A stretch of 64,000 nt of DNA. Origin: Heterodontus francisci (lineage: Eukaryota). Position 1 is the first letter of the stretch. Every line of letters begins with the position of its first letter. Shown here piece after piece: positions 1 to 64,000 of the stretch. The translations under genes and the position numbers were made by a program. Location: positions 55,239,895 to 55,303,894 of the forward strand of contig NC_090384.1 in the NCBI RefSeq assembly GCF_036365525.1, given 5' to 3'. Below the pieces are notes generated by a model. That model saw nothing but the letters and a program-made list of their open reading frames with translations. It made no database searches and had not been told where the DNA came from.

Positions 1-160
1 AGGGGGGGAGACGGGGGGGGGCGGAGACCGGGGGGGGCAGGGGGAGAGAGGTGGGCGTGCTGGCGGAAGAACGGTGGGGGAGAGGGAGAGCGGTGGCGAC
101 AAGGGAAAGAGAGGGGGGAACTGGAATTTCAGCGAACTGGAGCTAGAGAGAGAGAGAGGA
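1..160 (+). repeat. G-rich, purine-rich low-complexity tract with (AG)n
   Basis: Multiple G runs and agagagagagag; lies in intron 1 of the downstream gene. Confidence 0.7.
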
Positions 161-2084
161 TATCACTGCTTCAGTTTGAGATGGAGCATTTCTGGCAACA
201 CACGTTTGGAAAGATATCAAGGCCTTGGACAGGGTACAGGGAAAACTGATTGGGATCATGTCTGGGATCAGCTATTTCAGTTATGGAGAGACTGCAGAAA
301 TGGGGTTCTACTCCTTGGAACGGAGATTTGATAATTGCTATATATTATGAAGTGTTTTGATAGAGTAAACTGTTCCCAGTGGCAGATAGGTTGGTCTCCA
401 GACAACACAGATTTCCAGTAACTGACAAAACAACAAAAGTGACATGAGAAAACAGGTACAGTAACAGTCGTTATATTACTGGTCTACTGATCTGGAGACA
501 CAAGTTCAAATCCCACCACAGCAGCTGAGGAATTTAAATTCAGTTAATTAAATAGGATAATAGAATGGTGACAGCACAGGAAGCGGCCATTTGGCCCATC
601 ACGTCTGTGCCAACTCTCTTTGAGAACTCACCTAGTCCCGCCCCCCTGCAAACTTTTTCTCTTCAGATAATTATCCAGTTTTCTTTTTAAGGCCTCGATT
701 GAATCTACCTCTACTACACTCACAGGCAGTGCATTCCAGATCCCAACCACTCACTGCTTAACAAAGCTGTTGCTTCTTTCGCTGGAATTAAATCAGGAAT
801 TAAAGGCTAGAATTCGTAATAGTGAGCACGGAACCACCCAAATAGTTGTAAAAACCCATCTGATTCACTAATGCCATTTACAGAAGGAAATCTGCTTACC
901 TTACCTAATCCGGCTCATTTGTGACTCCAAATCCACAGCAATGGTATTGACTCTTAACTGCCCTCTGAGATGGCCGAGCAAGTCAACTCAGTTGCTACAA
1001 AATAGTCTCATAAGAATACAACCACACGGACCACCTGGTTATCAACTGAGTGCAGACCATCTACAAGATGCACTACAGCAACTCACCAAGGCTCCTTAGA
1101 CAGCATCTTCCAAACCTGCAACCTCTACCAACTTGAAGAACAAAGGCAGCAGGTGCAAGGGAACCCGACCACCTGCAAGTTCCCCAACAAGTCACACACA
1201 CACCATCCTGATTTGGAACTATATTTCCGTTCCTTCACCATCGCTGGATCAAAATCCTGGAACTCCCTCCCTAATGGCACTGTGAGTATACTTACTTGCA
1301 GCATTTAAAGGCGGCAGCTTACCACCACCTTCTCAAGAACAATTACAGTTGGACGATAAATGCTGGCCTTGCCAGTGATACTCACATCCCATGACAACTT
1401 AGATTTATATGGCACCTTTAATGTAATAAACATCTCAAGATGCCTTACAGGAGCGTTATAAAACCAAGTATGACACCAAGCCACAAAAAGACATATTAGA
1501 TCAGATGACCAAAAGCTTTGTCAAAGAGGTAGGTTTTATGGACTGTTCTAAAGGAGGAATGTGAGGTGGAGAGGTGTAGGGAGGGAATTCCAGATCTTAG
1601 GGCCTAGGCAACTGAAGGCGCACCCACCAATGGTACAGCGATTAAAATCAGGGATGTCAAGAGGCCAAGGTTAAAGGAGCGCATCTACGTTACAGGGTTG
1701 TGGGGCTGGAGATTACATAGATAGGCCTGGCCATAGGGAGATTTGGAAATAAGGATGAGAATTTTAAAATCAAGGCATTGCTTGACAGGGAATCAATGTA
1801 GATCAGCAAGCACAGGGGGGAATAGAGGAACAGGACTTGGTGCGAGTTAAGACACAGGCAGCAGAGTTTTGGATAATCTCAAGTCTACAGACAGTAGAAT
1901 GTGAGACAGCAGCCAGGAGTGCATTGGAATAGCCAAGTCTAGAGGTGACAAAGGCATGAATGAGGGTTTCAGCATCAGATGAGCTGGGACAGGAATGAAG
2001 TCAAGCAATGTTACAGAGGTGGAAATAGGCAGTTTTAGGAATGCCACTAATAGAAGGTTGGTAGGTCACCTCGGGGTCAAATGA

Positions 2085-3410
2085 AAAAATACAAAATGTA
2101 TTCAACGAGTTAAGAGTAGTGGTTACTGGTGGAAGATTTGTAATGGAGTTCCCCAGGGTCAGTGTTGGGACCCTTGCTTTTCCGGATATATATTAATGAC
2201 CTAGAGCTTGGTGTACAGGGCACAATTTCAAAGTTTGCAGATGATACGAAACTTGGAAGCATTGTGAACTGAGAGGAAGATGGTGTAGAATTTCAAAAGG
2301 GCATAGACAGGTTGGTGGAATGGGCAGGCAGGTGGCAGATGAAGTTCAATGCAGAAAAATGTGAGGTGATTCATTTTGGCAGGAAGAACATGGAGAGACA
2401 ATATAAAATAAAGGGAACAATTCCAAAGGGGGTGCAGAAGCAGAGACACCTAGGTGCATATGTACATAAGTCATTGAAGGTGGCAGAACAGGTTGAGAGG
2501 ACAATTAATAAAGCATGTGTAAGACTTTAATAAATTAATAAAACTTGTGTAAGACACTAGTTCATCCTCAGCTGGAGTATGTGTCCAATTCTAGGCACCA
2601 AACTTGAGGAAAGACGTAAGGGCATTGGAGAGAGTACAGAAAAGATTCACAAGAATGCTTCCTAGGATGAGGAATTTCAGTTATGAAAATAGATTGGAGA
2701 AATAGATTAGCGGCACAGTAGTTAGCACCGCAGCCTCACAGCTCCAGGGACCCAGGTTCGATTCTGGGTACTGCCTGTGCGGAGTTTGCAAATTCTCCGT
2801 GACCGCGTGGGTTTTCGCCGAGTGCTCCGGTTTCCTCCCACAGCCAAAGACTTGCAGGTGATAGGCAAATTGGCCATTGTAAATTGCCCCTAGTGTAGGT
2901 AGGTGGTAGGGAATATGGGATTACTGTAGGGTTAGCATAAATGGGTGGTTGTTGGTCGACACAGACTCGGTGGGCCGAAGGGCCTGTTTCAGCGCTGTAT
3001 CTCTAAAATTAAAAAGTTAGGACTGTTTTCCTTGAAGATGTGAGATGTGATTTGAGAGAGGTATTCAAAATCATGAGGGGTGTGGACAGAGTAGATGGAA
3101 AGAAACAGTTCCCACTCATGAAAGGATTGAGAACGAGGGGCCACAGATTTAAAGTATTTGATAAGAGAAGCAAAAGTGACATGAGGAAAAACCTTTTCAC
3201 GCAGCAAGTGGTTAAGATCTGGAATGTGCTGCCTTAGATCGTGGTGGAGGCAGGTTCAATTGAAGCATTCAAAAAGGAATTAATGCTATATGAAAAGGAA
3301 GAATGTGCAGGGTTATGGGGAGAAGGCAGGGGAATGGAACTGAGGGAGTTTCTCTTTCAGAGAGCATGATGGGCCAAATTGCCTCTTTCTGCACTGTAAA
3401 AATTCTGAGT
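2085..3410 (+). mobile_element. 5'-truncated CR1 fragment with nested HE1 SINE
   Basis: GVPQG-like and KFADDTKL-like DNA, WQMKFNAEKCEV, DLREVFKIMRG, CR1 tail. Confidence 0.8.
2710..3010 (+). mobile_element. HE1-type V-SINE (tRNA-derived)
   Basis: gcggcacag..gttagcaccgcagcctcacagctccagggaccc.ggttcgatt (A/B boxes), V-domain (ggagtttgca..ctccggtttcctcccaca) and a CR1-derived tail. Confidence 0.85.
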
Positions 3411-3801
3411 TGTCATCTGGAAACCACTCTCTGTAAATGTCACTGGAAGCTGATTCAATAATAACTTTCAAAGGTGGATTGGATAAATAGTTGAAGTTGA
3501 ATAATTTGCACAGCTGGGGGCGAGAAGAGTGGAGAGTGGTACTAACTGGACGATGGGCCGAATTACTTCCTGAACTATAAGACATCACGGACAGAGTGGG
3601 GATTTAGGCTGGATTCGTCAGCTGTTACTTGCACTTTCACCTTAACTTCGACACGGGCTGTTCTGATTTCATCTTCAGGCCCGAGAATCCACAGACGAAC
3701 GTGCTACCCCACCCCGGGACAATGCTGTTCCCGGGCCCAGCCTGAAACTGCTCTAAAAGCCGCTCCGCTCGTTCCCCACCGCCGCCCGCCTCGCCCTTTA
3801 C

Positions 3802-3865
3802 CTGAGAGCGGCACCTGAGTCACCAGCGCGACCAGGAGCAACATCGAGTTCCCGGTCCAGCCCAT
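3802..3865 (-). CDS. Signal-peptide (leader) exon of the next downstream minus-strand gene
   Basis: gacATGG Kozak context. ATG GGC TGG ACC GGG AAC TCG ATG TTG CTC CTG GTC GCG CTG GTG ACT CAG GTG CCG CTC TCA G|gtaaag = MGWTGNSMLLLVALVTQVPLS plus a phase-1 donor, typical of IgSF leader exons. It sits in a CpG-rich unique island. Confidence 0.72.
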
Positions 3866-4090
3866 GTCTCCCGGCCCCGAGTTTCTCCCGCTCCGTTACA
3901 GGAAAAACCTCCGCCCCGTCCCAGTTTCACTTTCACCGGGAATGAGCGAGGCTGCGCGCGCACCCGATGCTTGCAGGCCGCTGTCTGTACCGCTAGAGGA
4001 CGCTATCTGTCACTTGCACCATTTCAAGAGGACAGCGGGAGAACTCCGTGTTTTAAAAGGAGGAAGTACATGAAACGCAACCATAGGTAT
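3866..4090 (-). promoter_or_regulatory. CpG-rich promoter/5'UTR with ISRE/IRF site and GC box
   Basis: AGTTTCACTTTC at 3923-3934 (GAAAGTGAAACT on minus) fits the ISRE consensus, about 60 nt upstream of the ATG. GC box CCGCCC at 3911-3916. ETS-like GGAAGT near 4063. Local CpG enrichment at 3650-4010. Confidence 0.6.
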
Positions 4091-4435
4091 GCTGAATACT
4101 AATGCATGATTTATCTAATTTTATAACTTTTCCGTTGAATGGACAAAGCTGCAAGTAAAATTTTGGAGGAAACATTTTGCTATTTATTTTCTTCAGCTGT
4201 TAAAGTCAATATGGATTTGTTAAAGGCCAGTTCATATTGAGAAAGGAAATTCAGTACATTTTGTACGTGTGAATTCTCATAAGGTGCTACATCAGAGGCT
4301 GACAAAATTAAAGCACAGGATATTAAAGGGAATATCAAAGCAGCAATAAGAAGTGGGCTTAAGGTCAGAAAACAGCAGTTGTTGATGGCTGTTCTTGGAC
4401 TGGAGGGATGTAAACAGCGTTTTATCCTAGGGATC

Positions 4436-7400
4436 AATAGAAACATAGAAAATAGGAACAGGAGTAGGCTATTTGGCCTTTCAGGCCTGCTCCGCCATTC
4501 AAAAAAGATCATGGCTGATCGTCTAATTCAGTACCCTGTTCTCGCATTCTCCCCATATCCCTTGATCCCTTTGGGAATAAGAAATATATCTATCTCCTTC
4601 TTGAATCTATTTAATGACTTGACCTCCACTGCCTTCTGCGGTAGAGAATTTCACAGGTTCGTCACCCTCTGAGTGAAGAAATTTCTCATCTCGGTTCTAA
4701 ATGGCATACCCTGTATCCTGAGACTGTGACCCACGGTTCTGGACTCCCCAGCCATCGGGAACATCCACCCTGCATCTAGCCTGTCTAGTCCTGTTATAAT
4801 TTTATACGTTTCTATGAGATCCCCTCTCATTCTTCTAAACTGTAGTGAATAGAAGCCTATTTGACCCAATCTCCTCAGACGTCAATCCTGCCATCCCAGG
4901 AATCAGCCTAGCAAATCTTCTTTGCACTCCCTCCAAGGCAAGAACATCATTCCTCAGATAAGGAGACCAAAACTGCACACAATACTCCAGATGTGGTCTC
5001 ACCAAGGCCCTGTATAACTGCAGTAAGACATCCTTCCTCCTGTACCCAAATCCTCTTGCAATGAAGGCCAACATACCATTTGCCTTCCTAACTGCTTGCT
5101 GCACCTGAATGCTTGCTTTCAGCGACCGATATACAAGAACACCCAGGTCTCATTACACCTCCCCCTTTCCCAATCTATCACCATTCAGATAATAATCTGT
5201 CTTTCTGTTTTTACAACCAAAGTGGATAACCTCACTTTATCCACATTATACTGCATCTGCCATGCATTTGCCCACTCACCCAACCTGTCCAAATCACATT
5301 GGAGCCTCTTTGCATCCTCCTCACAGCTCACATTCTCCTCCAGCTTTGTGTCATCTGCAAACTTGGAAATGTTACATTTAGTTCCCTCACCCGTCATTAA
5401 CATATATTGTGAGTAGCTGGGGCCCAAGCACTGATCCTTGCAGTACCCCACTAGTCACTGGCTGCCACCCAGAAAAAGACCTGTTTATTCCTACTCTCTA
5501 TTTGCTGTCTCAATCCATGCCAGTATATTACCTCCAATCCCATGTGCTTTAATTTTGCATACTAACCTCTTATGTGGGTCCTTATCAAAAGCCTTCTAAA
5601 AATCCAAATACACCACATCCACTGGTTCTCCCTCATCTATTCTACTAGTTACATCCTCAAAAAACTCCAGTAGATTTGTTAAGCATAATTTCCCTTGCGA
5701 AAACCCATGCTGACTTTGTCCAATCCCGATTATGCTTTCCAGGTGTTCTGTTGTCACATCCTTTATAATAGACTCTAGCATTTTCCCCACTACTGATGGA
5801 AGGCTAACTGGTCTGTAATTCCCTGCTTTTCTCTCCCTCCTTTTTTAAATAATGGGGTTACATTTGCCACCCTCCAATCTGTAGGAACTGCTCCAGAGTC
5901 TATAGAATTTTGGAAGATGACCACCAATGCATCCACTATTTCCACGGCCACTTCCTTTAGTACTCTGGGGTGTAGATTATCAGGCCCTGTGGATTTCTCA
6001 GCCTTTAACCCCATTAATTTCCCTAGCACTTTTTTTACTCATACTGATTTCCTTCAGTTCCTCCCTCTCATTAGACCCTTGGTTCCCTAACATTTCTGGG
6101 AGGTTATTTGTGTCCTCCTTTGTGAAGACAGAACCAAAGCATGTGTTTAATTGTTATGCCGTTTCTTTGTTCCCCGTTATAATTTCCCCTGTTTCTGACT
6201 GGAAGGGATCTACATTTGTCTTCACTAATCTTTTTTTCTTCATGTATTTATAGAAGATTTTACGTTTTTATGTTCCCCACAAGTTTACTCTCATACTCTA
6301 TTTTCCCCTTCTTAATCAACCTCTTTGTCCTCCTTTACTGAATTCAAAAGTACTCACAATTGTCAGACTTTCTGCTTTTTCTGGCAATTTTATATGCCTC
6401 TTCTTTGGATCTAATACTATCCCTGATTTCTTTTGTAAGCCACGGTTGAACCACCTTTCCAATTTTATTTTTGCGCCAGACAGGAATGAATAATTGTTGT
6501 AATTCATGCACACGGTTCTTTAAATATTATCCATTGCCTATCCACCATCAACCCTTTTAGTAAAGTTCCCCAATCTACCATTACCAACTCTTGCCTCATT
6601 CCTTCATAGTTTCCTTTATTTAGATTCAAGACCCTAGTTTCTGATTCAACTACTTCACTCTCCATCTTAATGAAGAATTTTATCATGTTATGGTCCCTCC
6701 TCTCCAAGGGACCCCGCACAACAAGATTGTTAATTAATCCTTTCTCACTGCACAATACCCAGTCTAGGATAGCCTGTTCTCTAGTCGGTTCCTCAACATA
6801 TTGGTCTAAAAACCGTCATGTAGGAACCACACTCCAGGAAATTCTCCTCCACAGTATTATTGCCAGTTTGGTTTGACCAATCTATATGGTCAAAATCATC
6901 CATGATTACAGTTGTACCCTTATTGCATGCATCTCTCATTTCCTGTTTAATGCCATCCTTTACATTTTCATTACAGTTTGGGGGCCTATAGACAACCCCC
7001 ACCAACACTCTCTGCCCCTTGGTGTTTCTTAGCTCCGCCCATATAGATTCCACATCATGGTTTTCCGAGCCAATATCTTTCCTCACTATTGTATTGATTT
7101 CCTCCTTTACTAACAACGTTACTCCACCTCCTTTCCCTTTTTGCCTGTCCTTCCTAAATATTGAATACCCCTGGATGTTCAGTTCCCATCCTTGGTCACC
7201 CTGCAGCCATGTCTCTGTAATAGCAACTATGTTATTACCATTTATATCTATTTGCACTGTTAATTCATCTACGATATTGCAAATGCTTCACGCATTAAGA
7301 AGACACAATGCCTTTACACTTGTCTTTTTAACATGGTTATTCATCTTAGCTTTATTTTGCACTATGGCCCCATTTGTTTCTTGCCCTAGTTTTCTCTGCC

Positions 7401-8780
7401 TTCCACTTTTCCTTCTTACCTTTCTGTCTTTCATTTCTATCCTTGTTTCCCCCTCCTCTGTCTCCCTGCTCAGATTCCCATCCCCTTGCCATTGTAGTTT
7501 AAATCCTCCCCTACAGCACTAGCAAACCCACCCCCACCCTGAGGAGCTTGGTCCCGGTCCTGCCCAGATGCAACCCATCCAGCTTGTACTGGTGCCACCT
7601 TCCCCAGACCGGTCCCAATGTGCCAGGACTCTGAATTCCTCCCCCCTACACCATTTCTCCAGCCATGTATTCATCTGATATAGCCTGCTATTTCTGCTCT
7701 TACAACCTTTGAGGTCCTACTTTTTCATTCACGTCCTAACTCCCTATATTCAGCTTGTAGGACATCATCCTTTTTTTTACCTATGTCGTTGGTACTGATA
7801 TGTATCACGACAACTGGCTGCTCGCCCTCCCCCTTCAGAATGTCCTGCAGCCGCTCTGATACGTCCTTGACCCTAGCACTAGGGAGGCAACATGCCATCC
7901 TGGAGTCACTTTTGCAGCTGCAGAAACGCCTGTCTATTCCCCTTAGGATTGAATCCCCTGTCACTATAGCCCTGCCACTCTTCTTCCTTCCCTCCTGTGC
8001 AGCAGAGCCACCCATGGTACCATGAACTTGGCTCTTGCCACTTTTCCCTGAGCCATCTCCCCCAACAATGTCCAAAGCGGTATATCTGTTAGAGAGGGGG
8101 ATGGCAACAGGGGACTCCCGCACTACCTACCTTTCTCTACTCTGCCTGGTGGTCACCCATTCCCTTTCTGCTTTTGCAGCATTTGCCTGCAGTGTGACCA
8201 CCTCACTAAATGTGCTATCCACGACAATCTCAGCATCGCGGGTGCTCCAAAGTGAATGCACCCACAGCTACAGCTCCATTATGCAGGTAGCCAGCAGCTG
8301 CAGATGGGTACACTACCTGCACACATGGTCGTCAGGAACACTGGAAGCGTCCCTGATTTCTCTCATAGCACAGGAGAAGCATATCATGGGTGCGCGCTCT
8401 CCTGCCATCACTTACCTTTAGATTACTTAGTTACTCCCTTTAATTAAAAAATACTAATTACTCTAGGGGCTTTGTTCTACTCCAAACACTACCCACTACA
8501 ATCCAAATTCCTTACCTTTACTTTTGAAGCTACTGATAAATCCTACCAAAAATCAATACAGTTCACTAGTTATAATAAACCTTACTCAGAAAAGAGTTAC
8601 TCACTTGTTTCTTATTATTAAGCTATTTACACATGTACCCTAACACTGGTGTATAAACTCAGCTATTTAGAGTTATTCCCTAACAACAGTTACTCACCAA
8701 CCAATCACTTTGTAGTTTTCCTGTGATGTCACTGCTCACTTTGTTTTCAAACTCTGGTGCACCGGGACTCCTCTCTGGAG
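4436..8780 (-). mobile_element. Near full-length degenerate CR1 (HER1-type) LINE
   Basis: ORF1 SGNH-esterase fragment (GRAIVTGDSILRG, 7725-8123), APE endonuclease (AITETWL, GVVYRPP), RT ([16 protein letters not shown]), C-terminal RPHLEYCVQFWSP and a CR1 3' tail near 4440. Many frameshifts. Confidence 0.9.
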
Positions 8781-8979
8781 GAAGGTATGTTGGGAACATT
8801 GTTAGTAATGCACAAAAATCATCTAGATTTAGGTATGGGGGCTTGATAACAGAATTTGCAAACACAAATAAGCTGCAAGGGCAACTGTGAAGAGGAGTGT
8901 TAGCAACTATAGGTCATAAACAAGTTAGTAAATTTTGAAAATAGAGGTCAAATGAAATTTACAGTAAATTACATTTAGG

Positions 8980-11900
8980 TGCTGACTTCAACTGCATCAT
9001 CGATACAGCTAGACAATCTGGCAGTGACAAGAGCAAACTGGACGCTACATCCAGATTCCTAATGGAAACAGTAAAAGATGCCAAGCTGCACGACGTCTTC
9101 AGCAAACCTGCAGACGGAGCGCAGCGTAGATACACCTGGTCAAGATCGGATGGGTCTGCCCGTTTCAGGATTGACTTCCTGTTTGTGTCCCGTGCTGTCA
9201 CAGTCAGATCCACCGACGTCAAGCCGGTGTTCTTCTCTAACCATTGCCTGTTAGAGAAAGCTGACTGTCTGACTGTCACTTACAGGATGACCAGCAGGTT
9301 GGCAGGGGGACATAGAAGCTCAATGCTGAGGAACTCAAAAGGGATTACAAAGGTTGGAGAACTGTGAAACCCCTCTTTGAGTCTCCAGTTCACTGGTGGG
9401 AGGTGATCAAAGAAAACATCAAGGAGTTCCTTATCTTCAAAGGTATTCACAGGGCGAAAGAGAGACAGAGGGAAATGTCCTGACTTCAGAAAAGAATGCA
9501 AAATCTGCTCTGGCTGCAGTTGATGGGGGTCGAGGTCAAGGAGGACCTCCATGAGGTGAAGAGCCAGCAGGCCTCGCTCTTTGCCACGGAGGTCTGCAAG
9601 ATCATCTTCTGGTCCAGAGTCCGCTCCATTGAGCAGGATGAGACGTGCTCGCATTACTTCTTCCAAAAGGTACACACAGAGAGCTCTGTGATCAGCAGCC
9701 TGAAGGAAGAGGATGGCTCGGTAACATCTTCGCAGTCCGACATACTAAGGATCAGCAAATCCTTTTATGCTGGGCTGTACGACGTGAAGCCCACAGACAG
9801 CACAGCCTCCCAGTCCTTCCTGTCATCTATCGCAGAGGTCTTAGATGACAGCATGAGGGAGAGACTGGACAAGCACTAACTCTGGATGAGCTGACAAAGG
9901 CCGTCAGATCCTTCGAGATGAGTAAAACTCCCGGAAGCGATGGCTTACCGGTTGAGTTGTATTCGGCCCTGTGGGACTGGGTCGACCCAGACCTGCAGGA
10001 AGTATATGAGAGTATGCTTCTGGCCAACAGCATATCAGGATCCATGAGGAAAGGCATCATCACTCTCATCTACAAGCGGAAGGGGGAGAGGGCAGAAATC
10101 ACAAATTGGCGGCCCATCTCACTGCTTAATGTTGACGACAAGATTCTGTCCAAAGTCATCGCCAGTCGAGTCGAGTCTGCTCTGGAGTTGGTGATTCACC
10201 CTGACCAGATCTGCACTGTACCCGGCAGGAAGATCTCTGATAGTCTTGCGCTACTCAGGGATACAATCGCCTATGTACAGGACAGGAGGGTGGACACCTG
10301 CTTCATCAGCTTGGACCAGGAGAGGGATTTTGACAGGATATTGCACACCTACATGATGGACATGCTCTCCAAAATGGGGTTTGGGGAGGGAATCTGCAAT
10401 TGGATCAAACTGCTCTACACAGACATCAGTAGCGCAGTCTCAATCAGAATGGGAATCAGAAAGTTTCCTGACCCAATCTGGAGTCAGACAGGGCTGTCCT
10501 CTCTCCCCTGTCTTGTTTGTTTGCTGTGTTGAACCCTTTGCTGAGTCTATTAGGAAGGATGTGGGCATAAGATGGGTGACAATCCCAGGCAACGGAGGCA
10601 CTCGGGTTAAAACCTCCCTGTACGTGGACGACGTCACTGTCTTCTGCTCAGATCCACTGTCCGTTCGCAGACTGATGAGCATCTGCGACCAGTTCGAACT
10701 GACCTCGGGAGCCAAAGTTAACCACAGCAAGAGCGAGGCCATGTTCTTTAGGAACTGGGCTGACCGATCCTTTGTCCCCTTCACCGTCAGACTACCTGAA
10801 GGTGCTGGGGATATGGTTCGGATGGGCCAAGGCATGTGCCAAAACCTGAAGGGAGCGAGTAGCCAGGGTACACCATAAACTGAGCATGTAAGAGCACCGA
10901 TCTCTCTCCATTGTGGGTAAGAATCTGGTCATCAGGTGCAAGGCGCTCACATTGTTGCTGTATGTGGTGCAGGTCTGGCCCATACCACAATCCTGCGCCG
11001 TGGCAGTCGCCCAAGCTTTATCTGGAGATCCAAAATGGACTGGGTCTGTTGGGACACGATATTCAAACCTCTGGATAAGGGCAGGAAAAATGTACCCAAC
11101 ATCGCCCTCATCCTGATGACCACCTTTGTGTGCAGCTGCATCAAGCTGTGCGTAGAGCCCCAGTACGCAAACACCAAATGTCACTCCGTGCTGAGGTTCT
11201 ATCTGTCCCCGGTGTTGCTAAGGATGGGTCTGGTCACATTGCCGCGGAACGCTCCATCCAGTTAGACCATGCCATACCACCTATCCTTCGTGGGCAAGGT
11301 TTTGTGGGAAAACACTTTTGACCACCAATCCATCAGGCAGTCGTCTGCACGGAATGTCCTCAAGGCATTTCAGGAAAGGGAGATGGTGTATCCTGTCGGA
11401 TGGTTCCCCGAGCAGACGACCAATGGCATTTAGCAGAATGCCTCATCACCAGAACTTTCAAACAAGCACCAAGACGTAGCTTGGCTGGTGGTGGGAAGGG
11501 CCCTCCCCATCAGATCCTTCCTGCACGCCCGGAATCTCACCCCCTCCGCACGCTGCCCTCGAGGTGGCTGTGGTGGGGAAGAGACAGTTGCCCACCTCAT
11601 TCTGGAATGTGTCTTTGCAAAGCAAGTGTGGAAAGAGATGCAGTGGTTTTTTGTCAAGGTTCATCCCAAGCAGCTCTGTAATACAGCAGTCTGTGCTCGA
11701 CAGGCTGTTCCCCGGGGCGCCCACCGAGATAAAAATCAACTGCTGCTGGAGGACCAATAACTCGATGAAAGACACTCTTTGGTTTGCCCGAAACTTGCTG
11801 TTCTTCCAGCGCAAAGAGTTGTCCACGACCGAGTGTTGCAGACTGGCACATTCCAAGGTCCAGGACTACGTGCTGAGGGACGTACTAAAGCTTGGGGCAG

Positions 11901-12197
11901 GCACTGCAAAGGCTTAGTGGGGAAAGACCACTGTGTAAAGTCCTCCCACCAAAGTGAACTGAGGGGTTAGACTCATGGAAACCCCTCGGGCTGTATACAC
12001 AAAATTTGGTTTTTCAGTAAAATGTACATGGCATGTAAAATGGAATGGAAGGGTTTTGAGGCAACTCACTCCTGTATCGAAGAAAACTGATTTCCTTCGC
12101 ACTTTTTGGAATGTCAACTTGTTGCTGTTTTGAACTGTTTTGTAATTTTTTTTTTTAACAGATTTTTATGAATAAAGTATATTTTTGGGAAAAAAAA
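8980..12197 (+). mobile_element. 5'-truncated Tx1/L1-clade non-LTR retrotransposon with poly(A) tail and 9-bp TSD
   Basis: Endonuclease end (DFNC..YTW..RIDF), RT (KTPGSDGLP, NWRPISLLN, GVRQGCPLSP, YVDD), C-terminal zinc finger (CPRGGCGGEETVAHLILEC), AATAAA near 12170 and an A-tail. Flanking direct repeat ACATTTAGG at 8971-8979 and 12198-12206. Confidence 0.88.
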
Positions 12198-12206
12198 ACA
12201 TTTAGG

Positions 12207-13130
12207 CAGGAGGGATGATTAAAAGCTTGGTTAAATCAACAGGTGTTGAGGGCAGTCTTAAAGGAGAGGGAGGTGAAGAGGTCAAAGGAGGGAATTCAGA
12301 GCTTAGGGCCGAAATGGCAGAAGGCACAGCCACTAGTAGTGGGGTGAAGGAACTGGAGGAAGGATAACATGCACTTATGTCAGAGTAAAGTCATGGCAGG
12401 ATTGTAGGGCTGCAGCAGTATATACAGTGGAGACACCATGAAGAGATATGAACATTTGATAATGAGAATTTTAAATGGAAGACATTACAAGACAAAGAGC
12501 CAAAGCAGGTCAGACAGCATGAGTGATAATTGAGGGGAACAGTGCAGAATAGGATATGTGCAGATTTTTGGAATGACATGAAGTTTATTGAGGATTCTAG
12601 ATAGGTCAGCCAGGAGAGCATAGGAATAGCCAAGTCTGGAGCTGGCACCAACACAAAGAGGGATTCAGTAGCTGATGGACTGAGGCAGGGGTGAAGGCAG
12701 GAGTATACATTCCTTTATGATGGAGAGGATATGGGTTCAGAAGCTCAATTGGGGGTAAAATAAGGCACCATGGTTGTGAGCAGTCCAATTCAGCATGGGA
12801 CAGTTGCTGGAGAGGGGTGAATTTAGTGACAAAGGTTCTAGTTTGTGGTTGGGGCCACAGAGGATGGCTTTGGTTTTTCCCAGTGTTCAACAGGAGAAAA
12901 TGGCAGCTCCTTCAGGACTAGATGTCAGACAAATACTCTTGACTACAGAGGCAGTGGAGGGGTCAATACCGGTGGTGAGGTATAGCTGTGTGTTATTAGT
13001 GTACCTGTGGAATCTGGCTTTGGATGATGTTGCCAAGCAGTAGCATGCAAATGAAGACAAGCAGACAGACCCTTGGTGGACTCGAGGTAATTTTAATGGG
13101 ACATATGAAGAAATATATATGTTAAAAGGA
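12207..13130 (-). mobile_element. Old L2 LINE 3' remnant; further L2 remnants at about 1400-2080, 40990-42430 (+), 50000-51640, 53990-55400 and 58200-59200
   Basis: FHRYTNNTQLYL (L2 YADDTQLY homologue) and an L2 3' motif aaagcttggt.aaagaggtagg repeated across these regions. Confidence 0.65.
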
Positions 13131-13139
13131 ATTGAGTGG

Positions 13140-16100
13140 GAACATAGAAGCATGAGTAGCCATTCAGCCCATCGAGCCTGCTCCACCATTCAATACAATC
13201 AGGGCTGATCATCGACTTCCATGCCTTTTCCCCACACTATCCCCATATCCCTTTATACCACTGGTGTTTAGAAATCTGTCAATCTCTGTTTTAAACATGC
13301 TCAATGACTGAGCTTTCACAGCCCTCTGGGGTACAGAATTTCAAAGATTCACAACCCTCTGAGTAAAGAAATTACTTCTCATCTTGGTCCTAAGTGGCTT
13401 CCCCCTTATTTTGAAATTTTGTCTGGTTCTAGACACCCCAACCAGGGGAAGCATCTTACCTATCCCTTTAAGTATTTTGTAGGTTACATTGAGATCACCT
13501 CTCATTCTTCGAAACTCTAGAGAATACCGGCCCAGTTTCCCCCATCTCTCTTCATTGAACAGTCCCACCATCCTGCGAACAAGTCTGGTGAATCTTCGTC
13601 GCACTCCCTCTATGACAATAATATCCTTCCGAAGGTAAAGGGAATAAAACTGCACACAGTACTCCAGGTGTGGTCTAACCAAGGTTTTATAGAATTGAAG
13701 CAAGACTTTGCTGCTCCTGTATTCAAATCCTCTCGCAATAAAGGCTAACATACCATTAGCCTTTCTAATTGCTAGCTGCACCTGCATGTCAGCTTTCAGT
13801 GACTTAGTGACGACGACACCCAGGTCCCTTTGTATATCTACACTTTCTAATCTCTTACCATTTAAGAAATACTCTGCACATCTATTCCTCCTACCGAAGT
13901 GGATAACCTCACATTTTTCCACATTATATTCCATCTGCCATGTTCTTGCTCACTCACTAGGTCTGTCCAAATCCCCTTGAAGCCGCTTTGCATCTTCCAC
14001 ACAACACACATTCCGACCTAGTTTTGTGTCATCCGTGAACTTGGAAATATCACATTTGGTCCCCACATCCCAATCATTGATATATATTGTGAACAGCTGG
14101 GACCCAAGTACTGATCCTTGCGGTACCTCACTAGTCATAGCCTGCCAACGTGAGAATGGCCCATTTATTCCTACTCTCTATTTTCTGCTTGATAACCAAT
14201 CCTTAATCCATGCCAGTATATTACCTTCTATCCATGTGCTTTCATTTTGCTAACCAATCTCCTGTGGAGGGACTTTATCAAAAGCCTTCTGAAAATCCAA
14301 GTATACTACGTCCACCAAGTCCCCTTTATCAATTCTACCAACATCCTCAGAAAACACCTACAGATTCGTCAAACATGATTTCCCATTCATAAATCCATGT
14401 TGACTATGTCCAATCAGATCATTACTTTCCAAGTGTCCATTTATCACATCATTTACAGCAGATTCTAGCATTTCCCTACTATTGATGTAAGGCTAACAGG
14501 TCTGTAGTTCCGTTTTCTCTCTCCCTCCCTTCTTAAATATTGAGGTGACATTTGCAACCTTCCAATCTGCAGGAACTATTCCAGAATCTATAGAATTTTC
14601 AAAGATAATCACCAATGCATTCACTATTTTCATAGCTACTTCCATGAACACTCTGGGATGTAGAACTTCAACCTTCAGCCCCATTAATTTCTCCAATACA
14701 ACCTTCTTACTAATACTAATTTCCTTCAATTCATCATTCTCCCTAGTCCCTTGGCTCCCTAATTCTGGGAGATTTCTTGTATCTTCCTCAGTGAAGACAA
14801 ACATCAATTAATCATTTGGCTTCTCTGCCATTTCTCTATTCCCCATTATAAAGTCTCCTGACTCTGCCTGTAATGGACCCACATTTGTCTTAGCCAAATG
14901 TTTCCTTTTTACATACCTATAGATGCTTTTACAGTCTGTTTTTATATTTTGTGCTAGTTTACATTCATATTCTATTCTCCCTTCATCAGTTTCTTGGCCC
15001 TCCTTTGCTGTATTCTAAAATCCTCAGGTTTACTATTATTTCTGGCAACTTTATAGGTCTTTTAATCTTATACAATCCTTAAGTTGTTTTCTTAGCCACA
15101 GTTGACTGACTTTTCCTTTTGGGTTTTTATGCCTTGAAGGAATGTATAGTTGCTGTAAACCATGTAATAATTCTTTAAAGACTATCCATTGCCAATGTAG
15201 TCATACCTTTTAATGTATTTTCCCAATCCACCTCAGCCAATTTGCCCCTCATACCGTAATAATTTCCTTTGTTCAAATTGAACACCCTGGCTTCAGATTG
15301 AACTACCTCACTACTCCAGTTCAGTTTCTGCTCAATGGTAACCCCCAGTGGGGGATTCAATAAATGTATTGCCATTGAACATCAAGGGGAGATGATTAGA
15401 TTTTCTCTTGTTGGAGATGATCATTGCCTGGCACTTGTGTGATGTGAATGTTACTTGCCACTTCTCAGCCCAAGCCTGGATATTGTCTAGGTTTTGCTGC
15501 ATTTCTACATGGGCTGCTTTAGTATCTGAGGAATCGTAAATGGTACTGAACATTGTGCAATCGTTGGCAAAAATCCACACTTCTGACCTTATGATTGAAG
15601 GAAGGTCATTGATTAAGCAGCTGAAGATGGTTGGGTCTAGGACACTAACTCAGGAACTCCTGCAGTGATGTTCTGGAGCTGAGATGATTGACCTCCAACA
15701 ACCACAACTATCTTCCTTTGTGCTAGGATTGACTCCAACCAGCAGTGAGTTTTCCCCCTAATTCCAATTGATTCGTTTTGCTAGGCTCCTTGATGCCATA
15801 TTCAGTCAAATGCTGTCTTGATGTCAAGGGCAGTCATTGTGACCTCACCTCTTGATTGAGCTCTTCTGTCCATGTTTGAACCATGGAATGAGATCAGGAG
15901 CCGAGTAGCCCTGGTGGAATCCAAACTGAGCGTCAGTGAACAAGTTATTGCTGAGCAAATGCTACTTGATAACACTGTCAATGACACATTCCATCACTTT
16001 AATGATGATCAAGAGTAGACTGATGGGGTGGTAATTGGGCAGATTGGATTTGTCCTGCTTTTTATAACCTTTTTGTGTACAGGACATACCTGGGCAATTT

Positions 16101-17340
16101 TCCACATTGCTGGGTAGATGTCAGTGTTGGAGCTGTACTGGAACAGCTTGGCTCGGGGCGCAGCAAGTTCTGGAGCTCAAGTCTTCGAGTAATCCTGAGA
16201 TTACTGGTCTTCGAGGTCCTGCTTTTTAATTTCCTTCCTAACTTTCTAAAATCTGTTTTTAGGACCTCATCTATCCCTCTTACTACGTATGCCATTGGTA
16301 CCAATGTGGACCACGAGCTCTAGCTGTTCACCCTCCTCCAGAAGGATGTCTTGCAGCAGCTCCATGACACCCTTGACCCTGGCAACACACCATCCTGGAG
16401 TCACAATTACTGCCGCAGAAATGCCTGTCTGATCCTCTATCGAATCCCCTATCAATACTGCTCTTCCACTCTTCTTCCTCCCCTCCTGTGCAGCTGAGCC
16501 AGCAGTGATGTTACAGAGTTTGCTCTGGCTGCACTCCCCTGAGGAACCATCACCCTCAACAGTATCCAAAATGGAAAACCGATTAGCAAGATAGACTCCT
16601 GCACTACCTGCCTGGTTCTCTTAGACTACCTGGCAGTCACCCATTCCGTCTCTGCCTGCAAGCTCCTAACCGATGGTGTGACCACCTCCCTACACGTGCT
16701 TTCCACATAATCCCCTGCCTTGTGAATACACAACAGTGACTCCAGCCGCTGCTTGAGTTCCGAAACCCAGAGCTCAAGCTTCTGCAGCCGGTGACACTTC
16801 CTGCAGATGTGTTCATCTGGGACACATGGTGTGTCCATGACCGCCCACATACTACAGGATGTACATTCCACTTAGCCAAGCTGACCCACCATACTGTATC
16901 TTTAAAAGCTATTTATTACAATTAGAATAAGCACAATAACTTACCAATTACTCACCAATCAGCTTCTTTCCCTGTACCGAAGTAAAAGCCAGCTACTGGA
17001 GGTTGACAAAAGGTAGAAGGAGCACCTCCCTCACCGAACTCCCTCACCCATCAAACTCCCACTTTACACTCTGTGCACTCAAAGCAGCACTCAGTGCAGA
17101 CCAAATTGCACTGAGGAAGCCCTGCTTTAATACTTTCTGAAAAACTAATTCAAGCTTCTGAAAACCAATTTAAGCCAGCTACCTAAGTAACTAGCTGCAG
17201 CTCCTCCTGGAGAGCTTGTGCACCCCGGTTTTAAAGCTGGAATATAACTTAACTTAATTTAAGTAATTTGAATTGAAAGAATTTAATTAAACTGAAGAAA
17301 AAAAACTAGACTTTGGATAGAAATTAACCCTTAAACATCC
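13140..17340 (-). mobile_element. Degenerate CR1 LINE (ORF1 zinc-finger/esterase plus RT) interrupted by a nested LINE
   Basis: ORF1 MECTSCSMW..HICRKC and GRAVLIGDS; RT fragments VPQGSVLG, FTDDTKL, RPHLEYCVQF. The endonuclease region is replaced by the 15312-16185 insert. Confidence 0.85.
15312..16185 (-). mobile_element. Fragment of a second CR1/L2-clade LINE family nested in CR1
   Basis: RT fragments TALDIKTAFD and IFANDCTMFSTI; homologous to 33846-35850. Confidence 0.75.
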
Positions 17341-18246
17341 TCCTGACCAGCTCTCAATACAGTTCTAGAATACTGGAGTATCTTAGGGATTCAGATAGAC
17401 AAATGGTTTGAAATGGGAAGCCAAGTCAATAAACACTAATGAAAGTGGAAAAGTTTTGTAAATAGGAAACAGCATAAAAAGCAGAGTTAATACTAAACCC
17501 ATACAAGACACTGGATAAATCATAATTAGAATAATGCCAATTTTGACTGCCTTATTTTAGGATAAACATCAATGCCATGGACAGGGTGCAGGAGAAATAT
17601 ACAAAATAAATAATCAGAACAAGTTTACCCAATGTTTGGTGTCACCCAGGACAATTCAAAATTACATCACCAAAGTGGCTCTAAAGGCACAAACATTTGT
17701 AAAGAAGCTATTTGTCAATAAGGAAGCAAACAATATTTTCAATGGTATATATTTCACTTATGCATCACCATTTACCACTTTTGTATTTAGCACAACACAA
17801 TACAGTCACTGTTTTAATGAAAAATAATCTTTTTACATGACAACATTCCATAATTTTGTATTTCACTATCATCCATATATTATAGAAAAATAAAAATCCA
17901 CTAACAATTCAGCAGTTTATAAACATGATCGGGAAACATTACAATGTGATTTGCCTCTTAATATACCATTTCAGAGCGCATTTTAACAGTTTTCTGAACG
18001 AACCTCTAAATTCCGCATCTCCATTTTTTTCCACCCATCTGTTTCTGTCCTGAAAATAGTACATCTGGTATGATGAAGTTCCACAAGCACCTGCAGCCAT
18101 GTCAGCTCACCCACGTGACCACTCTGTATGTGTGGGGCCAGATGACATTTTGGCATATTTCCCTGTGAAAAGCTTTACAGCCGGAAATAATCCTGTCTTC
18201 ATCCAACTGCATTCAGTAGTAGGAACCACTGGATAATAATCAATGT

Positions 18247-18565
18247 GCAGTGGTTAGCACCGCAGCCTCACAGCTCCAGCGACCCGGGTTCAGTTCTGGG
18301 TACTGCCTGTGTGGAGTTTGCAAGTTCTCCCTGTGACTGCGTGGGTTTCCGCCGGGTGCTCCAGTTTCCTCCCACAGCCAAAGACTTGCAGGTTGATAGG
18401 TAAATTGCCCTTAGTGTAGGTGGGTGGTAGGAGAATAGTGGTAGGGGTTGTGATAGGAAATATGGGATTGATACAGGATTAGTATAAATGGGTGGTTGTT
18501 CGTCGGCACATACTCGGTGGGCCAAAGGGCCTGTATCAGTGCTGTATCTCTAAGTAAAAAATAAA
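18247..18565 (+). mobile_element. HE1-type V-SINE
   Basis: Near-identical to the 2710-3010 and 23981-24330 copies. Confidence 0.85.
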
Positions 18566-18968
18566 TAAAATAAATGAAAATTCCTCCCTAGCCCAGGGGG
18601 TACACAGATGAAATATAGCATTCTTGGAATTAACTCAGCCAAGGATAGTTTTTTCAACACAATCTGAAAATTGACTCTAGGATACCCTGATTTTAATTGC
18701 TCATTACAACAATAGGTGGTATAGTTGCCCACTGAGCCAGTGGAATCAAAAACTGTCAATCTCCAAATAGATAACCTGAATCCCAGTTTTAAATGGGCTA
18801 AACATTTCAAGCTAGCTTTCTCATTTTAATATCCACCTGCTTCGTAAAACAAATGTTAAAAGTATAATGATGTAGTTTAACTTTTGTGTGGGAACAATTT
18901 AAAGTAAAACTTGGACCATGTAAAATTGTCCTTTGGACAAAACAGGTGCAACAAATCTTTACATTTAC

Positions 18969-19282
18969 CTTAAAATACCAAATGCATCTCCTTTTCAGTT
19001 ACTTTTTTAGTTTTTGAGTGAATAACCCGACATCGGATTAGTATGTCCCGATCAGATGGTTCTGGAGAAAATTCTATTTTTGTTACTGAACAGAAGAGAC
19101 CATTTGCAGCAATTTCAGTCTTTGTATTAGCCACCGGTCCTGTGAAGGGCTGCTTGCCTTTGAACCACTTAACTTCAATTTCTTGAGGTGTATAATCAGT
19201 CAGTAAAACAGTGAAAGTTGTCACTTTGTTTCTGGCTGCGTTGGGTTGCATTTGATTTCCGACAGTGGCATTTCTGACAAAC
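18969..19282 (-). pseudogene. Last visible IgC1-type exon, apparently frameshifted; B-strand Cys absent; stop just before a phase-1 donor
   Basis: Acceptors ttttaag| (exon start 19282) and tgtcag| (19273) read in phase 1 give (GLS)EMPLSEIKCNPTQPETK* with TGA at 19221-19223. The C1 body (NKVTTFTVLLTDYTP..W..NGLFCSVTKI..IRCRVIH..LVF*) is in another frame. Lengths of 314 or 305 nt are not multiples of 3, unlike all intact exons. The exon ends TTT TAA G|gtaaat. Confidence 0.7.
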
Positions 19283-19759
19283 CTTAAAACAGAACAGAAT
19301 ATGCAAATAATGAGTTAGTGCTATTTTCTGCAGATTGGTAGTTTGTCTCAACATTTTATTAAATGTATGTTAAATAATTTTGACAAATTAAATTGTTTAA
19401 TTTGGAAAATTTGGTTAGTATACTCATATGGTACAGCTGGGGTCGCTAGAAACAAAGGTAGGACTGAAGGAGTGTTTGGAGGCTGTGCAAGAGCCACAAC
19501 TCAAATATTCAACGGGATACCATTAAAAAAAGACTAAAAATAGATGTCATCAGGCCCAGATGATATGCATCCCAAAATACTGAAAGGATTAGGGGAAGGC
19601 GCTAAAAATCTTGGGAGATGGGAATTCTTCCAAGTTAACGCGAAAACAGCAAATGCTATACTGTTGTTTAAGAAAGGGATAAAAGGTAAGGAAATTAAAG
19701 TCTTGATTATTAATAAACTTTTACAGTCTATAATACAGGATGAAATTACTGGACAGCTG

Positions 19760-20222
19760 CTACCAAGTTATGAAGATAGATTGGAGAAGTTAAAAAAAAA
19801 AATAAAAAAGTTAGAACTGTTTTCCTTGAAGAAAAGGCTGAGAGGTGATTTGATAAAGGTGGTCAAAATCATGAGGGGGCTGGACAGAGTAGATGGAGAG
19901 AAACTGTTCCCACACGTGAAAGGATCGAGAATGAGGGCACAGATTTAAAGTATTTGGTAAGGGAAGCAAAAGTGACATGAGGAAAAACTTTTTCACGCAG
20001 CGAGTCGTTAAGGTCTTTAATCCGCTGCCTGAGAACGTGGTGCAGGCAGGTTCAATTGAAGCATTCAAAGGGAATTAGACAGTTATATGAAAAGGAAGAA
20101 TGTGCAGGGTTATGGGAAGGCAGCAAGGGAATGGAACTGAGGGAATTTCTCTTTCAGAAAGCCAGTGTGGACACGATGGGCCGAATGGCCTCCTCCTGCA
20201 TTGTATCGATTCTGTGATTTTG
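19760..20222 (+). mobile_element. Short 3' CR1 fragment; same subfamily at 3020-3410, 51645-52005 and 54640-54930 (-)
   Basis: RLRGDLIKVVKIMRG; shared tail tgaaaaggaagaatgtgcagggtta.gg. Confidence 0.8.
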
Positions 20223-20232
20223 TGAAATGCAC

Positions 20233-21290
20233 TGTTAATTCAGTCCCACTACTCCATAGGTCATAGCATATCAAATAAAGTTTCCCACCGACTGAAGAAT
20301 AGCCAAATAAACATTTTATTTGTCCCCCAGAATAAAGTACACCAAACCAGGTTTCTTTAAATAACATTAATTACGTATTAGGAAAAAAAAAGTCTTAACT
20401 ACTAACAAGATAAATCTATATATATGAAAAACTTCCTTACTTCCTTAACCCTCATGTACACACATATACATTTAAAAAAAAACTATTAACCGGGAGGAAA
20501 AGGATTTTGGTTTACAGCATTTTATTTTAGGAATAGAAGGAATAATAAAAATGATCAAGTTTAACATGTTCTGGTAGGATGTTTTCAGTACAGTGAAGTG
20601 TTCCAGAGTTGAGTAGTCCGATGTCACGTGAAGTCTCTCCAAGCAAGATTGATGAACAGTCTGATAGGTAGGCATTCACGGCAATTAAACTGCGGCAGAC
20701 GTCACATAGGTCTTCCATCACGGATGTAGCAACAGTCTAGCAGTAGAAGAATGCGTCAGATATCAGGATTTCTTAGCGCACAGGAGGCAGCAGGAACCAC
20801 AATGGATGCAGGGTTTCTTCTCAAGAGATGTAGGATTTCTTTACAGAGATGCAAATCTCCTTTATAGAGAGAGGTAACACTTTTCTGGGCCGTCCTCTCT
20901 TGCTCCAGGCAGGTCAAAACAAAGATTTCAAATTCCTGCTCTTTGTCCAATTCACTGGCTTTTTAAAGGGTTCAAAGTTATAAAAGAACCTTCCTGAACA
21001 TGGTCACATGTCCAGACACAGTGTCTCCCCCTGTCACTTAAAAGCTACCCATGAAAAGAGGTCAAACCCCTGTGGTTTCCTTGAAATTGCCTGCTGTCCT
21101 AGCCTTGTACAAGTTCAACTTCCTTTCAAAGAACCTATAAAGTTCAAATTTTTTTTACAAACTTCCTTTAAAAACATTGCAGAAATTCCAACTATCTGCA
21201 GGTGTCTTCTGCTGAGCAAAAATCCTTTTCTTAGCTTTTAATACACACAGAATTCTGAGTTCTGAGTATAAAAAAAAACCTTTGGTAACG
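20233..21290. mobile_element. Possible solo LTR
   Basis: About 1.05 kb non-coding block starting TGTTA and ending GTAAC(G), with near-matching flanks GCAC/GCAG. No internal genes. Weak evidence only. Confidence 0.3.
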
Positions 21291-21721
21291 CAGTCAATAT
21301 GGGTTTACAAAAGGTAGATTGTGTTTTGGGAGAGCCCTAAAGGTAGCAGCTCTGCATGGCAAACAACTGCACCCAGAAGGGTGATTTTAGTAGCAATTGC
21401 TCCTGACATTTCTCCGAGCTTTTACTAATGGTTTCAAGCACCACATCTGGGATCCTGCCTCATTTGGCATGCAAAACTTAATGGAAGTAACCAAAGTGTA
21501 ATGATTCAACACTTGGCAAACTCTAGTCCTCTGAAACCAAAGGTCTGGTCCATTTACCCATCTAGGTCCATTTACAATGGAAAGAAAAGGACTGAAAACA
21601 GGCATTCAAGTGTAGATTATCTTCTGCAGACATTTTTGTAGATAATGTGATAAATTCAGTTCTCATTTCCTAAATACTCTAGATTCCAGAGTAATTAGGG
21701 TTTTGTACCATTTTAACATAT

Positions 21722-21902
21722 CGGACAGTGTTAACCGTAGGTGTTGTTTAATAGGATTGGATAAAGCTTCATGTTCCACTACAAAGACAATTTCCTTATG
21801 ATCCAAAGCTGTTGGTGTTAACTCCAGGCATGAAAGTAACCAATAATAGCCACCTTTTTCCTCCTCAGGATCTACATCTGTGACTCCACTAAGGCAAGTC
21901 TC
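21722..21902 (-). pseudogene. Relict C-terminal half of a fifth post-TM IgC1 exon; 5' half lost at an L2 junction; donor mutated
   Basis: Manual translation ETCLSGVTDVDPEEEKGGYYWLLSCLELTPTALDHKEIVFVVEHEALSNPIKQHLRLTLS matches the D-E-F-G strands of the sister exons (GxY..S.L.L.P..D....VxH..L). It ends TCC G|atatgt at the phase-1 donor position, one change from gtatgt, and abuts L2 RT sequence at about 21905. Confidence 0.75.
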
Positions 21903-21904
21903 TT

Positions 21905-22465
21905 AAGGGCAGCATGTAGATGAGAAATAGGAGGGGGCCAAGGATAGATCCTTGGGGGAACACCAGCGGTAACAGTACAGGAGCAGAAGAAAAGCCATTG
22001 CAGGTGATTCTCTGGCTACGATTAGATAGGTAAGAAGAATGGAACCAGGCTGCAGACAAATGAAGGAGGATGAGGTGGGAAAGTTTATCTTTGTAACGGT
22101 CACCTAGGATGTCATTTGTGACTTTGATAAGAGCTGTTTCGGTATTATGACAGGGGCGGAAACCCAATTGGAGGGATTCAAAAAATGGCATTCCGGGGAA
22201 GATGGGAATGGATTTGGAAGGTGCCAAACGTTCAAGGACTTGGAAAAGAAAAGGGAGGTTGGAGATGGGATGGTAGTTTGCAAGGGCAGTGGGATCAAGG
22301 GTTGTTTTTTTGAGGAGGGGGGCGATGATGGCAGATTTAGAGGAAAGAGGACAACATCTAAAGAGAAAGATCTTTTTACAATATTGGCTAACATGGGGAC
22401 CAGGAGGGGAAGTTGGATGATCAGTTCTTTTTGAGAATAGGATGGAGGGAACAGGAGGTGACATC
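21905..22465 (-). mobile_element. L2 LINE RT fragment abutting the relict Ig exon
   Basis: ANYHPISNLPF, GFRPCHNTETALIKVTND, FPQGSILGPLLFLIYMLPL are typical L2 RT motifs. Confidence 0.85.
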
Positions 22466-22589
22466 TAATTTTAAAGTTCAGTTGGCCTCAGTCTATTTCT
22501 TAACTTTCATTCCTTTTTCACACATCACCAAGCTATTCCAGTTCTCAATGTAGTTCATTAGCTAATTGCAAAAGCCCTGAAACAACTGT

Positions 22590-22975
22590 TAATTATTTAA
22601 TAGGGCTCGCTAACCAATGCATTAGGGAATAACATTACAGTTAATTGTTCAATAGATCTCAGTAAACAATTGATAGGGGAATAATGTTACATTTAATTAT
22701 TAAGTTGGCTCTATAAACAATAGATAAGAGATCATGTTGGCTGCTAATTAATAAATTGGACTCAATAATCAATCCATATGGGAATAAAGTTAGTTAATTC
22801 TTAAGTAATGCTCAATAACCAATGTTAAATAATTGTTAAATAGTGCTGGATAACCAATACCTAGGGAATAGGGTTAGTTAATTAATAAATGTTTGTTAAA
22901 CAATACATTGAGTAAAAAGGTACATCAAATTATTAAATAGGGCTCAATAACCAATACATAGGGACTGTTCATTAT
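22590..22975. repeat. Degenerate AT-rich tandem repeat, unit about 48-50 bp, about 8 copies
   Basis: Recurrent unit aattattaaatagggctcaataaccaatacatagggaataa..gtt, for example starting near 22591, 22839 and 22928. Confidence 0.7.
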
Positions 22976-23980
22976 TAAAATTAACCTGTTCAAATTTTAC
23001 AAAAAATTAATGCTTCAGACAATAACAGAGCATTGCTTCTACCTTTATTTTCTATTGTTATCCATGATGCAGGAAAAGCAAAAGGTTCTGAAGTCGAATA
23101 AAATTGTGCATCTACTGGAATTTCAGAATAACTTATCTATTATATGCTGATCTAGTAAGAATGGTACTGTAAATCAGGATTTGCACAGAAGGTTTTATGC
23201 ATACTGAATACTGATATCCAAAGAGCTCAAATTAAAGGCAAAATTCTTGCATTCCCCGTTACTTATTATACTTCATGTCAAGGTCAATTAGCTCACTAAT
23301 TCATATCCATGATAGTAACAACTGACATTTTCTTTTGGTCAGAATGGATTGATGCTGATCATCCACGTTCTTCGGTTTGATTCCAGACCCTGTTTTGCCT
23401 TTTCTGCCACTTTCAATATTAGCCAATCTCTGAATTCCCCCACTCCAATGCCTAGAATTCCAGATTAGTTTGTCAGGTAGAACTGCTATGTTATTTGTTC
23501 AACTTATTCCAAATTATGGGCAATTTTACATTGTGGCCTGGAAGCAGCTAAGTTGAGACTTCCAAAAAGACTCATTATACTTGGCTAAATTCAAACCTAG
23601 GCCACAGAGGTGAAAAGGTGAGACTAACAAAACATTTCATTCAGTTTTCATAGGTTTTTTTAGTCTAATTAATATTTAGTCAGTTAAAAATCAAGAAATT
23701 GTGTGTTCCCATATGCAAACCAGGTATTATTTTGATGTGAAATGATCTGAAGTATCTTAACAGGACCCTGGCTGTTGCTAAAACCAAGATCAACTCATAG
23801 ACTTGAGTTCAATATTATCACAGTATAAGACTAAGATATGGCAGCACAGGTTGCCAGGACTGCAGTATGTGGGAGCTTGTGGACAGTGAGACTATCCTGA
23901 ATTGACATGTCTGCAGCAGATGACACCATTCAAATCTCTCTGACTCAGAATCATTGAGCTGGAAGCAAGTTGAAGACACT

Positions 23981-24330
23981 GGGCGGCACAGTGGCGCAGT
24001 GGTTAGCACCGCAGCCTCACAGCTCCAGGGACCCGGGTTCGATTCCGGGTACTGCCTGTGTGGAGTTTGCAAGTTCTCCCTGTGTCTGCGTGGGTTTTCT
24101 CCGGGTGCTCCGGTTTCCTCCCACAAGCCAAAAGACTTGCAGGTTGATAGGTAAATTGGCCATTATAAATTGTCACTAGTATAGGTAGGTGGTAGGGAAA
24201 TATAGGGACAGGTGGGGATGTTTGGTAGGAATATGGGATTAGTGTAGGATTAGTATAAATGGGTGGTTGATGTTCGGCACAGACTCGGTGGGCCGAAGGG
24301 CCTGTTTCAGTGCTGTATCTCTAATCTAAA
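23981..24330 (+). mobile_element. HE1-type V-SINE, full length
   Basis: gggcggcacagtggcgcagtggttagcaccg (A box), gggttcgattcc (B box), V-domain, tail gggccgaagggcctgtttcagtgctgtatctctaa. Confidence 0.9.
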
Positions 24331-26232
24331 CTGCCAACACATAAGGGAGGCAGAGGAGTATTTGGAGAGTTTGCTCCAGAGCTCAGGCACACCGTGTAGA
24401 GAGGTCCAGAATCAGAATTGGTTAAGCGTGACCGATAGTTTACGGAGTACGCAGAAGCAAGCTGATACAGAGAACTTACCCAGAAACTGATGCTCTCCAA
24501 TAGATACAATGTACTTGTCACATGTGCAGATAAGGATAAAAAGTGTCGAAAGGACAGCCAGAATGCTGATCACAGCACCCTGAAGCAGAAGGGAGGAGGT
24601 AGGGAAACATAATGTGCTACTTGTAAGGAATTCAATAATTAGGAGGACGGATAGCATGCTTTGAAAGCAGGATCAACAGCTCCACGTGCTATATTGCTTA
24701 CCTGGTGCCAAGGTGAGCAGGATGAGAGACATTTCAAACTGGACTAAAAGGACATTAGAAGGGGGAAGGATCCAGTCACTGTGATCTGATTGTTGGGACC
24801 AACAACATAGCCAAGGAGTAGACAAGGATCGAAATGAAAAAACTGAACCTCAGGGGTTACAACCTCTGGATTATTACCAAAGCCATGTGAAAATTAGCAG
24901 AGGGATAAGCAGATTAGGGAGGTGAATACATGGCTGAAGGAGTGGTATGGGAATGAAGAGTCCCATTTCAAGGGACACTGGCACAGTACTGGGACATGAA
25001 GGAAATGTTTTGTTGCAATGGACTCCACTTGAACTGGGCTGGGACAAAGATATAGGGGTGATCACAAGAACTTTAAACTTGTAATTTTAGCAAACTGGAG
25101 TGGGGTGGCAGGGATAGGGGTCAGGTGGAAAAACTAGTAGAAATAATAATTCTAAAACAAATAAAAAGGTAGAGAATAGAATAGTCAGAAATTATGCTAG
25201 GCACTACATGTAAAGGGACAACTAAAAGATGTAAAGCCATTAAATCAGGAGATTAATAAATAAATGTGTGAGAAAAACAACATTAGAACAGCAGGAAAGG
25301 TTAGGACCCAAATAAGTGTTCTTATACAAACTCAGAGTATAAGGAACAACATGAATGAATTGCAGGTGCAAATTTATTTAGAGAGTATGACATGGTAGCC
25401 ATTACTGAGACATGGCTGCAAGACTGTCAGAACTGAGAACTGAAGCAGGTTATAAGTTCTACAGAAAGATAGGGAATATGATAGAGGTGGAAGAGTAGTA
25501 TTATTGATTATGAAACTACTTCTATGAAAGGAGAGGATATAATGAGAAGTAAACAGATAGTGGAGACTTTAGGGGTAGAATTAATAAAAGACTTTAAGAC
25601 TGTAGTGAGACTTGTGTGTAGGAACTCTGCTGACAACTGTGAAGTGGCAGGATGTATTGATGTAAAGACAAGATATAGTAAAGGCTTTAGTAGGGATTTT
25701 TAAACTTCCATATCAATTGTGATAAGCAGACAAGCTCATGTCAGAAAGAATTAATTTCCAGAGCGCGTTCAGGAGAGCTTTCCACAATATGTCCTACAAC
25801 CAATGAGGGAGGGGGGCAGGGGTACGACAGGCCTAATTATATTTGGTAATGAGCAATGACCCAGATTTAGTTAACAGCCTACTGGTATGTGACTATTTAT
25901 CTGTTGCAACCATAATATGATTGAGTTCAATGTTGTGCTTCAACAGAGAAACATGAAACAGATACTGAGATTCTAGATTTAGGTAAGGCCGACTTCATCG
26001 GGATGTGACGCTGATCATTGTAAACCGGGCAAATATGGTACTGGGTAAAATGACAAAAGATCATTGGGAGGTGTGCAAAAAAAAATTCAATATGATGCAC
26101 TGAGCAAGAGCTCGACTTGCCATGGAAAACTAAAAGGGTAAGGACAACATAAAAGAATGAAAAATAAAGCATACAAGAATGCAAAAAACAGCACTGATCC
26201 TGGTGAATGGGAGAACAGCAAAGGATAACAAA

Positions 26233-27535
26233 TGGACTTATTAGCGAGAGGCAGCATGGTTTTGTGAAGGGGAGATTGTGCCTCACTAATTTGATTGAGT
26301 TTTTTGAGGAAGTGACAAAGATGATTGATGAAGGAAGGGCAATGGATGTTATCTATATGGACTTCAGTAAAGCCTTTGACAAGGTCCCGCATGGCAGACT
26401 GATACAAAAGGTGAAGTCACATGGGATCAGAGGGGAGCTGGCAAGATGGATACGGAACTGGCTCGGTCATAGAAGACAGAGGGTAGCAGTGGATGGGTGC
26501 TTTTCTGAATGGAGGGATGTGACTAGTGGTGTTCTGCAGGGATCAGTGCTGGGACCTTTGCTGTTTGTAGTATATATAAATGATTTGGAGGAAAATGTAG
26601 CTGGTCTGATTAGTAAGTTTGCGGACGACACAAAGGTTGGTGGAGTTACGGACAGTGATGAGGATTGTCCGAGGATACAGCAGGATATAGATCGGTTGGA
26701 GACTTGGGCGGAGAAATGGCAGATGGAGTTTAATTCGGACAAATGTGAGGTAATGCATTTTGGAAGGTCTAATGCAGGTGGGAAGTATACAGTAAATGGC
26801 AGAACCCTTTGGAGTATTGACAGGCAGAGAGATCTGGGCGTACAGGTCCACAGGTCACTGAAAGTGGCAACGCAGGTGGATAAGGTAGTCAAGAAGGCAT
26901 ACGGCATGCTTGCCTTCATCGGTTGGGGCATAGAGTATAAAACTTGGCAAGTCATGTTGCAGCTGTACAGAACTTTAGTTAGGCCACACTTAGAATATTG
27001 TGTGCAATTCTGGTCGCCACACTACCAGAAGGACGTGGAGGCTTTGGAGAGGGTACAGAAGAGGTTTACCAGGATGTTGCCTGGTCTGGAGGGCATTAGC
27101 TATGAGGAGAGGTTGGATAGACTCGGATTGTTTTCACTGGAACGACGGAGGTGGAGGGGCGACATGAAAGAGGTTTACAAAGTTATAAGCGTCATGGACA
27201 GAGTGGATAGTCAGAAGCTTTTTCCCAGGGTGAAAGTCAGTTACTAGGGGACATAGGTTTAAGGTGCGAGGGGCAAAGTTTAGAGGGGATGTGCGAGGCA
27301 AGTTCTTTACACAGATGGTGGCGAGTGCCTGGAACTTGTTGCCGGGGGAGGTGGTGGAAGCAGGTACCATAGAGACGTTTAAGAGGCATCTTGACAAATA
27401 CATGAATAGGATGGGAATAGAGGAATACGGACCCCGTAAGTGCAGAAGGTTTTAGTTTAGGCAGGCATCAAGATCGGCGCAGGCTTGGAGGGCCGAATGG
27501 CCTGTTCCTGTGCTGTACTGTTCTTTGTTTGTTCT
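26233..27535 (+). mobile_element. Young 5'-truncated CR1 insertion with a long open RT segment and 8-bp TSD
   Basis: 346-aa ORF with [30 protein letters not shown]; CR1 3' tail; direct repeat ATAACAAA at 26225-26232 and 27536-27543. Confidence 0.9.
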
Positions 27536-28998
27536 ATAACAAAACAGATAATAAGAGCTTCAAAAAGTGTGTATGAAAAGAAACTTGCAAAGGATACCAA
27601 AATCAACACAAACAACTTTTACTATTATTTTAGGGAAAAGAGGGTGGTTAAGTGTAATGTGGCCCCCTTAAGAAATAGCAATGGTGACATTATAAATGAA
27701 AATAAGAAAATGGCAGACATGTTAGAGAATTACTGTCAATTTTTCCAGTACAGGAAAATTCTGGATATCCCATGAAGCAAATATTGAATCAGAGACAGGA
27801 ACTCATTAATGCAAGGAAGAAAATAATGGCACTAATGAGTGACAATTCCCCGGGACCAGAGATTTAAAGAAAGTCGGTGACAACATTGTCATTGCCCTAA
27901 CTTTAATCTTCCAAAGTCCTCTCAATTCAGGAACCACTCCTTTAGATTAGAAAATTGCACATGTTACTGCGCTATTTAAGGAAGGTGAGAGAGGGAAACC
28001 AGGGAATTAAAAAGACTGGTTAATCTAATATCTATTGTCGGGAAATTACTACAATCTATAATTAAGGATGGAGTGACTGAATACCTCGAAAATTTTCAAC
28101 TGATCAAAGAGAGCCACGTGGACTTGTGTCTGACAAACCAGTTTAAATTTTTTGAAGAGGTGACTAAAGTAGAGGACAGGGAATGTCTTTGGATATTATT
28201 TACATTGATGTCTAGAAGACATTCAATAAATTGCTTCATGGAATTGAGAGCAAATTATTGACCTGGCTAGGAGATTAGCTGAGTGACATGAGACAAAGAA
28301 TAGGGCTAATGGACAGATACTCAAATTGTCAGGATGTGATTTGTGGCGTCCCATAGGGATCGGTGTTAGTGCCTCAACTATTTACAGTATTTATTAGATG
28401 ATCTGATAGACAGCCACATATCCAAGTTTGTTGATGACACAAAAAAGGCAGCATTGGAAGCAGTGTAGATGGTAGCATAAAGTTACAAAGATATTAATAG
28501 ATTAAGTGAATGGGTAAAACTGTGCAAATGGATTTCAATATAGGCAAGTGCGAGGCCATCCACTGTAGACCTAAAAAAAGATAGATCAAAGTACTTTCAA
28601 AAAGGTGAAAAGTTAGAAACAGTGGAGCTTCAAAGCGACTTGGGGTCCATGTACATAGATCATTAAGATGTCATGGGCAGGTACAAAAAATAATTAAAAA
28701 GGCTAATGGAATGCTGGTCTTTATATCAAGCTGACTAGAATACAATGTGTTAGAAGTCATGCTGCAGCTATACAAAGACCTGGTTACAACACGCGTAGAA
28801 TACTGCGTTCAGTTCTGGGCATCACACCTTAGGAAGGATATGCTAACTTTGGAGGGAGTGCAGTGTAGGTTCAGTGCAATGATACCTGGACTCAAGAGTT
28901 AAATTAAGAGATGAGATTACATAAAGTAGGACAGTATTCCCTGGAATTTAGAAGCCTGAGGGTGATCGAAGTTTTCTCAATATTAAGAGGAACTGATA

Positions 28999-29563
28999 GG
29001 GCAGGATTTTGTTCAGCCCTTGGACGCTGGCACAGAGGCGAGTGGGCAAACAAAATGGCAGGCTGTGCCATTCCCAATGTTGTCCAGGCGCCTATCATTT
29101 TGTCCATGGCAGGAAAGACCATCAATTTGCCACTTAAGGGCCTCTTGCTGCCTCCACCTCACTTTTGTTGAAGGCGAAGGGGCCCTCTGCCACAGGAAGA
29201 TGCCACCACGTAAAGCCTGGTGGCCTCCTAATGGGGTTTGGTGGGCTGGTGGGGGGACAGGGGGCCTCCTTTGGGGGCAGTCCAGGGTTCCCAGAGGGTC
29301 GTCCTGGTGGCGCTGGATGTCCCTACTGGGAAGAACCCCCCCCACCACCCCCCCCACCCTGTTGCCTGCCTGACCCCATGACCCGACTCCACTTACCTCT
29401 CCAGGGGTCTTCTCCAATATTTGTACTGCAGGTAGCTTCCGGTGGCTCTGGTAGTGGAAGATTGTCCCATAAAGGGATGGCATCCCCAACTGAGTGCAAT
29501 AAACTGCCTGCCCGCTATAAAGTAGCATAGAGGGTCCAATGAAGGGCAGGCAATTTACTGCAC
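28999..29563. mobile_element. Decayed GC-rich MITE related to the 41054 element
   Basis: Starts gggcaggatttt, ends caatttactgcac, and shares the internal gccacttaaggg motif with 41054-41723. Confidence 0.5.
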
Positions 29564-29574
29564 AGAGTCAGAGA

Positions 29575-29975
29575 TGGTAGTGGTAATGTCTCCGAGCTAG
29601 TTATCCAGAGGACCAGGCTATTATGCTGGGGACATGGGTTCAAATTCCATCACGGCAGCTGGTGGAATTTAATTCAATTAATTAATAAGTTAAGTTAGTT
29701 AATAAAATCTGGAATTGAAAGCTAGTCTCAGTAGCCTCTTTTAATGGTGCCATGAAACTACCAATTATCATTTTAAAATCCATCTGGTTCACTAACGTCC
29801 TTTAGGGAAGGAAATCTGCTGTCCTTACCTGTCTGGCCTACATGTGACTCCAGAACCACAGCAATGGGGTTGACTCTGAACTGCCCTAGAAAGCTGCTGA
29901 GTTATCAAGGGCAATTGGAAATGGGCATAAAATGCTGGCTTTGCCAGTGACGCCCACATCCCATGAAAGAATAAG
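29575..29975 (+). mobile_element. Second SINE family (tRNA-like head, tail shared with the 33846-35850 LINE); related copies at 458-1400 (+) and 50830-51150 (-)
   Basis: B-box-like gggttcaaattcc head; conserved core catctggttcactaa..ggaaggaaatctg..gactccaga..cacagcaatg; tail gggc.ataaatgctggc.ttgccagtgacgcccacatcccatgaa. Confidence 0.7.
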
Positions 29976-30385
29976 AAAGTATTGGAAGTTCATGCTAATC
30001 TGTGATCTAGTTATAAAAAAAGGACCAGAAAGTAGGAAATATAAGCACAATATATATATTTCATAAACATCAGCACTTTCTGAATTTTTGACACAAAACA
30101 TTTGCAGTAATTTTGCAGTTGTAGTTATTTAAATGTGAAAATTTGACAAAACATTCCTGTTTATAGATAAAAGCAAAATACTGCAGATGCTGTAAATCTG
30201 AAATAAAAACAGCAAGTGCTGAAAATAATCAGCAGGTCAGGCAGCATCTGTGAAGAAAGAAGCAATAGTTAATGTTTCAGCTCTGTGACCTTTCATCAAA
30301 ACACCAATTCATAGAAATATGCAGCTAACATGAAGTTTAGTACTAATGTAGTTCAGTATAGAAAAAATATGCACTGAATTCTTAC

Positions 30386-30709
30386 CTCTAAGACGTAAAA
30401 TGAAACTGGACCTTGAAGGCCTGTGTGAAGTTGGGAAATGAAGAACCTCAACTTTGAATTCCATCAGATGATATTCTGGCTTAATTAACAATTTCCATTG
30501 ACTTTCACGGTAGAAAAGACCAGTCTCTTCATCTTTTTGGGGGTCAGTAGAAATAATTCCTGGATCATCAGTTCTTTCATCATTTTTGAACCACATGAAC
30601 ATTGTTTCCTTTGGAAAGAAGCCATGTGCATAGCATACAATTGTTGCTTCTTCTCCTATCATTGGGAATTCTGGTATACTTTTTATGTATTTTACTAATG
30701 GAGGAGATA
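30386..30709 (-). CDS. NCR3LG1: Post-TM IgC1-type exon 4 (F-strand Cys replaced by Val)
   Basis: Acceptor tgttgttacag|TA, donor AGAG|gtaaga, 324 nt, phase 1-1. VSPPLVKYIKSIPEFPMIGEEATIVCYAHGFFP..W..TGLFYRESQW..MEFKVEVLH. Confidence 0.82.
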
Positions 30710-33700
30710 CTGTAACAACACAAAAAATATACCGTTAAATGTAAACTGGAGGCAACACGGAAAGATCTTCATTTCATCAATCTGGCTTGAATTGAGTGTC
30801 CATCCCAGAGATTAAAAGGCAGCACACAAATGCAATATGTTGTCTAAAAAAAACTAGTTGGTGGAATGGCCAAGAGACAGGCTATCTGGAAGTTGGTGTG
30901 TGCTGGATTTGAAGGAAGAGTGGGGGAAAAAAAAAAATCTACCAGTGACATCACAGGGAAGCCGTAAGTTGATTGGTTCAAGCGTAATTGCTGGAAATAG
31001 CAAGAAAATTAGAAAAAAAGCAGTTCTTTTTTTTTAAATAACCCTCAAGTAGCTAGCTTATAAGTGGTAAGGTTATTAGGATTACTAAGGTTTAAGTTAA
31101 TGTAATTTATTAGTAATTACTAATTAGAAAATGCTGCTTGCACACAGCGTGAAGCAAGAGTTTGATTTGTGAGGGAGTTCAATGACGAGAGGAAGGAGGT
31201 ACTCATTTGTCTCTTTCTTTTCTTCTCCTGCCTTTTCAACCTCCAGTTTTTGGTTCTAATTTCGGTACAGGGGAAGAAACTGATTGGTGAGTAACTGTTA
31301 AGTCATTCTACTTATTCCACTAAAAATAATTAACTGTAAAGTTAAGGTATGGCAGGGCAGCTCGGCAGAGTGGAGTGTGCCTCCTGTGGTATGTGGGAAG
31401 TCATGGATGCACTATGTATCATTTGCAGGAAGTGTCACTGGCTGCAGAAGCTTGAGCTCCAGAACTCGAGCTGTGGCTGGAGACACAGTGGTGCATCCAC
31501 GAGCCAGAGACCTACGTGGATAGCAAGTTTAGGGAGGTGGTCACACCGCAAGTTAGCAGCATGAAGGCAGAGAGGGAATGGGTGACTGCCTGGCAGTCTA
31601 AAAGAACCAGACAGGTAGTGGAGGAGTCCCGAGTTGATCTTACTTGCTAAGCAGTTTTCCATTTTGGATACTGGTGAAGACGATGGTTCCTCAGGGGAGT
31701 GCAGCAAGTGCCAAGCCCGTGGCACCAAGGGTGGCTCAGTTGCACAGGAGGGGAGAAAGAAGAGTGGAAGGGCTATAGTGAGAGGGGATTCGTTAGTTAG
31801 GGGAACAGACAGACGTTTATGCAGCTTTAGACGTGACTCCAGGATAGTATGTTGCCTCCCTGGTGCCAGGGTCAAGGATGTCACAAAGCAGCTGCAGAAC
31901 ATTCTTCTGGGGGAGGGTGAACATGGTCCACATTGGTACCAACGACATAGGTAGGAAGAGAGTTGAGGTCCTGAAGTAGAGGTTAGGGAGTTAGGAAAGA
32001 AATTAAAAAGCAGGACCTCAAATGCAGTAATCTCAGGGTTACTCCCAGTGCCACGTGCTAGTGAGCCTAGGAATTGGAGGACTGAGCGATTGAACCCGTG
32101 GCTGGAAAATTGGTATAGGAGGGAGGGCATCAGATTTCCGAGGCATTGGGACCTGTACAAGATGGACAGGTTTCACCTTAGCAGGACCGGAACTAAGATC
32201 CTCACAGGGAGATTTGCTAGTGCTTTTGGGGAGGATTTCAACTAAATTGGCAGGGGGTTAGAAACCTGAGAGGGAACTCAGATTGGAGGGAAGCTGAAAA
32301 GTAGTTACTGAAATTAGAAGGCAGATGAAATGAAGGCAAACATAAAGGGGGATCAAAATGAGGAATAATGTTAAGACAAAGTTAAGGGCACTCTATCTGA
32401 ATACACACAAGATTCGCAAAAGGTAGATGATTTGAAGGCAAAAATAGAGGTAAATGGGTATAATTTAATTGCCATTAGAGATGTGGTTACAGGATGACGA
32501 GGACTGGGAACTGAATATTCAAGGCTATTTTTCATTTAAGAAGGAAAGGCAGAGGTGGGGTAGCGCTGTTAATAAGGCTTGACATCAGTACATTAGTGAG
32601 AGATTGAAGGAGCAAGATGTAGAATCAGTTTGGGTGGAGCTGAGAAACAGCAAGGGGCAACAAACATTGGAGGGAGTTGTACATCGGCCACCAAACTGTA
32701 GTGGTAATATTGGGCACAGTATAAATCAGGAAATTAGAACTACATGCAGCATAGGCTATAGAATAATAATGGGCTAATTCAATTTACATACAGACTGGGT
32801 AAAGCTAATTAGCACTAATGCTGTGGAGGATGAATTCCTGGAGTGTGTACGAGATGGGTTTCTGGAGCAGTATGTTGAGGAACCAACAAGGTATCAGGCT
32901 ATTTTAGATTTATTATGTAATGAGAAAGGATTAATTAATAACCTTGCTATAAAGGAGCCATTAGGAAATAGAGATCACAGTACGATAGAATTCTACATAA
33001 AGTTTGAAGGAGATATAGTTCATTCTGAAACCAGGACAAAGGAAACTATGAAGGTATGAGGGGTAAGGTGGCTATCGTGGATTGGGAAATACATTAAAAG
33101 ATTTGACAGTAGACAGGCAATGGCTAGTATTTAAACAAGTATTACATGGTTTTCAACAAATATAAATTTCTCTAAGACACAAAAACCCAACAAGAAAGGT
33201 GAATCAACTGTGGCTAACCAAAAAAGTAAAAAATTGCATTAGGTCAAAGTAAGTGGCTTATAAAGGTTTCCAAAAACGGGGTAAGCCCGAGGATTAGGAA
33301 CAATTTAGAATCCAGCAAAGGTGGACCAAGAAACTGATAAAGAAAGGGAAAGGAGAATATGAATGCAAGCTAACAAGCTATAAATGCAGGCAGTAAAAGC
33401 TTATTTAGGTATGTGAGAAGAAAAAGATTAGCAAGGGCAAATATGGCTCCATTAGAGATAGAGACAGAAAAATTTGTGGTGAAGAATGGGGAAATGGTAG
33501 AGAAGCTAAACAAATACTCTGTGCCTGTCTTCATGGAGGAAGATGCAGAAAATCTCCCAGATATACTAGGGAACCAAGGGACCTGTAAAATGAGGAACTG
33601 AAAGAAATTAGTATCAATGAAGAGGTAGTGCTCGAAGAAGTAACTGGATTGAAAGTTGATAAATCCCCTGGACCGGATGAACTACATGCCCAGAGTATTG

Positions 33701-33845
33701 AAGGAGGTGATTACAGAGATAGTGGATGCATTGGTGGTTATCTTTCAAAATTAGATTCTGGAACAGTTCCTGCAGACTAGAAAGTAGCAAATGTAACCCC
33801 ACTATTTAAGAAGGGAGTGAGAGAGAAAACTGAGAAATACAGACC

Positions 33846-35850
33846 TTTTTTTTAAAAATTAATTCATGGGATGTGGGCATCTTTGGCTAGGCCAGCATTT
33901 ATTGCCCATCCCGAATTGCTCTTGAGAAGGTGGTGGTGAGCTGCCTTCTTGAACCGCTGCAGTCCATGTGAGGTAGGTACACCCACAGCGCTGTTAGCAA
34001 GGGAGTTCCAGGATTTTGACCCAGCGACAGTGAAGGAATGGCAATATAGTTCCAAGTTAGGATGGTGTGTGGCTTGGAGGGGAACTTGCAGGTGATGGTG
34101 TTCCCATGCATTGGCTGCCCTTGTCCTTCGAGGTGGTAGAGGTCACGGGTTTGGAAGGTGCTGTCGAAGGAGCCTTGGTGTGTTGCTGCAGTGCATCTTG
34201 TAAACTGTACACACTCCGCCACTGTGCATCGGTGGTGGAGGGAGTGAATGTTTGTGGATGGGGTGCCAATCAAGTGGGCTGCTTTGTCCTGGATGGTGTC
34301 GAGCTTCTTGAGTGTTGTTGGAGCTGCACCCATCTAGGCAAGTGGAGAGTACTCCATCACACTCCTGACTTATGCCTTATAGATGGTGGACAGGCTTTGG
34401 GAAGTCATATAATGAGTCACTTGCTGCAGGATTCCTAGCCTCTGACCTGCTCTTGTAGCCACGGTGTTTATATGGCTACTTCAGTTCAGTTTCTGGTCAA
34501 TGGTAGCCCCTAGGATGTTGATGTGGCGGGATTCAGCGATGGTAATGCCATTGAAGGTCAAGGGGATATGGTTAGATTCTCTCTTGTTGGAGATGGTCAT
34601 TCCCTGGCACTTAAGTGGCAAGTAACATTCGCGCCACACATCAGCCCAAGCCTGGATATTGTCCAGGTCTTGCTGCATTTTTGCACGGACTGCTTTAGTA
34701 CCTGAGGAGTTGCGAATGGTGCTGAACATTGTGTAATCGTCAGTGAACATCCCCACTTCTGACCTTATGATTGAAGGAAGGTCATTGATGAAGCAGCTAA
34801 AGATGGTTGGGCCTCAGGCACGACCCTGAGGAACTCCTGCAGTGGTGTCCTGAAGCTCAGATGATTGACCTCCAACAACTAAAACCATCTTCCTTTGCAC
34901 TAGGTATGATTCCAACCAGCGGACAGTTTCCCCCCCGATTCCCATTGACTCCAGTTTTGCTAGGGCTCCTTGATGCCACCCTCGGTCAAATGCTGCCTTG
35001 ATGTCAAGGGCAGTCACTCTCTCCTCACCTCGAGTTCATCTCTTTCACCCACATTTGAAACAAAGCTGTGATGAGGTCAGGAGCTGAGTGGCCCTGGCAG
35101 AACCCAAACTGAGCATCACAGAGCAGGTTATTGCTAAGCAAGTGCTGCTTGATGGCACTATTGATGACACCTTCCATCACTTTTCTGATGATTGAGAGTA
35201 GACTGATGGGGAAGTAATTGGCCAGGTTGGACTTAGAGAGTCAGAGAGATACAGCACTGAAATAGGCCCTTCGGCCCACCGAGTTTGTGCCAACCATCAA
35301 CCACCCATTTATACTAATCCTACATTAATCCCATATTCCCTACCACATCTCCACCTTCCCTCAATTTTCCTACCACCTACCTACACTAGGGGCAATTTAC
35401 AATGGCCAATTTATCTATCAACCTGCAAGTCATTGGCTGTGGGAGGAAACCGGAGCACCTGGCAGAAACCCACATGGTCACAGGGAGAACTTGCAAACTC
35501 CGCACAGGCAGTATCCAGAACTGAACCCGGGTCACTGGAGCTGTGAGGCTGCGGTGCTAACCACAGCGCCACTATGCCGCCCCTTGTCCTGCTTTTTATG
35601 TACAGGACATACCTGGGCAATTTTTCACATTGCAAGGTAGATGCCAGTGTTGTAGTTGTACGGGGGCTAGGGGTGCGGCAAGTTCTGGAGCACAGGTCTT
35701 TAGTACTATTGCTGGAAAATTGTCAGGGCCCATAGCCTTTGCAATATCCAGTGCTTTCAGTCATTTCTTGATATCACGCAGAGTGAATCGAATTGGCTGA
35801 AGTCTGGCATCTGTGATGCTGGGGACTTCAGGAGGCCGCCAAGATGGATC
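33846..35850 (-). mobile_element. 5'-truncated LINE of a second CR1/L2-clade family nested in CR1
   Basis: RT fragments TALDIKAAFDRGWHQG..GVPQG and MFTDDYTMFSTI; 3' end (minus) caataaatgctggcc..cccacatcccatgaa followed by an A-rich tail at 33846-33865. Confidence 0.8.
35235..35582 (-). mobile_element. HE1-type V-SINE (third level of nesting: SINE in LINE in CR1)
   Basis: Reverse complement of the HE1 copies above. Confidence 0.85.
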
Positions 35851-37284
35851 ATCAGTTAGTTTGATGTCAGCAATAGGGAAAATGTTAGAATCCATTATAA
35901 AGGACGTGATAACTAGACACTTGGAAAATAATATGATTGAGCAGAGTCAACGTGGATGTATGAAAGGGAAATCATGCTTGACAAACCTGTCAGAGTTTTT
36001 TTGAGGATGTTACTTGTAGCACAGATAAAGGAGAACCAGTGGATATAGTGTATTTGGATTTTCAGAAGGCATTTGATAAGGTCCCACACAAGAGGATAGT
36101 CAACAAAATTAGAGCACATGGGATTGGGGAGGTAACATACTGCTATGGATTGAAAATTGGCTAACAAACAGAAAGCAGAGAGTAGGAATAAACAGGTCAT
36201 TCTCAGGATGACAGGCTGTTACTAGTGGGGTACTACAAGAATCAATGCTTCAGAGACAGCTGTTCACAATCTATATAAATGATCTGGATGTGTGGACCAA
36301 CTGTAATATTTTCAATTTGGCTGATGACACAAAACTAGATGAGAATGGAAGTTGTGAGGAGACTTCAAGGGGATTTGGACAGGCTAATTGAATAGGCAAG
36401 AACATGGCGGATGGAATATAATGTGAATAAGTGTGAAGTTATCCACTCTGGCAGAAAAAAAAACAGAAAGGCAGAGTATTTCTTAAATGGTGAGAGATTG
36501 GGAAGTGTTGATGACCAAAGGGACCTGGGTGTCCTTGTTCATGAGTCACTAAAAGCAAGCAATTAGGAAGGCAAATGCTATGTTGGCCTTCATTACAAAG
36601 GGCTTTGAGTACAGGAGTAAAGATGTCGTGCTGCAATTGTGTTGAGTCTTGGTGAGACTGGAGTACTGTGTACAGTTTTGGTCTCCTTATCTAAAAGGAA
36701 GATATACTGGCCATAGAGGGAGTGCAATGAAGGTTCACCAGACTAATCCCTGTGATGGCAGGACTGTCTTACGTGGAGAGATTGCAGAAACTGGGCCTGT
36801 ATTCTTTAGAGTTTCGAAGAATGAGAGGTGATCTCATTGAAACTTACAAAATTCTTACAGGGCATAACAGGGTAGATATGGATAGGATGTTTCCTCCGGC
36901 TGGTGAGTCTAGAACCAGGGACTTAGTCTCAGAATAAGGGGTAGGCCATTTAAGACTGAGATGAGGAGGAATTTCTTTACTCAAAAGGTGTGAATCTTTG
37001 GAATTCTCTACCCTAGAGGGCTGTGGAAGCTCATTGAGCATGTTCAAGACTGAAATTAATTGATTTCTGGATACTAATGACATCAAGCGATATGGGGATA
37101 GTGGGGGAACAATGGTGTAGAGGTCGGTGATCAGCCATATGTTTGAATGGTGGTTGAGCCGAATGGCCTACTCCCGCTCCTATTTCCTATGTTCCTAACA
37201 AAACCAACTACATATGAATAGTGTTCCAAAATAAACATTAGAATATTTTAATATAATAATGTCAATATAAAACATTTTACTTAC

Positions 37285-37596
37285 CCAAAGGAGCTAGTTC
37301 ACATGCAGTCTTTCTGGACTCTGTGATACTTTTGTGCTGGAATTCACAAGTCAACATCTTGCCAAAATCTTCCCTAACAGGTGTGAATTTCAGACGACTT
37401 GTAAAATAATAAAGGCCATCCTTTCCGAGGACTGCTTCAGTATCAGCATTCATTACCTCCAATATGATACCATCCTTTTTCCAAATAACTTTAATATCTT
37501 TTGGAAAGAAGGAATATATTCTACAAGATGCACATGCACGTTCATCTACAATTGGAGCTTCTGGTGTCAGTTTTATATCATCACATTTTGGGATAG
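37285..37596 (-). CDS. NCR3LG1: Post-TM IgC1-type exon 3 (both canonical Cys present)
   Basis: Acceptor ctttcctcag|CT, donor TTGG|gtaagt, 312 nt, phase 1-1. AIPKCDDIKLTP..ASCRIYSFFPKDIKVIW..DGLYYFTSRL..LTCEFQHKSI. Confidence 0.85.
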
Positions 37597-38039
37597 CTGA
37601 GGAAAGATGGAGAATTTTGATAGCATTGAACAGTGAAATATCTGCAGCAATATTTTTAAAACTGATTTTGGATTGAATCATTCAAAAGAAGCATAACAGT
37701 TTAAGCAGAAACAGACTTCAGCTCGACAACTTTACAAACTACAGTGCAAATGTTTGGTTTTAATTATACATCTGTATTGTCATCCCTTCACAAAATCCAA
37801 CAAATAGCTACTAACCATTCTATCACTGGATAGGCCCATTAGCTGCACCTTACTGATCATTTCTGAAAGTACCCTTGGAGGGCCGAAGGGCCTGTTCCTG
37901 TGCTGTAATTATCTTTGTACCCACACTAGAAGGGATATCCTAACTTCACCCTCATTATTCTACCCTGGGATCCACAGAATCTATCAATAAGCATTCCGAT
38001 GAAAGGTCACAGACATGAAACGTTAACTCTTTCTCTATG

Positions 38040-39465
38040 TAACACCTCTATTCAAGAAATGAGGGAGACAAAAAAGCAGGAAAGTATAGGCCAGTTAGCT
38101 TAACATCTGTCATAGGGAAAATCCTAGAATCCATTATTGAGGAGGTAATAGGGCATTTAGAAAATCATAATTCAATCAGGCAGAGCCAACATGGTTTTGT
38201 GAACAGAAAATCATGTTTGACTAATTTATTAGAGTTCTTGTGTAAGTAACAAGCAAAGTGGATAAAGAGAAACCCGCAGACGTAGTGTACTTGGATTTCC
38301 AAAAGGCATTCGATAAGGTGCCACATCAAAAGGTTACTGCACAAAATAAGAGCTCATGGTATAGGGGAAAACATATTAGCATGGATAGAGGATTGTTCAC
38401 TGACATGAAGCAGAGAGTAGGGATAAATGGGTCATTTTCAGGTCATTATTAGTGGAGTGTCACAGAGATCAATGCTGGGCCCTCAACTATTTACAATCTA
38501 TATCAATGACTTAGACGAAGGGACGAAATGTATGGTACCTAAATTTGCTGATGACACAAAGGTAGGTAGGAAAGTAAGCTGTCAAGAGGACAGAAAGTGT
38601 CTAGAAAGGAATTTAGATGGGTTAAGTGGGCAAATATTTGGTAGATGGAGTTATAATGTGGGAAAGTGTGAACTTGTCCAATCTGGCAGGAAGAATAGAA
38701 AAACAGTATACTATTTGAATAGAGAGAGACTGCAGAACTCTACGGTACAGAGGGATCTGGTTGTCCTGGAACATGAATTACAATAAGTTGGTAGCAGGCA
38801 CAGCAAGTGATTAGGAAGGCAAATGAAATGTTGCCGTTTATTTCAAGGAGAATCGAGTATAAAAGTAGGGAAGTGTTGCTACAGCTGTACAGGGCCTTAG
38901 ATAGACTGCATCTGAAGTAGTGTGTGCAATTTTGGTCTCCTTACTTAGGAAAGGCTATCATTGCGTTAGAAGCAGTTTAGAGAAGGTTGACTCGACTGGG
39001 ATGAAGGGGTTATCTTATGAGGAAAGGTTGCACAGGTTCTACCCATTGGAGTTTAGAAGAATGAGAGGTGATCTTATCGAAACATAAAAGATCTTGAGGG
39101 CACTTGACAGTGTGGATGCTGAGCAGATGTTTCTCCTTCTTGGCGAATCCAGAACTAGGGGACACAGTCTAAGAATTAGGAGTCTCCCATTTGAGATTGA
39201 GAGGAGGAGAAACTTTTTCTCTGAGGGTCGTTAATCTGTGGAATTCTCTTCCCTAAAGAGCAGTGGAGGCTGGGTCATTGAATACATATTCAAGGCTGAG
39301 TTAGATTTTTTGTTTATTTGACAAGGGAGTCTAGAGTTATATAGGGACAGACAGGAAAGTGGAATTGAGGCTGCAATCAGATCAACCATGATGTTATCAA
39401 ATGGCAGAGCAGGCTCGAGGGACCGAATGACCTACTCCTGCTCCTAATTCTTATGTTCTTGTGTT
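38040..39465 (+). mobile_element. 5'-truncated CR1 LINE (RT and 3' tail)
   Basis: DVVYLDFQKAFDKVPH, KFADDTKV, 3' tail cctactcctgctcctaattcttatgttctt. Confidence 0.85.
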
Positions 39466-41053
39466 TGTGTCCTCTCCACAGATGCTGCCAAACCTGCTGA
39501 GCATTTTCCATGTTTATTTTAGATTTTCAGCATCCGTAGTATTTCGTTTTTGAATAAGTGAAAAATGTGTGAGAATCCTGAGACATTCCTACTTCAAGTT
39601 TTCTTGTTAATTAAGAGTTAACTTAAATACTATGACTGACTGCAGACTTCTTTAATTGCATTTAATGTGACTTCACAATTCTCCAGCTTTGTAAATGAGT
39701 TTCAGAACATTGTAAATTAGATTTTTCACGAACTGTCATTTAATAAAATGCTTATACTTAATCTTCTACTTAACTATATTTTTATCCCTGCTTGCGATAC
39801 GCCCTGGTTAGAAGTGGCCGAGAAGTGACATGATGGGAAACTGTGGCCTGGACCATCAATGGACAAATGTTTTATTGATCCCAAATGTTTTAAAAGGAAT
39901 GAAATGGTCAAAAAATAAATTTCAGCAGGAATTCAAGCAGTGTGTTAAAACAGACTGTGTGTGAGAGAACTAAAAGATAAACACAGTGGTCGACTTCCAG
40001 AGGTCCAGATTGAAAGCAGAGGAAGCAATAGAGTCTTGAATCCTAAACCAAGGCCACCATATTTCCTTGCTTCAGTTAAGCTCGTCATTGGAATGTTTAT
40101 GAGCTGATAGGAGTCCAACCGTGTGAAAACATTTAAAGCCAGGGATCGCAAGACTCTGATATGGCCTGGGCAGGAAGATGGATAGGTGACATATCTTTCA
40201 ATTGGGCAGCTCGAATCCTAGTAAAGCAACGATTGGGTTAGATTGGTCTCCATCAGTTTTGCTGTGTAGCAAAGTAATAAGAAAGGGTGCTCTGAGCACT
40301 TAAGGTGTAGAGCAATTTGTCTAGGGGCTTGGGACCATCCTACAGACAAACCCTCAGGGAAGGACAGGCTGGCAGAGGGACAACACATGTATATGTCGCA
40401 TTGACTGACCATTGGAGTAGTCACACGGCAATCGCCCTTCTATCTAAAGCATTACGGTAATGCAGTTGCACTTTGATACTACTGCTCAGGCATTAACATG
40501 TTTGTTCCCTAGATTAGTCAGTGTTTGCTTATAATGAAAGAAATTGAACTGTCACCAATAAGGGTATCACTCGAATCAATTTGGAACTGGACAGTGAAGG
40601 GGTTAATCGACTCTGACCCCCAAATTCTAACATATTTCAACACACTATTAAGCAAACAGTTAGTTTTGGAATAGTGTGCACTGTAACAAAACCATACACA
40701 GTCAAGTTTCGCTATACTTCAAAATAATCTAGGGAACAAAATACTTCTACATATTCAAGCTTTGCTACATCAGGGAGTTCTGCTTTTGGTGCTGAGATGA
40801 GGCATCGTCAACACCATTGTGCCTGCCAATATCAAATTAACAAAAGCAGTAGATCGGATAAGTACCCCGACTATCATGAACCCTGATCTCATGTTATTAA
40901 ATGCATTGACAGAGTCAGAACAACACAGCAGAGCTGTTTGTAAAAGTTATGCAGAGCACTACTTGGCCAGCTTTGCACACAGTCCAGGTTTATATCCAGT
41001 ATTGAATGAACCACAATTTCCTCCAGTTAAATGTTAGGAAGCCCAAAGCCTAT

Positions 41054-41723
41054 GGCCGGAATTTTACGCTGGGCGGTCGGGAGCCGGACTCTGACGTAAA
41101 TGTCGGTGCCGATCCCGCTCCCGCCCAGCCTGGGGATCTGTCCAGTATTTTACGGATCCCCAGGCTTCAATTGGCCCAAGGCAGGACTTACACCCACTTG
41201 AGGGAGGAAGTCCTGCCTCAGTGAGCTGCCGGCCAATCAGCGGGCCAGCAGCTCTTAGTCTCAGCAGCGCCACTGCTGAGACTGCAGCCCATCCGACAGA
41301 GGAGGACGCAATGGAACCGGGACAGAAGATAAGTTCGGACAGCCTCACCAGGGGAATTGGTCACGCCCTGGTGAGGGTAGGGTAGTCGTTTGGGGGGAGG
41401 GAGGGCGTCTTGGATCCCGGGGTTGGGTTGGGAGGCGGGGCGGCCCCCCCGGGATGCGGAAAGGCCAACAGCTATGGCTGGGTGGCCTTTCACGTACCCG
41501 GCACACCCGCTTGCCACGGGTAAAATACCTGCGGAGGTGGGCAAGGGCCATTAAGTGGCCACTTAAGGGTCTTGATTGGCGTTGGGCGAGCGGGCCGCTT
41601 CTCACCTCCGGACCTCCGCAAACTTGGTCGGAGGCGGATATTCGGGGCGGTTAGGCCTCCCGGAGCCTGCCGCTCAATTTTACGCCGCCCTCCGACCCTC
41701 TGTGGCAGCGTAAAATTCCGGCC
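41054..41723. mobile_element. Non-autonomous TIR element (MITE, PIF/Harbinger-like)
   Basis: Perfect 18-bp terminal inverted repeat GGCCGGAATTTTACGCTG / CAGCGTAAAATTCCGGCC, GC-rich interior, flanks TAT/GAT (possible decayed 3-bp TSD), inserted in an L2 remnant. Confidence 0.75.
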
Positions 41724-43005
41724 GATGTCTTCATCCTCTGCCACAAACTCCATAATATTGCCACTGACTCTCTGACGGATCTGAACCAGACTATTCACTA
41801 CTTCGGCATCCTATCGGATTCCATCGCTCCATCAGAAAGTGGGCTTCCTTCCAGCTCTATAATATAATCTAACTCCTCTCCATCTCCGCCCATGTGCCCC
41901 TGAAACCCTCATCTGTGTCTCTTACTTCCAGGCTCTATTATTACAATGATTTATTGGCCTAAATCCCATTCTGCACCATCAGTAAATTTCAGTTCATCCA
42001 AAATTCAGCTACCTGTGCCCTGTCCAACACCAAGCCTCATTTAACAATCACTAAGGTACATTGGCTCCAAGTCCTTTCAATTTAAAATTCTCGAAGTTGA
42101 ATCTCCCATGGCCTTTCTCCTTCCGACAACTCTAACCTCCTCCCAACCTAAAACCCCCCAATCCATATTCTCCATCGCTCTAATTCTGACCTCTAATGCA
42201 TTCTTCCTCCCCCAACACACACCTGCTAACCCTTAGCAGCACTAGTGGCTTATGCTGCCTAGTTTGCATGCTTTGGAATTCCTTCCCTAAACTCCTGTGC
42301 CTTTCTACCCACTTCTACTCTTTCAAGATTCTCCTTAAAACACAGCTCCTCAATCCTCTTAATACCTGCTTCTCTGGCTTATTCTGATTACACCTCTGTG
42401 AAGTACCTTTTCTACATTCCAGACACCACAGCAACAACCAAGGACTGGGAGACCAGGAGAGAGCAAATTGGTCAGCAGAAAGTGAGGGGAGCCACAAACT
42501 TAGTTTATCAAAATGAAATTCTGTATAATTTAATGTTAAAACAGGCCTGCCCAAATTTTAGACAGATGTTCAATAAACTAAATTCAATGTAAAAATGAAT
42601 CCACTATATTTTAATATAACCAAAAACTCTCAGTTACAGTTTTCATTTCCCCTTCTTCACCCTATGATATCCACTGCAAGATAATCCACAAGAAGGGCTT
42701 CACAAATATAGCAAATGTCTTTCTCACCCTCAGGTGGAATGTTTCACTATTCCTGATTGTTCCACCTTACCCAAGATCTTGTAAACCTGATCACATCTTA
42801 CAAAACAAACAGTCCTGTGATTGCAACACAAGCAATGTCAGGTGAATGTCTTACTGCTAACTAACCACCCACCTAATCTAATATTCTTTTAACCTCTTGA
42901 AAAACGCACTCTAATTATTCATTGTGATTTTCAGAAAACAAATATTGTAGCTAAAACGGTAGAAAAACATGTTAAATAAAATGGTCAGAGAAATGCTGAC
43001 AATAC

Positions 43006-43383
43006 CTTTTATATTTAAATTAACCTCTTTACATAGTGATGAATTCGTGGCTGGATGTTTTACTTCACAAACATACCCTGCGTCATGGTCTTCACAAATG
43101 GTTGGTATAAAAAGTAGAATGCTGGTGACACTGTATGTGTTGTCTTCATATTCCAGTTCAGTTATACTGTGGGCATATTTGGGTTGCTCTGTTTCTCTCC
43201 CATCAATGAATTCTGTTTTTCCTGGCTCAAGTTTCACAATTTCTTTGGTTATGCCGTTCTTTTGTTTGTACCAAGTGATAGCCAGCGGTCTGGGTTTAAA
43301 TCCATTGATAGGGCAGGTCACGGCGAGCACTTCTTCATGAATAATATGAGGCGGTATTACTATATCAGTCATCCTCGGTTCAA
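43006..43383 (-). CDS. NCR3LG1: Post-TM IgC1-type exon 2 (both canonical Cys present)
   Basis: Acceptor tttattcccttttgaaaaaaag|TT (slightly atypical), donor AAAG|gtattg, 378 nt, phase 1-1. EPRMTDIVIPP..VTCPINGFKP..ITW..DNTYSVTSIL..DAGYVCEVKHPA. Confidence 0.82.
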
Positions 43384-44344
43384 CTTTTTTTCAAAAGGGA
43401 ATAAAATAAAATATTTACTATTTTAAAAGTTCTCAGAAGTTATAGCGTATAGACTACATTAAAAAAAGTTTGTTACCTACTGCCTATCAAGTACAAAGGG
43501 AAATTCAGGCAAAAAAAAGCATCTAACGCTGTTGTACACAGTCCAAACAGCTGGCCTCACCAGACAGTACAAGATAGCCAGTAATAGAATTTTAAATGTG
43601 GTCCACACTACTTCAGGCTTATTCAGGAAATATAACTATGAGACACCATGCAAAATGTTCCAACTGTGCAATCCTTTAGGCTCAAATTTAAAGGCATGTA
43701 TCCAGTTAAAAGAAATGGGCAAATGAGAAAAAAAAATTATGCAAAGGCTCAAAAATGACTTTTTAAAATTTTTTAATCTCTACAAATGTAGCATGGGAAA
43801 TGACAAGCACGAATTAATCTGCAGGACACAGGAACAAAGCAAACAGCCCAAGATTTCATGTCACAAAGTGCTGCCATGCTTACCCATGCCAAGCCCTCTC
43901 TCAACATGACAGCTCTTTCACTGCATCTCATCAAACCCATATCTCTGCAGGGCACGCAGTCAAGTTGCATACACAACTAAATGCTTTGCCAAACACTTTT
44001 AATGACTTCATTCAATAAATTATTGCAACACAAATATGGTCACTAACTGTTACCTAGAAAGAGCTTCCATTTGGGCATGTCAGCCATCAGCATCTCCCCC
44101 ACCTACTTCACAAAATAAAGCAGTGTTGTGACATTGGAAAGTTGTGTCATGCTATCCAGTATGAAAAGATATGAAAATACTGATCAGTGCAATTGTTTTA
44201 TATTTGTGGGCATCACATTCGGTGACCTTACAGTGCTAGATAGGAACAAACTGAAGGTATAGCTGTGTGGAGTGATAGCCTTGCCGACCACTAGGACTGC
44301 CATATATATGTTGCAAGGTGTCTGCAAATGTCGTTTTCGCTGAT

Positions 44345-46095
44345 GACATGGTCCTACAACTTCTTCTTTGGCCTCATTGTCTCGAGAGACAATGGTTTTT
44401 GAAGCAGCACCTGGAGTGGCTATAAAGGCCAATTCTAGAGTGACAGACTCTTCCACAGGCACTGCAGATAAAATTGGTTGTCGGGGTTGTTACACAGTTG
44501 GTTCTCTCCTTGAGCTTTTTTTTTTTGCCAACTGCTAAGTCTCTTCCACTCGCCACTCTTTAGCCCTGCCTTTATGACTGTCCGCCAGCTCTGGCAATCG
44601 CTGGCAACTGACTCCCACGACTTGTGGTCAATGTCACAGGATTTCCTGTCGCGTTAGCAAACGTCGTTTAAAGCGGAGACATGGATGGCCGGTGGGTCGA
44701 ATACCAGCGACAAGCTTGCTGTACAATGCTTCCTTGGGAATCCTGCTATCTTCCATGCGGCTCACATGGCCAAGCCATCTCAAGCGCCCCTGGCTCAACA
44801 GGGTGTATATGCTGGGGATGTTGGCCACCTCCAGGACTTCTACGTTGGAGATACGGTCCTGCCACCTGGTGCCAAGGATTCTCCGAAGGCAGTGAAGATG
44901 GAATGAGTCGAGACGTCACTCTTGACTGACATACGTTGTCCAGGCCTCGCTGCAATAGAGCAAGGTATTGAGGACACAGGCTTGAAACACTCGGACGTTT
45001 GTGTTCCGTGTCAGTGTGCCATTTTCCCACACCCTCTTGGCCAGTTTGGATGTAGCAACGGATGCCTTTCCCATGCGCTTGTTGATTTCTGCATCGGGAG
45101 ACAGGTTACTGGCGATGGTTCAGCCCAGGTAGGTGAACTCTTGAACCACTTCCAGAGCGTGGTCGCCGATATTGATGGATGGAGCATTTCTGACATCCTG
45201 TCTCATGTTATTCATTTTCTTGAGGCTGATGGTTAGGCCAAATTCATTGCAGGCAGCCGCAATCCTGTCAATGAGTCTCTGCAGACACTCTTCTGTGTGG
45301 GATGTTAATGCAGCATCATCAGCAAAGAGAAGGTCCCTGATGAGGACCTTCCCTACTTTGGTCTTCGCTCTAAGATGGGCAAGGTTAAACAACCTGCCAT
45401 CTGATCTTGTGTGGAGGAAAATTCCTTCTTCTGAAGACTTGAACGCATGCGAGAGCAGCAGTGAGATGATGATCCCAAACAGTGAGAACACAGCCCTGTT
45501 TCATGCCACTCAGGATAGGAAGGGGTCTGATGAGGCACCGCTATGCTGAATTGTGCCTTTCATATTGTCATGGAATGAGGTGATGATACTTAGTAACTTT
45601 GGTGGACATCCGATCTTTGCTAATAGTCTGAAGAGACCACGTCTGCTGACGAGGTCAAAGGCTTTTTGGTGAGATCTATGAAAGCAACGTAGAGGGGCAT
45701 CTGTTGTTCGCGGCATTTCTCCTGTAGCTGGCAAAGGGAGAACAGCATGTCAATGCTTGAAAGCCGCACTGTGCCTCAGGGTAGACATGCTCAGCCAGCT
45801 TCTGGAGTCTACTTAAAACAACTCGAGCGAAGACTTTCCCCACTACGATGAGCAGGGAGATTCCACGGTAGTTGTTGCAGTTAACGTGGTCACCGTGGTT
45901 CTTACAGAGGGTGATGATATTGGCATCGCGCATGTCCTGTGGTACTGCTCCCTCATCCCAGCACAGGCAAAGCAGTTCATGGAGTGCTGAGAGTGTAGCA
46001 GGCTTGGCGCTCTTGATTATTTCAGAGATAATGTCGTCCTTTCCAGGGGCTTTTCCATTGGCTGGAGAATCAATGGCATCACTGAGTTCCTACAA
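44345..46095 (-). mobile_element. 5'-truncated RTE-clade (BovB/RTE-1-like) LINE
   Basis: NYRGISLL, PEAQCGF, KAFDLVSR, DGRLFNLAHLRAKTK..DLLFADDAAL, RLRWLGHVSRM, C-terminal CSACGRVCHSRIGLYSHSR and a short gaa-repeat tail near 44360. Confidence 0.88.
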
Positions 46096-46923
46096 CTGAT
46101 TCCTGCTAATTTATAGTAAGCAGAGACAGTTATTCCTGGTCATTTGCAAAATGGTATGCCAAAGCCTACAGGTACGATCTGGTTCTTATTGATCTCCAGG
46201 TCATGATTTATTTCATCATGCCAGTTCATTCAAGAAATAGTGCATGAGAAACATTTTTAAAAATTACAAGTCGTAAACAAAAGTTAGCTCCTAAATATTG
46301 CTCCAAAAATACATAATTAAAAATTTCAATAAATATGGAAAAATGCCAAAAACAGTTCTGTAAACATTGCAACCAAAAACTCCCTCGCGTGCAGCATCCC
46401 TTGCTCTTGTTCTCATCAATTCACAAAGGAAAAATAGCAAACCTGGTATAAATGTTATAGAATTGTGCTCAATATTTAAATATTCTTCCATACAACCCAA
46501 GGCTTAAATGACACCAAGAGGATTTCATCTGTCTAAATTCACAAGATTGATTAATTATAGACCAGAAGGCGACACTATAGGACCAGCTTTCCAAACATTG
46601 TGATCCAACTGTGTTTGTTGCACATCTGCTCTTCATACAAAGTTAAAATTAAACACTAGGAGAGCACTGGTATAAGAGGAGGCAGCTCAGAATGTACAGA
46701 ATGAATTGGATAAAATACATAATGAGCAAAGCAATATCGGGCTTCATGTGTTAGTGACAACTTTTCCATTTTGTAATGGTGGATCATTTACCCATAATAT
46801 TCTGGAAATCATTCCATAACAAGGTAGTTTCAACTATGTAAAAATAAATGTACAGGTATATCTCTTTATAAACAAAATTTATTCAGTTATGCTCATTTGA
46901 TATCACTTGCAACATTTACTTAC

Positions 46924-47349
46924 TTCCTTCAACTTTCAGCATGATCTTCTTAATTATAGGCTTTGCAAGAGTACTATGTTGGACTTGAACCTGCAGAGTG
47001 GCTCCATCATCTTTATGAATATCAGGCAATAGCATAACTTTGCAATGCACACTGGAGCTACCATCATTGTTGTGCTTAACAACTGGCATCTCAAATTTGA
47101 AGGATCCACCTTGCTCATCAAATTGAGATCCATTTATTGAAATAAGTTTCTGCTGGTCATCTGCTGTAGGATTCTGAGTTGTATAGGTCCACTGATAAAT
47201 CTCATTTGGCTTGTCTTCCCATTTTCTTTGTAGTGACCAGTGAACAGAAATGTTCTCAGGCCTATACCCAGAAATCTGACAATTCAGAAGAGCTTCTTGC
47301 AAATGTATAATCCGTGGAGGTTTGCTGATATCAGAAACTTTTGGAGGAA
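46924..47349 (-). CDS. NCR3LG1: Post-TM IgC1-type exon 1 (predicted cytoplasmic; long central insert; F-strand Cys absent)
   Basis: Acceptor tttttttttag|TT, donor GGAA|gtaagt, 426 nt, open, phase 1-1. VPPKVSDI..LNCQISGYRPENISVHW..NNDGSSSVHCKV..DDGATLQVQVQHSTL. Confidence 0.82.
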
Positions 47350-49116
47350 CTAAAAAAAAACTTAGAAGTTTATCCATTCTTTGCCACAAGGTCTTTGTCA
47401 CTTCAAAAATATCAGCATCAATCCATTCCATGACTAAACATTACTATTACTGGAATAATAAATATCAACACGACAATACAACAGTAGATTTAGCATATAA
47501 CTAAATATGAAATTAAATAAGATGTTCATCAAAACAAATTTGCCTTCACCAAAATAATCATAAGCATCCCCAAGTTAAAGTATAACTATGAGGTAGAGAA
47601 ACACAAATAGACAAATCAGGGACTAAGTGAGAAGCTAAGGCAAAGGTAGAGAAACATCAGGCCACAAGGTCAGAAATCAGTAACTGAAAACAGCAGAGAT
47701 CAGTAATGCATGACAGAAACCAGTGTTCCATAGACAGATAATCCAAAAAAAAGCTAGACCCAGAGAGAAATCAGGAAGGCACAGAAATCTGGGAAGATCT
47801 ACAGACAGAGGGGATCAGGCAAACACAAATCTCCAAAAGGAAGAGAGATAGCAAAATAGGAGACACATCAGCTGCATGAAAGGCAGACAGACAGACTGCG
47901 GTGGATAGAGACAGATCAAATTGTACAAATATTTTAAATTACATATTTCACATTAATATGGTTACATTTATTGACTGAATTCTCATGTCTTTTAATGCCT
48001 TCATTAAGGTTTTTACTTAAGACTGCAGCCTCTTCCAAAGCCTACATTTAGAACTAATGTGTTTGCTTGGACCTGTGACTTTCAGTTGAATTTGATTTCT
48101 GCAGTCTGATAAAGTGCAGTGCACCGAATTTCCCAGGATATATCAGTACTAGTTAGCTGGACCATTTTCATCAGCTTTTTTTTTTCTAGCACTTTCTACC
48201 TGGTAGCAGTTTTTCAAAAAAAAAAAAAATTGTTTAAGTTTCAAAAACTTAAGTAAAACAATTTATAGATTTTTTTGAAAAAGCCACTCTTTGGGAATAG
48301 AAAAAGTGATTAGCAACAAGTGCATTAGTAGTGCAATATATTGTGCTTATAAATTTCAGAAAACACATTAAGCTGAGTGTGAGATAGGTGTGAGAACACA
48401 CAAAGGAGTGAGAGTACAAGCGTTCACGAGACTGAAGGGGGGGGGGGATAGGGAGGGCAAACAGACAGGAGGGTAGTTTTCAAGCTGCCTTCCTTGCTTT
48501 TAGTTTCTACATATCCTGTTTCTCTGTTCAGAGTTGTTTCTGTTTCACTTTGTCAAATGCTGAAGCCATGGTATCTTACCAATATTTAAAATTCCCCCTT
48601 TCTATGGACACTAGTTTTAAACTGAGCTGTCGAGAAGTAAACAGATGCAAAGTAATATTCAGTCAAATGCAGAATAAAATACTTGTTTTTAATTGTATTA
48701 ACTTAAAGAAAAGCCTGGGTTATTACCTTGTTCACAGCATTATCCATTGATTATTTGCAAATACTGTTTATAAAAATGTTTTTTTTTAAAAAGCTGAAGT
48801 TTTTTTATTTGAACAGACCTGCTGTATTGGGTCTCCTTGCTTACAAGCTGCAATGATATCATGCATACTGCTTGTTGTATAACTTTAGATTGACCTTTGA
48901 TAGCATCAGTCGCTGCCCAACCCCAAGAAAAGCACTCCAAACAAAAACACTGACGGATCACCCAACTCAGTACAGATCAATGATATGATAATTCAACTTT
49001 ACATGAGGAAAATTTATCAAATGAATGAGTGAGCCAGAGAAAGAGCTCAAATAAGACAGTTTTGAATGCTTATGTGCTTCTTAAATTTCTAAAAAGTGAA
49101 TTAAAGAATATTTTAC

Positions 49117-49233
49117 CTTTTCTGAGATACTTCAGATACGCATAAAATCCAACACCCAGGATCACTAAACACATCAGTATACTAACAATTACACTTGCAA
49201 ATATTATCCCAACTGGTACAACAACTTCTGGCT
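49117..49233 (-). CDS. NCR3LG1: B7-H6-like gene, transmembrane exon
   Basis: Acceptor tctacag|AG, donor AAAG|gtaaaa, 117 nt, phase 1-1. EPEVVVPVGIIFASVIVSILMCLVILGVGFYAYLKYLRK is a long hydrophobic helix followed by basic stop-transfer residues, indicating type I orientation. Confidence 0.85.
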
Positions 49234-52009
49234 CTGTAGACAAAATACACAATGTTCATTTTAATAGTGAACAGCAAAATGGAGCAACATCTGCAAATTT
49301 AGACATATTCAAAGACAATGGTTTATCTTCAAAGTAAAAAAAAAACTACAAATGCACAGCAAGGTAATAGAGAAAAGTTCTGATTAACATTAACCTCTCT
49401 CTCAGCTGTTGGCCAGCCTGTTGCATCTTTTCAGCATTTCTTAATTTTCCTTGAGCTCCAGAATTTGCAGCTATTTTAAAATCTGCACAATGAATTACTT
49501 TTATGAAATTAAAATGTTACCGTAACATAGCTTTCTTAATTCATGGTACACTGCACTGAGCAACAAAAACAAGTCACATCAATTAAAAATAACAAAAAAA
49601 TGTCCAGATACTAGAAATCTGAAACAGAAACAGAAAATGCTGCAAACATTCAGCAGAATAAGCAGTATCTATGGAGAGAACAAGATCAAGGAGAGACAGA
49701 CCACGAGAAGGGCCAGCACATCATGAAGGACGTCAACAGAAAATTAACCCCTCAGTCTCTCAAAGCAAAAGAATTTGAGCATTCTAAGTTTCAAGTTATA
49801 TTACTGACTAAGTTGTCAGCTTTTAAGTTGCAACAGTTTTACAGATAATGTGAATACAACCAGTTGTTAGAAAAGTTTAAAACCTTGGTTGACCTTTACG
49901 GTTTTAGGGTAAGCTGAAGTAAGAGAAAGTTTTTTTAAAAAGCTTACAATATAGTGTCTCCTAATGTACTTTCAAAGGAAAGACTGCGGGTCAAAAATAC
50001 AACTACCTGCACTTATACAGTGCTTATAATGTAGAGAAAAATGTCCCAAGGTGGAGATATTACTAAGTGTGACCAGGAGCTTGGTCAAAGAGATAGGTTT
50101 TACAGTCTTCAAGGAGATGGTGGTGATACAGAGGTGCAAGTTCAGGGCAGGGAATTACAGAGCATGTAGCCTAGTTGCTTGAAGGCATGGCCACAAATAG
50201 TAGAGCAAATCGAGGGCAAGTGACCAGAATCAGAGGAGTGGAGAGTTCAGGTTGCATGGTTGTAGGGTAGAAGGGAGGTTATAGATGGGTAAGGCCATTA
50301 AGAAATTTAAACACAAAGAGACTCTTTTTAAATTTGAGGTTTGGGTGAATTGGGAACCAATATGGTTTAATGAGGATAAGCAGGATAGGCAAGCAAGACT
50401 TGCTGTGGAGTGCAGGCAGCAGAGGTTAGGATGAGCTGGTTTACGGAGGGTAGAACGCTGGCTAGGAAAGCAATGGAACAGTCAAGTCCAGAAGTGACAA
50501 AACAGGGTTAAGAGTTTCAGTGGCATATGGGCAAAGATGGGGCAATAGCAGGTAATGTTATGGAAGTGGAAGTAGGCGGTTTTCATGATGGAGAGGATGA
50601 GATTGCAAAGTTGGCTCAGAATTGAATTGGTCACTAAGATTGCAAATGCTATGGTTCAGCCCGAGATGGTGGCCTGGGAGGGGGATGCAGTTCAGATACA
50701 GAGTTTGTGGAAGAGAATGAAGTCAAAATGTTTTTGGACTTCCATTGTTCAGCTGGAGGAAATTGCAGGTATTCCAAGTGAATGTCCGACAGCATAGAGG
50801 TATTGAAAAGGATTTTTTTTTTTTTTTTTTTTAAATGCTTTCATGGGATGTGGGCATCACTGGCAGGCCAGCATCTGTTGCCCATCCCTAGTTGCCCTTG
50901 AACTGAGTGGCTCGCTAGGACATTTCAGAGGGCAGTTTAGAGTCAACCACATTGTTGTGGATCTGCAGTCACACGTAGGCCACACCAGCTAAGGACAGCA
51001 GATGTCCTTCCATGGCACCATTACTGAGACTAGCTTTCAATTCCAGAGTTTTTAAAAAATAATTAAATTTATTAATTGAATTTAAATTCCACCAGCTGCC
51101 ATGTGAGATCTGAAACCAGGACATTAGCCTGGGCCGTTGGATTACCACTATGCAGAGAGAGAGGCAGCAGAGAGATAGAACTGAAGTCATCAGGAAACAT
51201 GTGGAAGCTCACCCCACGTCTTCCGAAGATGTTGCCAAGGAATAGTATGTAGATGAGGAACAGCAGGGGGACAAGGATAGATTCCTGATGGACTGCAAAG
51301 ATTTGGAACTGAAGCCAATGTTTCAGTTGTTCTGGCTACAACTGAATAGGTACAACTGAAACCAAGCGAGAGCAGTCCCAGAGAATTTGACAACAGAGGG
51401 AGTCGTTGTATGAGGATGGTGTGGTCAGCGTCAAAGATTGCCAAAACATTAAGGAAAAATAATGCACTATGGATATAGCAGCAGAGAACATGACTGGTTA
51501 TGAGAGTTTTGATATGTGAGGGGCACATTTGAGTAGAGCAAATCAAACAGGGAGTTGCAAGAAAGCTTTCCAAGTATTTAGGATGCAATAACATGTCCAA
51601 GACTCGAAAGAAATGGGCGGTTGGAGATGGAGGTTGGGGGTGGATGTATTCAAAATCATGACGGTTCTGGAAGAGTAGATAGGGAGAAACTGTTCCCACT
51701 TGTGAAGAGATTGAGAACAAGAGGAAACAGATTTAAAGTAATTGGTAAAATAAGCAAAAAGTGACTTGAGAAAAATGATTTTCACGCAGGAAGTGGTTAA
51801 GGTTTGGAATGCACTGCCTGACAGTGTGGTGGATGCAGGTCAATTTAAGCATTCAAAAGGGAATTAAACTGTTATATGAAAAGGAAGAATGTGCAGGGTT
51901 ACAGGGAGAAGGCGGGGTGTGGCACTAGATGAAATGGTCACTAGCAAAGACGGTGCTGACACGATGGGCCACGTGGCCTCCTTCTGTGCTATTACAATTC
52001 TGTGATTAC

Positions 52010-53990
52010 AACCAATCTTTCAAATTTCCCTGGATTCTGCAAAGATCCCAGCAGATTGGAAAACTGCAAATGTAGCATCTCTATTCAAGAAAGGAGGGAG
52101 ACAGAAAGCAGGAAACTATGGGCCAATTAGCCTAACATATGTCATAGGGAAAATATTGCAATCCATTATTAAGGAAGTAGTAGCAGGATAGTTAAAAAAT
52201 CATAATCCATGTTGGCTCTGCCTGATTGTTTTTGTGTAAGGGCCTGGATTTTAAAGGCTCTCCGACGCCAGGAATGATGTTGAGGAGGACAATGAAGATA
52301 GGAATGGAGGAAGCCTGCCACCGACCCTGACAGGCCCTGTGCTGATCTCGGCAGCGATGGTAAGGCCTCGTAGCGGCTGCCCCGCCACTCGGGACAGGCT
52401 CCACATTAAAATATGTAAATTGCTACTTAACTCCAATGAACATGCATCTCGCAGCGATTCTGCCAGCAGGTTGGTATCTTTATTCCGGCAAGCGGCAATG
52501 CTGTGCCTTCAAATCCCTGTTCAGGGAAACAAGGCGTAACTCCTGTGGGGAGGGGGTGACTTCCTTTGTTCGGGAGGGGTGTTACAACGTTTCAGATTTA
52601 TTGGGGGGTGATGGAAAAGGGTAAAGGACAAAGGGTCCGAACTTTGCAGGGTGGGGGGGGCGGGGAGGTCAAAATTTTAACAGTAGGTATTCCAGTAGGA
52701 GGAAAAGGTCAGGAATGATATGTAATGCCATTGGGGGGGGGGGGGGGGGGGGGGGTGAGAGAGGGCATGGAAAGTATATTTTACTAAGTTTTAAAAAATT
52801 AAAAGTCCTTGTCTCTTTAAAATGCAGCCCAAGAGCTCACGGTATTGAAGGTAATATATTAACATGGATAGAGGATTGGCTAACTAACAGAAAACAGAAA
52901 GTCGGCATAAATGGGGCATTTTCTGATCAGTGCTCGGGACATCACTATTTACAATCTATAGTAATGATTTAGATGAAGAAATCAAGTGTACTGTAGCCAA
53001 ATTTGCTGACAATATAAAAGATAGGAAAGCAAATTGTGAGGACGCAGAAAAGAGTTTGCAAAGGCGTATAGTTCAGTGAGTTGTCAAAAATTTGGCAGAT
53101 GAAATATAATGTAGGAAAATGTGAGGTTGTCCACTTTGGCGGGAAGAATAGAAAAGCAGATTATTTAAATGAAGGGAGACTGCAGAGGAATCTGGGTGTC
53201 CTTGTACATGATAAACAAAACTTATGGCAAGGAATTAGGAAGACAAATGGAATGTTGGTCTTTATTGCAAGGGGGATGAAGTGTAAATGTAGGAATTCTT
53301 GCTACACCTGTACCGGGTGTTGGTAAGACCACACCTAGAGTATTACGTACAGTTTTGGTCTCCTTATTTAAGGAGGGATATACTTGCGTTGGAAGCAGTT
53401 TAGAGAAGGTTCACTAGGTTGATTCCTGGGATGAAGGGGTTGCATTATGAGGAAAGGTTGAGCCTATACTCATTGGAGTTTAGAAGAATAAGAGGTGATC
53501 TTGCTGAAATGTACAAAATCCTGAGAGGGCTTGACACGGTAGATGCTGAAAGAATGTTTCTCCTCGTGGGAGAAATCTAGAAATAGGGGGAACAGTTTCA
53601 AAATAAGGGTCTCCCATTTAAGACAGAGACAAGGAGAAATGTCTTCTTTCAAGAGTCTTTATTCTTTAGAATTCTCTACTCTAGAGAGCAGTGAAGGCTG
53701 GGTCATTTAATATATTCATGGCTATTAACACCATGGCATACAAGGCTATGGGATTAGAATAGTTAGGTGCTTGATGGCCGGCAGACACAATCGGCCAAAG
53801 GGCCTGTTTCTGTGCTGTGTGACTCTGAGCAAGACAGATTTTAGATCTACAGGGAATAAAGGGTCATGGAGGGCAAGCAAGAAAGTGGAGTTTTCACAAT
53901 CAGATCAGATCAGCCATGATTTTACTAAATGACAGAGGAGGTTCGAGAGGCCAAATAGCCCACTCCTGCTCCTACTTCTTATGTTCTTAT
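52010..53990 (+). mobile_element. 5'-truncated CR1 LINE interrupted by a MITE
   Basis: RT remnants (HGIEGNILTWIEDWLTNRKQKV, WQMKYNVGKCEV) and CR1 3' tail near 53960-53990. Confidence 0.8.
52241..52830. mobile_element. MITE, PIF/Harbinger-like, with 3-bp TSD
   Basis: TIR ggcctggattttaaag / ctttaaaatgcagccc; AAG duplicated at 52238-52240 and 52831-52833. Confidence 0.7.
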
Positions 53991-56714
53991 TAGGTTTTTC
54001 AAGGAGGAAACGATGGCAGTGTTTTCGAAAAGGAGGGACAGTTCTTGACGTAAGGGAAACACTTATAATGTAAGCTACCAGGGGGTCAAGAAGGAAAGTT
54101 GGATGGTTACCAGCTTAGTGGCAGTGGTATAAAGGGAGCAAGACGTGGATCTCATAGATGAGCTCAGGGAGGCATGATGAGACAGAGATGGGGGTTCAGA
54201 GTTAAGGCAGGTGGGTGGCTTAGTGTCAGGGAAGCAACAAAGGCAGCTGAATGGATGCTGTCTATTTTGGTGACAAGCCCCTTATACATGTCACCAGAAG
54301 CGAGGGTGCAGAGCACAAGGAACAGGGGTTTAAAGAGATAGTTGATCGTGAAAAATAGCCTAGGGCTATACTCTGCTTTCCAGGATGATCCAAGAAGAGT
54401 GAACGGTTTTGACAAAAGAAGCAGAGGTCTGATAGAGTTTGAAGTGGTCCAGATAAGTTAAGCCAGTTGTGTGACAGGACCCCCAGTCTGCACCCTAGGG
54501 ACATGCGGAAGCAAAGATGAGGGCCAAAACAGGGAACAATTGGGATGGGAGTGAATATTTTGTTAGGGAAAGTGCATTCAAAAGGTGGAGATGAGAGGGT
54601 TGAGCAAATGGATAGCTGCAGAGGTATTGCGGCTATCACAGAATCACAGAATTGTTACAGCACAGAAGGAGGCCATTTGGCCCATCATGTCTGCACCGGC
54701 TCTCCGAATAAGCAATTCACTTAATGCCATTTCCCTGCCTTCTCCCCATAACCCTGCACATTCTTCCTTTTTATATAACAGTCTAATTCCCTTTTGAATG
54801 CTTCAATTGAATCTGCCTCTACCACACTCTCAGGCAGTGCATTCCAAACATTAACCACTCGCTGCATGAAAAAGATTTTCCTAGTCATTTTTGCTTCTTT
54901 TACCAATTGCTTTAAATCTGTTCTCTCGTTATCTATTGTAGTGACAAATTGAGATTTTTCAGGGCTGACGCAGAAGAAAGTGGGGTTGGAAAGAACGGTA
55001 GGGAGATGTGGGTGGTGAAAGATATAAGAAAGTGGTCCACGAATGTCCTTGTCAGTGATTATACCACAGGAATAGCGACCCCATACGATGGCAAGATTGA
55101 AGGGATGACTGTGAACAACAGGTTTATATGCAAGTAGGTTTAAGGAGAGGAGGGTAGAGAATTCACAGGTGAGAGGGCAACAGGAGCTGAGGATAGGAGT
55201 TGCTCAGTGCAAAGGCTGAGGGAAGAGAAGAGAAAGGATATCTTGGAGTGGGGCCACAGACAATGAGAATTTTGACAGGGAGGCAAAAGGGGTGGAACTA
55301 AACAAGGTGTTTGAAGGAGAAGGTACCAGAGGCATAGTGGCGAGAGATATCATGATGTCTTGGGATTAGGACCACACTGGCACTATGACAAACAGGCAGT
55401 TAAAACAAGGGAGTAATGTAGATGGAAAAATGATTTTCTGGGATTCGAAACACAGGTTTCAATATGCAAGCAAAAATACTGGCAGGATATACTAAAAACA
55501 ATCTGATGCACTCTGAGGCTCATAGCTGCCAAAGCCAGAAGCAATGCATATTGAAATTCTTGATGGTTCAGCCAGAGGTAATCAGTTTCTCTCTCAATCT
55601 GTAAACATTAACAGTAACAGAGGTTAACTTGCTAATACAGGCAACTGAACAGACTGGGTCCAAGTGACCACCAGGACACGTGAATGATGTCCAGTCAGTT
55701 CAGTAATATCTTTATTCTCCTTCAATAGCAAGGCAAAAGAGCTCAAGTCTCAGCTACTGCTAACTAAATTCCATTTTAAATATATATGATTTTTATTAGA
55801 GATCAAAAATTAGAAAATGTCCTGTTGCAGGCATGGCACAGCTTTGTTTTTAATCGATCACAACATTTTCATGTTCAGCAACTTTGGCAGTATTGGCAGG
55901 TATGACCTACCGCATAGAACCAAACTGGCAAGAGGCCTTGCTTTCCATGTAGCCAAAACCAGTAAATCTCACAACATATTTATTTTATTAAATGTATCTG
56001 CGGAGTCACAACCAGTATGAATATTTATGTAAATGCCCCACAGAACACAGTCATGATATTGAGACATTATTTTCATGTTTCACCCCCTACAAAAAGTAAT
56101 TTTCGAAATGGTTGAGTCGCACCTATGGAAAATGCAGCTCACATTATATAGTAGGAATTATTGAAATACCCTCTGCATTTATGTTCCTTTTTTCCTTGCA
56201 AGTTTCTTCCAGAAGGTTTCATGGGCTATGGATATCTTCTAATACCTCACACAAGCAGCCACTGTTGATGTGCCAGCTTTGATACTCAAGTTTTGGCAAG
56301 TCATTCAACTGTGGAGATGTTTAGTCAAAATTGATGATACCATCAAACTCCACATGCACAAACTTTTACCAGAGCTCATATAGTTGATATGAAATTTAGA
56401 TTGTTTTAAGCTCCTAGCACAATTACCAAACCAGGAGCACAGAATTTCAGTTTAATATATATAAACAATATATTTCAGCTTGAAATTATCCTGTGAGCAC
56501 TGAGCACACAAATATTTATTGCACTCATCTGAAATTACCCTCCCTACTAATATTATCTAAGCCTTTAACCCCAAACGGCAGAGGAATTTCAGATGTACAC
56601 ATTAAACTTTCATGTACTATTATCTTAGAGTAAAATTTCAGACATCATTTTATATCTGCATTTTCTGGCACAAACCAGACTTCATGTATGCGTACATCAA
56701 AACACAAAACTTAC

Positions 56715-57035
56715 CTTTGACAGTCAGTTGGGTCGTCAATTTTAAAGCTTTACTAAGTGATCGGTGCTGCACATAGCATATATAAACAGTACCACTGTCT
56801 TGAAGTGTTGGGCGCAACCTCAAACGGCTAGAAACATTGTAGGTTCCATCATCATTTTCAACTGGGGATCCTGTGCAGATATGTTTTGAGATGATTTGTT
56901 CCTTATCTTTTGTTTTCTGTATCCAATTCATCTCAATTGTGACAGGATAAAAGCCAACAATGTCACACTTCACTGACTTCTCTGTACCATTCTCAATTGT
57001 GATTGCATTTGAAGATACGCTCACCTGTGGTGTGG
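56715..57035 (-). CDS. NCR3LG1: B7-H6-like gene, extracellular IgC1 exon
   Basis: Acceptor cttacag|CC, donor AAAG|gtaagt, 321 nt, phase 1-1. ATPQVSV..KCDIVGFYP..W..ICTGSPVENDDGTYNVSSRL..DSGTVYICYVQHRSL has both canonical Cys, the FYP motif, the YxCxVxH motif and N-glycosylation sequons NGT and NVS. Confidence 0.9.
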
Positions 57036-57540
57036 CTGTAAGGATCAATAGAACAGATGTTTGACATTTAATATTAGGATGTAAAACAGTGAAAAAAGCT
57101 ATGAGGCTAAGTAATAACTGCACACATTGAAATGCACGGAGCTGAAAATATCCATTCCTTACGAGGAGAAAGGCATGAAATGTGTAGGGAAAAGGATTAC
57201 ATCAGCAAAACAGGATAATCAGATGTCTGTACCCACAGGAAAAAGACACTGGATGACACTGTCATTTCCTAGTTTAATGTAAAGAAAATTATAGGAAAAA
57301 TATAGTGCACTGAATTTCACTGACCATTACCCAGCCTTCTCTTTTCCATGCCATGGACAGGTTTATTTATTTAAATGTAACATGTAAAAATTAAAAAGGT
57401 ACAGTAATACCACTAGACTGCTTATAGTTGTATGCATATGGTATCATTGAATATCTTCACCTGATCTGTTTTAAATTTATTGTCATAGCAATGCAGCAGA
57501 TTACATCAGCAAAAGAAGAAATAATTTTTGTGACTCTTAC

Positions 57541-57903
57541 CTGAAACAGCCATTGACGATTTTCCACTTCCACTATCTGGGGTTATAAAAACAATACAGG
57601 TGTAATCTCCTTCTTCAGCAAATTGAACATTTGGAAGAAAAAGGGAAGCAATTCCCTTCTTTAACTCATCGTCAAAAATTGTGGCTCCTTTTCTGTATGG
57701 TGTATGTTTCCCACCAGTGAATTGATATACCTCTCGTTTGGTCATATCTGGAGAACCTAATTCTTGGAAGAACCACTGAACTCCCACATTTTTAAGGTCG
57801 ATTTGTTTCGTGTAACCAGACACTCGGCATTCGAGAAGAACATCGGTATTTACAATGGCTTTCACAGCTCTTGAGTTCATCGACACAATTAGATCACCTT
57901 CCT
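57541..57903 (-). CDS. NCR3LG1: B7-H6/NCR3LG1-like gene, IgV-domain exon (first exon visible in the window)
   Basis: Acceptor ttgcag|AG, donor TCAG|gtaaga, 363 nt, phase 1-1. Translation EEGDLIVSM..LLECRVSG..GVQWFF..VYQFTGGKHTPYRKGA..LKKGIASLFLPNVQFAEEGDYTCIVFITP has the V-set Cys/Trp/Cys and closely resembles the human B7-H6 V domain as I recall it (VFEFFGDHQEAFRPGA, LKSGDASLRLP, EEAGEYRCEVVVTP). Confidence 0.9.
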
Positions 57904-59650
57904 CTGCAATAATTATGTCCAAAATTACCAGTATATAAAATTTGTGTAACAGTAGGGTAAGATTAAATCAAAATAACTTATCCAATTGTTGTAACTCAGT
58001 GGCCCTGATGTTATTTACTTCATGGCATAAACACGCATATAGTCATAGAACAGCATATCCTCTAACTCACTCCACAGATTTTCTAATATTTTTATATAAA
58101 GATAAAATGCTATGGAAACTATATAGATCTTTAATATTTAGTCTTGCACATAGCAGTTACGATCAAAGTACTTACTGTTACTTCAACCATAACAAACTTA
58201 CATCTATATAGTGCCTTCAACATTGGATAACTTCCAAGGTGCTTCACAAGAGCGCAGTCAAAATTCAACACCAAACTGAAGTAGCAAAAAATAGATGGGG
58301 TGACTAAAAGCTTGGTCAGAAGAGGTAGATTTTAATGGAAAAGACAGAGCTGAAGGAGTTTAGAAATTGTAAACAGCTGAAGGTTCAGCCACCAATGGTG
58401 GGGCAAAGAGAGTGGGGGATGCACAAGAGGCCAAAATTAGAGGGACACAGTTATCTAAAGGTTGTAGGAAGTTAGAGTGGTGGAGGGGTGAGGATATTAA
58501 AGGTTTGAAGATGAAATGAGAATTTTAAATTGGAGGCCAAAGTGGTGGGGGTGGGTGGTGTCGCGAGCCAAAGTAGGTCAGCAAGCACAGGGGCAATTGG
58601 TTACCAGGTTTTGTGATGGCAGCAGTGCTTTGGATGAGCTGGAAGTTTATAGCAGATGGAAAATAAAAATCAGACAAGAAGGGTTTTGGAATAGTTTAGT
58701 CTTGAGGTGACAAAGGCATGGTTGAGGGTTTCAGCAACAAATAAGGCACAGGTAGAAACAGACAATGTTACAGATGTGGAAGTAGACAGTCTTTGGCATG
58801 GAGAGAATATGGGGTCAGAAGCTCAGCTGAGGTCGAAAAGGATGTTGCAATTGCCAATAGTCTGGTTCAACCTGAGACAGGAATAGTAAAAAGGTTCTAA
58901 ACGGAGGTAAAGGTATCTATACAAGAGTCTGTGGGGAGGCCTTGGTTTCGCAAATGTTCATCTTGAAGAAACCATAGCCTCTCCCGGACCGGACTGGATG
59001 TCGGAAAAGCATGCTGACAACACAGAGACAGTGAAGAAGTTGACAGAGATGGTGGAGGTGTAGAGCCGGGTGGCATCAGCGTGCATGTAGACAAAAACAG
59101 TGTATCTTCAGATGACATCGCCAAGGGACAACGCATAGATGAAGAAAAGAATGAGGCCAAAGAGATCCTTGGGTGACTCTGGAGTTAATGGTGCAGATAT
59201 CATTTTAACATATTTCTGACCCATTTTGAGCAATAATTCTTGGTGGCACAATCACATTATTTCCTTAAAAAAGTATAACGATGGGTGCTTAAATGCAAAT
59301 GGCAGTTCCTTCCTCCAAAGATTAATAAACAATCAGAAATAAACACAGAAAATGCTGGAAATACTTAGCAAGTCTGGCAACATCTGTGGGGAGAGAAACA
59401 GAGTTTAAAAAGCTTCAAGTTGATGACCCTTTACCAGAACTAGTAAAGGTCAATTGAAAATTTCAAAACTGAGATTGAGACTTTTGTTAGGCAAGGGTAT
59501 TAAGAGTTACTGAACCAAGGCAACAAGATGGAATTAAGATACAAATTACCATGATTTGACTGAATGGTGGAACAGGCTCAAAGACGAATGGCCTATTCCC
59601 ATTCCCTTGCTCCAAAAAGTACATAACAGACTTGTGCTCAGTGGAAGTCT

Positions 59651-59780
59651 TCAGCAGGTCTGAAAGCATCTGTGGAGAGAGAAACAGTTGACGTTTCGAG
59701 TGGGAGTCAGTTCTGAGGAGTCATACCCGACTCAAAACATCAACTGGTTCTCTTTCCACAGTTGCTGCCAGACCTGCTGA
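59651..59780. repeat. Palindromic short repeat (possibly Penelope-derived); single arms at about 30165-30300, 39470-39550, 49600-49680 and 59330-59440
   Basis: tcagcaggtctg.aagcatctgtggagagagaaacagttgacgtttcgagt ... actcaaaacatcaactggttctctttccacagttgctgccagacctgctga forms an imperfect hairpin. Confidence 0.6.
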
Positions 59781-60279
59781 GTATTTCCAGCACTTTCAGC
59801 TTTTATTTCAGATTTCCAGCATCCGCAGGATTTTGCTTTTATCTCAGTGGAAGTCTTATTTGATTGGAAATGGAACTATAGCTGTATAACATTCCCTGGT
59901 GGAACTGGGGGCTTTCACAAGCAATATAATTACCGAATGTTGCCAGGCTATGTAGTTTGGAAAGAAAAACTAAGATTAGAAATTTAAAAAAAGGGAAAAA
60001 AGGCAATGGAGATAAGATGCTCAGTTAATTCATTAACTTGGTTGCCTTTTATCTTTACTGCCCTGTGATGAGGCAGGCTATGCAGAGTTAGCTAATGTAA
60101 CTTGGGACAACCACTGGGACACCAAAACTGCCCTTGAACCTCGCCTCCTCACCAAGGGAGACGGGGGTGATGGATGGGTGGGCGGGGAAACAGACAAAGT
60201 TCCTACTTCTGAACTTTACCCATCAAACAGCCCGTGGACAGTCACTGTTTGGGCAGGATAATAATGTATATTACCTTCC

Positions 60280-63200
60280 GGGAGCGGAGAGCAGTCAAAC
60301 CTCTTCCAGCGTGCCAGAGTTTTGAAAAAAAAAAGCAGTGACGTCAGAGGAGAGCTACGTGCTGAATGGTTGGTGAGTAGCAGCTATTAGAATATCTTAA
60401 AAAAAAAAGGGGAAAGTTTTTTTTTTGTTGGAAAAAATCTCTGGTGATAAGGTGAGTACTATTAAAGTTTTTTTTTTTAAAAGGACTTTAGATTGAAGTG
60501 GGTAGAACAAGGCCCCTAGTATAATTAGTATTTTTTAATTAAATGAGTAACTAGTTAACCTAAGGGTAAGTCATGGCAGGAGAGCTCAGCCCCGTGATAT
60601 GCTCCTCCTGCACTATGTGGGAAATCAGGGGCGCTTCCAGTGACCCTGTGACCATGTGTGCAGGAAGTGTATCCAACTGCAGCTACTGGCTACCCACATT
60701 ACAGAGCTGGAGCTGCGGGTGGATTCACTGTGGAGCATTCGCGATGCTGAGGAAGTCGTGGAGAGCACATTTAGTGAGGTGGTCACACAGCGAGTAATGG
60801 CTGTACAGGCAGAAAAAAGATGGGTGATCACCAGACGGAGTAGTACGCGCAGGCAGGTAGTGCAGGAGTCCCCTGTGGCCATCCCCCTCTCAAATAGATA
60901 AACCGCTTTGGATACTGTTGGGTGGAGGGGTGGAGGGGTGGGAGGGGTGGAGGGGTGGGAGGGGGGGATGACCTCCCAGGGGAAAGCAGCAACAGCCGAC
61001 TTTGTGGCACCACGGAGGGCTCTGCTGCACAGCAGGGGCGGAAAAGGGTTGGAAGAGCTATAGTGATACAGGATTCTATCGTAAGGGGTGCAGATGGGCG
61101 TTTCTGTGGCCACAAACGAGACTCCAGGATGGTATGTTGCCTCCCTGGTGCTAGGGTCAAGGATGTCTCAAGGAGGGCTCTATAAGGTCCTGGTTCGACC
61201 ACACTTGGAATATTGTGTTCAGTTCTGATCGCCTCATTATAGGAAGGATGTGGAAGCTTTAGAGAGGGTGCAGAGGAGATTTACCAGGATGCTGCCTGGA
61301 CTGGAGGGCATGTCCTACGAAGAAAGATTGAGGGAGCTAGGGCTTTTCTCATTGGAGCGTAGAAGGATGAGGGGTGACTTGATACAGGGGTACAAGATGA
61401 TGAGAGGCATAGATAGAGTGGATAGTCAGAGACTTTTTCCCAGGGTGGAAAGGGCTATCACCAGGGGGCATAATTTTAAGGTGATTGGAGGAAGGTTTCG
61501 GGGAGATGTCAGAGGTAGGTTCTTTACACAGAGAGTGGTGGGTGCGTGGAATGCGCTGCCAGCGGTGGTAGTAGAAGCAGATACATTAGGAGCATTTAAG
61601 CGACTCTTGGATAGGTACATGGATGATAGTAGAATGAAGGGTAGGTAGTTAGTTTGATCTTAGAGTAGGTTAAATGTTCGGCACAACATCGTGGGCTGAA
61701 AGGCCTGTACTGTGCTATGTGTTACGTTCTACGTCTCGGAGCAGCTGCAGGACATTCTGAAAAGGGAGGGCGAGCAGCCAGAGGTCGTGGTCCATATCGG
61801 TACTAACGACATAGGCAGGAAGAAAGATGAGGTCCTGCAAAGTGAATATAGGGAGTTAGGCAGAAGGTTAAAAAGCAGGACCTCTAGGGTTGTAATCTCA
61901 GGATTACTTCCTGTGCCCCGTGCTAATGAGGGTAGGAATAGGAGTATTAGGCAAATGAATGCGTGCCTGAAGAGCTGGTGTAGGTGGGAGGGCTTCAGCT
62001 ACTTGGATCGTTGGGATCTCTTCTGGTGCAGAGGTGACCTGTACAAGAAGGACGGGTTGCATCTGAACTGGAGGGGGACCAATATCCTTGCGGGGAGGTT
62101 TGCTAGTACTACTCGGGAGGGTTTAAACTAGCCTTGCAAGGGGGGGGGGGGGGTGGGGGGGTGGGACCAAAAGTAGTAGTCTCTCCAATTAGATAGTTGA
62201 GGCAAATGTAGAGGTTAAATCAAGCAAGTCCAGTAGACAGGCCTGGCAGGAACAGGACATGCAGCGTGGAAGGTCTGTTCGGCTAAACTGCATTTACTTT
62301 AATGCAAGAAGCCTTACAGGTAAGGCAGATGAACTCAGAGCATAGATTGGTACATGGGATTGTGACATTATAGCTATTACGGAAATGTGGTTGAGGGATG
62401 GGCAGGACTGGCAGCTCAATGTTCCGGGGTACCGATCCTTCCGGCGTGACAGAGGTGGAGGTAAGAGAGGAGGGGGAGTTGCACTATTGATTAGGCAGGA
62501 CATCATGGCAGTACTTAGAGAGGATATCCCAGGGAGAATGTCCAGTGAGGCCATATGGGTAGAACTTAGAAATAAGAAAGGGGTGATCACTTTGATGGGA
62601 TTATACTATAGGCCCCCCAATAGTCAGAGGGAAGTGGAGGAGCATATATGTAGGGAAATCACAGATAGGTGTAGGAATTACAGGGTTGTAATAGTAGGTG
62701 ATTTTAACTTCCCGAATATTGACTGGGACTGCCTTAGTGCTAAGGGATCAGATGGGGAAGAATTTGTTAAGTGTGTCCAGGATAGTTTTCTGAAGCAGTA
62801 TGTGGATGGCCCTACTAGAGAAGGGGCTACACTCGACCCCTTAGGAAATGAGGATGGGCAGGTGGTTGATGTGTCAGTGGGGGAGCACATTGGGACCAGT
62901 GACCATAACTCGATTAGCTTCAAGATAGTTATGGAAAAGGATAGGACTGGTCCTCAGGTTGAAGTCCTAAATTGGGGGAAGGCTAATTTCAATGGCATCA
63001 GACACGAACTCTCAAAAGTTGAATTTGAGAGGCTGTTTACAGGTGAAGGGACGTCTGGCAAGTGGGAGGCTTTTAAAAGTGAGATAGGAAGAGTTCAGGG
63101 CCGGCATTTTCCTGTTAGATTGAAGAGCAAGGCTGGCAAGTTTAGGGAACCTTGGTTGACGAGGGATATTGAGGGTCTGGTCAAGACAAAGAAGGAGGCA

Positions 63201-64000
63201 TATGTCAGGTATAGGCAGCTGGGATCGAGCGAGTCCCTCGAGCAGTATAGGGGATGTAGGACTACACTTAAGGAGGAAATTAGGAGGGGAAAAAGGGGCC
63301 ATGAGATTTCCCTGGCAGATAAGATAAAGGAGAATCCTAAAAGATTCTATAAGTATATTAAGAGTAAAATGGTAGCCAGGGAGAGAGTAGGTCCCCTAAG
63401 GATCAATGTGGCAATCTATGTGTGGAGCCACAGGAAATGGGCGAGGTCTTAAATGAATATTTCTCATCCATATTTACCGTGGAAAAGGTCATGGAAGCTA
63501 GTGAGTTGAAGGGAGGGAACGCCGATATCCTGGAGCATATCAACATTACAAAGGAGGAGATGTTGGAGGTCTTGAAGCGCATTAAGGTGGATAAATCCCC
63601 AGGGCCTGACCAGGTGTATCCTAGGATGCTATGGTAAGCAAGGGAGGAGATTGCTGGGGCCCTGGCAGAGATTTTTGTCTCATCGTTAGCCACGGGTGAG
63701 GTACCGGAAGACTGAGGATAGCTAATGTTGTGCCTTTATTTAAGAAGGGCAGCAGGAATAAGCCAGGGAACTACAGGCCGGTGAGCCTTACATCAGTGAT
63801 GGGAAAGTTATTGGAAGGGATTCTGAGAGACAGGATTTATATGCATCTGGAAAGGCATGGGCTGATTAGGGATAGTCAGCATGACTTTGTGCATGGGAAA
63901 ACATGTCTCACGAATTTGATTGAGTTTTTCGAGGAGGTGACCAAGAGGATTGACGAGGGCAGGGCGATGGACGTTGTCTACATGGACTTTAGCAAGGCCT
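60280..64000 (+). mobile_element. Relatively young CR1 LINE running off the window end
   Basis: ORF1 (MAGELSPVICSSCTMWE; esterase motifs VVHIGTND, DGLHLN), 355-aa endonuclease ORF (YRPP, GDFNFP, SDHN) and the start of RT (DKSPGPD). Confidence 0.9.
61170..61730 (+). mobile_element. Short 3' CR1 fragment inserted into ORF1 of the host CR1
   Basis: ALERVQRRFTRML..FFTQRVVGAWNALP plus tail; near-perfect TSD ATGTCTC (61163-61169) / ACGTCTC (61731-61737). Confidence 0.85.

Follow-up and report, generated by a model that had tools for sequence, protein, structure and literature searches.

A horn shark B7H6-type gene with a probably cytosolic chain of C1-set immunoglobulin domains and ancient losses of canonical cysteines

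The gene in the window (the whole 64-kb stretch of DNA analysed) from the horn shark, Heterodontus francisci, is by sequence the counterpart of nurse-shark B7H6. It lies on the minus strand and has the layout V–C1–TM followed by C1-set domains D1–D6. Four tail domains have each lost a canonical disulfide Cys, and alignment of orthologues indicates that these losses are ancient inherited events, not drift. The tail is probably an Ig chain held in the cytosol behind a single TM, serving as a docking scaffold that controls ligand display. The exons and related features are as follows.

57541..57903, minus strand: V-set exon, ectodomain; both Cys present, FG-loop NKp30-contact Thr-Pro kept, V-set E 4.6e-10.
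56715..57035, minus strand: C1-set exon, ectodomain; both Cys present, C1-set E 3.9e-13, RNA-contig joint to the TM exon.
49117..49233, minus strand: TM exon; basic YLKYLRK at its end, hydropathy 3.04, joints on both sides in 4/4 runs.
46924..47349, minus strand: D1, post-TM C1-type domain with a long insertion; F-strand Val, sequons NIS and NGS, spliced.
43006..43383, minus strand: D2, post-TM C1 domain; both Cys present, TCPINGFKPRPL motif, spliced.
37285..37596, minus strand: D3, post-TM C1 domain; both Cys present, spliced to D2.
30386..30709, minus strand: D4, post-TM C1 domain; F-strand Val, present in both RefSeq isoforms.
27457..27533, minus strand: short non-Ig exon that ends RefSeq isoform X1 as an alternative terminal exon.
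21892..22464, minus strand: LINE reverse-transcriptase fragment (RVT_1 E 1.7e-05, under the curated cut-off), in the place expected for the 5' half of D5.
21722..21890, minus strand: 3' half of D5, a relict; Phe on the F strand, expected GT donor missing.
18969..19282, minus strand: D6 exon; B-strand Val, frameshift near 19235, terminal TAA.

Human B7-H6 was the top PDB match (E 1.6e-32; B7-H3, E 3.5e-20). The ectodomain, with an IgV domain distal and an IgC domain proximal to the membrane, was nearest to B7-H6 by profiles, PDB match and structure comparison. Human B7-H6 (NCR3LG1; PDB 3PV6, 4ZSO, 6YJP) is a type I membrane protein with a V + C ectodomain, as the shark protein appears to be, and comparison with the shark model gave a TM-score of about 0.9 on the target and an rmsd of 2.0–2.6 Å. 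Four of 11 NKp30-contact residues were identical to the human protein; the set compared included Gly62, Gly83 and the FG-loop residues Thr127 and Pro128, which make both hydrogen bonds in the NKp30 contact and are among the four identities. Nurse-shark B7H6 (QTT61907.1, 980 aa, deposited under that name; a second one has 1092 aa) is 69% identical to the horn-shark protein. The two have V-C1-TM-D1..D6 and the four Cys replacements in common, and differ in that the horn-shark copy is without a working D5 and D6. Sharks carry multiple tandem B7-H6-type paralogues.

C1-set domains are taught as extracellular and disulfide-pinned, from antibodies, T-cell receptors, MHC and a few relatives. Profile search of the horn-shark tail yielded C1-set Ig throughout, and the Gag-like tail that human B7-H6 has in the cytoplasm was absent. 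The Pfam C1-set cut-off was exceeded by D2, D3, D4 and D6; D1 scored 20.2 bits against a cut-off of 21, and the D5 half 14.6. All eight domains are predicted to have the Ig fold, and AlphaFold modelled all domains as beta-sandwiches (mean pLDDT 87.9). The nearest folds to D1 were the C domain of B7-H6 itself and MHC-II C1 domains, tied at Z 12.4 and 11.7. Foldseek with the whole model returned mostly generic multi-Ig chains, and ESM Atlas generic C1/C2 clusters only. Downstream, neither another Ig exon nor a second TM exon turned up.

RNA-contig joints were recovered for C1-TM, TM-D1, D1-D2 and D2-D3, all GT-AG and all in 4/4 runs (2 samples, 2 studies); the runs are not on record as RNA, and transcripts are shown in all four by the spliced joints. 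The short exon of isoform X1 resembles the stretch 37918-37874 and is likely repeat-derived. One internal TM was predicted, and a leader is present in the RefSeq protein. Leader, TM and basic residues after the TM together predict a type I single-pass topology.

The four Cys-loss motifs listed in the preliminary description were confirmed by codon at their exons on the minus strand. In D1 the F-strand Val is encoded at 46990-46988 and the B-strand Cys is retained at 47281-47279; an additional, invariant Cys lies on strand E (47044-47042). In D4 the Val codon is 30452-30450, with the B Cys kept at 30635-30633. The F-strand Phe of D5 is at 21785-21783, and D6 has its B-strand Val at 19209-19207 and its F Cys at 19032-19030. 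Both Cys are retained in V and C1, as had been described, and also in D2 and D3, the two tail domains given there as a caveat; the sequons NIS and NGS in D1 and NSS in D2 were likewise present. The ectodomain C1 has one invariant extra Cys (KHICTGS). Retention of Trp, [FY]xP and VxH held for D1, D4 and D6, and D5 shows VxH only, its 5' half being absent; the C-strand Trp is present in D1-D4 and D6.

D5 had been described as the relict of the array. It is one, half-deleted next to the LINE fragment, and it is not the only one, since D6 is frameshifted in this assembly. Two of the four examples of Cys loss (D5 and D6) are thus exons unable to yield an intact domain here; the horn-shark protein therefore has four tail domains, with D4 the last intact one. 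The 5' half of D5, which would hold the B Cys, Trp and FxP, was not found in the window by HMM or by tblastn with eight orthologue pieces. The TAA closing D6 was considered as a further sign of decay and rejected, six-domain orthologues ending at the same place. In four lamniform and carcharhiniform species the protein ends after D4. D5-D6 are dispensable, being lost in these sharks and decayed in the horn shark.

Such decay is what would be expected if the Cys losses were drift in a functionless tail, and the shortened proteins of the four species agree with it. The orthologue alignment largely refutes this explanation, which we regard as scarcely credible. Canonical Cys were not retained in the orthologues, and the same replacements occur in intact copies: Cys is absent from D1-F and D4-F in 18/18 orthologues of cartilaginous fishes, sharks and rays alike, and from D5-F and D6-B in 13/13. 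Coelacanth and bichir have all four losses in common with them, and a caecilian the three that can be scored. Because the losses are shared by cartilaginous fishes, coelacanth and bichir, they are read as four ancient events. D1-D3 are spliced in frame, and among 12 six-domain orthologues the identity of tail domains (54-64%) is compared with 64-67% for V and C1. D2, the most conserved tail domain, roughly matches the ectodomain C1 in conservation.

A family set of 150 representatives was assembled, and the 77 with a V..TM..C layout were used for counts before and after the TM. Both Cys were present in 81/92 pre-TM C domains versus 212/423 post-TM domains (10 gapped domains dropped); a Fisher p of 1.8e-12 came from the raw domain counts of a first pass, which ignores relatedness and in which a few domains were mislabelled V. 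In the shark-type subfamily (39 proteins) the figures were 40/40 and 82/182, and on its tree 0 Cys changes fell before and 25 after the TM (p=0.015). Other core positions of the subfamily relax too, with pre- versus post-TM changes of 0 vs 12 at F/Y, 1 vs 10 at His and 1 vs 10 at Pro; at Trp the changes were 0 vs 3. Replacement by hydrophobic residues, noted for the horn shark, extends to the family (171/172 F-strand and 130/141 B-strand cases), and Trp is retained in 388/419 post-TM domains. Where arrays precede a C-terminal TM, both Cys were present in 32/33 scored domains.

Cys loss had been put forward as independent support for a cytoplasmic array with continued selection on the fold. That conclusion is well supported, including the selection; the Cys evidence itself is weaker and less independent than proposed, because it comes down to four inherited events, because other core columns are relaxed to a similar degree and because losses also occur before the TM. 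Canonical-Cys loss alone gives moderate evidence of a cytosolic location. Stronger evidence comes from the turnover of extra Cys, sequon density, charge bias at the TM and the spliced contigs. Variable non-canonical Cys columns numbered 39/679 in the tail and 0/221 in the ectodomain (p 2.6e-5), a difference not seen for W, M, H, F or Y. Of ectodomain residues 0.40% were non-canonical Cys, of tail residues 1.78%, and the share was higher in the tail in 75/77 proteins. Ectodomain Asn lay in sequons in 243/898 cases (27%, expected 15%); tail sequons were near chance (301/1853 Asn, 16%, expected 14%), and sequon density was greater in the ectodomain in 68/77 proteins. Net charge was greater on the C-side of the TM in 65/77.

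These figures also bear on the reading that puts the array of the main product outside the cell or in the lumen, through failure of stop-transfer or inverted topology, and takes the Cys losses for the usual divergence seen among Ig domains of the extracellular kind. Disulfide-free extracellular Ig domains are known (CD2 D1, CEACAM N), and there are precedents within the family: 11/92 pre-TM C domains lack a Cys, 10 of the 11 belonging to one paralogue group, where extracellular C domains are without the B Cys, and frog ectodomains likewise lose Cys. Over all domains the tree-corrected test was not significant (5 changes pre-TM vs 44 post-TM, p=0.12). The strong single TM followed by basic residues argues against this reading, as do the variable Cys columns, and the disulfide Cys and enriched sequons of V and C1, neither of which is seen in the tail. 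We consider it very improbable.

A dual location was also weighed: the TM form would have its tail in the cytosol, and a functional TM-skipped form (V-C1-D1...Dn) would be secreted as well, for example as a soluble NKp30 decoy. Disulfides would then form in the secreted product within D2 and D3, and perhaps between the B and E Cys of D1. The TM exon is of phase 1-1, so that in-frame skipping is possible, and the annotation includes TM-less isoforms in Bombina as well as in Carcharodon and Cetorhinus (X2 of 742 aa vs X1 of 781 aa). A V-C start without a detected TM was seen in 9/150 representatives. The Cys pairs of D2 and D3 are kept in 18/18 orthologues and across jawed vertebrates, and D1 combines its E-strand Cys with a shark-conserved NIS-type sequon (14/18 orthologues). 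Soluble forms of human B7-H6 exist, according to the part of PMC6514059 available. Against this, no C1-to-D1 joint was present among the 15 joints listed (406 weaker rows exist besides, and contigs lose rare forms), the D1 sequon column is filled by a sequon in only 14/59 rows, and free Cys turn over in 3 columns of D2 and 9 of D3, a turnover that selection in the ER would be expected to remove. On balance a dual location seems unlikely. The Cys pairs of D2 and D3, the D1 E-strand Cys with its sequon and the TM-less isoforms nevertheless count against a cytosolic scaffold.

For the cytosolic scaffold the following course is proposed. Before cartilaginous and bony fishes parted, a C1 exon of B7-H6 type would have been duplicated behind the TM exon to give the tail. 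In the cytosol, where the chain likely lies, a B-F disulfide would not form, and the canonical Cys would become just another buried hydrophobic residue. It could then give way to Val, Leu, Ile or Phe, as in D1, D4, D5 and D6, or persist as a buried thiol, as in D2 and D3, while selection would maintain Trp and the fold and free cysteines would be gained and lost. The least certain step, for which we see the case as evenly balanced, is that a partner in the cytosol docks on the conserved D1-D3 core, notably the surface of D2, and determines how the NKp30 ligand is retained or clustered or how much of it is at the surface. If the proposal is true, the family offers a natural series for stability of the C1 fold without its disulfide, which bears on the design of intracellular antibodies, and the tail of human B7-H6 would be derived, having taken the place of a large ancestral module for signalling or trafficking. 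The tyrosine motifs of the tail sit within or next to predicted strands and no ITIM-like motif was matched in the horn-shark tail, so no signalling motif is claimed. Prediction of a homodimer from two D1-D3 copies without an alignment gave a score of 0.00, which speaks neither for nor against a dimer.

The butyrophilins BTN3A1 and BTN2A1 have a B7-like V-C ectodomain, a TM and a folded cytosolic B30.2 domain controlling what is displayed to lymphocytes on the outside. Their likeness to the shark protein may be one of layout only, the cytosolic module being B30.2 and not Ig. By this analogy the chain might be a two-sided sensor, binding either a product of a pathogen or an Ig-binding protein of the cytosol and switching NKp30-ligand display from inside out. 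Candidates for the latter would be PRY-SPRY/TRIM proteins, on the model of TRIM21 and Fc, with a butyrophilin-like display switch. We regard this version as a long shot. It would imply a disulfide-free intracellular role of C1-set domains since the origin of jawed vertebrates, with expansion to 12-14 copies in frogs and a later replacement by the Gag-like tail in human.

Titin Ig domains are I-set and belong to soluble filaments. The shark tail domains differ in scoring as C1-set and in being attached to a receptor tail. The resemblance lies in the tandem cytosolic Ig domains of the titin M-band and I-band, whose Cys are non-conserved and mostly buried, as in the shark tail; one B/F pair in the M-band is 4.0 Å apart (PMC6922384, in the passages available). 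In the titles, abstract openings and passages searched on B7-H6 and on cytosolic Ig cysteines, a set that the key B7H6 papers fall outside, no description of the Ig tail was found. The excerpted text of PMC2715080 gives the cytoplasmic part of human B7-H6 as Gag-like, with ITIM, SH2 and SH3 motifs, in the place where the shark protein has C1-set Ig domains. The Gag-like tail is a human trait and not clearly family-defining for B7-H6 (NCR3LG1).

Within XP_067902345 (Heterodontus francisci), one segment was 100% identical to the D1 exon. Of two nurse-shark B7H6 proteins, one of 980 aa, deposited under that name, is a relative with an equal layout; the other has 1092 aa. By sequence, the closest solved structure was human B7-H6 (E 1.6e-32), with B7-H3 at E 3.5e-20. 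Among the 11 NKp30-contact residues tabulated in the accessible part of PMC3135353, Gly62, Gly83, Thr127 and Pro128 were identical to human B7-H6 in the alignment. The gene was laid out as listed (V and C1, ectodomain; D1-D6, post-TM C1-set Ig domains of the tail, numbered from the TM).

Exons and remnants of the gene
57903-57541, minus strand, V exon, phase 1-1
57035-56715, minus strand, C1 exon, phase 1-1
49233-49117, minus strand, TM exon, phase 1-1
47349-46924, minus strand, D1 exon, phase 1-1
43383-43006, minus strand, D2 exon, phase 1-1
37596-37285, minus strand, D3 exon, phase 1-1
30709-30386, minus strand, D4 exon, phase 1-1
about 21890-21722, minus strand, D5 remnant
19282-18969, minus strand, D6

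The C1-TM, TM-D1, D1-D2 and D2-D3 joints, all GT-AG introns, were found in RNA contigs from 4/4 runs (two samples, two studies), and a single 2321-base contig in run X2 covered C1 through D3. The main rival explanation, a functional secreted isoform that skips the TM exon, draws on TM-less isoforms annotated in white shark (Carcharodon), basking shark (Cetorhinus) and Bombina (proteins P0002, P0003, P0036), but a TM-skipping joint was absent among the joints listed from the RNA runs. Besides these three, in which it is the TM exon that is dropped, Hemiscyllium isoform X2 (P0187) is annotated without D1; in each case a complete module is left out and the reading frame preserved.

The preliminary description had four of six tail domains each without one Cys of the canonical B-F pair. 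All four replacements were borne out codon by codon (Val at D1-F, D4-F and D6-B, Phe at D5-F), as were both Cys in V, C1, D2 and D3; the six-domain count did not hold for horn shark, as D5 was half-deleted and D6 frameshifted. The 5' half of D5 was gone, its site taken up by a LINE reverse-transcriptase fragment, and the D6 frameshift lay near 19235 in the assembly sequence. The two RefSeq isoforms, of 792 and 797 aa, stop soon after D4; the horn-shark tail thus comprises four domains, and one Cys is missing from two of these.

Contigs of runs X3 and X4, compared with 37250-57200 and derived from a close relative (organism B), extended 1081 and 1080 bases beyond D3. The sum of D4 (324), an intact D5 (312) and 444 bases from the D6 acceptor gave a predicted end at 18839, adjoining a poly(A)-type signal at 18830; this contig-length arithmetic hints that the relative still carries D5. 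Introns in the window were rich in fragments of LINE reverse transcriptase as well as short repeats, and one of these likely supplied the alternative last exon (27533-27457). A leader-like exon (3803-3865, minus strand), MGWTGNSMLLLVALVTQVPLS then a GT donor, closely resembled the gene's own RefSeq leader, which sits outside the window. No V exon followed it within the window; it likely opens a tandem paralogue whose remainder lies beyond the left end.

Eighteen cartilaginous-fish proteins were counted as orthologues by identity. In their alignment Cys never occurred at D1-F or D4-F (18/18), nor at D5-F or D6-B in the 13/13 having those domains, and both Cys were kept in V, C1, D2 and D3 (18/18). 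A 507-domain tree, computed after masking both Cys columns, placed D1-D6 mostly in position-specific groups (support 0.67-0.99) with members from shark, chimaera, coelacanth, bichir and caecilian; D1 adjoined Cys-keeping D2, and D4 adjoined Cys-keeping D3. This placement implies four separate losses older than the cartilaginous/bony fish split. Loss was thus repeated, as first proposed, in the sense of separate events, all of which predate that split. Frog paralogues had up to 14 tail domains, with one large group lacking both Cys. An end after D4 recurred in four lamniform and carcharhiniform species; six tail domains were kept in carpet sharks, rays, Heptranchias and Pristiophorus.

The V..TM..C layout with one internal TM was found in 77/150 family representatives. 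Both Cys were present in 81/92 pre-TM vs 212/423 post-TM domains of these proteins (10 gapped domains dropped). Replacements were hydrophobic in 171/172 F-strand and 130/141 B-strand cases, and Trp was retained in 388/419 post-TM domains. Arrays ahead of a C-terminal TM had both Cys in 32/33 scored domains (5 proteins; 3 gapped dropped). Corrected for relatedness, all domains gave 5 changes on a tree length of 55.5 (pre-TM) vs 44 on 262.7 (post-TM; p=0.12), and the shark-type subfamily (39 proteins) gave 0 on 24.8 vs 25 on 135.0 (p=0.015). Other core columns of this subfamily relaxed too (F/Y 0 vs 12, His 1 vs 10, Pro 1 vs 10), the Trp column far less (0 vs 3). Eleven pre-TM domains lacked a Cys, ten from one paralogue group whose sole named member is Xenopus protein P0087. 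In that group (P0068, P0075, P0087, P0143, P0148, P0151 and kin) the extracellular C domain had another residue, mostly Ser, in place of the B-strand Cys, so that the F Cys stood alone. Because the tree-corrected excess weakened, other columns relaxed and pre-TM losses occurred, Cys loss is consistent with a cytosolic location and is not proof of it; the original conclusion stands, its argument is qualified, and the function is putative. Titin M1, described in the available text of PMC6922384 as having a B/F Cys pair with sulfhydryls 4.0 Å apart, resembles D2 and D3, so their retained pairs do not contradict a cytosolic tail.

Free cysteines are disfavoured by ER quality control. Variable non-canonical Cys occupied 0/221 ectodomain vs 39/679 tail columns in the 18 orthologues (p 2.6e-5) and were present in all six tail domains, D2 and D3 included; W, M, H, F and Y showed no such difference in the same orthologues. 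Non-canonical Cys density was 0.40% in the ectodomain vs 1.78% in the tail (tail higher in 75/77 proteins). Sequons took 27% of ectodomain Asn (expected 15%) vs 16% in the tail (expected 14%) and were denser in the ectodomain in 68/77 proteins. The D1 NIS site was kept in 14/18 orthologues, yet in 14/59 of all rows, the position often being D-I-x outside the orthologues. Mean charge was -0.45 before the TM and +2.4 after it (higher after in 65/77 proteins). These sequence-based counts, which share ancestry across proteins, point one way, and the tail is very probably cytosolic.

For the intact Heptranchias orthologue, AlphaFold predicted a beta-sandwich in each of the eight domains (mean pLDDT 87.9). 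D1 modelled alone scored 86.6, with its insertion disordered. Structurally, D1 matched the human B7-H6 C domain best (Z 12.4, rmsd 1.8 Å, 98 aligned), on a par with C1 domains of MHC class II; the modelled match fits, without proving, an origin of the tail by exon duplication within the gene. Outside close shark orthologues D2 was about as conserved as ectodomain C1 (columns at least 80% conserved, 20/127 vs 22/107), which suggests that a surface for binding has been conserved in D1-D3. The product would most likely be a type I NKp30 ligand carrying a cytosolic, disulfide-free Ig rod, in which D1-D3 would recruit a trafficking, cytoskeletal or signalling partner and so set surface display; we give such a scaffold role an even chance.

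The Ig tail is real, conserved and unusual, a variant within a known family whose commonest layout is V-C1-TM plus three C domains (15/150 representatives). The human B7-H6 tail, in contrast, is Gag-like according to the accessible part of PMC2715080. The accessible parts of PMC12227049, PMC10751288, PMC6514059 and PMC13262535 do not mention an Ig tail, and a literature search that missed the likeliest sources found no published description. The nurse-shark B7H6 depositors had full-length shark sequences; the odds of an earlier printed mention of the layout are roughly even.

Further cysteines were observed. D1 also carries a strand-E Cys, at a position that we take, from C1 geometry, to neighbour the B Cys within one sheet. 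Siglecs have a B-E Cys pair, and by analogy a similar pair in D1 is conceivable. An A-strand Cys (EIKCNP, 18969-19282, minus strand) was near-fixed in D6, the domain without the B Cys (11/12 orthologues), and a Cys lay near the start of D3 in 14/18; these may be buried-thiol substitutions or, alternatively, members of other pairs. A third Cys in ectodomain C1 (KHICTGS, 56715-57035, minus strand) and a TM Cys were each invariant (18/18 orthologues), each being a possible site of palmitoylation or of an interchain disulfide. The human B7-H6 C domain has an odd Cys too, but at another place than that of KHICTGS.

Follow-up and report, generated by a model that had tools for sequence, protein, structure and literature searches.

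A gene of the horn shark, Heterodontus francisci, raises the question of whether Ig domains of the C1 set can form part of a membrane protein on the cytoplasmic side of its membrane. Such domains (Ig, TCR, MHC, beta2m, tapasin) are a defining feature of adaptive immunity, and the accepted view places them strictly in the lumen or outside the cell. The window analysed here is a stretch of 64,000 nt (GCF_036365525.1, NC_090384.1:55,239,895-55,303,894), and the coordinates below refer to it. It encodes a V-C1 pair, a transmembrane (TM) segment and, behind that segment, a chain of C1-set domains.

Gene structure and transcripts

Seven intact exons are found, all on the minus strand and in phase 1-1, each with an AG acceptor, a GT donor and a length that is a multiple of 3 (Table 1). 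Together they comprise 2241 nt, or 747 codons, exactly the figure given in a preliminary description of the locus, which had proposed seven in-phase GT-AG exons in the order V-C1-TM-C1-C1-C1-C1. RefSeq XP_067902345.1 ('uncharacterized protein', 792 aa), an independent gene model, contains every exon peptide as an ordered substring; whole-protein analyses were run on it after each exon had been checked against it separately. The leader exon is absent from the 64,000-nt window, with no leader-like exon anywhere in 57904-64000; in XP_067902345.1 a hydrophobic leader is present at residues 7-25. The horn shark has several tandem paralogues of this B7-H6-like gene.

Table 1. Exons and exon remnants of the B7-H6-like gene, in window coordinates
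Feature	Position	Strand	Remarks
V-set exon (B7-H6-like V domain)	57541..57903	-	363 nt; residues 27-146 of XP_067902345.1; Pfam V-set 4.7e-10; AG/GT
C1a exon, extracellular C1-set domain	56715..57035	-	321 nt; Pfam C1-set 3.9e-13
TM exon	49117..49233	-	117 nt, 39 codons; hydrophobic core, then KYLRK
C1b exon, first post-TM Ig domain	46924..47349	-	426 nt; Pfam C1-set 20.2 bits
C1c exon, post-TM	43006..43383	-	378 nt; Pfam C1-set 5.2e-10; RNA joint 46924->43383
C1d exon, post-TM	37285..37596	-	312 nt; Pfam C1-set 7.9e-11; peptide within XP_067902345.1
C1e exon, post-TM	30386..30709	-	324 nt; Pfam C1-set 4.1e-6; AF2 pLDDT >90
Alternative last exon, coding part, RefSeq isoform X1 (797 aa)	27460..27534	-	tblastn 100% identity, 25 residues
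Fossil second half, fifth post-TM C1 domain	21726..21869	-	tblastn match to C1a residues 57-105; aligns with Pristis domain
Last exon of isoform X2 = former C1f exon	18969..19282	-	19 residues, then TGA 19223-19221

The GT..AG joints 49117->47349 (TM to C1b) and 46924->43383 (C1b to C1c) are present in spliced contigs of four RNA runs, which cover two organisms and two studies. The contigs with these joints have a depth of 100-400 versus 2-8 for introns; overall, RNA depth is about 55-410 in exons and 0-15 in non-repeat introns. Individual contigs, 2321 and 3110 nt long, span TM-C1b-C1c and extend 771-798 nt further 5', the size of leader, V and C1a together. Because the contigs join the TM exon to 47349 and continue beyond it, unbroken across the C1b acceptor, the post-TM exons cannot form a separate gene, nor can the TM exon be terminal or always skipped, the possibilities against which the preliminary description had set its model. 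A separate downstream gene is rejected also on the finding of no leader-like exon between the TM exon and C1b, and a terminal TM exon on its donor read-through, which is seen in one contig only, at depth 4.1 versus 411.8 for the spliced form. The horn shark gene could still have a minor form without the TM exon, as rare variants are dropped from contigs. The exons of the two RNA organisms differ by four synonymous and three nonsynonymous changes and one in-frame 3-nt deletion.

Two further, damaged C1 exons had been described at the 3' end, and both are real. One is a half exon (21869-21726) that adjoins a LINE fragment replacing its first half and has AT instead of GT at its donor site. The other, C1f, has a frameshift near 19230, so that the transcript ends at the TGA listed in Table 1; the out-of-frame remainder, 19233-18970, is still open to the orthologous stop and matches Pfam C1-set (1.6e-8, 35.2 bits). 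A second TM further downstream was considered and rejected: none is present in the protein, and the hydrophobic open reading frames below 18969 sit among LINE sequence. The leader of the next gene is found at 3866-3802.

Ectodomain, C1-set chain and family

A PDB sequence search with V and C1a gives human B7-H6 at 1.6e-32 (32% identity), CD276 (B7-H3) at 3.5e-20 and TAPBPR at 1e-15, and a Foldseek comparison of the ectodomain with human B7-H6 structures gives TMt 0.88-0.91 and rmsd 2.2-2.8 A. The proposed B7-H6-like character of the receptor is upheld in both sequence and fold (TM-score about 0.9). B7-H6 is the ligand of NKp30, and some homologues of the horn shark protein carry the source-given names B7H6 or NCR3LG1. 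Sequence and model comparison appear to place this horn shark gene in the NCR3LG1 (B7-H6) branch of the B7 family; this assignment is part of the explanation that, as a whole, we consider probable.

The claim of four C1 domains behind the TM is borne out. Pfam C1-set (PF07654) has a gathering cut-off of 21 bits, and C1c (40.0), C1d (42.6) and C1e (27.5) score above it, with C1b just below at 20.2 bits (7.6e-4). Both the family HMM and the AF2 model pick out C1b, whose homologues number 189 cluster representatives. This domain starts ~3 residues past the basic anchor and has a 20-residue loop insertion and a Val at the F-strand Cys position; in C1e, too, Val replaces this Cys. C1c and C1d have both canonical Cys, kept across 450 My. 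The AF2 model has a mean pLDDT of 87, and all four post-TM domains exceed 90, C1b except at residues 352-373. Best PDB matches of the post-TM domains, C1d likewise, are Ig heavy-chain constant regions (1.6e-14), and titin I65-I70 is the top Foldseek match of the whole model. Pfam finds Ig families only, and no B30.2 (PRY/SPRY), in the exons and in eight relatives, and a search of the family for known cytosolic signalling domains or motifs behind the Ig chain found none. In one Xenopus laevis model, which may be a model fusion, a Tachylectin domain follows the first post-TM C1.

Among relatives with one internal TM, 155/160 cluster representatives have 1-14 C1 domains behind it (99/103 + 56/57). 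Gene models with the layout come from more than 40 species and cover chimaera, sharks, rays, sturgeon, bichir, coelacanth, lungfish, amphibians, turtles and one amphisbaenian. Direct orthologues in Pristis, Heptranchias, Pristiophorus, Rhincodon, other batoids and Callorhinchus have six post-TM domains, in agreement with the earlier proposal of an ancestral chain of at least six. These sequence comparisons show SP-V-C1-TM-(C1)n to be a layout of long standing in the family. It appears to be uncharacterised so far: in the full texts searched, no account was found of Ig domains behind the B7-H6 TM.

Membrane topology and alternative readings

XP_067902345.1 has one internal hydrophobic segment, residues 261-279 (Kyte-Doolittle 3.0 over 19 residues; AF2 helix 270-290). 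The preliminary description had likewise placed a single TM helix after the V-C1 pair with KYLRK on its C-terminal side, and that is what is seen after the leader. No C-terminal TM was found in this protein, where only one segment reaches the hydropathy threshold, as in nearly all relatives. The flanks of the TM in the family have net charges of -0.6 (N side) and +2.6 (C side). Both canonical Cys are present in 85% of pre-TM versus 45% of post-TM domains of the family (Fisher p=3.6e-17; family statistics count related sequences, so that p-values overstate independence) and in 44/44 Ig heavy-chain control domains (100%). Cys parity per domain does not separate the two sides of the TM, the ectodomain too being odd in half of the proteins. 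The core Trp is kept in 88% of the family's post-TM domains. The observed/expected ratio of sequons is 1.74 before the TM, 1.14 behind it and 1.50 in the Ig heavy-chain controls, and conserved sequon columns of the family alignment lie in the ectodomain only, with none behind the TM. From the signal peptide, the one TM with its positive C-side flank, the reduced Cys pairs and the lack of post-TM sequon enrichment, we infer that the four post-TM C1 domains lie in the cytosol.

The reading that we consider probable is that of a type I B7-H6-like protein with V-C1 outside and the C1 chain in the cytosol as a stalk tied to an intracellular partner. The main mRNA would yield a type I membrane protein with a cleavable signal peptide and an extracellular V-C1 pair, presumably the NKp30-type ligand face. 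KYLRK would anchor the single stop-transfer helix, after which four C1-set domains would come almost without linker; as these are made after the stop-transfer, the chain would stay in the cytosol. The ancestral chain may have had six to seven position-specific domains, of which the horn shark would have lost the fifth by LINE insertion and the sixth by frameshift. The post-TM domains are predicted to be ordinary beta-sandwiches with the core Trp, about half of them without the B-F disulfide pair. Functionally, the chain might represent a rigid cytosolic stalk, 15-30 nm long, that links display or clustering of the ectodomain to the intracellular partner, an inside-out arrangement that would be analogous to the butyrophilin B30.2 domain.

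Other readings of the same layout can be considered. The TM exon could be a cassette and the C1 chain could have evolved for a secreted SP-V-C1-(C1)n protein (cf. UrIg, tailless Ig heavy chain), in which case the membrane form drags a functionless chain into the cytosol. The exon is symmetric (117 nt, phase 1-1), C1c and C1d retain both disulfide Cys, and RefSeq isoforms that skip exactly the TM exon exist in five genes of sharks, a ray and a caecilian (Cetorhinus, Carcharodon, one horn shark paralogue, Hemitrygon, Microcaecilia); these isoforms would be secreted with the whole C1 chain, a form that the preliminary description had left out of account. This origin is nevertheless unlikely, given that the TM-included junction of the horn shark gene is at full exon depth in 4/4 runs, that the TM with its basic juxtamembrane motif directly abuts the first post-TM domain in 155/160 representatives, and that the post-TM domains are without the disulfide and sequon signatures of the ectodomain and of true secreted C1 chains. 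A non-standard topology, with the hydrophobic segment no simple stop-transfer and the C1 chain luminal or extracellular as in IGSF1, is the least probable of these readings. It would suit the general knowledge that the secretory pathway is the only other setting in which C1-set domains are known, as well as the length of the hydrophobic stretch (about 30 residues), but the single hydrophobic segment, the lack of a C-terminal TM, the three basic residues after the helix, the family-wide positive C-side flank and the missing sequon or disulfide signature of luminal exposure all argue against it.

The chain might also be translated yet represent decaying baggage without a function of its own, at least in the horn shark gene, where two of six ancestral domains are already broken; related galeomorph sharks likewise stop after C1e, and the canonical Cys pair is lost in half of the domains. 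Against such decay, the four post-TM exons are all open despite only 23-35% mutual identity, positional counterparts match collinearly at 30-50% identity as far as coelacanth and amphibians, over about 450 My, and AF2 confidence exceeds 90. Between the two RNA organisms, moreover, synonymous changes outnumber nonsynonymous ones per site, and the one indel keeps the reading frame. Decay is therefore considered very unlikely, only marginally less so than a luminal chain.

Going beyond this locus, and only tentatively, a position-specific and conserved C1 chain in the cytosol may be common to the orthologues and paralogues of B7-H6 in essentially all jawed vertebrates other than mammals. It would act inside the cell as a sensor or scaffold controlling NK-ligand display, with mammals later swapping in the Gag-like tail. 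If the cytosolic placement is true, it would make this chain the first example of an antibody/MHC-type constant domain that functions on the reducing side of a membrane. A C1 chain behind the membrane anchor of an NK ligand would be a new use of the fold, conserved for about 450 My with its disulfides partly shed. With it, B7-H6 would have, inside the cell, a module comparable with the butyrophilin B30.2 sensor, and the regulation of stressed-self ligands before mammals would become testable.

Comparison with known systems

The best PDB match in both sequence and fold, human B7-H6 (NCR3LG1), shares the signal peptide, the V and C1-like ectodomain and the single TM. Its tail of about 170 residues is described as Gag-like and has no Ig domains, whereas in the horn shark protein four C1-set domains follow the TM. 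The preliminary description had allowed that similar tails might already be described, and such tails are indeed present in databases. A nurse shark entry of 1092 aa, 'Natural killer cell cytotoxicity receptor 3 ligand (B7H6)', already has the SP-V-C1-TM-(C1)n layout, and in this protein and in NCR3LG1-named models of axolotl, turtle and Rhineura the basic motif is followed by VPP and then by 6-7 C1 domains. The nurse shark protein differs in having 7 post-TM domains versus 4, and as its ectodomain is only 46% identical to that of the horn shark protein it appears to represent a paralogous lineage.

Robakis et al. reportedly found in 2008 that IGSF1 needs two internal hydrophobic segments plus a C-terminal TM. 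With C2-type loops, these two segments, the C-terminal TM, cleavage and all Ig domains luminal, IGSF1 is unlike the horn shark protein, which has one segment and no C-terminal TM. Common to both is that Ig domains are encoded on either side of an internal hydrophobic region, as described for IGSF1 (PMC6552037). UrIg2 and Ig heavy chains have the TM after the last C domain and a disulfide in every domain (PMC12227049). They are like the horn shark protein in the V domain followed by several C1-set domains, but in the latter the TM separates the first C1 from the second, and nothing hydrophobic comes after it.

Ig-fold chains that work in the cytosol without disulfides are found in titin, obscurin and myotilin, which are soluble sarcomeric proteins with I-set domains. 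The post-TM domains of the horn shark protein differ in being C1-set by Pfam and tethered to a membrane protein. Butyrophilins (e.g. BTN3A1, V-C-TM-B30.2), whose B30.2 arrangement is a model for inside-out signalling, share a B7-related V-C ectodomain, one TM and a folded cytosolic beta-sandwich, the last being predicted in the horn shark protein. The folded unit is B30.2/SPRY in butyrophilins and a C1-set Ig chain in the horn shark protein, and the analogy between the two would be one of function.

Exon structure and transcription of the horn shark gene

The B7-H6-like gene of Heterodontus francisci is on the minus strand, in sequence that contains zero N and in which LINE fragments are abundant across the window. 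All seven exons have an AG acceptor and a GT donor, display phase 1-1 and have lengths divisible by three. Their sum of 2241 nt, or 747 codons, bears out the open frame of about 747 codons reported in the preliminary description, and Pfam recovers the proposed order of a V-set exon followed by C1-set exons, C1b being marginal. Mutual identity among the Ig exons is only 23-35%, and these are therefore old duplicates that have been kept open. The exon structure of the horn shark gene is confirmed.

Features of the B7-H6-like locus and neighbouring elements
Feature	Position	Strand	Length	Remarks
V exon	57903-57541	minus	363 nt	Pfam V-set 4.7e-10
C1a exon	57035-56715	minus	321 nt	Pfam C1-set 3.9e-13
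TM exon	49233-49117	minus	117 nt	
C1b exon	47349-46924	minus	426 nt	Pfam C1-set 7.6e-4, 20.2 bits, slightly below cut-off
C1c exon	43383-43006	minus	378 nt	Pfam C1-set 5.2e-10
C1d exon	37596-37285	minus	312 nt	Pfam C1-set 7.9e-11
C1e exon	30709-30386	minus	324 nt	Pfam C1-set 4.1e-6
Isoform X1 alternative last coding exon	27534-27460	minus		RefSeq isoform X1
Half C1 exon	21869-21726	minus		Second half of domain, intact in sawfish orthologue
Former sixth post-TM domain exon (C1f)	19282-18969	minus		Frameshift near 19230
Leader exon of next tandem paralogue	3802-3866	minus		ATG, 21-codon hydrophobic leader, phase-1 GTAAAG donor
Long open LINE frames (reverse transcriptase, endonuclease), introns and flanks	26207-27247, 13341-13934, 62385-63452	plus, minus, plus		

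In-phase exons are no proof of a single transcript in an IgSF gene. For this reason, public runs were mapped to 43241-49240, a stretch that extends from the TM exon into C1c (four runs, two organisms, two studies). Contigs from the four runs display the joints 49117->47349 and 46924->43383, both GT..AG on the minus strand, at a contig depth of 98-412; the proposed splice of the TM exon to the C1b exon is thus found in transcripts. Depth is ~55-410 in exon bins but 0-15 in non-repeat intron bins, and together with the spliced joints this contrast identifies the runs as RNA, the run-type label being only a guess. Single contigs of 2321 and 3110 nt cover the TM and C1b exons and enter C1c without a break. 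Both run 771-798 nt further 5′, which by length alone fits leader+V+C1a (762 nt), and the longer one runs 1627 nt further 3′, also by length alone. Unspliced read-through of the TM donor is present in one contig (depth 4.1). The second organism shows seven exon differences, four synonymous and three nonsynonymous, plus an in-frame 3-nt deletion.

The intron between C1b and C1c harbours a repeat at 44241-46240 with reverse-transcriptase-like open reading frames and a contig depth of 10^4-10^5 in 4/4 runs. This is a highly abundant LINE family that is probably expressed. Some of the LINE copies with long open frames may be young.

A search of 1.84 billion representatives with the C1b exon returned 189 matches. 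The top match, XP_067902345.1 (P0001), is a Heterodontus francisci entry of 792 aa labelled 'uncharacterized protein isoform X2', and it contains each exon peptide as a substring, in order. This database protein, not the self-joined exons, was used for whole-protein analyses. Its leader exon was searched for in the window and is absent there; a closely similar leader, belonging to the next tandem paralogue, sits in a GC-rich stretch.

Two further, damaged C1 exons had been described, and both are present. In the half exon a LINE fragment stands in place of the first half, and the donor is AT. In C1f the frameshift makes the transcript end at TGA 19223-19221. The remaining 87 codons (18970-19233, minus) are open in another frame to the stop of other species; the break therefore either arose very recently, is allelic or reflects misassembly at an A-rich run. 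The last coding exon of isoform X1 is antisense within a stretch that holds LINE-like open reading frames (27485-27775, plus strand) and may be an exonised repeat.

Phylogenetic conservation and predicted structure

A single internal TM segment is found in 103 of the best 150 representatives, with 1-14 post-TM C1 domains in 99 of the 103. A further search, with the coelacanth tail as query, brought in 57 more cluster representatives, and 56 of them share the layout. Judged by sequence comparison, the post-TM C1 chain is a family trait and not a peculiarity of the horn shark. Named family members include cartilaginous fish (chimaera, many sharks and rays), other fish (sturgeon, bichir, reedfish, coelacanth, lungfish) and tetrapods (caecilian, newts, axolotl, many frogs, two turtles and the amphisbaenian Rhineura). 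Most are labelled 'uncharacterized', some 'hemicentin-1-like' and several 'natural cytotoxicity triggering receptor 3 ligand 1'. The V-C1-TM-(C1)n architecture is supported by both RNA and deep conservation.

In 14 species the best match of every horn shark domain is the domain at the collinear position, and identity is 30-50% as far out as coelacanth and amphibians. In the family a basic motif, typically followed by VPPK, lies a few residues before the first post-TM domain. Comparison of P0001 with orthologues (P0195, P0199, P0201 and P0197, P0203, P0003) places the last domain at the fourth post-TM position in direct orthologues of Heterodontus, lamniform and carcharhiniform sharks; those of cow sharks, sawsharks, whale shark, batoids and chimaera keep six post-TM domains. 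In the 818-aa Xenopus laevis relative P0062, a Tachylectin domain (6e-30) lies immediately behind the first post-TM C1; this reflects either a genuine lectin tail or a gene-model fusion.

Against solved structures, residues 28-252 match human B7-H6 best (1.6e-32), followed by B7-H3 (3.5e-20) and TAPBPR (1e-15). An AlphaFold2 model from a 34-sequence alignment (mean pLDDT 87) superimposes its ectodomain on B7-H6 crystals with a TM-score of 0.88-0.91 and an rmsd of 2.2-2.8 A, and displays a helix at 270-290. The post-TM region is modelled as four beta-sandwiches, with pLDDT >90 outside loop 352-373; the best structure matches of these domains are Ig heavy-chain constant regions (1.6e-14).

Side of the membrane

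The horn shark protein has a signal peptide and one hydrophobic segment with a positive C-side flank. Counted over 15 residues, net charge in the family is -0.6 before the TM and +2.6 after it. Both canonical Cys residues are present in 110/129 pre-TM domains (85%) but in only 213/474 post-TM domains (45%; Fisher p=3.6e-17, the sequences being related so that independence is overstated), and in 44/44 Ig heavy-chain controls. Post-TM domains carry Val, Leu or Ile in place of the lost Cys, and the core Trp is retained in 88%. N-glycosylation sequons per 100 aa number 1.31 pre-TM, 0.64 post-TM and 1.31 in the controls; observed/expected ratios are 1.74, 1.14 and 1.50, again with independence overstated by relatedness. 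Only three columns of the 34-sequence alignment have a sequon in at least 30% of sequences, all in the ectodomain. These figures all point to a post-TM chain without exposure to the ER lumen, and the C1 chain is likely to reside in the cytosol, as had been proposed from the gene structure.

Two findings speak against so simple a reading. C1c and C1d retain both Cys everywhere, and RefSeq has isoforms from which precisely the TM exon (31-39 residues) is missing, in basking shark, white shark, a paralogue of the horn shark, a stingray and a caecilian (P0195, P0196, P0154, P0170, P0181). Such products would be secreted, leaving every domain extracellular, and their recurrence from sharks to caecilian suggests a conserved membrane/secreted switch in the family. 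The horn shark runs have the TM-included junction at full depth, in contigs that hide rare variants. For the membrane form, a cytosolic chain is the preferred reading; the working model, drawn from the B30.2 domain of butyrophilins, would make it a scaffold or sensor of the inside-out type.

Shark and Xenopus B7H6 were reportedly first presented in a 2012 paper. The full-text literature searched, a set that does not include that paper, yielded no account of Ig domains located after the B7-H6 TM. In a nurse shark entry of 1092 aa named B7H6, the TM is followed by seven C1 domains. In UrIg2 the TM is placed after nine C1 domains (PMC12227049). The nearest precedent for Ig domains on either side of a hydrophobic linker is IGSF1, although its topology differs.
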